DNA from: Piromyces finnis finn
Lineage: Eukaryota > Fungi > Neocallimastigomycota
Direction of reading: 5' to 3'
Length of the DNA stretch: 64,000 nucleotides
Assembly (NCBI GenBank): GCA_002104945.1
Contig: MCFH01000069.1
Coordinates: forward strand, 182,454-246,453
In this document: one piece after another, positions 1 to 64,000 of the stretch
Layout: each line of letters opens with the position of its first letter
Position numbering within the stretch: the first letter of the stretch is position 1
Notes under the pieces: generated by a model
The model's database searches: none
What the model was told of the DNA's origin: nothing
What the model saw: only the letters and a program-made list of their open reading frames with translations
Program-made: the position numbers and the translations under genes

Positions 1-504
1 TTTATATTCAGTTTAATATTCACATTTCTGCAATGTTATTATTATCATCATTATTAGTATTATCTATTTTTATATAGAATATTTAAAGAATAGAATAAAT
101 ATTTTAAAATACTTGATAGATTTCATTTTAATTGAATTAAACCATTGATAATAATAATAATAATGATAATTGTAAAAACAAAAAAATTTTATAATAAATA
201 TAAATTCTATTTAGATCAAAAATTTTTTTTAAATAAATTAATATCATTACATTTTATAATATTTAAACTTTGATATGGAAAAAAAAAAAAAGTATACTTT
301 TTTCTAATGGTCTAGACTGTAAAAGAATTTTACCTCAATAATGAACACAAACCAAAAATTAATAAGAAACAATACTTTTATTATATATTTAAATAATAAA
401 CTTTATTTTTTATTTGATTTTTCTAGAAACTATAAAAAAATAAAAAAATTCTTATTTTATTTAAAAAAAAAAATAAAAAACTATATATATATATATATAT
501 AAAT

Positions 505-2247
505 ATGAAATACCTTAATTTAATTTTCTCCATTTCATCAATTCTATCCATTTCATCTATATCGGCTGCCCCAACGTTTACAAGTAGATGTGGTGATGGA
601 TATGGTGAATGTGATCCTGGCTTTTGTTGTAGTGAATTTGGATGGTGTGGTAAATCCGATGACTATTGCTTAATCTCTAATAACTGTCAACCAAAATTTG
701 GTAAATGTACTGGTGGTATCTCTACAGATGATCGATGTGGTCCACAAAATGGTTATACTATATGTCCATCTGGGGAATGCTGTAGTCAGTATGGATGGTG
801 TGGAACCGAAGGTATTCATTGCGGTACCGGATGTCAATCGGAATTTGGTCAGTGTAATAATTTTTTACAACCAACTTTAACTTTTAATACCATCCCTCCA
901 TCAACAACAACTAATATTTCTTCTCAAACTACTAAATCCAATACATCTCTTCAACCTACCTCAATCAAGAGTAAATGTGGTGTAGGATATGGGGAATGTG
1001 ATCCTGGCTTTTGTTGTAGTGTGTTTGGTTGGTGTGGTCAATCTGATGATCACTGTTTAATTTCAAATGGTTGTCAATCTGAGTTTGGTAAGTGTATTGG
1101 TGGTATCTCTACAAATAATCGTTGTGGTCCACAAAATGGTTATACTGTATGTCCATCTGGGGAATGTTGTAGTCAGTATGGATGGTGTGGAACCGAAAGT
1201 ATTCATTGCGGTGCTGGTTGTCAATCCGAATTTGGTCAATGTAATAATTCTTTAATAACTAGTACCGTCCCTAAAACCACCACCACCACCACAAATAACA
1301 TTTTTAAAACTACAACCACTACTACTACAAAAAAGACTACTACAACCAAGGCTACAACAACTAAAGCTACAACCACTAGAACGACTACAACTAAAACTAG
1401 TACATCTCCTACAACAAAAAGTAGATGTGGTAAAGGATATGGTGAATGTAGTCCAGGCTATTGTTGTAGTGAATATGGATGGTGTGGAAAAGAAGACAGC
1501 CATTGCCAACTTTCAAAAGGATGTCAATCTGAATTTGGTACATGTACTGGACTTTCTACGAATGGTAAATGCGGACCTCAGAATGGATACACTGTATGCC
1601 CATCCGGTAAATGCTGTAGTCAGTATGGATGGTGTGGAACCGAAAATACTCATTGCGGTATTGGATGCCAATCAGAATTTGGAAAATGTTCTACTCTTAA
1701 GGAATGTTCCCCAAAAAATAGTTACGGAACTATTGACAAAGAAGCATTACCAAATGCACCATACATTTGGAGCTTCCTTTTAAGTAAAATTGAAAATGCT
1801 TATGGAGCTGCCGGTATGATTGGAAATCTTTATGCCGAATCTCGTTTAAGATCAAATGATCTTGAAGGCATTTACGAAAAAAGTCTTGGAAAAACTGATG
1901 AACAATATACCAAGGAAGTTGATAATGGAACATACAAAAAATTTACAACTGATTCAGCTGGATATGGTTTAGTACAATGGACTTCAAGTAAACGTAAACA
2001 GGGTCTTCTTGAATATGCTAAAGAGCAAAAAAAGAGTATTGGTGATCTTCAAATGCAACTTGACTACTTCTGGATAGAACTTAATAATAATTATAAAGAC
2101 GTTCTTAGTGCTTTAAAAAGTGCTAAATCAGTTAAGGAAGCTTCTAATAAAGTCGTCTTAGAGTATGAAATCCCTAAAGACCGAAGTAACAGTGTATTAG
2201 AGAAGAGAGCCAAATTTGGAGAAATGTTAAAATTAGCATGTAATTAA
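505..2247 (+). CDS. Secreted protein with six CBM18 (hevein-like chitin-binding) modules, Thr-rich linkers and a C-terminal phage-tail-lysozyme-like domain
   Basis: N-terminal signal peptide. Six modules with the RCG..CCS.(Y/F)GWCG..C..GCQS.FG.C pattern, arranged as three A-B pairs. C-terminal AAGMIGNLYAES...GYGLVQWT...R...LL.YA......DLQMQLDY matches the phage tail lysozyme (Phage_lysozyme2-type) pattern. No introns. Confidence 0.9.
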   Translation: MKYLNLIFSISSILSISSISAAPTFTSRCGDGYGECDPGFCCSEFGWCGKSDDYCLISNNCQPKFGKCTGGISTDDRCGPQNGYTICPSGECCSQYGWCGTEGIHCGTGCQSEFGQCNNFLQPTLTFNTIPPSTTTNISSQTTKSNTSLQPTSIKSKCGVGYGECDPGFCCSVFGWCGQSDDHCLISNGCQSEFGKCIGGISTNNRCGPQNGYTVCPSGECCSQYGWCGTESIHCGAGCQSEFGQCNNSLITSTVPKTTTTTTNNIFKTTTTTTTKKTTTTKATTTKATTTRTTTTKTSTSPTTKSRCGKGYGECSPGYCCSEYGWCGKEDSHCQLSKGCQSEFGTCTGLSTNGKCGPQNGYTVCPSGKCCSQYGWCGTENTHCGIGCQSEFGKCSTLKECSPKNSYGTIDKEALPNAPYIWSFLLSKIENAYGAAGMIGNLYAESRLRSNDLEGIYEKSLGKTDEQYTKEVDNGTYKKFTTDSAGYGLVQWTSSKRKQGLLEYAKEQKKSIGDLQMQLDYFWIELNNNYKDVLSALKSAKSVKEASNKVVLEYEIPKDRSNSVLEKRAKFGEMLKLACN

Positions 2248-3742
2248 ATCTAAGGAAAACTATGTAAATAATATACATATATCTAAAAAGATTCTACTAA
2301 ATTTATTAATATTTTAATAATTTAGTTATAATATAAATAATCAAATATATATATAAAAACAACACAGTAGTATAATAAATAATTAATTATTGATAATAAT
2401 ATAAAATTTATTATTTTTATATTAATATTAATAACTATATACTTAATAAAAAAAAATAATAAATGTAAAATAATAATATAAAAAAAAAATAAAATAAAAA
2501 ATAAATAAAAGTAAAGAATGAAAAATAAAAAAAAAAATTAAAATTCTTTTGTAAAGATTATATACCTTTTTTTAAGTTTTTATTTATAATTTTTCATTTA
2601 TATCTTTATTCTTACTAAAGGACAAAATATTAAAATGACCGTAATGTTTTATATATATTCATTAGTATTTAATAAATAGTATTTAAATTAATATTCCTTT
2701 TTAGAAATTATATTTAATATAAATTTTAAATAAAATCACAAAAATCTTTATTTTTAATAATAAAGGAAAGTAATTTATATAAAAATATTTGATAATTATT
2801 ATATACATTTATAAAAAATAAAAATAATTCGATTTCTCTTTTCAAAGATTATTAGAAAAGAAATTGAAGGAAGATATTTATTAAAAATAATGATTTGTAA
2901 ATAGAACAATTTGTGTAGAAATTAGAATTTACTTTATGGAATTTTTACAAAATTTCAAATAAATGTAAACAGAAATTCATTATTATTTATAATTTTGTCT
3001 CAATACATGTTCTTTACAAACTATTTTCCGGTTTTCAATTATAAAACATAATAGATTTATCAATGTTTTATTAAAATATGAAACTATAAGTATTTCTTTA
3101 TTTTCTTCATTTTAAAAAAAAAAAAAAAAAAAAAGATTAAATATTCTATTTGTTTCTATTATTTCTTTTAATATAGTATAGAACTATATCGTTTTAATAT
3201 AATATATCTTTCTTTATATTATTTTCTCTAGATAATAATAATATAAAATATATAAAAAATAACAATATAAAAATGAAATTAAATGTGATTTTTCAAGTGT
3301 TAACATTCAAATTTTTAATAATTTATTATCTAAACTTTATATTTACTGGAAAATTGATCCTGTTTAATTTAATTTTTCATTAAAGTACATTTCATAATAT
3401 TGGCCTTGATCTTTTTACACATTTCTAACTAGCACAATTGCAATAATAGCTGAAAAAAATAGCATTTTATGTGTCTATAATTTCGAATTTATTATTAGTT
3501 GAATTAATATTTATAGTTATCTTGAATAATTTATTTTTATTATAAATGAAAACATAAAAATAATCATTTTATATTTATATAATATTTTAAGTATTATATT
3601 ATATTAATATATAATGTTGATATATTATAATACTTAATATCAGTTTATATATAAGTAATTAAATTAATAATGAAATTAACATTTCATTATAGTTTAAATT
3701 GTTAATAAAATTTATTTTTAAAAAATACTCACTAAATTTCTT

Positions 3743-4471
3743 TTACATATTAAATTTATTGAATATATTTAATAGATTTAATTTAAATATTATTAAATTC
3801 TTTATAAGATTTAGCATCTTTATATAAGAACAACAACAATAAAAAATTCCAAGAATTGCAATAGAACTCAAAAATCCCAACCAGTACAAAAAACGTATAG
3901 CAGAATCTAATTCATTATTTTCATCTTCATTCATAGGTATGTAGCACTCTCCATTACATTCACCTTCTGAATAATCATCCCTATTTACACAAGGATCTCC
4001 AATAAATTTTCCCTTACGACCATATCGAAGACGTGTGATAATATTATTTTCATTGAATTTACAAGTATGGTTTACACATTTATTTGTAAAACATTGAGCA
4101 TCTTTATTACATTCAGTTGAAGTATTATTGCTTATAGTAGGAGTATGATACATAACATATGGATGCAAAATATACCTGTTGAATTGGGTTTCCGAACGAT
4201 TACATATTTTGCAATCTGTATTGTTGTCGTTTAATCGTAAAGTATTGGTATTAATTGGAATTTCAATAAATGGTAAATTAAAATATCTGTCAGCTTTAAA
4301 ATAATATGAACCTTTACATATGGTTGTATCACAAAATACGCATTCAATAGAATTAGTAGTCACATTTAAATGATAAATATATTCATAAGGAATATTATCT
4401 GATTCAATAGTTATAATATGGGTATATCCATTTTGAAAAAACAAAATACAAAATATATATGTAAACACCAC
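3743..4471 (-). CDS. Cys-rich single-pass membrane protein of an expanded host family
   Basis: 242-aa ORF with a hydrophobic N-terminus, the CNKDAQCFTNKCVNHTC motif, further Cys clusters and a C-terminal TM segment (FLYWLGFLSSIAILGIFYCCC). Start codon uncertain (GTG). Confidence 0.65.
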   Translation of the reverse strand: MVFTYIFCILFFQNGYTHIITIESDNIPYEYIYHLNVTTNSIECVFCDTTICKGSYYFKADRYFNLPFIEIPINTNTLRLNDNNTDCKICNRSETQFNRYILHPYVMYHTPTISNNTSTECNKDAQCFTNKCVNHTCKFNENNIITRLRYGRKGKFIGDPCVNRDDYSEGECNGECYIPMNEDENNELDSAIRFLYWLGFLSSIAILGIFYCCCSYIKMLNLIKNLIIFKLNLLNIFNKFNM

Positions 4472-5918
4472 GAAAATAATGTTTTTCAGTATTTTTATTT
4501 TATAAAAATTATATAAAATAAATTTTTAGGATAAATATAGCAATATTATGTATAAAATTTAGTTTGATTTTTAATAATGTATTTATAAATTAAATATTTT
4601 TTAACAGTCCCCGAATATATTTCATAAATATTCTTTTATAATTCCACTTTTTGAATTATTCTTGATTAAATTATGATAAAAAAGAAATTAACTTTTTAAA
4701 TTTTTTTAAAACATTTACAACCAATCATATTCTAATATAATGTTACACTGATATTTATTACTTTAATAAATAGAATATTCTATAAATCAAAATTAAATAA
4801 TCCATTAATTATTTAATTATTTTAATATTAATAATAGTATTGTTTCATGTTTATTTTATAATATTTAAAGTTTATTAATATATTAAAATTATTAATATAG
4901 GATAGCTATGAAAAATTTAAAATGTATGAAAATTTTTCTTTCTTATATACTATTAATGGCTCATTTCTAGACCACTAAATATTTAATACAAATACATAAA
5001 TTGATAAGTAGGTTTGTAGAACAATGTAATAAATTAATATTATAAATTTAATACACCTTTTCTTTATAACTTAATAATAAACAATTAAAATAAAATATTT
5101 AAAATGATATTTTAATATTTTTAAATTTTTATAAAATAATTATTATTATATAATAACTAAATAATAATTATTCTATTCATTCTATTCGTATTAATGAAAT
5201 AATTATTTATATATTTATAAAATATGTAATATTTTATTTTATTGAAAGATTTAATTTTATATTTAAATAACCTTAATATTTTCTTTTATAGATTTATATA
5301 TTATCATAATAGATAATTCATTAAAAATAATATGTACATATAATTACATCATGCTAAATACAATAACAACATTAAATAGAAACTATGATATATATTTAAT
5401 TAAACTAAACTTTTATTTTTTAATATTTTATTTTATAATTCAAATGAATGTAAATACATTTAAACATCATTTATTTATTATATAAATAAACTATGTTTAA
5501 TATAGATGTAAATATTATATTATATATTTTATAATAATTTGTAATTACCAAGTTGAACTATTACACTATTAAATAAAAACTTTTAATTTATAAAAAATAT
5601 TAATATTATTTTTAAATAAACTATTTATTTTTAAATCAATATTATCTTTAAATATAATACTTTTTTATATAATTTTATCAAAAAAGTGTTGTTAAAAAAT
5701 GTTAACTATATTATTTTTAACTAGTTAGTATAATATATAATATATTATAATTTAAATATTTACTTATATTTATCATATCTTTATTTATAGTTTTACATAA
5801 TAATGATAAATTAATAAATAAATATCCACAATTATAAAATGATTAGTATACATTATAATTTATATTTTAATAAAATAATTTTTTAATTTTTATTAAATAT
5901 AAAATTAATTAATAATTA

Positions 5919-5993
5919 ATGGATATTATTCAATTAATCCGTAATTTACTACAAAATGAAAAATGTTTATCAAATGAACAATTTTCCATTTAA
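5919..5993 (+). pseudogene. 5' fragment of a homologue of the viral-element ORFan that starts at 25783
   Basis: Translates MDIIQLIRNLLQNEKCLSNEQFSI*, versus MNIIKLIRSLIQNEKCLSNEHKII at 25783. 16/21 aa and 56/62 nt are identical. Confidence 0.8.
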
Positions 5994-6028
5994 TTGATTA
6001 TCAATTCGATTACTCTCTCTATCTGAAA

Positions 6029-7031
6029 TTACATAATCATCAGGAGAGTAAGACAGTGGTTGCTGTGTTGACTGTAAATTCTAGTAGTAAGAATTATACC
6101 ACAATCTGGAATTATATTAATATCATCCCCTTTAATAAAAGCATCATTACTTGTGTTTTCGGAAGATTTACCATATCCTTGAATTATATCATTTAAATCG
6201 TTTAATGATTCATTGTCATAACCATTCATAATATAATGACCATTATCATTTTTTAATTGAAACGCATGTATATTATTATTAAGACTAACAATAAAATATA
6301 AATTATCCTTAGAATCATCTTTGATTAAACTGTATGATAGATTAGAATTGTCAAATAAATCTTTGCAAGTTTGTAATTGATAACATGGTGATGCAACATC
6401 TTTAAAATAATTAACAATATAACTGTTGGAATGATTATTATCATACTGTGGTACAAAAGGAACATAATTTTTAATAACATTTTTAAATTTATTTTTATTA
6501 GAATCTATATTACTATCTTTTCTATAAAAAGATAACGTAGTCATGTCATTTTCACTGTTAATTAATCCAATGCCATCAGTATTCAATTTTCTAAATACAT
6601 CCAACTTTTCAAAATGTGATTTAACCAGTTCATTAGCATTAGCATTAGTATTAGCATTATTATTGTTATTATTATTAACATTGTTATTAGTAGTTTCAGT
6701 TTTAAAGGCATCAAATAATGAGCTCTCAATAGTTAATCCTAATCAATGAATAGATAATTTTTCAGCTTTTTTATACAACTCTTTAAATTTGATTTCGCTC
6801 ATTTTCATCAATTATATTTTTTCTTATATCTCTTAAACTTGGAATAATATCAACTATATCTTTCTCCACTTTATTACTTAGATTTTTACTAATATTAATT
6901 TTCAAATATTCAAGATTCGCATCCTTAACTATATTTCCATCATGATCTCCAGCAGATAAAATTAATAATGCCAATTGAATATCTAAATGATTGTAAGGAT
7001 AGTAATAATTACTAAAACCAAAATAAACCAT
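6029..7031 (-). pseudogene. Disrupted ~330-aa gene of unknown function with an Asn/Ala-rich insert
   Basis: ORFs 6783..7031 and 6029..6604 join through a +1 A-run frameshift near 6805 and an in-frame TGA at 6743-6745. The intervening frame reads MSEIKFKELYKKAEKLSIH*LGLTIESSLFDAFK... Confidence 0.6.
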
Positions 7032-7245
7032 TTAATTATTCTCATCTTTAACTTAAAGATTTTATATGAATAAAAATTAAATATTATAATCATTTTATAT
7101 GTATTAATTTATTTTAATTTTTTTAAAAAATAATAAATATATTTTTATTTGTTATTCTTTATTAATAATTCCAAGGCATACAAAAATTTAAAAAAGTATA
7201 TAAGAAACACCTACTTCATAACATTAAAAATTTATAGATTTATAT

Positions 7246-8448
7246 TTATTTTACTCCATAACTAATTAAATGTTTAATATTATTTTCATTATTAGCTGAA
7301 CGTGCTATACTTAATGGAGCATTACCATCATTATCCATTTTATTTATATCTGCTCCATGTTCAACAAAATAATCTATTAATAATTTACTTCCATAATAAC
7401 AGATTTCATGAAAAGGTACTCTACCCTTTTTATTTGCTTTATTTATATCTGCTCCATTCTCAATAAAATATCGATTTAAACCTAAAATAGGCAGATCACT
7501 ATCTTTACGACAACTTATTAATAATGGTGTATTACCATCATTATCAGCTATATTAACATCAGCACCACATTCAACCAACTTTTTTACCAATCTGTCACAA
7601 CTTAATTTTCCGTGTTTACAATTTACAAGTATTGCTGTTTCACCATTATTATTTCGTACATTAATTTTTGCACCATTTTCCAGTAATAATGGAATATAAA
7701 AATCTTTTGTTGTATACTTACACAATTCCATTAATGGAGTATTTCCATCATTATTAACTTTATTTATATCCAAGCCTTTTTCAATTAAAAAAGTAAATAA
7801 TTTTACATCGTTATCACCATGTCTTTTACAAAATTTATGTAATAGTGTATTGCCATACTTATCTACATCATATATTTTAGCTTTGTATTTATCAATTAAT
7901 AATTTTATAATATTAAGAGAAATATTACATTGGCATAAATATAATATAGCTGTTTCACCTTCATTATTTCGGAAATTCACGTTTGCCCCATAATCAAATA
8001 AGATTTTTACTAATTCCTCATTATTAACGAAACATGCAATATATAAGGGAGTTACAAAAAAGTAATCAAGCTTATCAATATATCTATCAGCTATATAAAA
8101 ATTAACAATAGAATTTGACTTTTTTTCTTTTTCTTTAATTAATAATAGCTTTAGTTCTTAATTCGAAAACTGTGTTTTATTTTTGTAATAAACAAGTAAA
8201 ATTATTATAAAATCATTGTCAAACCTAAATTGTTTATCAAATTCATAATCTCTGTCATACCTATAATTTTCAAATAATTCGCTCAATACATTTTTTAAAT
8301 TGTTTGCTTCTTCATACATAACTAATTTGCAAATTAAATCTTTTATATTTTCAGAATTAAAATTTCCCTCATTATATATTTTGTATTGTTTAAGTAACTT
8401 TATTACTTTTGAATCTTTTTTATTTTTATAATACTCGATATTATTCAT
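7246..8448 (-). pseudogene. Ankyrin-repeat protein (~400 aa) with one in-frame stop
   Basis: ORFs 8158..8448 and 7246..7980 are in the same frame (1203 nt in total), separated by a single TAA at 8158-8160. About 7-8 ankyrin repeats (G.TPL...C......LV..GADVN). Confidence 0.85.
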
Positions 8449-9076
8449 ATTCCGAAAAAAAAAAAAAAAAAATCAATACATAAATTTAGTAAATAAAAAA
8501 AAAAATTAATATATATTATTTATTAATATGAAATCATCTTATAAATAACTAGATTAAAAAAAAAAATAAATAAAGATTCCATTTCTTCGCATTATGTTAC
8601 TTTTTTGCAAATTGATAAATTGATACTATTTTATTTTATTTTATTTAAATAATCTATATATTATGATACATTTTATTTAATGAATATTATTCAATTAAAT
8701 TATATGAATTATTCATATTGCTTTATATATTTATAAAAAAATGTATATATTTATATTTATATTTTTATTGATGTGGCATTTTATTGTAATACTCATTTGT
8801 ATTACATTACTTTTCCTTTTATAGTAATATTTCATTTAAAATGTAAAATATGTTATATTATATCCTATTTAATTATTATTCCTATATTATATATATTATA
8901 ATGCACTATATTATATAATTGATATTCAATTATATTTAATTATATAGGAATTTTATAATATAGAGATATTGATGTTTAATAATTAAAGAAGTGTAATTAT
9001 TAGAAAGAAGAATTAATTATAATAATAAAAATATATTCACCTAATATAATATTATTAATTACTACAACATAAAAGA

Positions 9077-9608
9077 GTCGTTCCAGTTTTTATCCTGGTT
9101 GTTAAGGCGTTTCCTTAGCATACATAAGGCTTCTGGTTCGACCCCGCAGATGTCAGTGCCTGTGGATTTTCCCACTGGGTTTGCCATGGGTTGGGTTATG
9201 ATATTCAGGTAAGTATAAATGAACTTTCTAATTTACTACTATGATAATAACACTCGTCTAGCCGGCCTGAGAGGGTCTAGTGTACATGGTACATTCCAAA
9301 TTAGAACTTAATAAGTGGTGACTTAGGCTATGCCAAAAACACATAATATTCCTTAATCAATTTAAGTGTAAACATTAGGGGGCGGTTGACACGTGATCAA
9401 ATTGACTATAAGAGGCTTAGCATTGTAGTTGTGAAATATCGTACAACGACATGCATCTAATGTACATGGATTAAGTGAGCGTCGAAGCTGAAGAAACAGT
9501 ATGACAGACCAGGAGGGTCACAACCACCTAGCAATAGGAATGAGCCAACGTTTCTCTAAGAACCACCATTGGAGCTAACTCTGATCGATGGGAGAAATGC
9601 ACTCGGAA

Positions 9609-9667
<59 letters not shown>
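9077..9667 (+). mobile_element. SINE-like retroposon, copy 1 (most intact)
   Basis: tRNA-like head with GTTGTTAAGGCG (D-loop/A-box-like) and B-box GGTTCGACCCC at 9135-9145. 56-nt poly(A) at 9612-9667. 13-bp TSD ACAACATAAAAGA at 9064-9076 and 9667-9679. Two more copies in the window. Confidence 0.85.
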
Positions 9668-9668
<1 letters not shown>

Positions 9669-10079
9669 AACATAAAAGAAACATATATCAATATTTTCAT
9701 CTAGTGTGATATTTTTACATGAATGTGGATATGAATGTAGATGGATTTAATTAATGTAATTCAAAGTAATTAATATCATTGTATTATTCATAAAATAAAT
9801 TTAAATAATAGAAAATAATATAATATAATATAATATAAGAAATTGTTTTATTAATTTGAATAAAACAACAGTAATATTAGTAATATTACTAATTCTATTT
9901 TTATAAAGTATTTTATAAACTGATTTAATAAAAATATAATTAAAACATAAATTATAAAAAAAAAAATATTATTAATAATAATATTAAATTAAAATATTTA
10001 AATATCATCATAAAAAAAAAAAATAGTAGTAATAAAAAAAGTAGTATTGATATTTTTAAATAAGTAAAAAAGAAAAAAA

Positions 10080-10764
10080 ATGAAAATTTTTAATCTTTTA
10101 ATACTTATCTTAATTACAATAATAGCTTCAACTTTTGCTAACTCTTTCTTTTTTTCTAATTTGGTAAAAAGAGATAATTTTGTAGACTCTGAAACCAGTG
10201 CCATTTTTGAAGAATGTATCGAAGAAAACAATAATTCCGAATATAGTAACAACTGTATGCCTATCATTACTATTGGAAATTATAAACAAGCTTGCTCTAA
10301 TATCAAATCTGAAAAATGTCAAGCATTCTATAAATGATCCATTAAAGTACTTCCCAATTTGCAGTAAAATTCCTCAATTTGTAGAAGCAATGCAACCCCT
10401 TATAATTAGGGATTTAGTACAAGGATTAGAAAGTAAATGTTTCACTAACGAAAATAATGAGTTATGTCCATTCTCTATATATACAATCACATTAACTGGT
10501 GAAGATGAAGCTTTATCAGACACATGTAAATCAAAAAAATGTACTGAATCTTTAATTAAGTCTTTCAAAGAAATTAATATCAACCGCTTTGCTGCTTATG
10601 AAAATTTATCATTTACTACTGAAAGTTATACTTATCAAGATATAAATTCTATCAAAATTTCTTTCTTAGAATCTGATAAATGCAAATCTTCCCATGAAAC
10701 AAGTGATGCAAGTGATTTTATTACTACTAAAATTACTACTATTTTATTACCTTTATTAATTTAA
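10080..10764 (+). pseudogene. Secreted, probably GPI-anchored Cys-containing protein (~227 aa) with one frameshift
   Basis: Signal peptide in 10080..10337. Removing one A at TTCTATAAATGATCC (~10333) gives CQAFYNDPLKYFPIC and joins the 10198..10764 frame. Hydrophobic C-terminal tail. Confidence 0.7.
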
Positions 10765-11329
10765 ACCTTATTATTATTCTTATATTAAATAAAATTAAAA
10801 TTACTATCATATTCATATAAATATTAAAATATTATATATAAAAGAATTATAATAGTTAATTCAATGACTTTTTTAATAATTCTATTTATACTTTTATAAA
10901 TATAATTATTTGTTTTTATTAATATTTATAAATAAGGTGTTGTACTGAGCTTCATTAAAAATAAATAATATATTTTTATTTATTACATTGATAATAAAAT
11001 TTAAAACTATTAAAAATTTGTTTATTTTTTTTTTATAAATATATATTCTATTTTTGAATTATTTTGAAATCTATATCCAATTCATATTTTTATAAACAGA
11101 ATTAATAAAAATTTACATATATTTTTATATTACATTTGTAAATAATGTTTAAAAGTACTTTGAATAATAATTAAAAATATTTATAAAAAAGTATATAGTC
11201 CATTTTCTATTTGAAGTATTAAATTTATATTTCAAAATTTAAAATTTTTAATAGTAATAATGAAGATAATAATAATTTAAATAACACCAGTGATAATAAT
11301 ATTAAATAAGTCAATAATGTTTGAAGCAT

Positions 11330-11740
11330 TAATTTTATTAACGGCCTTATTGAAAAAGATGTTAAAAAAGTATATAAAAATTTAAATGGATATTTAAAAA
11401 AATTAACTATATATTACTTGAATCACTTATATCCCATGTACGGTGAATTCAAAATATATGAAAATGTTTATTAATGCAAATATTTTTAAAAATTAACGGT
11501 TTAAACCACAGAAGAAAATAGTGGATATGATTTCCTATTGAAAATTATTATAATAATAAAGAAAAAGAATATATTTTAATTGAAGTAAAATTTTTTAAAA
11601 AAAATACAAAATACGATGAAAAAATAAAAAATGATGAAGAAGAAAAAGAATATCATAATTATATCAAAACTTGTCTTTTAAAGGAATGCATAAAACAAAT
11701 TGAAAATAAAAATTATGAAGAAAAATATAGAGCTAATATG
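11330..11740 (+). pseudogene. Decayed C-terminal (PD-(D/E)XK nuclease) fragment of an AAA-ATPase-like gene
   Basis: Fragments FINGLIEKDVKKVYKNLNGYL..YENVY, EENSGY, KEYILIEVK and KQIENKNYEEKYRA parallel 19520-19940. Confidence 0.7.
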
Positions 11741-11799
11741 GTCGAATTTTATTCCATCACATTATCAGAAGTCAACTATATATTCTTTCATTACAATTA

Positions 11800-12314
11800 G
11801 TAAACAAACAATCCGAATCTTCTGTATATTCTGTATATTGTTCATCGTTCGTCTACATTATGTATGATTTTTAATAGTTGAAGAAAAAATATTCAATTTA
11901 TAAAGTATCACAACGTTCAATATTAGTTTCTGTATTTCGCATATATTTATTATTTACACATTTATTTAAAAAACATTGATTATCTATTTTTATAATCATT
12001 AAAAACTTGAATAATTTCATTATTATTATAATCAACATAACTAGCTATAGTTGTTCCATAATTATTTGTATAGGGAATTAAAATATATCTATTATTGTTA
12101 CCATTTTTATTTTGATTTTCAACATATATCATCTTTACAATAAATAATAATAGGTTCTAAATAACTTTCTGTATACTCATCTCTACAATAGTAATACGAT
12201 TAAATGATCCATTACGAAAAAAAAAGTGAATTAAAGTATCATTATATTCAATACTTATAATACGAGTATATCCATATTGAAAATACAATATATGTAAATA
12301 TCAATGTTTTTCAT
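11800..12314 (-). pseudogene. Decayed paralogue of the Cys-rich gene at 3743..4471
   Basis: Similar 5' end and upstream DNA. Motif DNQCFLNKCVNN...IERCD on the minus strand. Several stops. Left boundary approximate. Confidence 0.55.
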
Positions 12315-12870
12315 AATATTTTTCTTTATAAAAATTATATAAAATAAATCCTCAAATGCAAATGTTTTTTAAGTTTGATATTTAATAATTTAATATTACT
12401 TCATTGTACGCTATTAATATATTTTTAATATTTATGTTTATATAGTACATGAATTTCGTTTTTTATAATTCTACTTTTAACTTTTTTTTATTTTAAAAAA
12501 TATAATTATTATTTTTTTTAATAAAATTTTAAAATAATTTTACAGCCAATTATGTAGGAAGAATCCATTTTTTAAAATTTTATTATTAAAAGTTCATTAT
12601 TATAATTATTTTGTATAATAAGAAACGAACACTTTTTCTTTATAATTTATAATAAGCAATCACAATAATATGGTATTTTAATATTTTATATCTTTATAAA
12701 TTATTATTATTATTTTTATTCTTTTTATTAAAACAATATTCATTAGAGTAAATAAAATAAAAAGGTATAAGAATCATTTATGATAAAAAATATAAAAAAA
12801 TAGTAATATAAATAATAAAATAAATAATTTTATATAAATATAATAATAATGTATAAGGAATATATAATAT

Positions 12871-13461
12871 ATGTTTTATATCTATTTCATTTTTTTCAAA
12901 CTATATGTACTTAACTGTGTAAATGAAACTAAAATATACATATATATATATTACAACTATTCTTCCGATAATTATATAAACAAAAAAGACATATTAAATA
13001 ATAAAAAAAAAGTTTATGGAGATTATTTTTGCAAAAATGATATTTGTGCTTCAATGGATTATCAGTATTGTAAACCGTTTATTCATTTATTGAAATGCTA
13101 AATATAAAAGGAAATATAAAATTATATATTTGTGAAACATATTCATATGAATATATATGAATATATTAAATTATATAATTCTACTAATGAACAACACTAT
13201 GGTGATACAATTATTTCTTACAGATGTAATAAAGATGATGAATGTTTATATAATAAATGTGTTGATAATTATTGTATTTTTAATGATAAAGCATCTGTAG
13301 AACATTGTGATAATATTTATTTTTGTCATAGAAAATCATATAATTATTGTGGTAAAGCATATCGTAATATATGTAAAACTATCGATGAACGTTCTTCTAA
13401 ATTATGTATAGATGAACTTTGTATTGCTCAAGAAAATAGTCCTTCTGGCAGTGAAGATTAA
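12871..13461 (+). pseudogene. Third Cys-rich family member, fragmented
   Basis: ORFs 12871..13101 and 13132..13461. Motif CNKDDECLYNKCVDNYCIFN...VEHCD...YCGK...C. Confidence 0.6.
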
Positions 13462-14401
13462 GGAGAATCTATAATTGCTGGTTATGCAGGTTATAGTTAT
13501 TTTTATAATTTTATTAAGCATCTTTTATTGTTGTTATTACTTTAAACATTTAAATAGAAAAAACAAGAGCTCAAATTATAAAATCAAAAATATATGGGTT
13601 GTTATTAAAAACATTAATTGTGTTCTAAGTAAATATATATAAATTATAGAATCATTTATTATTATAAATATAATGTTTTACTTTGTAATATGCTGTAACT
13701 ACCAAGTTGAAGTATAATTTACTATTAAATATTTTATTTAACTATTAATATTATTAATAAAATAGTTTTATATATTATATATTAAAAAGTATTATTATTA
13801 AAAGATGTTAATAAAAAATACTTTATTAATTTGAATTTGAATTATATTTTAGAGAATATTGAAAAACGATAGGTTCAGATTATAGTAAAATGATGAAATT
13901 TCAAGGTTATTATCAATATACTATTTATTTGTTGAAAGTAAAATTTTATATCCTGAATTTTCTGGTGATTTATAATAATTATTATTCCACCGTACATATT
14001 GTATTGTTATTTAATATTTTTAAAGAAAAAAAAAAGAGTTATATCTTTTAAATAAAAATACTTTTCCTTTTTTTTTTTTAAATAGATTTAATATAAATAT
14101 AAATATATATATATATATTATATATATTAATTTTTCATCATTTCAAATACAATTTTGAAATGGATTTTAATTTAAAAATCATTTCATTCATCTATTTTAT
14201 TAATACGAATTTATTTTTTGTTATTAAATTTTTCGTAAAATTTATCTTTTTTTTTTTTTAAAAAAATTAATATTTTTTCTTTCCTTTTCTTTTATAATAT
14301 TGATTTATATTATTAATGAATTTAGATAAATTTATTAATCCTTTTTTACTTTAGCTTACTTTTTGGTACTAATTATTTTGTATGGTTGCTTTACAACTCC
14401 T

Positions 14402-15960
14402 TCAGCATTTATACTTATGCCTTGTTATTTTATCTCTATCAAAAAAATATTCTATATATTGTTCATCTCCATCCAAGTAGTATTTTCCATTTCTGTTCAT
14501 TTCGAGATACTTTCTAGATTGCTTTCTTTCACCAGAATTTGGATTGTAGTTTGGATTATTTACATCAGCAAAATAAACATACACTTGATTACAAGAATGG
14601 ACTGCTTGAAGAGGATTTTTAACATTCAGGTTATTTAAATCATTAATTATTTCAAAAGTACCATCTTTATAAGTCACAAAAAGCATAATATCGTTGTTTT
14701 TGTAATCTTCCACAGTAATCGTATAGTTCGAAACTAGATATGCTTTTCCAATTACATTGGGAAGGACACAATCCTTTTCATTTTCACTTATTTCTTCTAT
14801 TTTTGCTTCTTCAAGTTTTCCAATACTGTTGATATAATAACACTTTTCATTTTCAAAATTTATTTCCCTTTCCTTATTGCTAATCGTGTATTTTTTTAGA
14901 GCAATGACATAAACATTGGGATTTAATTCTTTAAATAACGTTGAACAACGATAAATAATAGATTCTATTAAATTGGATACACGAGTTTTGGATGTTGTTT
15001 TTGGATTGTTTAAATAATTATAGGGTCCCTTTTCATCAAGACTCAAATCATTAAAATAAATGAGTGACTCATAAATAATACTTTTAACAGCGATTCTCTG
15101 TGGTCCATTCAATTTATCAAAATCATTGACTTTTTCGTTCTTCAATAAATCATAATTTTTATTTTTAACATATTTATTACTGTTATCTAGGAAACCGAAA
15201 TAATGAGTATCTATTTGTTTTATCATTTGATCATAGCCATTGACAATACTAAATGGAATGGTTAATATTTCATTAATAGATTCTAATACTTTATCAATGC
15301 TATATTTACTATGGTCATTTAGTTTTTTGGAGATAGCATTTAAAACTTTATAAAAAATAGTTTCTTGATCTAAAGCCATGGCTAAATTTTTGTTAAATTT
15401 ATCTATATCTTTTTCTCTATTTTCATTATATTTTTTTTATATATGTTTCGTTTTCATGCTTTTCATTCAAATAATAGGAATACATATTGACCATATTTTC
15501 TTTGAATTGGATTTTTGCAAAGTGTAAATCTTCTGGTTTTTCAATAGTGTTAAACTTTATTTTCTCATGACCAGAGTGTTCAAAGCTTAATATATTGTTT
15601 AATAATACGAATTCAAAGGAATTAAGATCAGGGGAATTTTTTATTATTAAAATTACTATGGATAGCTTTATTGTAATTTTTTGCTAGAGTTAAGAATTGA
15701 GTTTCTAGATTTTGACAACTTTGCCTATTAAAATTCTTGTATATTTCTAAATCTCTTGACATTACTTTGTATTTCATATCATTTATACCAGATAAAAATA
15801 TCTTATCGATATCTTTTCTATTTTTAATAAATTTTAATTTTAATTTTTTTTATTAATCCGTCTTTTACATTATTGTAAGTGATTTCATTAACGATATCCT
15901 TCATTGCAAGTAAACAAGCAATATAGTCATGTGACCATATTTTATCATAAAATTTATATA
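14402..15960 (-). pseudogene. Unknown protein: 325-aa C-terminal ORF plus ~190 upstream codons broken by A-run frameshifts
   Basis: Open frames continue upstream of 15379 (YDKIWSHDYIACLLAMK..., KNSPDLNSFEFVLL..., YNENREKDIDKFNKNLAMALD), with shifts at A-runs near 15430, 15640 and 15845. True start not located. Confidence 0.55.
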
Positions 15961-16103
15961 TGATTTATTTCAACAAAAATAAAATTTATATTTTATCATC
16001 AAAACAACACAACAAGAGAAATAACAAGTAAAATAACAATAACAAAAAAAAAAAAAAAATAATAATAATAATCTATTAAAAAAAATAAAAAATAGAAAAA
16101 AAA

Positions 16104-19100
16104 ATGAAACGGCAGAATGATGAAGAGGTTCTCAATTCCTCTACTGAATCTCCTGAAAAAAAAAAAGAAAATTAACAAAAAACGAGTTAAAAAAATTAAA
16201 ATGTTCCTATTTTTATATTGATAAATCTTTATTAATAAAGAAATTTATAGATGATGAGGCAACAATATTTTGTATTACTGGACCTTCAAATGGAAAGACG
16301 GTTAATTTATATATGATGCGCTATTTTTTTGAAATGAATTATGAAAATGAAAATGTTTCAAAGAATAGAGAGTTTTTTGAAGAATTAAATATAGCAAAAG
16401 AATTTAAAGATATGGTGAAAGTTATATTGAGCTTTATCAAGGAAAATATCCAGTGGTATATCTTGATCTTAATACTTTTCTAATTGGAAGTGATTATAAT
16501 AACACGATTGAAAAAATTAAAAGATTTATTTCAGATTTATATAAATACTATAAAGATATTGATATTACTAATTTAAAAGATGATAAAAAAATATGGGAAT
16601 CTTTTCAAGAATGTAATGTTGATGAAGAAGACTTAATAGTTTTAGTTTCAATTAGTTTTTTATGTAATAGTTTAAAAAATTTATTGAAAAGAGAAATCGT
16701 ATTATTAATAGACAACTATGATTCACCCATATTAAATGCATTAAATAAAGATTTTTATGATGAGTTTTATACATTCTACATAAATGTTTTTAAAAAAATT
16801 TTTGAAAACAATTATATATATTATTATTTATCTAAAACATTTATTACTGGAAAAAATTAATATTGAATTATTTAGTGATTTTGATTCAATCAATTACTCT
16901 ACATTTGATAGTGAATATATTGAATATTATAGTATAACCAATTTTGAATTGAGAAAACTTTTAGATAAATTAAAATTAAATAATAAAAGTGAAATGTTTG
17001 AAAAATATTACAATAATATTGAAAGTATATTTCCATCTTTAAATCCAACAGATATCAATAATACAAATAAAACAAATAAAATAAATATTTTAATTTCATC
17101 CACGCATTCTAATAATAATACTGATAATAATAAGGATGATGATAATGATTATGATAGTAATAAAGTTAAATATTATGATATATCTTGTGTATGTGATTGT
17201 ATAAAAATGATTTTATCAGAAGAACTGGATAATAATCTTTCTTTACAAGAGAATGAATTTTTTAATGAAATATTTAGTGATTTTGATCCCATTTTGATTA
17301 AAGATATTGATTATCTTTTAAAAAATGGATATATAAAAAAGTCAATTCCTAAATTATCAAATTTTAACATATTAAAAAAAAATGGATATAAAGATCATCG
17401 AAAAATTATTTGGTCATTATTTATTGAATATGGTTATTTGATTGCTATTAATACAGAAAATAAAAATAATAAAAAATTAATAATAAGAAATAAAGTTATT
17501 GAAGAATTAATTAAAGATAAGTTTATTGAATGGAAAAATAATTTGTATGATAACAATAAGGAAGTAATTAATGGAATTAATTATTTTATAGAAAATTATG
17601 ATGAAGAAAGAATAAAAGAATTTCTTGAAAATAATATAAACAAAGTCAATTATTATTATAAACAACCTAGTTACTTAGATAATTATTATGCTATTATCTA
17701 TTCATTGTTATGTTTAAAAGACGGTTATAAAATTATTACTAAGAGTAGTTTTAATGAAAAAGACAATATTCGTGAATTATTATTTGTTGATAAGAAATAT
17801 CAAAATGATGGTGATAATAGTAAATTTTCATCAAAAATTTTTTATATTATAATAAAGGAAAAACCAGATGATGTTGAATTTGAAGAAAGTTGTTATGAAA
17901 CATTGGATTATAATGAAGAATTAATATTTAATGGTAAAAGTTTAAATAAAAAGAATGAAAAAATTATTAAATATGGAATAACTATATATGAAAAAAAATG
18001 TGATGTAATTTATGAAATAAATTATGGAGAGAAATTCCAAAGAAAAGAAATGCCAAAAGAAATATATTCCGGTGAAGATTATAACGATTTTAATATTAAT
18101 GATTATTATTTTGTTGATAAAACTAGAATGATACAAAATTTAATAAATAAAAAAAAAATGTTTATTTGATAGTACGGCCAAGGCGATTTGGAAAAAGTTT
18201 GAATTTAAGAATGATTCAAGAATTCTTTGAAAAGCCTGTTAATAGAGAGAAACTTAGAAATGATTTATTTGATGGTTTAGAAGTTTCTAAAAATAGAAAA
18301 AATATGAGAGATTTTCACAAATATCCTGTTATTTATTTAAATTTTAAAGATGATGAATCTAATAATTATGAATCTGCTATTGAATATCTTAAAGACAAAA
18401 TATCTGATTTATTTAAATATCAAGGAGAAAAAATTAATATTGAAAATTTAAAGAATGATGAACAAACCAAATGGAAAAAAATAAAAGATATGAAAGAAAA
18501 TGAGACAGGTTTAACACAATCTATTAGATTTTTATGCGACTGTTTGATAAAATTTTATAAGAGAAAATGCATTGTTTTAATTGATGAGTATGATAAAGCT
18601 CTTATGAATTCTTTTGAAAAGAAATACTATGATGAAATGTACAGTATTATTAAATCTTTATTTTCAAATACATTTAAAGGAAATGATAATCTTTATTTTG
18701 GAATAACAACAGGATGTTTACCTCTTGGATTAAATAGCTTTTATTCAGGGGTTAATAATTTTTATGAATGTTCATTACTTAAGGATCAATATTTTAATGA
18801 TTGTTATGGATTTACTGAAAATGAATTAAATAAAATTTTATCTGATTTTGGCATTACCCATACAGACGACCAAAGGGATATGATTCGAAAGAAATATGAT
18901 GGCTATACATGCCATACAAATGGTCAAGGTACTATTAAGAATTTGTATAATCCTTTTTCCATAATGAATTTTATCAAAGAATATAGTAGTAAAAAGGGAA
19001 AAAAAATTGAATATGGGGATTTTTGGTGTAATAGTGGAAAAGAAATTATTATAAAAAAAACCATTGAAGAAAATGAATTATCATTTACAAAAAATTTCTT

Positions 19101-20295
19101 AAGCTTACTCTATGGTAATATAATTGTTATAGAAGCAGCTAAAGAAATAGTTTTAAAAGAAAATTATAATGAAGATGAAATAATGATAATTTTATTGGAT
19201 TCTAGATATTTAACATTATCCGATGAGAAAGAATATAAAAAAAATATAAATAACATGGATGACCAAATGACAAAAGCGTTATTAAATAAAATTGAAGTAA
19301 ATAATTTATCATTAGATGAACCAGAATCAACTGAAGAATATGAAAATTCATATCAAATTGAAAAATATAAACATAAAATAATAAATGAAATTGAAAAAAA
19401 AAAAAGGAAATATGTTAAAATTCCGAATGGTGAAGTTTTAGATAGTTTTGTTGATTTGCTAAGACCTATTATAGAAAATAAATTAGAAATTGCAAAAGAT
19501 AAATCGATTGAAAAATTTATTAATGGTATTTTTGATAAAGAAGTTTCTGTAATTTATAAAAATTTAAATGAATATTTATCAAAATTCAGTGCATATCACT
19601 TGTATGTTAAATCCAAAACGTATGAAAATGTTTATCAAGTATTATTAATGCAATTATTTTTATTTTTTAAAATTAATGGTTTAACTGCAGAAGAAAATAG
19701 TGGATATGGTAGATATGATTTCGGGTTTCCTAATACAAATAATTGTGATAAGGAAGTAAAAGAATATATTTTAATTGAAATTAAAGCTTTTAAGAAAAAT
19801 ACGAAACCCGATGAAGAAATAAATAAAGAAATGGAAGAAAATCAAAATCAAAATAATATCAAAAACCGCCTTTTAAATGAATGTGAAGATGCTATAAAAC
19901 AAATTGAAGAAAAAGAATATGAAAAAAAATATAGAGCTAAAGGATATAATAATATTGTTAAATATGGTATTGCCTTTTATAAAAGAACTTGTGAAATCAA
20001 AATGAAAATAAATGATGGAGAAATACAAAGCTCATCAAAACCTATTATTGAAGGTAAAAATAATAAAAAAAGAAAAACGACGACAACAACAGGAACAGGA
20101 ACAACAATAGAGGCACAACAAGAAACAAAAAAGAAAACAAAAACAACAAGGAGCAAAACAGGAAAAGTAACAGGAACAAAATCAACAAGGGGCAAAACAG
20201 GAAAAGCAACAGGAACAAAAGCAACAAGAGGCAAAACAGGAAAAGCAACAAGAAACACGACAAGAAGTACCAAAACAGGAAAAGGGAAAATATAA
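16104..20295 (+). pseudogene. Tandem-doubled AAA-ATPase-like + PD-(D/E)XK nuclease gene, frameshifted
   Basis: Module 1: IDKS..I, degenerate Walker A GPSNGKT, YPVVYLD, Walker B LLIDNYD. Module 2: FVDKT.MI, RPRRFGKS, YPVIYLNF, VLIDEYD, GYT, YNPFSI, FW..SG, EENSGYGRYD..., ILIEIK, AI.QIEEK.Y, YGIAF. Shifts near 16150-16450, 16850 and 18165. Confidence 0.85.
20146..20290 (+). repeat. Imperfect 39-bp (13-aa) coding tandem repeat forming a basic Lys/Thr/Gly tail
   Basis: TRSKTGKVTGTKS / TRGKTGKATGTKA / TRGKTGKATRNT / TRSTKTGK. Confidence 0.85.
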
Positions 20296-21180
20296 AGAAC
20301 GAGAATAGGATAATAAAATAAAATAGTTTCTTGTTTGATTTATAAATGTAACTTTTTTTTTATAAATCTTTATTATTATTACTAAAAAAATATTTATTAA
20401 AAATTATTTAAAAACTTGTTTTAAAAAATATAAATGATGTGATTTTTCATTAAGGAAATCCAAGTTTTAATAATAATCTATTCAATTAATATTGTATTAA
20501 AAAGTGAATTTATTATGGGATTTTTTCAATACAAGGAATGCTTTACAAAAACACCACAATTTAAAATATATTAATATTAAAATCTCATAATAACACCTAA
20601 CTTTTTTTTTTTAATATTTTTAATAAAAGGCGTACTCTATATTTTTATTTTTCCTTTATTTACATTTATAATATTTTATAATATTTATTATGAATGCCAT
20701 TATTCTATTATTCTATTCATGATTCTATTTAAAATGAAAAAGTAAATTGTAATTAAAAAGCTTTTTTTGAATAAAATTAATGGTGGTGGCTAAGTTTAAT
20801 CCATGCCTTAAATTAATAGAAATATTTAATTTATAAATAAATAAATAAATTTTGAATAATAGTATTAAAAAAAAAAAAAAAAAAAAGAGTTTTTAAATAG
20901 AAAGAGTGAAATGTTTTCTAATAAAAGTTATTATAAAAAATAGGATTAAATTGAAGGAATGTATTAATAAGATATTTTGTCACTTCATTTATATTTTATA
21001 ACTACAAATATTAAAAACGAAAAAGGATTATAATTTTATTCTTTTAAAAATATATAATTATCAAAAGAAATTAGTAGACAACAGAAATCGAACATTTTAT
21101 AAAAAAATTTATAATATAAAATTCTAAAATAATTATTCCTATAAAGGAAATATATTTTTATTATATTAAGAGATTATTAT

Positions 21181-21197
21181 TATTAATATTATCATCA

Positions 21198-21237
<40 letters not shown>

Positions 21238-21290
21238 CAGTAGTAGTAGTAGTAATAGTAGTTCAATGCAGTAATAGTAGTAGTAATAGT
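21181..21290. repeat. Compound (ATT)n/(AGT)n microsatellite
   Basis: Direct reading. Confidence 0.85.
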
Positions 21291-24151
21291 TAATATAGTA
21301 AATAGTCAATGTAGTAGTATCTGATTAGTTTTTCATTCAAAACTGATTTTCCAACGATTACTCAACTAGTTTTACTCATTTTAATTAAATACAAAGCAGG
21401 CTAATTAAGAAATATTAACCAATAATAATTGATAGGGTATAGAATATTTTTTTTCTTCAGTATCGAAGAACGGAAAGAGATAGAAGCTCTTTTCATCCTT
21501 TTTTTTTACTATGTGTTTTTCTTTTATTCATTTATGTTTCATTTTAATTTTAATATAAAACTAAGGATTTGTTTTAATCGACCGTACTTTACAATATTAA
21601 AATTTAAATAAAATACTTTTAATTATAAAATTTAATTTCATTATATATCTATTTGATCCTATATAATTTAATATGAAGTTTATGAAATTTAGTATAATTT
21701 TATTTACCGTTTATACTAATAATATGATAGATAATGTTAAAATATTTTTAATAACTATTTTTTTATTAATGTTATTCAACAAAATCATTATTTTCATCAA
21801 AATTTTAATAATTTTTAATATATAAAAATTTGATTGTTGATGTTGTAGTTACATATAATTTTTAATTAACACATTATCAAATAATTAATTATTAATTATA
21901 ATTAATTATTAAAATAAATGTCATTTTTAATGTCTATATTTATTATTTATAGAAAAGTAATTATGAAGCAAAATTATTTTTTTTTTAAATTGTATTGATT
22001 TTATATTATACAAACAAATATAATAAAAAATTATATAAATAATAAAACATATTTTAATATACTTGATATAATAAACATTTTTTTACTATAAATTTTAATT
22101 AGTACATTAACTATAAATTAATATTTATTAATTTAAAATAAGAAGAATATTACAATAATTAAAAAATTATTTTATTTTGATAGAGGTTACAAACTATTTA
22201 TTTTTATAAATGAATAATTTTTTCTTTAATTGTAATAGAAAAAATGCATCTATATATAATAACCTTCAAATTATATTTCTTATATAAAAATTATTATTAT
22301 TATTATTATTATTATTTTACGCATTTTTATACTGTTCAACCTTTCATAATACTTTGAATGAGTAACTATATTACATGATTTTTATTATTATCTATATTTA
22401 TATTTACTTTTATTAGCATTTTATATTTATTAATTTACAGATTCTTTTATGTAATAAATAATTAATCATAAATTATTTCTTGAAATTAGTCCATTATATC
22501 ATATAAATATAGATATCAATTTTTATATATAAAAAAAAAAACTATTATTATAATTTTAATTGAACCATCTTTGTGGTTTTTTAATTTCAAAATTGGTTAT
22601 AAATCTTTTTTTAAAGTATAAATGCAACATCTTTTTGAAATGATATAACATTAGGTTGTTTATTTTAATTAATCAATAATTATTTAAATATCCCTAGCAA
22701 GCTTTATTATAAACACCCATTTCCCTCTATATTTATAATAAATAATAAAAAGCAATAACAAATATTATAATTCATTTCATAATTAAATATATCGATATTC
22801 TGAAAACTTTCTCTTTATCTTTTTTTTTTTTTACAATTAAATAATAATAGAATACTTACCTTTTATGCCTATCAAGCTGACTGCTGCCTTTCCTTTTTAA
22901 TAATAAAATTTTAAAAAAAAAAAAAAAAAAAAAATAGAGAAATTCTTTTTTATTTATTTATTTTTAATTTTAATTTAAAATAATAAATGCCATTAATATT
23001 AATATATATTAGTATTTATTATAATATATGTATTGAGTTATAATATAATAGAACAAAGATATTTATAATATATGTCATAATATATTAAAATATTGGAAAT
23101 TAAATTGAAGAATTTAAGATCAATTTTTATTAAAAAGTGGAATAAAAATTTAAAAAATTTCTAATTTTTAAAAATGATTTAAAATGAATGAATATTATTG
23201 GTCAATAATTTATTGTGTCACATTAAAAAATTTTAAATATAAAAGAAAGAAAATTTTAAAAAAAATAAAAATCTTTTTCTTTTTTTCAACTTAAAATATA
23301 AAAATTTAAGAGAAAGGATTAAAGTAACTACTAAATTAATTTCTACCTTAAAGTAAGAATTATTAATATTTTCATTCAACTAATTCTAATTTTATATTTA
23401 ATATCTTTTTTTTAGTTTTTCTATATCAATTTTTTAAATAAATTGTGAATCAAAAATAACTTAAAATACCAATAATTTATATTAGTTTTTGATAATTCTA
23501 AATGACATAATATTCCTTAAAGTTTATGCATTTCTATTAGTTACGTAATTTTTTCTTTTTTACACTGTATATATAAGTTATGCTAATATATAAAAACCAC
23601 TAATAAACTTTTTAATTTTATATATTAAAAAAAGGTGGAATTCTTTTAAATTTAATTATTAAAAATCTTTCTCATTTTATTGTAATAAATACTTTAATTG
23701 TTATTAAAAAGGGATAACAAAATTCAAATGTATTATTTGTTTTTTTGATAATAAGTAAATATCAAAATTAATTTATTATTTAATTTTAAGATAAAATAAA
23801 AGTAAAATTTAATTTTATTCATTAATATTTAATAAAATATAATATAAAAATTAGGGGTTACAAGAAGTTAATGTTATTATTATGACTAGATTTATAAATG
23901 AATCATTATGTATATGATTTAAATGAATATCATAGTAACCATATGAAATATTTTTAAATATTTTTGTAATATCAATATGATGTAGTAATTTTTTTATTTT
24001 ATAATTATTAAATATTTAAAAAAATATAATTAAGTTTGATAATTATTTATGAGTCTAGGATTATTGATTATAAATCAAATGAAAATGAATAGACTTAGTT
24101 AAAGAGAATTACTATAATTATCTTTAAAATGACTTATTATAAAATGAATAT

Positions 24152-24159
<8 letters not shown>

Positions 24160-24216
<57 letters not shown>
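24160..24216. repeat. (AAT)n microsatellite
   Basis: About 18 consecutive AAT units; these generate the spurious poly-Asn ORF 24129..24323. Confidence 0.9.
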
Positions 24217-25782
24217 GTTCTTATCAATCTATACTTCTAAAGGGATTTAAATATAATATTTTCCTACAATCATCGAAATTATTAAGCAAACATTTCCATT
24301 TCAGATATACTTTATTTAAATAAAATTATTTAATCATTAAAAATAATAATAATAACAATAATAGATAATTAAATAATTTTATTAATATTCACTTTTAAAA
24401 TTCAATCAAAAGTAATAACTTTTTAATTACATCATTTATTCATTTAAAAATGGTTCGTTTTCCTTAAAAGTCTTATAAGAATTAATAAACAATTATTAAA
24501 TTTTTACATCCTTCCTTACGCTATAACTTTAATATATTTTTTATATAAAAGGTTTTATTATTTGTTTCTGAATTATTTTAAAATATTAAAAACTTATATA
24601 CATAAAGAACAGTTAAAATACTATACACTTTATTTAAACTGTATTATAAATAGCGTATTATAAATACTATCTTAATATTATTACATAATATATTTATTTC
24701 TTCGTTTCTACTCATATAGTGTAGTTTCGAATAATATAAGAATTAAATATTTATGATTCATTATATTTTCATATTCTTATATATTATGATAATAGCTTTT
24801 ATTTATAAAATCGATTTTACATTGTTTTATATATTTTAGAATAATATTGCATTTTTATATTATATTTTATTACTTTATCATATCACAATTAACAATTAGA
24901 ATTATAGTTTTAAATGAAAATATAATAAAATGAAAATTGAAAACATATATATATATATATATTTATTTATTTATTATCAGTAGTTGGCATATCATTATTT
25001 ATATACTCATCATCGAATTCATCTGGAAAATAAAATAAACTAATTGCTCTTTTTCCATATGATTTAAAAGTATTAGTAATTTTTTCGGTAACCTCTTCCA
25101 TATCAAGTTTTGTGGCAGTATCTTCTAACTTTAAATGAATAATAATGGTTTCTTTATTATGTTTTGATAAAAATTTATATAAAAAAGGAAGCGTATAGCA
25201 AAAAGTATAACTATTTATGTATTATTTGTATAATTTTTAGAAAAAAAGTAAAATTAGCTACCTTGAAATTGGAAATTTATTCTTGGAAATAAATTATATA
25301 TGGATTATTTATTACTATAATTTTTAATATATATTTTTAAAAGTATTATATAATTTTAATATTTATATATTATTAAATATTATAATTTATAAAATAATAA
25401 TTAATTATTATTTTTTTTTTTTTTTTAAAAAAATATAAAAGATGCTTATTTCAACCATACTACAAATGTAATTTTTAATAATTATATATAGTAAAAATTA
25501 AAATCAAAATATATATTAATAATATCAATAACGTTAATAATCAAACTTAAATTTGGTAATAATCAATAATTATTATATTTAAATTATATAATAAAAATTA
25601 TATTTTCTGTTATTTAAATATAATTCATATATAATTTATGTAATGATTAAAACTTAATTATTTTAAAAATATAATTATAAAATGAAAAGTATAATAGAAA
25701 AGTATTCAAAAATTTTTAAATTTGTTTATAACAAATAATTAAGATAAAATAATAATTTAGCATATATCTTTTATCTTTTATA

Positions 25783-28016
25783 ATGAATATTATTAAATTA
25801 ATTCGTAGTTTAATACAAAATGAAAAATGTTTATCTAATGAACATAAAATAATAATTAATAATGAGTGTTTTTCATTTTTTGAAGGAATTAGCCTTATTG
25901 ATTGCAATAAACTTTCCAAAGATCAGTATAATATTAAATATAAAGATAAAGAAAATGAAAATATAAATGATACAACCAGTTATTCACTTTTAAACGTACT
26001 AGAAAAAAAATATAAAGAAAAAGTATTTAAATATAATTTTTATTTGAAAGATACAACAAAAACAAAATTTAATATATCTATAAATATACCTTCATATACC
26101 CTTAAAGATATTTATAATAAAATAATAAAGTTAGAATTACCAAATACTTGTCAATATGTAACTGCTTTTATCAAAAGAATAAATTACTATCATTACTTTA
26201 ATAAAAGGTATATTGAAACGCATCAATATAATCAAGTGTTAATTGCAGAAGATAAAAATAAGGATATTAAAGATTCAGATAATTTCATAATTATTAAATG
26301 TTGTCATGATAGTATAAGAATCACTGGAAATAAAATAACATTTTATAAAAGAGATACTTATGATAATATTATTTGTAAATTATTACCATGTTTAAATTAT
26401 TCAAATGATCAAATACTAATTAGATTCAAACCAAGTATTGTTTCTTTTACATACCCAATAAATATAAATTTCCGATTGTTTGATTTGATGTTATATGAAT
26501 ATTCTTTATATCCCTATATATATACCGATGAGAATGAAGATATAATAAAAAATAAAGAAAAATTGGTATATACAATAAATATCTTTAATCAGTCATTGAA
26601 TATGAAACTTTATAACAAGTATAAACAATTTACAGAAATTATTCAATTTCAAGAATTAGAATGGTATATGTATATGACTGTTAAAAAATATTAAAATATC
26701 TTTATTTATTATATATTGATTTTCATGCAAACTATTATAAAAAAAATAAAGTAATAAATATTCCATTAAAAATAAATTATAATCGATTATTTGGAAAATA
26801 TTATACTAGATATTTTAATAATAAAGATAAGGTATTACCAGTAATTGCTGATAAAGAAGAATGTATTAAGAATAATATACCGTATGTACAGTGGAATAAT
26901 AATTATTATAGATCACCAGAAAATTCAAGATATAAAATTGTTCTTTCAACAAATAAAAATTCTACTGATAATAATTTTGCGTTTCATGATAAAAAGTTAT
27001 TATTTGATTCAGTATTAGAATTAGATATTGTTCCTAAATGTGTTAAAGTGATAAGAAAGTACAAAGAAAAAGAAACATCTGTTTATTTTAATATTACTTA
27101 TAAACTAGACAAACATTGTAAAGGAAAATTTCCTTCCAATTTATTTATTTCTTATGGTTACGAATTACAAGGTTTATATAGACAATATTTTGATATTCCA
27201 GAAATAAATAATAAATTTATAATATGTTCTAATTGTAATAAATACATTAATATTCCAAGTCAACAGGAATTAATAAATTGTGTAAAAGAAAAGTTTAAGA
27301 ATAAGCAATTAAAACTAATAAATGAAAATTATAATTACAATGATATTAATATACTATCTTTTTCAGTAGATAATAATATGAATATATATCCATATTGTGT
27401 TTTTGATTATGTCTACAATTGTAATTCTTCTTTTCCCTTTTTAATAATAATGTTAAACACATGTAAATTATTTGTACTTCCTAATTATAGGTATGAATAT
27501 GTACTAAATTCAGATAAGAATTTGTTCAATTTTAATGATGATTTTGTACAAGCTATATTTTCTATGTATAAAAAAAATTCAATTTCAATCATAGATAATG
27601 CTACATTAACTAAATACATTAAACAATATGTTTCAGATAATAAAACAGTTTTAATAACAGAAAAGGAATTTTCAGATGAAAAGGTATATTTATGGAGATC
27701 GATTTATTCAGAAATAATACCAACAATACCAATAATAAAAGATAATGATGAATTATACAATACACTACCATCATTTTCTTTTTTATGTAAGAATATTAAA
27801 AATATAACTGCATATCATTATAGTATTATGAATGAAAACAATAAAAAAGTTATTATCTATGGTGTATGGAATAATGAAGATTATTATCCATGTAAAGCAT
27901 CCATAGAAATATTAAAATCAACTATTCTTAATAAACCTTATTTATTATTAAAAAGAAATTTAGATGGATCTATCTATTCATCTTTCAAAAATAATTCTAT
28001 TTATATGTTTTTTTAG
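25783..28016 (+). pseudogene. Viral-element ORFan (~744 aa) with one homopolymer frameshift
   Basis: Adding one A at GTTAAAAAATATTAA (~26686) gives a stop-free frame (VKKILKYLYLLYIDFHANYYKKNKVINIP...) running into ORF 27048..28016. 2234+1 nt = 745 codons. Confidence 0.7.
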
Positions 28017-29450
28017 TTAATAAGATATTAATACTATCGTAGATGCATAAAATTATTTTTTTTTTAATTTTTATATTTATTTATATATTTTGTTATTATT
28101 TAAATAATTATTTTTAAAATTGGAATTCAATATTGTAATTTTGTTATCATAACGAATTAACAAATTTATATTAAAAGCATAATTCATTGTAATATGTATA
28201 ATATATATTACTAGTAATATTCTATATATGTATATGTATTAATGTAAATAGCTTTAATAACATTAGATTATAAAAGTTATTTATAGATTAATTATGTATA
28301 TTAATTAATAAACTATATTCATAAAATATGTATTAAATTAAAATAATTTTTTAAAAAATATTAAGTTCTCTTGTAAATTCTTTTTAAAAATACTGTAAAT
28401 TTTATTTATAATTATATATATATGTATTAAATTATAAAATGATAATTAATAATACTTTATAAATATTTTGTAAATTTATAGTAAATAATTGTATATTTTG
28501 CATCTAAATATTTTATAAATATTTTATTTAAATTTTTTTTTAAATATATATTTTAAATTTCAAGTATGGAAGAATCTCAAAATATGCAATATTTTCCTGT
28601 TGAGGATATTGATTATATATGTAACAAAATTTTAAAAATTTTGAAGAAAATAAAAGATTGACTTCTTATATTGATCAAGTAAATAATAAAGTAAGAAATT
28701 ATTTAAAGAAAAAAATTAAAGCAGAAGAAATTGACTGTGATAAGTTTGCTAAAATAATTGTGGATAAAATCAAATCTCGTATGATAAAAGAAAATACTCA
28801 TGTTGGTATTTTAGCACTCAATCAGTTGGTGAACCTGTAACACAATCAGCATTAAGTTATTTCCACAAATTAAATACAAATGATAATAATGAATTGAAAG
28901 AATTATATAAATTAACTCATAATAAAATGGATTATAGTATAATGTAAAGAACTAATGTTCAATAAATAAAAACACAAATATATATAAAAAGGAAAATAAT
29001 AAAAGCAAATAAAAATTTTATTATTGAACACTTAACAAAATTATAACAGGTTAGTGTTTAATAATTTTATTTTTATTATAAAATTTTTTTGTTAATAAAA
29101 ACTCGAATTAAAAATAATTTTTTTGAGAAATTTCACTCGTATTTATATAAAAATTTTTAAAAGTAAATTTATAAAAATTTTACAACTTAATTTTTTAAGC
29201 CAATCAGAAATTATCTTCTTTGGTAAAATTTCGTTATAAAATATTTTAATAATTAAAAAAGATATTAATGAGGTTTCGAACTCGAGTAGTTCAAACCAAG
29301 GTCTTAGTTACTAACCACTAAGACAGGTTACTAATTTCTATGATTCGTTACATGGTCCTCCTCCAGGATTCGGATACCAGACGAATCAACTAAATTTATT
29401 TGTTACTTTATTATAAGAGAAATAATTGAAACGAGTGAATACATTTTGAA

Positions 29451-29483
<33 letters not shown>

Positions 29484-29552
29484 TGAATATTAAATTATAA
29501 ATATATTTTTTCATTTTTTATTTTCTATTCTCTTTTTCTCTTATCAATTACT

Positions 29553-29595
<43 letters not shown>

Positions 29596-29604
29596 TAACT
29601 ATTA

Positions 29605-32600
29605 CTAATGTGAATTATTAAAGTTTTTAATTAGTTCATCGCAGTTTAAATTACTTTCAGGTTCCCAAGATGCTTCTGAAAGCGGATAACCTTTCCATTT
29701 TATTAGATATTGAATCTTCCCATAATGCTTTCTTTTATCAAGTATTTCTTCTACTTCGTATTCTTCTTCTTCATTTACTATTATAGGTGGAGGTGGATCT
29801 TTGATTCTTCCAAAACTATCTTCATAATACGGTTCTAGGTTTGAAACATGAACAATTGGGTAAATCTTCAGCGATTTTGGTAATTCTAATTTATAAGTGA
29901 GATTAGAGATTTTACTAATTATCCTAAACGGGCCAAGTTTCCTAGGATTAAATTTTTTATTTCCTTTATGAATTATCAAGGAGCTATCCAACCATACTTT
30001 GTCACCAGTCTTGAATGTCGGAGGTTCTTGTCTATACTTGTCGGCGTATTTCTTTTGAACTTGGATGGCCTTCTTTAAGTTTTCTTTTAGTTTCTCCATT
30101 AGGTCTTCAAAGTCTCTTGTAAATTCTTCAGCTCTTGGAACATTCGTTTGGTCAGGAATTACCGGAGAGTATTTTGGGTGATAACCATAATTTAGGAAGA
30201 ATGGTGAGAATTTTGTTGAGTCTTGAACAGCATTATTGTAACTGAATTCTGCCAATGGAAGAAAGTTGATCCAATTTGTTCCTTTATAATTAGAAAAGCA
30301 TCTTAAATATTGTTCAACAACGGAGTTTACCCTCTCCGTTTGGCCATTGGATTGATGATGATATGGTGAAGAATATTTAACATTGACGTCCAAAGATTGG
30401 CAAATAGATTTCCAAAATTTCGAAGTGAATTGCGCGCCTCTATCGGAAATAATTTCAGAGGGGAGACCGTGAATTTTGAAAATATAATTCAAAAAAGCAA
30501 AAGCAGTATCAGAAGCAGAAGGAATACCTTTAAAGGGAATGAGGTGGCACATTTTAGTAAGGCGGTCAACTACAACAAGAATAGTGTTAAATCCATCAGA
30601 AGGAGGGAGGTCAGTAATGAAATCCATAGAAATAGAAGCCCAAGGATGGTCACTAATCTCAAGGGGTTGAAGTAAACCATATGGTTTATGACGAGAAGGC
30701 TTGGAGCGGCAACAAATCTCACAAGATCGGATATAATTCTTAACATCAATAGAAATGGATGGCCACCAAAAGTCACGAGAGATCAAAGAAATAGTTTTGC
30801 GGATACCAAAATGACCGGCAGAGGGGGAATCATGACAGAGTTTCAAAACGGAGGGACGGCATTTTAAAGGGACATAGATTCTATTATCAAAAAGAAGAAA
30901 ACTATTACTAAGAGAGAATTTATTACTTTGTGGATGTGGAGCTGGGAGATTCTTATTTTCAAGAAAATTGCAAATGTCAATGTAAAAAGAGTCGTTCACA
31001 TATTCAGATAATATTTCATCATTAAGAGAAGAAATGGAACAAATCAAAGCGCAGAAATTCTCAGGGCGTAAAACCGAAAAAGGAGCATCAGAAGGAAGAG
31101 AGGAATCTATATAATCAGGTCTTCGTGAAAGCGCATCAGGTTTACCATTTGATGAACCAGAGCGGTAGAGAATTTTAAAGTTAAATTCGGAAAGGAAAAG
31201 GGCCCAACGAACAAGACGTTGTGACATTTTTTCCGGTTTCTTTTGATATAGTAAGTTTCGATGATCTGAATAAATAGTAAACGGGGTTAAAGCACCTTTG
31301 AGAAAATGTCGCCAAGTTTCAAGAGCATTAACAATAGCTAAAAGTTCTTTATCGTATATAGGATAGTTTCTTTCAGCGGAAGTAAGAGATCTTGAATAGA
31401 AAGCGACAGGATGGATCATTTTATCATCAGGAGATTTTTGAGACAGAACTGCTCCTATAGCAAAGTTGCTAGAGTCGGTTTCAACAATAAAGGGAAGATC
31501 ACGATTTGGATGAGACAGGATGGGAGCAGATGAAATTAATGATTTAATGGTATTAAATGCATCAAGAGCTTCAGAGGAAAAATCAAATTTAACGTTTTTA
31601 CGAAGTAGTCTGTGAAGGGGTTGTGCAACTTTGGCAAAATTAGGAATAAACCGACGATAGTAGTTGGCTAGGCCAATAAAAGATTGAACTTCCTTGACAC
31701 TGGACGGAACTGGCCAATTAATAATAGCAGAAACCTTATTGGGGTCCATATGTATACCTTCAGAGGATATACGATGACCAAGGAAATCAATAGAGGAAAC
31801 AAAGAATTCACACTTTTCAAGCTTAGCATAAAGACCAGCATTTCTTAAGCGATCCAGGACTTCGATAACGTGCTTAATGTGGGATTTATGGTTTTCTGTA
31901 ACGAGTTTCTATATAAAGAATTTATTAATGTAGGAATTAATAATATTTATATAGAAAAATAAATTTTGTATTCCCTATAAGTCAATAAATTTATTTATTT
32001 AAAATAATTTTTTATTATTATTAAATTTTTTAAAAATAAAGATTTAAATTTAAAAGTTAATAAAAACACAACTATTTAATTTTTGATTCACATCACTTCT
32101 ATTTATACTTTTTCTAAATCTGATGTGGCTAAATTAAAAATTAAATTTTCTTTCTAAATTATTCTTTAAATTAATTAAAAATTACATAAAATGAATCTCG
32201 TGATAAAAATACATAAAATATTTAATTTTTCGAATATTCGAACTTATTCTTTTTCGAATAAGTTCTATAAGTTTCTATGAGTCATAAATTAAATTGTTAA
32301 ATAAATAATTTAAAATAAATTTTGGATCAAGGTGTGAGTCGAACCCGAGTGATCCAGATTAATGTCTTAAATACTAACCATTAAGACAATATTAATTTTC
32401 TAATAGATTCGTTACATTTTCAGAAAAAATAATTAAATCGTCAATATATGAATAAACAAAAATCCCTAGAATATTTTCCAGAACATCATTGATAAAATGC
32501 TGAAAAACAGCCGGGGCGTTTTTCAGTCCGAATGGCATTACCAGGTATTCAAAGTGGCCGAATTTGCAGGTGAAAGCTGTTTTATATTCATCACCCTTTT

Positions 32601-34494
32601 TGATTCGGACCAAGTTATATGCTGATCGTAAATCCAATTTTGAGAAGATTTTCGCTTTACCAAGATGCTCTAGCATATCTTGAATCAGAGGTAGAGGATA
32701 AGAATCTCTAATGGTAATTTTGTTGAGTTCCCTATAATCTTGACAAAGACGGAGTTCACCATTCTTTTTAGGAACGAAAAGTACAGGCGCACAAGCAGGA
32801 GATTTGGATTTCCTAATGAAACCCTTTTTGAGGTTTTCATCGATATAATCCTTCAAAACTCTTGTTTCTTCGTCTGTTAGTGGGTAGATTGGTCCATAAA
32901 ATAGCTTGGCATTTTCGATTAGGTTTATTTGGCAATCATAAGGACGATGAGGTGGTAATTGATCAGCAGAAGATTCGCTAAAGACGTCCATATATGATTC
33001 TAATTCCTTCGGAAGTTTAGTAATAGGATTTGAGTCTTTAAGAGAGTTTTTTGGTGAATAAGTGTCAACTTTAGAAAGAGATATATTAGAAGCCATGACA
33101 GTACAAGTCTCTTGTGATAAAGGATCGTTAACAGATTCATTGTTAATTAAGACAGATTTAGAATGATTTTCTTTGGGATTACGAGAATGAGATAACTTAG
33201 AATTTGAAAAAGAAGATTTAGATTTGTCAATAAAAATAGGCAAAGAAACGGAAGAAGAGTTATTGCAATCAGTAGAAAAAACAGAAGTTTCCTGATGGAA
33301 TTCGGGAACATTCGAAGGGAGAGTCATACAATGATCCAAGCAATATGAAGAACCAAAAGATAATTTATTATTTTCAAAGTCAATACTTGGATTATGTTCC
33401 TTAAGCCAACGTAGACCTAGAATACAAGGATATACAGGTAGATCAGTAACGTAAAAGACAGTACGGCATAGGTGATCCATGTAGCGAAGATTAAGAGGTG
33501 GAGTAGCTCCGAACAGTTTTTGGCTACCACCAATACCGAATACGTTGGGTAAATCTTCTTCATAGTGGTAGGGAATATTGTGATCGTTGCAATAGTCGAC
33601 ATCTATTAGATTAAGTGTAGAACCGGAGTCTATAAGAATTTTTGTGTCTAGTTCAAACGATAATTTAAAATCTGAGGTTACCCTATCTTGTTGCTTTTTC
33701 TTGGAATTGGTAGAATTATTTTGTAAAGAAACTAAAGATTCGAATGCTGAGTTTTTATTTCTTCTCTTATGACAATCTTTCAGTTGGTGTCCTGGAGATC
33801 CACAATAGACACATAAGTTTTCCTTACTTCTTCTTTCTTTTTCTTCCTTGGATAACGGACCAAAGTATCTTTTCTTCTTGGGATGTTCCTTTAGATTTGT
33901 GGAAGCCTTTCTGGAGCCATTGCTGGAATTAGAACTTGGTCCCTTAGAATTTTTGTCAAAAAATAATCCCCTGGTAGCAAGTCTGGAGTCTATTCTAGCT
34001 GCAATAGTTTGGAGGGAAAACAAATCTCTTGGTCCTGGGAACATCTCTAATATCTTCATTGCAACTTCTTGGTTGAGCCCAGCGATAAAAGCATCCATCT
34101 TAGCCTCTTCATTCCAGTTAGATTCATCAGAGTATTTGTTAAATTCAAGGATGTATCCTCTGATGCCGCCCAAACGATGTTGCTTGAGAGTACGTAGCAT
34201 TTGATTGGCTACGTAGACTGCATCATTGTTCCCATAGAACGCCTTTAGTCTTTCCTTGAATGCTTGGTAGTTGGTCAGACATGGATCATGGTTGTCAATA
34301 AGCGTAGCGGCCCAATTTAATGCATTTCCATAAAGGCGAGAAATCAGGTAGATAACCTTGCTCTCTTCATCTTGATATCTTTCGGGATAAAGGAGAAAAA
34401 CAAGTTCTATTTTGGCTAAGAAACCTTTGAGATATTTTCTGTCTCCTGCGAAACCGTCTTTTAGTGAGGCGTTATCAAATATTTGTCCTTCCAT
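29605..34494 (-). pseudogene. Single gag-pol ORF of element 1 (1454 aa once the nested LTR is removed)
   Basis: Zn knuckle CVYCGSPGHQLKDC, protease IDSGS, RT YLVMPFGLKNAP/YIDD, RNase [14 protein letters not shown], integrase HHCC + DDE + GPF, chromodomain EEEYEVEEIL..YLIKWKGY..SWEP. Removing 525 nt (LTR + one TSD) leaves 4365 nt, in frame. Confidence 0.95.
31897..32416 (-). mobile_element. Solo LTR nested in the RT domain of element 1
   Basis: TGTAAC...GTTACA termini. Perfect TSD TTTTC at 31892-31896 and 32417-32421. Confidence 0.93.
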
Positions 34495-37035
34495 TAGAAT
34501 TAAAAAATATAATTGTTTGAAAATAAAAATTATGTAAATAAGATAAAGTTATGTTTGAAGAAATTAAGAAAAAAAAAAAAAAAAAAAATTAAATCTTTAT
34601 TATTATTTATTGATTAAAATATTTTAAATATAGACAAAGAGTCAAATTAAATAGTATTGGACCATCAAATATTTAATTTTATTAGTATTCAATACTAGGT
34701 CCCTTGTAGCTCTTTGTTGATAACGTAGATATTATCAATTGTTAATATTGGAAATGAAAATTTTCAATAAAAGGAATTAACGGTATTAGTTTCTTTATTG
34801 TCACTTACTTAATTAAGCGGAAAGAAAAAAATAGGTTTAATTTCCCGATTATTAATAATATCTAAACAACAAAGTATTACGTATAGGTGTCCAACTATCC
34901 ACGCTAAGGGAGTTATTGAATCCTAACTTCTTTGTTATTTTATTATATTTTTCAAAAAATAATAAATAAAATTTAATTTTATTTATTAAAAGTAGAAAAC
35001 GTTTTATTAGAAAATGAATTTTTTCTTTATTATTAAATTAAGCGTCCTGGCGCTCCCCTTATAATAACTGTGGGTTTTACTTTTGTTTTCAGTACCCTTA
35101 TTGTTAAAATAAGCTTCACTGACTTACTTAATTTTTTAATAAATTAAAAATTCTTCCTTTTTTAAACACTAAGGTGTTATTATATATTTTAGGAGTTTTT
35201 ATTGTAAAGAACTAATGTTCAATAAATAAAAACACAAATATATATAAAAAGTAAAATAATAAAAGCAAATAAAAATTTTATTATTGAACACTTAACAAAA
35301 TTATAACAGGTTAGTGTTTAATAATTTTATTTTTATTATAAAATTTTTTTGTTAATAAAAACTCGAATTAAAAATAATTTTTTTGAGAAATTTCACTCGT
35401 ATTTATATAAAAATTTTTAAAAGTAAATTTATAAAAATTTTACAACTTAATTTTTTAAGCCAATCAGAAATTATCTTCTTTGGTAAAATTTCGTTATAAA
35501 ATATTTTAATAATTAAAAAGATATTAATGAGGTTTCGAACTCGAGTAGTTCAAACCAAGGTCTTAGTTACTAACCACTAAGACAGGTTACTAATTTCTAT
35601 GATTCGTTACATATAATTCATTTATATTTTAAACCAAATTATGATATTTTATTTAAGAAGAAAATAGCAAATCAAATGGAATACAGAATATTAAATGATG
35701 TTGTTTTAAATGTTGTGTATAATGGATTTACACTTCGTTTTTATTTTTGTCGCCATTCCATATTTAATTTAAAAATTCATCCAAAAACTATTTTCGAATC
35801 TGTAATTAAATATTTAGAAAACACCAATAATATATTGTTTACATGGGAATCATCTCTAAATCTTGAAGATCTTTTCATTGAATTTATTCAACCTGCTTCA
35901 AAGATTCTTGGTTGGTTTGATGATCATAAAATTGATTATATAGTTGATTCAGATATGCTTTGTGTTTTTAAACCAGGAATTGATGAATATAATAATTCTG
36001 ATAATTCTGATAATGAAGAAAATAATTATGATTCTGATAATGATATTAATAACAGCATTAATAACAGTATTAATGAATATTGTAATAATGAAAGTAATTT
36101 CCTAATAGATTATTTTAATGAACAGAATTTTGAATTTGAAGAATTTGATAAATATTATTTACTTGATAGTCATTTCGTTAATTTAGATAATGAAGATATT
36201 AACAAAGTATTAAATAATGTTGTATTATCAGGAGCTAAAGATATTGTTAAAGTTACGTTTAAAGCTATAGGTAATGAACATTATATAGAAGTTATAGGGT
36301 TAGATTTAGATAAACTTTTTAAAGAAGAATACATTGATAAGGAACGATCTACATATTTAGTCTATGCAAATTCATTCAATATTGATTTTGAATTACGTAA
36401 AAAGAATATTTTAAAGCAGTTAATAAAAATTGTAAATGCAGATATTACTTCATATAATATGCAACATATAGAATTATTAACTAATTTCATGTGTCGTGAT
36501 AATACGATTACACCAATGTCTCGTTTTGGAATGAGAAATGGTGATTATTCTTTTATATCTCGATTATCTTTTGAAGATCCTTTTAGGGTAATTCAGGATG
36601 TCTTTTATGGTGTTAAAGATGATTTAACATCTATATCTTCAAAATTAATTACCGGAATATACAATGATGAAGAAGAAAAAAATGAAAATATAATTAATAA
36701 TGAAAACACTATTAATACTGAAAATACTATTAATAATGAAGATACGGAAAATAATGAAAACAATAAAAATATTGAGAATACTATAAATATTATTGATAAT
36801 GAATAATATTTTATATTTTTAATTTTTATTTATTAAATGTTATAATATTTTTAAATAATATTAATTTAAAAATTTTTTTTGTAATTTAAAAATTAAATAT
36901 TTATAATAAAATATTTATAATAAAATAATTATAAAATTTTTTAAAAAATAAAAATATAAAATTTTGTATATAATAAATTATTTAAATTACTTAAATTATT
37001 TAAATAATTTTTATTGAATTATTAATATAATCAAA

Positions 37036-40000
37036 TTATAATAAATCGCTAATATCATTATTTAATACTTTTAATAAACTTTTAAATCCTGTTTCCACAT
37101 AATGATAATAATAATATTGATAATCTAGTTTAGGCTTGATGATATCTTTATTTTTAATAGCTTTTTCACATATATTCTTATACAAGTCTAAAGACATGAT
37201 TTTATCACCTAATAAAGTTGAATTGTTATTAAATGAAAATGAATTGGTATCTATAATAATATAATCTATTTTTTCACCAATTTTGTAATCCAAATTATAC
37301 ATTTTATGATTATTAACAAATAATAAGACATAATAAGATTTGTTGACATACTTTGGTCCAATAGACAATTTCATAATCAACTTTTCTAATGGTACGTTAC
37401 CAGAAAGTAATTTATTTTTCATTTCTAATACCTTATGACGTATCTGTTTTTCTGGATAATCAAAAAGAATCATGTATAAAAATATTTTATAATAATCTCT
37501 AATGAAAATACAAGTATTTTTTTTAATAATATCTATTCCTTTAATATACAACTCTGATGTATTTGCCAAAACACCACAATACTTTTTTTTGGATATGATC
37601 AACATTCTTTTAAATGTGTTTTCATATTTTAAATGCATTCCTTCCGGTAATTGATCTGTAACATATTCAGCTACTGAATGACAATCTTTAATAAATCTGT
37701 TTACATCGAAATCTTTATTATAACTTTTATCTTTATCATTTAATACATCAATATTACCATCATTCTTATTAGTGTCCATATTATTAGAGTTATTAATATT
37801 ATTTAAATTATTTTTATTATTAATATTATTTAAATTATTTAAATTATTAATATTATTAATATTATTTAAATTATTTTTATTGTTTAAAGTATTTTTATTA
37901 TTTAAGTTTTCCAAATATTCTTTTTTATATTCGATTAGACATGAATCTGTATCTCCATAAATTACTCTAAAATTAGTATTTTCACAAATTAAATCAATAG
38001 TTTTATTCAAGTAGTTTCTTCCCATACCTGTAGTACATTCAGCACCTGGTAAGAATCTTAAATACTTTAAGGAACTTGAACCAAGACATCCATAAATCGA
38101 ATTAGCTTGTATCTTTAATGCATATTGACGTTTATCGTATATGATATAATCTGAACCAGATGCCTTTTTCATCATGTTTTTATAACGAATTCTTTCTGAA
38201 AGTAACAGCTTCATCATTCGAGGTAAGATTCCAACATGAAGTTTTGTAAAGTAATATACCTTATTTCCTATATCAATTTTATGATATTCATCTTCAGAAT
38301 ATTTTCCAATATCACAATTGTTAATTAATGTTGTATAGCATATATTATGAGTAATAATGACACTTGGATATAAACTTGTGAAATCCAACATAGTGCAATA
38401 ATTGTATACACCAGATAATGGTTCTATTACAGTAGCACCTTTATAACTAGTAATATCCGAATTATCAATATCAACACATATATTATTGTCATAACAATAT
38501 TTATATAACAAATTGGCAAACTTTTTACTCTGACCATTTTTATAAACTTCATCCACACGAATTCTTGAAGTTTTAGCGATTTCCAAGAGTTGGATCCATT
38601 GATACGAAATATTAAATATTTCCAGAGTTAGGATTGAATCCATAATACAATACATAGCTACTTTATTTAAAGAATCATCTGTATTTTTATGAATTAAGTA
38701 AAACATATCTTTGTAGGGCAAATCAATCTTGTGCTTATTCAATAATTGTTCTGATATATAATTTAAACTAGCAGAAGGTAAATTTAAAGATTTTGCATAT
38801 TTGAAAATATCAATTGCTATTCTTCCTGGAATCTTAAGTTCAACTTCATTACTTGAGGTAGTTATAAATTTTGTAGGCATATTCCGAATTCTATTAGCTT
38901 TGAAAGGTGAATCTTTATCATCGATGATTAAATGCATACTAGTTCTTTGTGCTAAATATCTGTAATCAAATCCAAAAGTATTATATCCAATAATCAAATC
39001 AGGATCTAAATTTCGAATTTGTTTAAAAAATTCACAAATCAAGTCATATTCAGATTCTACAAAAATAATATCATACTTATCATTTAAAACATTATTTTTT
39101 AAAAGTTTATCTTTTTTTGATTTTTCATGTTTAATAATAAATTCTTCAATTGGTTCTAATAAAGTTTCCTCTTTTACAGTATTGTCATTATTATTTAAAG
39201 CATCATCTTTAATTAACTTATCATTTACTATACTATTATTTAACATACTTTTTAATTTATTATATCTTTTTTTAGTATTAGAATGATATGTATAATTATT
39301 ATCCAAAAGTTTCTTTAATCTGTTATATCTATTTTTTACTTCAGTATTATTATTTATAATAATAGTGTCTTTATTAACATCATTACCTTTATTATTCATA
39401 ACTTTATTATCATTGATATCAATATTAGTATTAACATAATTATCATTATTATTTATGTTAATACTAATATTGTAATTATTATTATCTGACTTATTATTAT
39501 CTATATTACTATTATTAAATACATTTTCATTATTATCTATATTTTTATTATTATCATATTGATTAGTATTAGTATACTCATTATTATTTTCATTGATATT
39601 ATTATTTACACTATTATCATTAATATTATTAATATTATTTTCATCAAAAAAATTAAACTTTTTACATGAATCATTAAATTTATTAATATCAATAAATGGA
39701 ATAAATGAAGGATCTATTTCATTTAGTTTTAATTTATTTACTATATTATTTTTATCTTTATATTTAACACAAATGGCAATGTTTCTTTGAATGTCTTTAT
39801 AATGATATACAATACTAATAGTTGATATAAAATCATTATATAAATAACAATTTGGAAAAGATTCAAAATCATGAGACATACATTCAATATCAAACGATAA
39901 TATAGATGGTTCTGGATATTTATCAATATTTTTTGCATGAATACTTTTATAGTTAACAATATATTCATTATTAAAAGTAGTATAATGATCTGAATTATTC

Positions 40001-40371
40001 TCTTGATAACTCTCCGAATAAATCCATCCAATAGTATCCAAATTTTGAATGGAAAGAAAAGATGATACTATATCCACATTAAATAACGTTGATTGGAATG
40101 AAATATATTCAGAATACTTTTTAAAATACACTTTGTAAATTGTTTGTTCACCATCAAGATAATGTCGTAATAATATTTTTTTCAAGACTTCTTTTTTATT
40201 ATTAATATAATCGAAATTTCTATTTACCGAATCAGAGTATTTAAATAAAGGAAAATCCTTAATCACAATAGCTATTTTACTATCATTTTCATTATAACCA
40301 AATCCAATAATTATAGGATAATCATCCTTAATGAATAATTCCCAATTATAAATGAAACAAGTTAATGACAT
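37036..40371 (-). CDS. polB: Family B DNA polymerase (virus-type) with Asn-rich insertions
   Basis: Exo I SFDIEC, Exo II GYNTFGFDY, Exo III YCIMDS. Pol motifs DFTSLYPS..NICYTT, RQYALKIQANSIYG, YGDTDS, KKKY, KG. Intact 1111-aa intronless ORF. Confidence 0.97.
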   Translation of the reverse strand: MSLTCFIYNWELFIKDDYPIIIGFGYNENDSKIAIVIKDFPLFKYSDSVNRNFDYINNKKEVLKKILLRHYLDGEQTIYKVYFKKYSEYISFQSTLFNVDIVSSFLSIQNLDTIGWIYSESYQENNSDHYTTFNNEYIVNYKSIHAKNIDKYPEPSILSFDIECMSHDFESFPNCYLYNDFISTISIVYHYKDIQRNIAICVKYKDKNNIVNKLKLNEIDPSFIPFIDINKFNDSCKKFNFFDENNINNINDNSVNNNINENNNEYTNTNQYDNNKNIDNNENVFNNSNIDNNKSDNNNYNISININNNDNYVNTNIDINDNKVMNNKGNDVNKDTIIINNNTEVKNRYNRLKKLLDNNYTYHSNTKKRYNKLKSMLNNSIVNDKLIKDDALNNNDNTVKEETLLEPIEEFIIKHEKSKKDKLLKNNVLNDKYDIIFVESEYDLICEFFKQIRNLDPDLIIGYNTFGFDYRYLAQRTSMHLIIDDKDSPFKANRIRNMPTKFITTSSNEVELKIPGRIAIDIFKYAKSLNLPSASLNYISEQLLNKHKIDLPYKDMFYLIHKNTDDSLNKVAMYCIMDSILTLEIFNISYQWIQLLEIAKTSRIRVDEVYKNGQSKKFANLLYKYCYDNNICVDIDNSDITSYKGATVIEPLSGVYNYCTMLDFTSLYPSVIITHNICYTTLINNCDIGKYSEDEYHKIDIGNKVYYFTKLHVGILPRMMKLLLSERIRYKNMMKKASGSDYIIYDKRQYALKIQANSIYGCLGSSSLKYLRFLPGAECTTGMGRNYLNKTIDLICENTNFRVIYGDTDSCLIEYKKEYLENLNNKNTLNNKNNLNNINNINNLNNLNNINNKNNLNNINNSNNMDTNKNDGNIDVLNDKDKSYNKDFDVNRFIKDCHSVAEYVTDQLPEGMHLKYENTFKRMLIISKKKYCGVLANTSELYIKGIDIIKKNTCIFIRDYYKIFLYMILFDYPEKQIRHKVLEMKNKLLSGNVPLEKLIMKLSIGPKYVNKSYYVLLFVNNHKMYNLDYKIGEKIDYIIIDTNSFSFNNNSTLLGDKIMSLDLYKNICEKAIKNKDIIKPKLDYQYYYYHYVETGFKSLLKVLNNDISDLL

Positions 40372-40680
40372 TATAGTTAATAAAATTATATTTTTACTAT
40401 TGTATTTATTTATTAATTTTAATTAAATTAATAATAAAGTTTAAAATATTTAATGCCGTTAAAAAATGTATTTATTTATTAAAATTTATATATATATGTA
40501 TATATATTTATGTATATGTATATTTATATATATGTATATATTTATATATATATATTTATATACATGTATATATAATAACAATATATTTTAATATGTATAA
40601 TATTTATAACAAATACAATTTTTTTTATATGTTTTCTATATATATTTAAAATATAAAAAATCATTTATAACATTTATAAT

Positions 40681-41124
40681 TTACAATAAAATATATTTAT
40701 CATTAATAATTAGATTATATATATATAAATAACGAATAATATCAAGAGTATATTCTATATAATCTTCATTATCATTCATACCGATTATATCCTTAAAAAG
40801 TTCATTAACTTTATTCTTATATTCTGGATTATCAAGATTTTCAGAATTAAAATTAGAAAATTCGTAATTTTTAATAATAAAGATTACATATAACATTGGC
40901 ATATTTAATTTGCTAAATCGGATTTCATTTTCATTGGAATTATTATTCCTATTTATTATATGGACCTTTATAAAATTTAAAAATTCTTTAATGTATAAAG
41001 AATTATTATACTTTCCAGTAGTAGTGCTTATTAGTTTGTACTGGATTTGTTGAAGTATAGATTTTTCATAACCATTACTTTTTCCTTTTAATTGGTGAGT
41101 AATTTTAATGGAATCTATACTCAT
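40681..41124 (-). CDS. Hypothetical protein (viral-element ORFan, 147 aa)
   Basis: ATG-initiated ORF inside the element, flanked by near-pure AT spacers. No motif recognised. Confidence 0.65.
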   Translation of the reverse strand: MSIDSIKITHQLKGKSNGYEKSILQQIQYKLISTTTGKYNNSLYIKEFLNFIKVHIINRNNNSNENEIRFSKLNMPMLYVIFIIKNYEFSNFNSENLDNPEYKNKVNELFKDIIGMNDNEDYIEYTLDIIRYLYIYNLIINDKYILL

Positions 41125-41465
41125 TATGTTTATTAAATTATTTTATTAAATGAATTGAATTAAGTTAATCATTTTATATTATTTTTTTTTTCAATTAATT
41201 ATTTAATAAATTAATTTATAATATATATTACATCCATACATAATATATATACATAATATATTATTAAAATACAATTAATATAATTATTTTTATTAAAATT
41301 ATAAATTTTTAAATAGAAATAATAGAGTTAATAAATATAAATAAATATTTTTATTTTTAACAAATGATTTTATATATTTAATATTTATAAACAATAAAAA
41401 AAAATAGACTAGTTCATTCTCCTTTAAAGAATTAGCATTTATCCAAACCACTACATTTTTAAGAA

Positions 41466-42056
41466 ATGTCTGAAGTTATTAAAAGCGTATCACAAAAAAG
41501 ATTAAACGAATTAAAACGTACAGTAATCACTGATGCTATTGATCTTGTTTTAAACACTATATGTGATAAGGTTTCAATAGATGAAAAGGATAAATCATTT
41601 ACTGTTAAAAAATTGACAAAAACCATAGAATTAATATATAAATTACTTGGTGATTTAAATAATGATCAATTTCCTTCAGAAATCATCAAATCATTAAAAC
41701 CTCATATTACAAGTAAATTAAACAATACATTTTGTTTTAAACAACCATCTAAAAATAATAACAGTAATAAAAAAAGTATTTTTGAAAGTGCACCAATTAT
41801 ATTCTATCCAAATATTCAGTTAGCATTAGAAATTTCTTACAAAGAAATTAAGAAGGATATTAAACTTCAAAAATTACCAGAACATTACCATTTCTTTGTA
41901 TTTCCATTAACCATGGATGATAAAGAATATATTATTACTTATGCTGAAGAAAACAAATATTCAAAAAGAGAAATCATTGAAATATTACTTGATGATGTTG
42001 AAGTTAGTAAAGATGTACTTCCCCATGAAATTAAAACCAAATATGGATTTATTTAA
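41466..42056 (+). CDS. Hypothetical protein (viral-element ORFan, 196 aa)
   Basis: ATG-initiated ORF with coding-like composition. No motif recognised. Confidence 0.7.
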   Translation: MSEVIKSVSQKRLNELKRTVITDAIDLVLNTICDKVSIDEKDKSFTVKKLTKTIELIYKLLGDLNNDQFPSEIIKSLKPHITSKLNNTFCFKQPSKNNNSNKKSIFESAPIIFYPNIQLALEISYKEIKKDIKLQKLPEHYHFFVFPLTMDDKEYIITYAEENKYSKREIIEILLDDVEVSKDVLPHEIKTKYGFI

Positions 42057-42484
42057 TAATAGATACTCTTTTTATTTATCTTTATTACTATATTAATACT
42101 ATTAATAAATTATTAAATAAATATTATATATAAATGTATATAAGTAAATCAATTATTATGTTATCTATTCATTCTTAAAATATTATTGGATGAATAAGAT
42201 ACCAATAGGATATAAGTTATAAATTGAATATGAATAGAATACAATACTAATAAATTATTAATAATATGAAATTAATATATTAATAAATAAATAAATATAT
42301 ATTTATAAGTATATATTATATATAAACTATAATTGCAATTTTTTAATTTAAATATTTTTATATATTTTTATATATTTTATATATTATAAATTATTAATTT
42401 TTTTAAAAATATATTATAAATAAATAAAGATAAATTTATAAAGTAAACATTAAATATAATAAAAATAATAATATATATATGTTA

Positions 42485-42585
42485 ATATATATGTTAATAT
42501 ATATTTACTTTATATATTAATATATTGATGTAATATATAAAATATATAAAATATATATAAAGTAAATATATATTAACATATATAT
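42485..42585. repeat. Perfect 33-bp inverted repeat with a 35-nt spacer
   Basis: 42485-42517 (core ATATATGTTAATATATATTTACTTTATATAT) is the reverse complement of 42553-42585. Confidence 0.85.
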
Positions 42586-42678
42586 ATATAATATATTAAT
42601 TTTTTTAAAATGATAATTTTTAATTCTATTTTATGTTTATAAAGTTTTTCGTTAATAGTAAGTTTATTTGTCTATTAA

Positions 42679-44465
42679 ATGGTAGCAATAAATACACAGA
42701 ATATTGATACAAGTGGTATTAACATATACCATCCAATTGTATACTTTTTATTTATCCTCTTAAAGCATGACGAAACTAAAAGAACAAAATCTTATTCATT
42801 GATTGCTAAATACCTAGAAACTTACAATATAAAAGTTGATAATGATGAAAGTAAGGAAAAGAATAGAATCCTAAATGAAGAAATTGGAATTCTTAATAAT
42901 CGATTAAATAATATAAAGATTGAAGGAAACAATACTTTGGAAAATAAAAAATTCAAAAATGACATTATTGATATCATTTATAGTTGTATTGATGAGTTTG
43001 GTTTACGTATTGTAAATATTTCTCGATTAATGACTATTAAAAAGTATTATGGTAAAACTTCATTATCAAATCATTCTATATTCAATATATTCATAATTTT
43101 AAATTTGGGATATTTTGTGTATAGTGACAAGGAATGGTATAAATTCTTTTACAGTCTTAATGGATGGGAATCAATAAGTTCTTACGACATAGCTAAAGAA
43201 ATAAATTTGTATTTGACAGGAAATCTTAAGAATATGTGTATCGAATATAATATATCTTTAGATGGCATCACTAATGAATTAATGAATTTCTTTACCAATC
43301 ATACCATAATCTATAATCACTTGGAACAACTTGAAACCTTCTTTTACACCCATGATTTTATTAAACGAATTGATAAAGGTAATGTATTAAGATTCGAAGA
43401 CTGCGTTTATGACTTTGATATTGGAGCTCCACGTCCTGGACGTCCTAATGATTTTTGTCTTAAATCAACCAATTACAATTACTATAATGATAATAGGGAT
43501 AAAATGGAAGAAGTCTACCAATTCTTAAGAGATATTTTTGTTGAGGAAGACTTGATAAATTATGTATTGAAATTGATTGCTTCTACCCTTACTCTTGGTA
43601 ATAAATTACGTTCCATTTTGTTTTTCATTGGATCTGGTCGTAATGGTAAAACTACTTTTACTAATATGTTAAGACTTGCACTTGGAGATTATGCTGCTAC
43701 TCCAAACGTATCCTTATTTCTAGGAAAGTCCACCAGTGCTGATAAACCAAGTCCTCATATGATGGATCTTAATAAATGTAGAATTTCGATTTGTGAAGAA
43801 CCAGATGCTCGATCCATTAACATCACTGGTGATGCTAAAGCCATTACAGGAAATGTCGGATATATTAAGACTAGATCTTTGTATAAAGATTTACAAACCG
43901 TTTACGTTGATTTATTACCAATTATCAATACCAATGATAAATTAACTATATCCAATTTGGATAATGCTTTAATTGATAGAATCTTGGTTATTCCTTTCAC
44001 TCAACGTTTTGTTAACAAAATGAATATCTCAATATTATCATCCACTCAAAACATTGACAACTCTTCCATCAAGCAGGCCAACACAATGTGGCAAGGTTCC
44101 CATGTTCAAAGCTATGCTGAAGCATTAATCCACATCTTGATCAAAAATTACCAAAAGATTATACAAATTTGGAGATACCTCAAAGTGTCATCCATGCCAC
44201 AAAGCATTTCATTATGAGATGTGACCATATAGCTAGATTCTTGGAAAAGTATATTATTGATAAAAATGACAACTTTGCCATTCCTATCGATGAAGTTTAT
44301 TCCTTATATAAAGGTTGGTTTAAAAATTTTGTTTCTACTAGAGCTCTAAGTTACAGTTTGGAAGATTTCCGTATGGATTTAATTAAATATAATATAAGAA
44401 TAAAAAGTGTAATGTCATCTGATCATTTAGTTGAATCAATTATTGGATATAGATTGGCAAAATAA
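42679..44465 (+). pseudogene. D5: D5-like superfamily-3 helicase (~595 aa) with one frameshift
   Basis: D5_N-like VLRFEDCVYDF...RPGRPNDF, Walker A GSGRNGKTT, Walker B ICEE, motif C INTN, ALIDRILVIPF. One missing A at ~44166 joins the winged-helix-like C-terminus in 44169..44465. Confidence 0.9.
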
Positions 44466-44915
44466 AAAATATATATTCTTATTTATTAATACATATTATA
44501 AATTAATGTTTTATTAATTTTAATAAATTATTTTTAAAATAATTTAAATGTTTAATTCTTTAAAATAAATAATATTTGTATATTTTGCTTATATTTATTT
44601 TAATAATATTAAAATTTTAATATAATTTTTATTTATTTTTTAAAAAATAATTCATAATGTAAATACTTATTTAATTTTTTAAGAAAAACTATTTTTATTA
44701 TTAATAATTATTGTATATATTATATGCAAAATATTATAATTAACTTAATTATTGACTGTTTATTTACATATATATATATATATTAATGTGTATTATATAG
44801 TTAAAATGTTGTTTATTATAAAATACTTTAATTATGTTTTTAAAATTAAATTTAACTCTAAGTATTTAATATGTATTATAAACGTTATAAATATTATATA
44901 TATATATGAATGTGA

Positions 44916-44948
<33 letters not shown>

Positions 44949-45093
44949 TATATGTATATATGAATGTGAATATGTATGTATGTATGTATTTTGTTAATAT
45001 AACTATTATTTTAAAATGGAAAAAATACATATCTGAATATATGTAAATTATTTTTTTAAAATATTATTTTATTATTAAAAAAATAATTATAAT

Positions 45094-48000
45094 TTATTTT
45101 TCATTTATAGTTGTATGTATTCCGATGGAATCTAAATAAGAATTCATAATATTAAAACTATTTGAAATTGTTAAAGATTTTGTTGTGGAATTACAACATG
45201 TTTCAGATATACTTATTGAATGACAAATATTACAATATTTAATTTCCATAACATCTGTATTATTTCTAAACATATCCTTTAATATGGCATTGGCACCATG
45301 AGCTATTAAAGCATCCCTTTCCATTTCTCCTATTCTTAAGCCACCATTATTAGCCTTTCCTTCCGTTGGTTGCTTACTAATAGAATTAACACTTCCGGTA
45401 ATACGATAAAACATTTTTTCTTCTACTTGATGTTGTAAAGCTGTATAGTAGCAAACGCCTACAAATGCGGATCCTATATTTATTCCTGTTTTAGGATCTA
45501 TCATATTTTCCATGATTGGTATTCCACTTTCAATAAATGTTGATCTGAAATTTTTTATATCATTACTTTCTATGGAAGCATCAAAAAATGTTCCAAATTT
45601 CTGAGGATCAATCACCATACACTTACTGACGTACATTTCAATTAAATGACCAACTGTCATTCTCGATGGAAAAGCATGTGGATTAACAATGATATCTGGT
45701 ATTATTCCATATTCTGTTCTTGGTAATTCATCTTCTGGTAGTATTGATCCAATAACACCTTTTTGAGCATAGCGACTAGCAAACTTATCTCCTTGTTGTG
45801 GCTTATACATATGACGAACTTCCACACAACAATAGCACATATCATCTTTAATAAATGTGGTACAATGCTCAACAATAACAGGCTTTCTAAAAATATTTTC
45901 TATATCTTCAACTTCATTCTTTACAAGATTATATTTCTTAAAAATTATTTCATTGGAACACGATGAATCTTGTGCAATTGGTGTATTTGGTTTGGGTAAT
46001 CCATTTTCATAGTTTTCATTTATATTCAATAACATTTCTTCTTTAATATTGTAAGAAACATATTGATATCTATATTTAATATTACTAAACAAACCATTAT
46101 CTATACTTTCGGCATTGAATATAACACTGTCTTCTTGATTATTTCCAAATGCCATAATAGCTACTACCACATTTTGACCACTAAATCTATGATAAGTATT
46201 ATTATTTGTTATTGTTGATAATGTAGTCATTAAATCATTATTACTGCTATTTTCATCTTTTTCAATATTGATATTTGTAAGAAGGTCAATTCGATTTCTG
46301 AATTCTTCATTATTTATCTGTATATTTCTTTCAAAATTATTATGCTTTATAATTTCGTGTAAATAATTTTTATTATTTTCTTTAAAATCATTTTCTTCAA
46401 ATTCATTACTATTATCTTCATCATCAATATTTGTAAATAAATTAAATAAATTACTCAAGGTATAATTGGTATCATTAAATAAAATATTCAAAGGTTGATA
46501 ATGACAAAGTCTGCGTGATAAAATAGATTCTAATTTGGTCATACAAAATGGACGTTGAGCATGAATTAATTTTCTTGAATTATCATTAAATTGAAATATT
46601 GTACTGTCATTTGACATACATTGTTTTGTCATACCTGCTTGAAATGTTAGTCTTGGTACATGATTATTTCCTGGAAATGGGGAAAGAGCACTGATTAATC
46701 CAAAAACAAAGTTTGGATCTATTTCTTCATATTTATATTCGGTATTGCATTTGTATTCAGAAATGTCGATAAATCTTACACCTATTTCAGATCCATTTTT
46801 TAAGACTTTTATTGGTCTCATAATTCTTCCTTCATCCGTAAATATATAGAATGTAACATTATCGAATATACAACTAATAAATGTATATGTTAATTTTAAT
46901 TTTTTATATACATATTCTACTAAATCAGTTGAAGTAAACCCAATGAACCTACTATTCAACAATACAGGATATTCAGTAAGTTTGCCGTTTATACATGGAT
47001 TCATATGATCATTAACAAAAGAATATAAAATTGTTTTGTCTATTGAAAAGTCCGGTGCTACCAATACTGATATTCCAAAATACTTGACAAGACCTACATC
47101 TTTGGATTCCGGTGTTTCAAAAGGACAGAAATAACCATAATCATAAGACATTCTTAACTCCGAATTTTCACTTTCCGTATTAATCGGAATTTGAACTCTT
47201 CGTAAATGTGATAATTTATCATAATAGGAACGCTTACTAAGCGTCTGTACTGCAATGGCCGAGTAATCTTTGAAATAGGAACGAACTAGTCCTGTTTTAA
47301 CATTATTAAATAATTTAAAATTTAAGTTTTTAACAAATTTATTTAATGGAACCTTTTTATTTTCTAATGTATAGTATTTAATAAAACGATACATTGAATA
47401 TGGGAAAGTGTCAATACGATTGTTATAATGTTCTTTTGTATCGTAAAAGAAGGCTCTTGCCATTGACAGATAAGTATAAAATTTAATGTCATTATTATTT
47501 AATTTATTTTTTTCATCAGTATCAATAACAGGATGGAGTGAATCCGGAGTAAGATAGCTATCTATTATCTTATTAATTACAGCGATTATTTCTTCACTTG
47601 ATTCTTTTCGATGTGAAATAATACTTTCAAAGGTATCTTCTGGTAAAGAATCCGGAATGTCAATTACAATATTTTCTGGTAGATTATTTCCAAAAAGAGT
47701 AGAAATAATGATTTCTTTAATTTTAGCCATTGATAATTCCGGTTTTAAATAATGAAGAATGTACACGAGAGAGACATTTTGTTTATCATGAGATTTAATT
47801 CCTTTTACCCGTAGATATTGGAAAAATAAAGAAAAATAAACTCGTATGTCCAGATTAATGTGATTTTTGACATTCTGAATCTTTTTATGACGTTCTTTTG
47901 CCATAAAAGTAGTAATAATATCAATGTTTGTATTTTCATTTTTGTAATTCAAGTCTTTTTTATTTTTGCCAAGGACTATTTTTAAATACCTGACATATTT

Positions 48001-48399
48001 ATAATTTGTAAACATTTCTAAAGACTGAAATTTTCCATATTTATTACATTCTTTGTATTCTATGTAATCTTCTTTATCTTTATAAATAAAACATGGCGTA
48101 CAAAATATTTCTTGTGATATAATAACCTTTTCAACACCGTCTACTATAAACACACCGTCAATAGGTGCTGGTATTTTTATTTCATAAGATCCTTGAATCA
48201 GTGATATATAATAATAATCTTTTGATACCATTAAATCATCGTAACTAACTTTTGGTATAGAAATAGTTAAATGATTTAATCCTGGAATATTTTTTTCTAT
48301 AAATTCTTTTATATCATAAATCTTCTTTACAAATAATTTATCAATATTTGCAAATACATTGTATTTATTAATAAATTTAGTTAAGTAATCAGTACTCAT
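45094..48399 (-). CDS. RPB2: DNA-directed RNA polymerase second-largest subunit (virus-type)
   Basis: GVFIVDGVEKV, LSHLRR, CPFETPES.DVGLVK, NQEDS, GDKFASRYAQKG, PDIIVNPHAFPSRMT, GGLRIGEMERD and a C-terminal Cys ribbon. Intact 1101-aa intronless ORF. Confidence 0.97.
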   Translation of the reverse strand: MSTDYLTKFINKYNVFANIDKLFVKKIYDIKEFIEKNIPGLNHLTISIPKVSYDDLMVSKDYYYISLIQGSYEIKIPAPIDGVFIVDGVEKVIISQEIFCTPCFIYKDKEDYIEYKECNKYGKFQSLEMFTNYKYVRYLKIVLGKNKKDLNYKNENTNIDIITTFMAKERHKKIQNVKNHINLDIRVYFSLFFQYLRVKGIKSHDKQNVSLVYILHYLKPELSMAKIKEIIISTLFGNNLPENIVIDIPDSLPEDTFESIISHRKESSEEIIAVINKIIDSYLTPDSLHPVIDTDEKNKLNNNDIKFYTYLSMARAFFYDTKEHYNNRIDTFPYSMYRFIKYYTLENKKVPLNKFVKNLNFKLFNNVKTGLVRSYFKDYSAIAVQTLSKRSYYDKLSHLRRVQIPINTESENSELRMSYDYGYFCPFETPESKDVGLVKYFGISVLVAPDFSIDKTILYSFVNDHMNPCINGKLTEYPVLLNSRFIGFTSTDLVEYVYKKLKLTYTFISCIFDNVTFYIFTDEGRIMRPIKVLKNGSEIGVRFIDISEYKCNTEYKYEEIDPNFVFGLISALSPFPGNNHVPRLTFQAGMTKQCMSNDSTIFQFNDNSRKLIHAQRPFCMTKLESILSRRLCHYQPLNILFNDTNYTLSNLFNLFTNIDDEDNSNEFEENDFKENNKNYLHEIIKHNNFERNIQINNEEFRNRIDLLTNINIEKDENSSNNDLMTTLSTITNNNTYHRFSGQNVVVAIMAFGNNQEDSVIFNAESIDNGLFSNIKYRYQYVSYNIKEEMLLNINENYENGLPKPNTPIAQDSSCSNEIIFKKYNLVKNEVEDIENIFRKPVIVEHCTTFIKDDMCYCCVEVRHMYKPQQGDKFASRYAQKGVIGSILPEDELPRTEYGIIPDIIVNPHAFPSRMTVGHLIEMYVSKCMVIDPQKFGTFFDASIESNDIKNFRSTFIESGIPIMENMIDPKTGINIGSAFVGVCYYTALQHQVEEKMFYRITGSVNSISKQPTEGKANNGGLRIGEMERDALIAHGANAILKDMFRNNTDVMEIKYCNICHSISISETCCNSTTKSLTISNSFNIMNSYLDSIGIHTTINEK

Positions 48400-48953
48400 T
48401 TTTATCTATCATTTATAATAGTTATAAATTAAAATTAATTATAATCATTTTATAAATTATCAAATATCATATATAAATAAAATTTTAAAATAATAAATTC
48501 AATTATAAACAATAAATTTATAATAAAAATAATAATAATAAAATTTTTTAGTTTTAAAATAATCTATTTTAATATCTTTTTTTTGAATTATTAAAAAAAC
48601 TTTATTAAAATTTTAATTAAATATAATAAGTATTTTAATAAAATATTTTTAATTATTAATGTTGATTATACTATTTATTATTACATTAAAAATTATATAT
48701 AATATTATAAATAAATGAAATATATATAAATAATATATATATATATATATATAAATAATATATAATATATTATTGAATATGTTTAAATAATTTCTTTTTA
48801 ATATTTTTAAATATATATAAAAGATTTGATTATAAATTCAATTTAATAAAATAAATAAATATTGATTTAAATACCAATAGATGTATAAATAATATATTAA
48901 CTATTATTTTAATATAGTTTTTATGGTTATAAATATTAATATTTTATCAATAT

Positions 48954-50300
48954 TTATTTATTAATGATTGACATCGAATAAGTGTATTCTAAGAATGAAT
49001 CATCTATATCAATAGTATTTGATGAAAATGGATAATAATAGATTTCATTATTATTATAATCACGAACAATAAAATCTTTATCGGTTACAATATCTTCCAT
49101 GCTTTTGACAAGCTCTCTTTGTAAATAACCTGTAGAAGAGGTATTAAGTGAAGTGGAAATAATACCTGCACGACCTGATTTAGAATGGATAAATAATTCT
49201 TTGGCTGTAAGTCCTTCGGAGTATCCTCTTTTAATAAAACATTCTTGTAATATAGCCTGAGTTCCTAACGATGCTAAAATTTGAATAAGATTATCACCTG
49301 ATCCTTTTGATCCACTATTGATAATATTAGTTAAATTATTATCAAGTGCTTCTGCTAATTTTACTAATACATAATGACTATTTAAACATAATTCTTTTAA
49401 TTTACCATCAACGTGCTTACCCGAAGTTAAAATAGATGAATCTACACTTGACAAGGTTATTGTCGATAAAGTATCGGGAATCTTTTCCAAAATGCAATTA
49501 AATTTGTTTTCAAGTTCAGTATCTGGTATACAATCTGAAATGGAAATACTTATGATATGAAATAAGTTATATTCATGAACCATACGTTGTACATCCCACA
49601 TAAACTTCAAGTAAAAATCGTTACCATAATGAGAAATGGAATTTAACAATTCCGTTTGATTAGCACCATTGATAGTATGAAGTAGAATGCCATGATCTAC
49701 TAAATATTCGTCACCCATTTTTAAAGTTAGTGATTTTGGAAACAACAATGAAATTAAGTGCTTATATGGTATTTTATCGGTATTCATTCGAGACTTGTAA
49801 TATTTACAAAATGAATTCCATTTTTTCTTTGATATTTTCAATTTTTTACATATATTTTCGAGAACATGAGGTTCAACAATATGTTCATCTCTTGTCATAT
49901 TGTATAAACCAGTTAAAGTATCTTGAATAAATTTAATCATAAGTGAACCATCCTTAAATGAACGAAAATTATTTTTAATATTTAATTTACTTGCTAACTC
50001 CTTTTTAGACTCTTCACCTGGAAGCCAAAAAATATTCATTTCATCGCCATCAAAATCAGCTTGGAAAACATTAGCTATTAGTGGATTGATTTGAATGGTT
50101 CGGCTACTACTAGGAAATGATCGAATGGAAAGTATAGAGGTAGTTTGGAGTGTAGGCTGTCTATTAATAATTACATAGTCATTAGGTTTATATCCATAAG
50201 GAATTAATTAATCTGTAAATTCTTTTGATATCAATACTTTATCCAAAGGTATATTTATATTTGGTACAATAACACTACGAAGACAAAAGTTTTGTCTTTT
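48954..50300 (-). pseudogene. RPB1: RNA polymerase largest subunit, N-terminal half (A'-like), 5'-truncated
   Basis: Upstream of the listed ORF the same frame reads KRQNFCLRSVI...FTD*LIP...NRQPTL...QADFDGDEMN (stop at 50208-50210; motif at 50043-50063). Later motifs: FIQDTLTG, SGSKGS, GLT..E.F.H...GRAG, TSSTGYLQRELVKSMED. Confidence 0.92.
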
Positions 50301-53300
50301 AGCAGACGTCACAAGAGCGGACATAATCCTTAACATCCTGATACATTTTGGGCCACCAATAGTTACGAGAAATCAAGGATAAAGTTTTCGAAATACCAAA
50401 ATGGCCGGCAGCAGGGGAGTCATGACAAGAAGACAGAATTTCAACGCGACAATCCTTAGGGACATAGATTTTATCTTGGAAAAGGAGAATGTTGTTACTA
50501 AGTTTGTAGTCAGAAGAACAATTATCATTAAGATTTTGATTAGAAGTCTCAATGAAGAATTTGTCAAGTTTACAAGAGAGAATGATTTTTTCAAAAAGAG
50601 AAGAAGGGGTGGATGAAAAAAAGCATGAACTGAAATTTTCGGGGCGAAAGACGGAGTTATGAGAGTCAGAATTGCAAGAGTGATCAAGATAGTCAGGTCT
50701 TCTTGTCAAGGAATCGGTTTTTCCGTTATAGGAACCAGGGCGATATTAAATAACAAAATCGAATTCAGCAAGGAAAAGGAACCATCTAATTAACCTCTGA
50801 GTCATCTTCTCTTGCTTCTTCTGAAAAAGAAGGTTTCTGTGGTCTGATATAATTTTGAAAGTATGATTTGCACCTTTCAAAAAATGTCTCCACACTTCCA
50901 AAGACGCGACGATAGCCAAAAGTTCTTTGTTATATATGGGGTAATTCTTTTCCGGATTTGTAAGGGATCTAGAAAAGAACGCAACAGGGTGAAGAATACT
51001 GTCGGATTTATTAACTTGAGAAAATACAGCACCTATGGCAAAGTTGCTTGCATCGGTTTCAACAACAAAAGGTAAGTCGACATCAGGATACGCAAGGATA
51101 GGCTGACTAATAAAGTACTTAACCAAAGTATCAAAAGCATCTTGAGCGGTATCGTTCCAAACGAAGGCGGTGTTCTTCTTGCAAAGTTGGTGAAGTGGGT
51201 GAGCAATTTTAGCAAAGCCAGGAATAAATCTACGATAATAATTGGCTAAGCCTAGGAAAGATTGTAACTCATAGACCGATTTAGGAGTCGTCCATTCAGC
51301 AATGGCTTTCACCTTATTAGGATCCATTCCGATACAAGAGGCGGAGATTCTATGACTAAGGAAGTCAAGACAAGGAGAGTCAAATAGACATTTTTCTAAT
51401 TTAGCATACAATCCGACTTTCTCAAGTCTACAAAGAACTTCATTGACGTGTTCACGATGTTCAATTATATTATCAGAGAAAATGATGATATCGTCAATAT
51501 ACGAAAAGACAAATTTACCGATAATGCCTTCAAGAACGTAGTTAATAAAATGTTGGAAAACTGCAGGAGCGTTCTTGAGACCGAAAGGCATTACCTGTAA
51601 TGAATACTAGAAATAACTAAATTGTCTTAGTGGTTAGTAGCTAAGACTTTGAGTTTGAATGACACTAGTTCAAGACCTCATAGATACTATTTTAAAAATT
51701 ATGATTTTATTTTATTTTATTTTTAAATTTTATTTTATATAAAGATTATTGATTGGTTAAGAATTTTAAGTTGAAAAAATTTTATAAATTAATTTAAAAA
51801 ATTTTTAGTATAAATACGAGTGAATTTTCCCAAATATTTTAAAGAATCGAGATTTTATTAATAAATAATTATATTATTAAACACTAACTTATTAAGTTAA
51901 ATTCTATGTGTTTTTAATGATATTTTTATAAATTAATAATTTACAGAATATTTTAAAGTGTTAATATTACTAAGTTATTTAGTAAATATTATAATTTGTT
52001 TTATTGTTAAAGACACATTTTTTTACATTATCAGATATTCGAAATGGCCAAATTGACAGGTGAAGGCGGTCTTATATTCATCGCCTTCTTTGATTCTTAC
52101 CAAGTTGTAGGCGGATCGAAGTTCTAGCTTCGAAAACACCTTGGCTTTTCCTAGATGATCCAACATATCTTGGATCAATGGGAGAGGGTACGAGTTCCTA
52201 ATGGTGATTTCGTTCAAGCGGCGGTAGTCGATACACATACGAAGTTCTCCACTCTTCTTCGGGACAAACAGAACGGGAGCACCAGCGGGCGATTTGGATT
52301 TGCGGATAATCCCCTTTTTTAAATTTTCATTAATGGTTTCTTCTAATCCCTTTGATTCTTTCTCGGTAAGTCGGTAGATTAGACCATAAAACAAGTTGCT
52401 ATTTGGTCTCAGGTTGATTTCACAGTCGTACGGGCGATGAGGGGGAAGTTTATCAGCGAACTTTTCCTCGAACACTTTGGAGTGCTGAGAGTAGTGAATT
52501 GGAATCTGGGGTGACTCAACTTCAGGTTTTTCTAAGCAAGTTAATACATTAAAAGGGTACTCAGGTGCATTTTCGGTTGGCATTTCACCCTTCGATTGGT
52601 CTTCAGGTTCAGAAGAGGTAGTATTAACAGATTCTTTCTTTAAGCAATTTTCTTTACAGTATTCGGAATGATAGGAAACGTCCTTACTAGCAAAATTGAT
52701 AGTCGGATTGTGAATGACTAGCCAGTCAGAGCCAAGAATACAACAGTAAGAAGGCAAGTCTACGACGTAAAATTGTAACTGGCATGAGTGATTCATGTGT
52801 TCCACAGTTATAGGCCAAGTCTGACCGATAATCTTTTGGCGACCTCCGATACCTATAATTTGTGGGCATTTTACTTTGGTAATTATAGGGATCTCGTGGA
52901 CCTTAACAAAGGCGTGGTCGATCAAACAGAACTGTGAACCGCTATCTAAGAGAACTTTAGTTCCGACGGATTTATATGGAAGAACAACATAAACATCGAT
53001 AACTGTTTGAGGTAAAGAGGAGTTATCCGAAAGTCGAGTGGATTTTTCTTGTTCATTCAAAACATGGACCCCAGCATTATTAGTATGATTTTCCTTTTTG
53101 ATTCTAATAGGGCATTCAGATAATCGGTGACCAGGTTTACCACAATATAAGCAGAGATTCTCTTTCATTCGGCGGCTACGTTCTTCACTTGAAATGGGGC
53201 CAAAATTATTTTCCTTCTTGGGCTGAGTGGATTTACTTGTAGATCTTTCTGAGGAGCGGGATTGGAAGCTTTGTTTAGAACGGAAACTTCTATTGGATTT

Positions 53301-54262
53301 CTGTTTATTTCCTCTTGATGGCATGCCAATCTACTCCCTATACGACTGGCTATTGTTTGTAAATTTATCAAGGTAGAAGGACCAGGAAACATCTGAAGGA
53401 TATGGGTGGCGATTATATCGTCCAACCCATCAACAAAAGCATCTATCTTGGCTTGTTCATTCCAAGTGGATTCATCAGCATAGTAGTTGAATTCCTTGAT
53501 ATACTCTTGAGTGTTGGATAGGCCATGCTGTTTGATCTTCTTGAGCTTTTGGTTGGCAGTATAGACCATATCCTGAAAACCAAAAGTAGCCTTCAGCTTT
53601 CCAACAAAGGCGCTATAATCCTGTAAGCAAGGATCATGGTTGTTAATCAAGGTAGCAGCCCAATTCATAGCATCCCCGTAGAGGCGGCTAACGACGTAGA
53701 AGACCTTTTCTCCATCGTCCCTTCCTATTTCAGGATGGATCATAAAGATCATGTCCATTTTGGCTAAGAATCCTCAGGTAGCGATGGTTGCCATCAAAAC
53801 CGTTCTTCAAATCGGCAGAGTTATCCATGAAAAAAATTAGAAGTAAGCAAATAAACGAGACACTAAGGTAGCGATCTTTTTCTTAGAGTGTTTTTATTGT
53901 AACGAAATATTATAATAATAAACACACTAAATTATGTAACTAATATATTTTTTTAATAATTTTTTATTTATTAAATTTATTATTATAATACAACTAACTC
54001 GCTAAGTCAGTGTATTATCGAACTAAAGACAAAACAAAAAAAAAATAATTTTATTAATTGTTAATAAAAACACTAAAGAACTATCTTCTCTTTAGTATTC
54101 TCTTTTATACATGAAGAAATAATTTTTTAATACAATTTGATAAGTTAATTAATTACTTAATGATTGGTTAAAAAAAGAAATATAATAATAATAATTTCTT
54201 TCATTAATCTAACCTTAATGATTTTCTAATCTAACCCTTATCAATAGATATACTTCGTTACA
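50301..54262 (-). mobile_element. Degenerate Ty3/gypsy element 2 (5' LTR, gag, pol; cut after the integrase Zn finger)
   Basis: TG...CA LTR at 53898-54262. gag ATG at 53828 with frameshifts. Zn knuckle CLYCGKPGHRLSEC, protease LDSGS, RT and RNase H (50746..51591). Integrase HDSPAAGH...CDVC ends at the junction with RPB1. Confidence 0.92.
51596..52027 (+). mobile_element. Solo LTR nested in the RT domain of element 2
   Basis: TG...CA termini. TSD TTACC (51591-51595) / TTATC (52028-52032). Splits the EYL^VMPFG motif. Near-identical in reverse complement to the LTR at 61563-62494. Confidence 0.92.
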
Positions 54263-54598
54263 ATATGATAAAGAACTTTTAGCTATTATAGTTGCTCTTG
54301 AAGAATGGCGTCATTATTTAGAAGGTACACGCCATCCTTTCTTAATTTATACTGATCACAAGAACTTAATTTTTCCTAGAAAACCTGAGATGTTATCTCA
54401 GAGACAAATTAGATGAAATTTGTTCTTATCCAGATTTGATTTAAAACTCATTTATAGAGCAGAAAAGAAATCCAGTAAGCCTGATATCCTGTCTCGTAGA
54501 AGTGATCATTTGGTGAATGAGCTCAATTCTGATGTTTCTTGTCTTACTATTTCTACTAACTACTAAGACAGTTTAGTTATTTCAAGTATTCGTTACAA
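54263..54598 (+). pseudogene. RNase H remnant of an older gypsy element, fused to an LTR end
   Basis: [21 protein letters not shown]...YTDHKNL...DILSRR with an internal stop, followed by ...CTAAGACAG...TTCGTTACA, which matches the LTR terminus family. Confidence 0.8.
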
Positions 54599-55517
54599 TA
54601 AGCCATAAATATTATTATTTAAGATAACACGAATTATATTAAAAAAAAATAAAATGTAACATAATTTATTTATTAATAATTAAAGTTTAAAATAGAATAA
54701 ATTATTAATTTATTTTTAATGTTTAACAAATAAATTAAATTTCTCAATTTAAATCCCTAGTTTTAGTATTGTTTTCCAATAGAAATTGTTAAGATAAATA
54801 TATATCTAGATAATTTAAAAATTAATAATAAAATAAATACTTAGAAAAATTATTTATAAAATTTATCAAATAAATTTTATGGAAGAATATATTAACAAAT
54901 TAATTTAGAAATAATTTAGTTAAAATTAAATCAAGATAAATATTTAAATTTATGGACCAAAAATATTTTGTTTAAATTTAAATATTTTTAATATTATAAT
55001 ACTTTTAATATTTAAAATGATTATAAATAAATTTTTTATTTAATTTCAGTGTAATTTAATAATTTTATATTATTTTATAAAATAGATTTAGTTTATATAT
55101 CAATAGGAAATATATTACGAATAGTATTGATAATATTAAATTAATTTATATATAATACATGGCTTTTATTCAATGTTGAGTCTTCTCAAAATGAATTAAA
55201 AGTGTATTTAATTTGTTTTAATTTAATTTATTATTTTATTATTTATTTAGATTATTTTTGTTTATTTTATATTGAATATATATTTTATTAAATAAAATTA
55301 TATTTTAGAATATAATCATTGAAAATTGTAAATACATTGTAAGTTTTCTAAAATATGATTGATGTAATTGATATTCTAATTTCTAATAATTAATGAAGTA
55401 ATCACTTTTAATAAAAAATATTTTTATGTTTAATTTGTTAATTGTTAAATATATAATCTAGTTTAAGATTAATATTTTAGAGAAATAAAATAGATAATAT
55501 ATAATTATTAAAGATTA

Positions 55518-55853
55518 ATATATCAAAAATACATATTCAAATTGAATAGTACTTAATTTGAATTGCCAATTGTATTTTACCAAAAATAGTTATAGTTTAA
55601 ATATTTATTAATAATTAAGATTTTAATATAGGTTTTAATTAATAATATATAGTAAATAAATAGTTATAATATAAAATAAATATATTTAGGAAAAATATAA
55701 ACAAAAGATATTTTTCATCATTTTATCGATGTAATTGTTATTAATAAATTTCTATTATAATAAAAGATATTTTATAAAGCAATTTTTTATTTCTATTTTT
55801 ATTTTTTGTGTTATTGTAATATTCTAAAATATTCTTTCTATATCAACTTTACA
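55518..55853 (+). repeat. Dispersed ~330-bp AT-rich repeat, copy 1
   Basis: Shares CATATTCAAATTGAATAGTACTTAATTTGAATTGC and GATATTTTTCATCATTTTATCGATGTAATTGTTATTAA with 58029-58359. Confidence 0.75.
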
Positions 55854-57483
55854 TTATTATTTAAAATTCCTAGTAATATTATTATCACAGGAAATTTCGA
55901 TAATATAAATTATTGTATACTTTATAAAGAGAAAGATTCACAACAATGAAATTACTAAAAGTTTCAAATAAACATAATTTAAATCAATTTCAATTCATAA
56001 TTTTACAAAATTCAAAGGATAGAAATTTCCTATGATTTATGTTTCACACAGTACTTGTAAAATTGCAATAGTTAAAGTACTTATTTATCGTAATCTTAAA
56101 GTAGATAAAGAAAAGTCTATTAAAACAAAGACATTAGTTTATATTACGAATAATTTTTCTTAATGAAATTTATAGTCGATTAGAAAAAGATAATTAAAAA
56201 TATCATAAAAATTATAATATAAGTAATTAAATTAATAAATATATATATATTTGGGAAGTAGTATTTATATCTTTAATTTTTTTTAACTTAATTTAAAATT
56301 TGTTTTTTTTAATATTTTCTCATTATAACAATATTTTGCACTATGCACTATATACGGAAATGTTATAATACAAAAACATTTAGATATTCAAATGAAAGAG
56401 CTATTACCAACATTGAATAATAATAATAAATCCTTTTTCTAAATTTTTCAGAGTTATATTATTTTAATGTATTTTTTGTTTCCTCTGTTAAAAAATATTA
56501 AGACCATGATATAAGTTATATTGGCCTTCAATCATATTTAGCTATAACTAATTTAGGAAATAAAAATTAATACTTCAAATTGAATAATAAACAATTCGAA
56601 TAATTTCTCATTTATATATTAAATTTACGCTGATAATACATAGCTATCCCAAGGTTAACATTTTTTATTATTAATTTAATTTGAAACAATGTTCTATTAT
56701 TCCAACATTAAAATTAAATTAATAATTTATTCTGTTTTGCGTTTTATTTTAATAAAATTAATAGTTTCTTTATTTCTATAAATGAGTTTATAAAATATAT
56801 CTATAATTAGTTGTGGCTTAAATTACATTTTAGTATATTGTGTGGCATCAATATCTTTATAATCTAGAAAAGATGCTCCTCTTTTTTGAGGCGTCGATTT
56901 TGACCCCTCTAAAATGGGGAATTTTCTATATCTTTTATAACTTAAAATTATTTAAATTTTTCAATTTTAAAATTTGCAAGTAGATTTTTTTCTACCAGCG
57001 TTATTACTATTAATGGCTCTGCATTTATATTTTCTATTTAAATTGTGTGGCTGATTTAAATAAATTATAGTTTATGGTGTGGCGCATATGTATTTAGTAC
57101 GATATTGTAAAATATTTTATTATACTTTTTTGGATTTTTATTAGATTTGCATATGTATAGAAATAGAAATTACTACCACAGCATTAAATTAAATAATTGG
57201 AAATTTATAGATAATTAATGGATGAAAACACTTTAGAATAGTAATCCTGAACTAAATTTTATCAAATATAATAAAAATACAAAAATAAAGAAAATTAAAG
57301 AATTAAAAAATTTTATTCAATCATTATTTTTTAAATTTTTAATTAGTATTTTAAAACCAATTAACTATTTTAATTATTATAATATATAAATATTCTACAT
57401 TATTTATATATTATATATATTAATCCTCAAATATATAAATATGCTAGTATTATTTAAAGTTCTTAATTCAGTTTTATTAAATA

Positions 57484-58027
57484 GTCATTCTAGTTTTTAT
57501 TCTGGTTGTTAAGGCGTTTCTTTAGAATACATAAGGCTTCTGGTTTGACTCCGCATATGTCAGTGCCTGTGGATTTTCCCACTGGGTTTGCCATGGGTTG
57601 GGTTATGATATTCAGGTAAGTATTAATGAACTTTTTAATTTACTACTATGATAATAACACTCGTCTAGCCGGCTTTAAAAGGTCAATTGTATATGGTACA
57701 TTCGAAATTAGAATTTAATAAGTGATGACTTAGGCTATGCTAAAAACACACAATATACCTTAATCAATTTAAGTGTAAACATTATGTGGCAGTTGTCACG
57801 TGATCATGTTGACTATAAGAGGCTTAGCATTGTAATTGTGAAATATCGCACAACGATATGTATCTAATATACATGGATTAAGTGAACGTCGAAGCTGAAG
57901 ATACAATATGACAGATCAGGGAGGTCACAACCACCTAGCAGTAGAAATAATTCAACGTTTCTTTAAGAACAACCATTGAGGCTAACTCCGATTGACGAAA
58001 GAAATACACTCAGAAGTCAAAAAAAAA
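57484..58027 (+). mobile_element. SINE-like retroposon, copy 2
   Basis: Colinear with 9077-9611 along its whole length. Degenerate B-box GGTTTGACTCC. Short A tail. No clear TSD. Confidence 0.85.
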
Positions 58028-58028
58028 T

Positions 58029-58359
58029 TATATCAATAATACATGGGCACATATTCAAATTGAATAGTACTTAATTTGAATTGCAGATTGTATTTTACCA
58101 AAATAGATTATAGTTTAAATATTTTATTAATAATTAAGATTTTAGTATAGATTTTAAATAATAATGTATAGGAAATAAATATATTTAGAAAAAATATAAA
58201 CAGAAGATATTTTTCATCATTTTATCGATGTAATTGTTATTAACAATCTTATTTAAAAATTAATTAAAAAATTCTTTTTATAAAAACATATTTTATTCTG
58301 TATTTTTATTGTAAAATATTAGATATCCTAATCTATTCGATTTTGTGTCTAGCTTTACA
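58029..58359 (+). repeat. Dispersed ~330-bp AT-rich repeat, copy 2
   Basis: Matches 55518-55853. Its 3' part matches 61451-61562 + 62500-62585 in reverse complement. Confidence 0.75.
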
Positions 58360-59507
58360 ATATTGATCAATCGAGATTTATATTTTCACATGATTATAAA
58401 ATAAATTGGAATATTAAGTTAATTATTAAAAATATAAAATTTTAACAAAATGTAAGTTTTTAAAATTTAAACAGACTTTTCAAAGTGTAAAATATTTATA
58501 ATTTAACAAAACACATTTAACATAAAATATTCAATCCAGAACAAACTAAATAATTTAAATAATAAATAGAAAAATATTTAATCACTTCATTTTAGATTTA
58601 AATTTTTAAAATTTTTTTCAAGATTATAATAGTAAAAAAATTAAACAAGCATATAATAATTTTGATATAATTTAGATCAATTCTCAGAAAGGTGAGACTT
58701 ATTTGGTAGTAATAGGTTCTAAGAATTCACATTTAATCGCATTTTAAACTTTGAGACATTTCAGGAAGAGATGTATTTCATTGACATATTCACGGAAAAC
58801 TAGTAATATGGATTTTAAAGAGTAGTTATTAATAAACGTCGATAATTTTTCGAATTGAAGTTTTAACAATATATAAATCTGATTATACCAACTATATATA
58901 ACATCAAAATTAGATAATATTATTATTTTATAAATATATTTTAAAATTGTTAATGCATTCTTTTAAAAAAATTGGATTTTCAAAAAAATTTAAATTTCTT
59001 TTATTTATTGTAAATGTTAAGCATATATAAACTATTTTCAAATTTATTTTATTAAAGTATATATATAAATGTAATTAGAATTTAAGAATCTCGTATAATT
59101 AGTATTTTAACATTTAAATTGAATTTATTCAACAAATTAATAATACTTACTAAAAATTTAAAAACTTTCTTTTAACATTAAAAAAATAGTATTATTATTT
59201 CTTATCTATATTTATGATAAATATTTTAAGATAATTTTAATGTCTATAATATTAAATATAATATAGTTTTCTTATTATTCAAATTTTATTTAAATGCTTT
59301 TATATACCATTATTTAATTTTTTATTAATAATACTTTACAAGTCTTATTTTTATTAATACATATTTAAGGCCAATAATTAAAATAATCTATTATTAAATA
59401 ATATGAATAATGTAAGCATTAAATAATCAAATTGTAAGCTATATTTATACGATACCATAATATAAAATATTGATAACAGTAGTGATAGAAATATTATAAA
59501 GAGCTAA

Positions 59508-60054
59508 TTTTTTTTAACTTCAATTGCACTTCTCCCATCAATCAGAGTAAGCCCCAATGGTGGCTCTTAGAGAAATGTTGGCTTTTTCCTATTGCTAAGT
59601 AATTGTGACTCCTCCTGATTTGTTATACTGAATCTTCAGCTTCGACGCTTACTTAATCCATGTACACTAGATGCATATCGTTCTACAATATTTCCAAACA
59701 TAATGCTAAGCCTCTTATATTCAATAATGATCACGTGACAAGTACCTCTTAATGATTACACTTAAATTGATTTAGGATTGTTGCTTCTCTATTTAGCATA
59801 GTCAAACCTAACACTTATAAAGTTCCAATTTGAAATGTACCATATACACTTTGCCCCTCTCTGGCCTACTGGATGAGTGCTAATATCATAGTAGTAAGTT
59901 TTAAAGTGCATTAATATTTATCTGGATATTATAACCCAACTCATATCAAAATTCAATATGTAAAATCCACGTGCACTGACATCTGCAATTTCGAACTATA
60001 AGCCTTATATATGCTAAATAAACTCCTTTACAACCATGATAAAACGGTAATTAC
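59508..60054 (-). mobile_element. SINE-like retroposon, copy 3 (more diverged)
   Basis: Reverse-complement match to copy 1. T-run at 59508-59515. B-box remnant AGTTCGAAA. Possible 7-bp TSD AAGAGCT at 59499-59505 and 60058-60064. Confidence 0.82.
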
Positions 60055-61562
60055 ATTAAGAGCTGAAAATTTACAAAATATACTTATTATTATGAAATAA
60101 ATTAATTTTTAAGTGTAATATATCACGTGATTGTTGTATGAGCATAATTAGCACTTTAAATTAGTATATCTTTTTATTACTAATAAATACGACCTTAAAC
60201 AAGAAATAAAGTATAAATTAATATAGTTTAACGAATAATTAATATATAATAAAAATTTTTGTCACGTGACTTGAACATATTGTATTCTTATTATTAAAAT
60301 TGAATAATGTACAGGTTAAAATATATCTATTATTAACCAATTTGGATAAAAATATAGTTCTATCTAAATATATAAATAAGGTTTTTACATCATTTTTAGG
60401 ATTAATTATTTATATTATATAATATTATATTTAAAACTAATTACAAAGATAAATAATAAATTAAATAAATATATTTGGTTTTAAATTAAAAATTGATATT
60501 TTGTTTAAAAAATCATAAAATGTACTAACATAATATATTAAAGTTATTTCAAATTAATTAGCATTATTTATATAATAATAAATTGTTATTAATAATATTA
60601 ATATCTTCCAATTAGTATTATGAAAAAAAAATAAAATTTTTAAAATATTATGAATTTTAAATTACACTTAAAAAAAAATAAAGGCATATAATGAAACTGG
60701 CATGTCTAGTTAATTTTAAACTGGAAATAATATTATCAAAGAAACAAAATGGAGTAGATTAATTTGGTATGCTATTTATGAACTCTTATGCTAATTTAAT
60801 ATTTATTACTTATAATATTAATCAGATTACCAGTTTTTGAATTAATAAAATACAAAATTAAAATAAAAATAAATTTTTTTAAAATATTTTTTATTTAGCA
60901 TTTAAAATAAAAATATAAAATATTAATTTCTTTTTTATAAATTATATATTTATATTTAATAGTATTATATTCTAATATATAATTAATTTTTTAATTTAAA
61001 ATATAAATTAAAATCAAATTTATATATATTAAGATTTCAGAATATGTATAAATCCTTTAAACATTTATAATATATTTTAAATCAGAGCTAATTAAGCAAA
61101 GAACTCTTACTTGATTACTTGAGAATGAAATAGATATGTCAGTTAAATAAACAACATTTTACATAAATAAAAGAATATTATATTCAACTTCTAAATTTTT
61201 ATTATAGATATGAAGTAGTTGAAATATATATCATCCACTTTAAATTAACCTCAAAAAACTACAAAACAAAATTCCCGATAATAAAAGTATATGTAAAGTT
61301 ATCAATATATCAATATTAAATGCTATTTCATTATATCTTTAATATAATTTAAGCTAATAATTACCCATTTTAGTATACTAAAATAGTTATAGTTTAAATT
61401 ATTTTATTAATAATTAATATTTTAGCATAGGTTTTTAATAATAATATATATGTAAAACTAAACACAAAATCGAATAGATTAGGATATGTCTAATCTATTA
61501 CAATAACAACACAAAATAAAATATTTTTTTATAAAAATAGTTTTTTATAAATTTATTGTAAT

Positions 61563-62494
61563 TGTAAAGAAATGTGTCTTTAACAATAAAACAAATTATA
61601 ATATTTACTAAATAACTTAGTAATATTAACACTTTAAAATATTCTGTAAATTATTAATTTATAAAAATATCATTAAAAACACATAGAATTTAACTTAATA
61701 AGTTAGTGTTTAATAATATAATTATTTATTAATAAAATCTCGATTCTTTAAAATATTTGGGAAAATTCACTCGTATTTATACTGAAAATTTTTTAAATTA
61801 ATTTATAAAATTTTTTCAACTTAAAATTCTTAACCAATCAATAATCTTCATATAAAATAAAATTTAAAAATAAAATAAAATAAAATCATAATTTTTAAAA
61901 TAGTATCTATTAGGTCTTTAACTAGTGTCATTCAGACTCAAAGTCTTAGCTACTAACCACTAAGACAATTTAGTCATTTCTAGTATTTGTAAGAAATATT
62001 TGTGACCATAAGTTTGCCCACAAATATTTCAATTGAAACCATATATTCTGGTCACCATTTATTGGCCAGATATAAGTATAACCATATATTAATGGTTATT
62101 AATTAAATAGGAAGTTTATTTGCTTTACCCAATCAAGTGGTAAAGAAAATAAACTCATATAGTTAAATAGTATAGTTAAAACTAATGTTAAATACTTTAG
62201 CGTTAGTATTAAAGTAAATTAGTAACTATAATAATAATTAATGTATTATAATTATACTAAATAAATAAAAGATATAATTAAAAATAATTATTTAAGTAAA
62301 TTTATTTCATAATAATATTTATATACATTTATATTTATTTTTGTGTTATAATATTTATTTTCCTTCTTTTATTATTTTTTTATAAAACTTTATTTAGTTA
62401 TTAACTCGTATAGAGAGGTAATAACTAACTTAATTGACTAGTTATATAACATATTATCTAATAATATAAGAAACCTTTTACAGTATTCGTTACA
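61563..62494 (-). mobile_element. Solo LTR (same family as 51596-52027), itself interrupted by another solo LTR
   Basis: TGTAAAG...CGTTACA termini. Perfect TSD GTAAT at 61558-61562 and 62495-62499. Confidence 0.92.
61988..62482. mobile_element. Nested solo LTR of a different family
   Basis: TGTAAG...TTTACA termini. Perfect TSD GTATT at 61983-61987 and 62483-62487. Confidence 0.88.
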
Positions 62495-62589
62495 GTAATA
62501 AAATTTTTAATAACAATTACATCGATTAAATTATGAATAATATCCTATTTATATTTTTACTAAATATATTTATATTATCTATACATTTC

Positions 62590-64000
62590 TGTAACAACAC
62601 GAGAGACTCAGGTTAATACAATACTAATTAACTATTTTTTGTATTAATAGTATATTTTATTAATAATTTGATTATTTTATATTATTAATACAAATTAACC
62701 TTAATACTAATTCTAAAGACTAAATTTACATGAATTTTATAAATTATTTATATTTACTATTTATAAATATTCTTATTTAATAATTATGAATAAACATTAT
62801 TCATATTGATTGGTAACTTCAATTGTTTAAATAAAATAGAGAACCCGGAGTCGAACACATGAAAGGTATGTCAGCGTCCAACAACCTGACGGCGAATCCA
62901 GCATGGAGAACCCCGAAATACAATTTTTGTGAAAAGATACAAAACCTTTATACGTTACAATGCCCTCCTTCTAATGTCGGATTCCAGACGACATTGAATG
63001 TGGTTTGTCTGGAAACTTTTTGTGGAAAGCTTTCAGTAATTCGGGGGCATGTATGTCTTCTGCGTTATCCCATGAACGATCTTCAGTAGGATATCCTTTC
63101 CAATCAACAAGATACTGAAGTGCTCCGTTGTTAATTCTAGAATCCAATATTTCGTTTACTTCATACTCTAGTTCATCGTTTACTAAAATGGGAGGCGGCT
63201 TTTGAATGTCTCGGTTTTCAAAGGTATTCTCAATATAGGGCTCAAGATTAGATATATGGAAAATGGGGTGTCTTCGGTCTCGTTTGGATAATTTTAACTT
63301 GAAATTTTGATTTTCTAAGCATTCAATAATTTCATACGGTCCCGATTTCCTAGGATCTAATTTCTTCATATTTGTTTTTCTTTTGGGATAGAGCAACCAT
63401 ACTTTGTCGCTTACATTTAAACTGGGAGGCACTTGTCTTTTCTTATCAGCATACTCTTTAAACTTTTCTTGGGCTTCTTTCATATTTTCCTTTAGTTTGT
63501 CAAGTGTCGTACCAATGTCACATACAACTTTTTCTGCTTCGGGAACTAAGGACGTTATTGGAAGATCAATTAAGAATTCTGGATCATACTTTAAGTTGGC
63601 CTTGAAAGGTGACATTATAATGGATTCCTGAATAGCATTGTTATAGGCAAATTCTGCGAATGAAATATACGATCTCCAGTCAGAATGTTTACTTTTAGTG
63701 AAACACCTGAGATACTGTTCAATTATACTATTAAGCTTTTCCGTTTGCCCATCAGTCTGTTGGTGATGAGCAGTTGAAAGTTTGGATTCACAGTGCAGTA
63801 CCTTACAAAATGTTGGAAGAATTTGGAATTGAATTGTGAACCGCGATCTGATATAATTTCCTTTGGAACACCATGTAGTCTGAATACATTATCCAAGATA
63901 AGTTGTGCAGTTTCTTCAGCTGAGGGAAGCTTTCTAAGTGAAATGAAATGACCCATCTTTGATAATCTATCCACCACTGTTAGGATAGCAGAATAATTGA
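62590..64000 (-). mobile_element. 3' end of Ty3/gypsy chromovirus element 3 (integrase, chromodomain, PPT, 3' LTR); runs off the window
   Basis: Integrase VDRLSK..ISDRGSQF, SGPY, chromodomain EYEVNEILDSR..YLVDWKGY (frameshifted). Purine tract AGAAGGAGGGCA. LTR 62590-62959 with TGTAAC...GTTACA termini. Confidence 0.9.

Follow-up and report, generated by a model that had tools for sequence, protein, structure and literature searches.

The window, a 64,000-nt stretch of Piromyces finnis contig MCFH01000069.1, harbours a virus-like element in which a Pfam scan located genes for a family B DNA polymerase (PolB), a D5 helicase, RPB2 and a split RPB1, all intronless as originally predicted and lying within 17.8 kb of net sequence (17,843 nt after subtraction of a Ty3 insert, against a predicted 18 kb or so). 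Its seven spacers measure 2.6-10.3% GC, in line with the near-pure AT composition that had been noticed. PolB (37036..40371, minus strand; 1111 aa with Asn-rich inserts) is an RNA/DNA-primed family B enzyme that matches only PF00136 (E 1e-64) and PF03104, with no match in the window to the protein-primed family PF03175, so the contrast drawn earlier with the protein-primed PolB of pGKL plasmids holds. The D5-like SF3 helicase (42679..44465, plus strand; D5_N PF08706, E 3e-7; PF03288, E 0.015) has no recognisable primase domain and carries a frameshift near 44155, whereas its orthologue in locus L161, against which dS is saturated, is one 595-aa ORF.

RPB2 (45094..48399, minus strand; PF00562, E 5e-56) is accompanied by an RPB1 divided between two genes. 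The N-terminal half (48954..50300, minus strand; PF00623/04983/05000/04998) terminates at its own stop just past the bridge-helix motif, and the C-terminal half has its own start at 28566, on the opposite strand and 20 kb off. Downstream of this start, a Ty3/gypsy chromovirus (28943..35611, minus strand) with a 5-bp target duplication, TATAA, splits the C-terminal half into a 5′ part (28566..28942, plus strand), recognised by three-frame translation and tblastn with the relative P0244 and containing two frameshifts and the GEPVTQSALSYFH motif, and a 3′ part (35617..36806, plus strand; PF04998, E 2e-5; 38% identity to P0244). The catalytic motifs DFDGDE, GDKFASRYAQKG, YGDTDS and GSGRNGKT were found in the element's proteins. 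Two ORFs of 147 aa (40681..41124, minus strand) and 196 aa (41466..42056, plus strand) have no Pfam or NCBIfam match at the cut-off and stand as ORFans; the former, whose structure model was unusable (pLDDT 41), may resemble a small Pimascovirales protein, and the latter has a second copy on a different P. finnis scaffold.

At 50300 the copy breaks off against a truncated Ty3 element (50301..53900, minus strand) that replaces the remainder of the replicon, including the 5′ end of RPB1-N, and contains a nested solo LTR (51603-52027). All integrases within the window belong to Ty3 elements, and the left edge of the virus-like element shows neither terminal repeats nor a target duplication. Queried by tblastn at E 0.01 with the distant proteins of the circular relative described below, the window, holding a truncated copy, returned no primase, capping enzyme, SAM methyltransferase, helicase (SNF2 type included) or RPB5.

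Four frameshifts were read from the sequence (one in the VETF-L gene described below, two in RPB1-C and one in D5), each within a short homopolymer run, and RPB1-N has an internal stop at 50208-50210, where five of five short-read contigs carry a different base; besides the stop, 8 of 12 variant sites in RPB1-N, taken from the best-supported rows, fall at third-codon positions. Because the frameshifts lie in homopolymers and the short-read contigs differ at the stop, some of what looks like decay may stem from errors in the assembly. PolB and RPB2 are both open frames, as predicted, but the recent integration deduced from their intactness does not follow, since purifying selection that acted prior to integration accounts for the intact frames (RPB2 dN/dS 0.10) and the near-identical LTRs of the Ty3 insert (408 of 410 aligned bases) date the retrotransposon only.

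A predicted VETF large subunit and a candidate promoter motif

The ORFs at 25783 and 26685, originally counted as two further ORFans, are one gene (25783..28016, plus strand) frameshifted near 26685-26690, where relatives have a single ORF of 728-748 aa. We predict that its product is the large subunit of the early transcription factor VETF, an identification that is new for the gut-fungal element. The best Foldseek matches of a model of the relative P0225 are VETF-L proteins of Solivirus, Pithovirus, Tunisvirus, Marseillevirus and an iridovirus, with E values of 1.6e-11 to 1e-7 for a model of middling quality (pLDDT 61.5) and TM-scores of about 0.2. Against the PDB, residues 77-326 of the VETF-L model show a TBP-like fold (Z 9.0), and the proteins matched are TBP-like, one of them being chain H of a vaccinia intermediate-promoter complex (Z 6.9), so that the fold by itself is not enough to identify VETF. 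The VETF-L profile reached a best E of 0.8 against PDB sequences. Glycosyltransferase matches in the ESM Atlas (0.91) were rejected for low recognition, and nothing else there was usable. Stray VETF-L fragments lie at 5916..5981 (plus strand; the 5′ end) and, inverted, at 13903..14004 (minus strand).

An AAATGA motif lies upstream of six of the seven element genes and of one orthologue, compared with 1/7 antisense, 1/8 downstream and 35/200 host control windows (shuffle p 5e-5), the motif having been picked after inspection of the sequences and its distance to the start varying from -51 to -130. The form AAAATGA occurs at 42607..42613 (plus strand), 72 nt upstream of D5 and at -66 in the L161 orthologue, and at -52 of RPB2, -51 of the 147-aa ORF, -104 of VETF-L and -130 of RPB1-C; AAATGA stands at -104 of the 196-aa ORF, and PolB has none. 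The circular relative has AAATTGA upstream of 11 of its 37 genes. We propose AAATGA as a candidate early-promoter motif of the element, a new observation.

The fundsalphavirus family and a circular relative

The family is already in print as the pithovirus-related 'fundsalphavirus', so that a lineage yet undescribed is not supported and the headline of the original prediction is not new: the consulted part of the 2020 paper lists 26 copies in Neocallimastix californiae, 6 in P. finnis, 4 in Anaeromyces, 4 in Piromyces E2 and 1 in Pecoramyces, draws a P. finnis locus with the window's gene order and flanks (its Supplementary Fig. 2), and has the elements adjoining pithoviruses in PolB and RPB2 trees (Gong et al. 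2020, PMC7017919). Hosts, genes (DNAP, D5, RPB2, RP1n, RP1c) and order (RPB2-D5-POL-RP1c) are those of the window. In the same consulted part, the elements are treated as giant-virus fossils, VETF-L, a promoter motif, a unit length and a complete genome are absent, and the A32 and MCP trees hold no Neocallimastigomycota row (PMC7017919).

The window PolB is 57-85% identical to PolBs of P. finnis, Anaeromyces and Neocallimastix, the hosts forming the published clade, and 100% identical to P. finnis P0123 over the best aligned part. Searches separated the family sharply, with 25 RPB2 proteins at 921-1982 bits (next, 240) and 20 PolB proteins at 897-1758 bits (next, 187), the named members all being Neocallimastigomycota, as were the named ones checked among 39 proteins found by HMMER over 1.84 billion representatives. 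One family RPB2 sits in a Methanosphaera MAG contig, with a D5 gene on the same contig. The RPB2 cluster has 83 members and the VETF-L cluster 80, with Neocallimastix assemblies contributing many of them; one 308-kb scaffold carries two RPB2 genes, and many intact copies lie on small scaffolds of 20-90 kb. The family is multi-copy and under purifying selection, and syntenic copies exist in other Neocallimastigomycota, their gene order preserved across genera. Sister copies carry an AdoMet methyltransferase (capping), and the reported lack of a capping enzyme is accordingly true of the truncated window copy but not of the family. Scans of viral contigs with the window RPB2 and an RPB2 alignment returned no family member, and scans with a PolB alignment (16/64 and 14/64 parts of the viral contigs) gave only distant PolBs among the matches listed. 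A sequencing-run search with the window found one run, with no RNA run among those listed. The longest Logan contigs measure 42,490 nt for RPB2 (38 contigs), VETF-L (32) and one PolB variant (5), with further maxima of 42,473 (17 contigs) and 42,285 (7 contigs), by length alone. This recurrent ceiling of 42.3-42.5 kb in close relatives is a new observation; alternatively, it could stem from one integrated, repeat-bounded copy in a much-sequenced strain.

Outside the gut-fungal family, the best relative is, from its sequence, IMGVR_UViG_3300038443_002148 (L082, L162-L165), a 51,666-nt contig whose ends overlap over 150/151 nt and map as a circle or a concatemer unit, making it circular-complete at 51.5 kb. 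It was the top PolB-profile match among 161 loci (336 bits; next, 291) and the only return of a VETF-L alignment scan, and it joins the gut family in PolB trees (99/98 with LG+G4; 92/94 with a mixture model, not starred) and the RPB2 tree (91/97), with long-branch warnings on the LG+G4 PolB and RPB2 trees. The trees comprised 26, 26 and 14 rows chosen among 158 PolB ORFs and 120 RPB2 matches, exclusive of named references and host Pol delta/Pol II. With a PolB core about 35% identical to the gut family, the circle is a distant relative; the two share a split RPB1, a short VETF-L and a primase-less D5. The circle's VETF-L is the best A4-profile match among its 37 ORFs (E 1.9e-5; DUF5757), and hhalign with the gut-family VETF-L is weak (probability 1.4%, E 0.038). 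The circle further encodes a ligase, FEN, UDG, MutS, RPB5, TFIIS, a capping enzyme and two helicases, completing a kit for replication and early transcription. D5, MutS and two SF2 helicases make up its ATPases, and Pfam scans of 36 of its 37 ORFs gave no match to a capsid, A32 or VLTF. About ten of its ORFs have no family, and a 288-aa ORF looks primase-like by eye, though Pfam and PDB lend this no support. A contig of 49,512 nt carries a cluster-mate. The L112 clade adjoins the gut family weakly in the mixture-model PolB tree (78/82), and P0141, on 44-kb contigs, was dropped as a relative on grouping elsewhere in the tree.

Origin and persistence of the element

The window holds the Nucleocytoviricota hallmarks PolB, D5 helicase and multisubunit RNA polymerase, together with the early transcription factor large subunit suggested by Foldseek against viral models (E 1.6e-11 with a middling model), and the predicted viral origin, anaerobic-fungus host and streamlined, integrated state of the copy are upheld. 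As also foreseen, neither a double jelly-roll capsid nor an A32 packaging ATPase was recognised by Pfam in the window's truncated copy or in 36 of the 37 circle ORFs, where VLTF3 had no match either; since A32 was not found, we do not class the element, as judged from its genes, as a virion-forming member of the Nucleocytoviricota. HK97 capsid, terminase and portal had no match in the window or circle with general Pfam rather than mirusvirus-specific profiles, and VETF-L points to Nucleocytoviricota over Mirusviricota.

Yeast pGKL1/2 are capsid-less cytoplasmic DNAs with their own RNA polymerase, capping enzyme, helicase and short upstream promoter motif, and fragments of them are captured by the nucleus; they have a protein-primed PolB, terminal proteins, a fused reduced RNA polymerase and linear genomes of about 9-13 kb. 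By contrast, the window element has a PF00136-type PolB, a D5 helicase and a multi-subunit RNA polymerase, while its relatives share with pGKL a lectin or chitin-binding cargo. Pimascovirales (pithoviruses, cedratviruses, marseilleviruses and iridoviruses) share VETF-L fold matches and, in the consulted part of the source, PolB/RPB2 affinity (PMC7017919), but unlike the window element they have genomes of 100-600+ kb, RPB1 in one piece, late factors and virions, and their VETF-L measures about 1100-1400 aa versus 625-748 here. NCLDV-like regions of the moss Physcomitrella (Physcomitrium) patens fall within fundsalphavirus diversity and, in common with the elements described here, have a split RP1, DNAP, D5, SNF2 helicase, capping methyltransferase, UDG, FLAP and TFIIS, LTR insertions, and no capsid or packaging ATPase; they differ in their plant host, 13-kb consensus of 20 ORFs and complete silencing (Maumus et al. 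2014, PMC4083422). Mycodnaviridae are similar as partly integrated Nucleocytoviricota of early-diverging fungi but are defined via the major capsid protein, and the main text describing them has no mention of Piromyces, Pimascovir-, Pithovir- or Neocallimasti- (PMC13533422). The consulted parts of PMC12341934, PMC9405923 and PMC12142844 describe no such elements, and in the literature searched, with few subscription papers, no capsid-less free form is described and the name 'fundsalphavirus' is confined to one paper.

Taking these observations together, we consider it probable that the window holds a truncated, retrotransposon-hit chromosomal fundsalphavirus copy whose parent was a plasmid-like replicon, some 42 kb long and devoid of a capsid, that descended from pithovirus-like large DNA viruses. 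A capsid-less, Pimascovirales-derived parent lineage is likely on present sequence comparisons, with the sisterhood of the circle resting on long branches. In such a replicon, VETF would bind the AAATGA motif and recruit the element's own RNA polymerase, and the family's capping enzyme and SNF2-type helicase would complete a single early-class transcription programme beyond host control, most likely in the cytoplasm, while D5 and PolB would copy the DNA. Given the lack of late factors, packaging ATPase and capsid, transmission would be by cytoplasmic inheritance, and chromosomes would repeatedly capture pieces that then decay.

Its most serious competitor, which we nevertheless regard as unlikely, is that the copy is the fossil remnant of a pithovirus-like virus that did form virions, its structural genes escaping recognition through divergence or residing on a separate segment or in a helper virus. 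In poxviruses VETF is packaged into the virion, pithoviruses have divergent capsid genes, and the circle has family-less ORFs of 301, 493 and 837 aa, among which a divergent capsid may lie. Such a virus is the reading of Gong et al. 2020 (PMC7017919) and one option in Maumus et al. 2014 (PMC4083422). The family has moved among six fungal phyla and moss with no co-speciation, for which particles would be an easier vehicle. However, a circular-complete relative has no match to an A32-type ATPase, late factor or capsid, and the same gene set minus morphogenesis genes recurs in gut fungi and moss (PMC4083422).

Considerably less probable is a large mobile element of the Polinton or Teratorn kind that amplifies itself in the nucleus and spreads by integration, with no free phase, as the many intact, slightly different copies per genome, the clusters of 83 RPB2 and 80 VETF-L and the paired RPB2 genes on one scaffold might suggest; against it, neither the window's element nor the circle has an integrase or transposase, terminal repeats and a target duplication were not found at the left edge, many of the intact copies sit on small scaffolds of 20-90 kb, and a private RNA polymerase and capping kit would be needless in the nucleus. 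Host retrocopies, an assembly chimera or a contaminant are barely credible: the profiles' top PDB matches are Pol II RPB2 (252 bits) and Pol delta (239 bits), and none of the 10 listed pieces (of 65) spans the 50300 junction, but the PDB scores fall far short of those within the family, VETF-L lacks a cellular counterpart, gene order is retained across genera, a host Ty3 with target duplication lies inside the element, and a short-read run, possibly the source sample and so not independent, contains 0.85 of sampled words.

Extending the capsid-less replicon reading, we tentatively suggest, at somewhat less than an even chance, that fundsalphaviruses, rather than being fossils, live on as a class of 40-50 kb DNA replicons that have no capsid, descend from giant viruses and are pared down to replication and early-class transcription. 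They would exist as free molecules, about 42.5 kb long in gut fungi and occurring in other early-diverging fungi too, bear killer-plasmid-like lectin, chitin-binding or lytic cargo, and seed chromosomal copies of the window's kind. Whether gene sets of this capsid-less kind represent entire genomes or fragments has been a question since the moss elements, for which tiny genome versus fragment was left undecided (Maumus et al. 2014, PMC4083422). The circular-complete 51.5-kb relative and the recurrent 42.5-kb contig size make it directly testable. If the suggestion is true, a Nucleocytoviricota lineage became a plasmid-like replicon in parallel to, but independently of, the yeast killer plasmids, and few known DNA elements that encode a multisubunit RNA polymerase would be smaller than its members. 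These might also serve anaerobic gut fungi, for which, to our knowledge, good genetic tools are wanting, as a native vector and an orthogonal means of expression.

Genes and chromosomal setting of the element

The element (25783–50300) contains intronless genes for a family B DNA polymerase (PolB), a D5-type SF3 helicase, RPB2 and two RPB1 halves (RPB1-N and RPB1-C), with a net length of 17,843 nt without its Ty3 insert, confirming the gene set and the ~18 kb of the original prediction, and its spacers, described there as nearly pure AT, have a GC content of 2.6–10.3%. The PolB and RPB2 frames are open, as had been claimed, and the catalytic motifs of the replication and transcription genes are in place. 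Because the frameshifts in VETF-L (the predicted early transcription factor large subunit), RPB1-C (two) and D5, as read from the sequence, each fall within a short homopolymer run, and 5/5 short-read contigs spanning the RPB1-N stop disagree with it, part of the frame breaks may be assembly errors.

The Ty3 element (28943–35611) lies inside RPB1-C (start 28566) with a TATAA target duplication, and its LTRs agree at 408 of the 410 bases aligned, indicating that the block is chromosomal and predates a recent Ty3 insertion. At the right edge, the mid-portion of another retroelement cuts RPB1-N at 50300. One contig from the same short-read run tracks RPB1-N to this point with 26 differences and continues for 231 letters unlike the window, indicating a second copy that goes on where the window copy is cut; none of the pieces listed (10 of 65) bridges the junction. 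Fragments of the leftmost gene, VETF-L, reappear at 5916 and 13903. Near each stray fragment lies an intronless ORF without a Pfam family (14402–15436, minus strand, 344 aa; 6029–6742, minus strand, 237 aa), and both may be additional captured element genes. VETF-L pieces (among the related proteins P0226–P0246) occur on at least eight P. finnis scaffolds, several comprising the 5′ part only, as if this end were captured more often than the rest.

Elsewhere, the plus strand encodes a phage-tail-lysozyme domain (PF18013, E 6e-27) joined to six CBM18 chitin-binding repeats (436–2247), and it carries a bacterial-type AAA-ATPase-like and PD-(D/E)XK nuclease gene that is tandemly duplicated and broken by frameshifts into several pieces (16157–20295), a decayed extra piece of which lies at 11331–11736. 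A 550-nt repeat family (9069–9620, 57476–58027 and, inverted, 59508–60044; 78–89% identical) is possibly a non-autonomous retroelement. One copy terminates in a long poly(A).

A catalogued family and its circular relative

The RPB2 search returned 25 proteins at 921–1982 bits (next ≤240) and the PolB search 20 at 897–1758 bits (then 187), from Piromyces finnis, Anaeromyces robustus, three Neocallimastix assemblies and, for the remainder, metagenomes. Clusters reach 83 members, many on small scaffolds, and RPB2 compared with its orthologue at metagenomic locus L161 gave a dN/dS of 0.10 over 808 codons. The L161 contig (1–5134), carrying family RPB2 and D5, was binned into a Methanosphaera stadtmanae MAG and annotated there; it is a contaminant of that MAG and could mislead trees of archaeal RNA polymerase.

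The observation is real, and both the locus and its family are already in the published record: the sections available of Gong et al. 2020 (PMC7017919) name the family fundsalphavirus, place it beside Pithovirus and give as common genes D5, SNF2 helicase, SAM methyltransferase, RPB2, RPB5 and split RPB1, and its Supplementary Fig. 2 draws a P. finnis locus as RP1n (RPB1-N), RPB2, D5, POL (PolB), RP1c (RPB1-C), retroelement, AAA-ATPase and ankyrin, the window order read right to left. The element almost certainly belongs to this family. In the same figure, LysM, chitin-binding and GH18 zymocin-alpha-like domains stand next to the Zancudomyces copy, and a chitin-binding gene flanks Neocallimastix copies on one side or on both; these neighbours recall the cargo of killer plasmids but may also be host flanks. 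The moss relatives share the split RP1 and, in the available portion of Maumus 2014 (PMC4083422), lack capsid and packaging ATPase; that study was unable to decide between a tiny genome and pieces of a large one.

In IMGVR_UViG_3300038443_002148, the best PolB-profile match among 161 loci, the two ends overlap at 150/151 nt, which makes this complete relative either a circle or one unit of a concatemer, about 51.5 kb long; another member of its cluster is on a 49,512-nt contig. The PolB (support 99/98; mixture model 92/94) and RPB2 (91/97) trees place this relative with the gut family, both with a long-branch warning. Its 37 ORFs of at least 100 aa include replication and repair genes (PolB, D5 helicase, ligase, FEN, UDG, MutS), transcription genes (RPB1-N, RPB1-C, RPB2, RPB5, TFIIS, a VETF-L-like protein, capping enzyme), two SF2 helicases, lysozyme and lectins. 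The cargo (L082 2832–5774; L162 806–2236; L165 774–5300) comprises a peptidoglycan-binding lysozyme, a lectin of the beta-propeller type, a protein with a mannose-lectin (bacteriocin-like) domain at its end, an HNH-bearing MutS and one 493-aa ORF that is unexplained. A ~50-nt unit repeated about four times in tandem (L164 14390–14620) is a possible replication origin.

A predicted early transcription factor and a candidate promoter

Three ORFans had been proposed, but the ORFs starting at 25783 and 26685 are one gene of 728–748 aa in relatives. In sequence searches with it, the named sources among the matches looked up were all gut fungi. A structure model of the relative protein P0225 (pLDDT 61.5) matches viral VETF-L, led by Solivirus, Pithovirus, Tunisvirus and Marseillevirus (E 1.6e-11 to 1e-10), with a TBP-like fold at residues 77–326. 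The pair is therefore predicted to be VETF-L, a virus-only gene that would point independently to Pimascovirales.

Of the seven element genes, 6/7 carry AAATGA in the 130 nt upstream (antisense 1/7, downstream 1/8, host windows 35/200), with a shuffle p of 5e-5 to be read in light of the motif having been picked after inspection of the sequences. This candidate promoter, also found at the corresponding position upstream of D5 in L161, resembles early promoters of poxvirus and mimivirus. In the circular relative, AAATTGA precedes 11/37 genes.

Unit size and way of life

The longest Logan contigs (assembled contigs, known by length alone; 5 to 38 per variant) carrying a close relative's RPB2, VETF-L and PolB variants measure 42,490, 42,473 and 42,285 nt. 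N. californiae contigs of 40–51 kb consist mostly of element genes, one in permuted order, in Supplementary Fig. 2 of Gong et al. 2020 (PMC7017919).

Scanning 36 of the 37 ORFs of the circular relative gave no match to capsid, A32 or late factor, and a genuine virus whose structural genes escape detection appears unlikely, if still a serious contender. A nuclear mobile element is improbable. Gene content, synteny, multi-copy state and selection were observed directly for the element or its family, and retrocopies or an artefact are scarcely credible. Our literature searches turned up no description of a capsid-less replicon, VETF-L, the promoter motif or the unit size for this family.

Taking these observations together, we lean towards a capsid-less replicon, in which VETF would guide the element's own polymerase to AAATGA promoters for transcription of a single class, the element's own enzyme would cap the transcripts, D5 and PolB would replicate the DNA, and inheritance would be cytoplasmic, with no virion and with repeated capture into chromosomes. 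In its workings such a replicon would parallel the yeast cytoplasmic virus-like elements, but it is not one of them, having no protein-primed PolB, and this reading, VETF-L, the promoter motif and the unit size are all directly testable.
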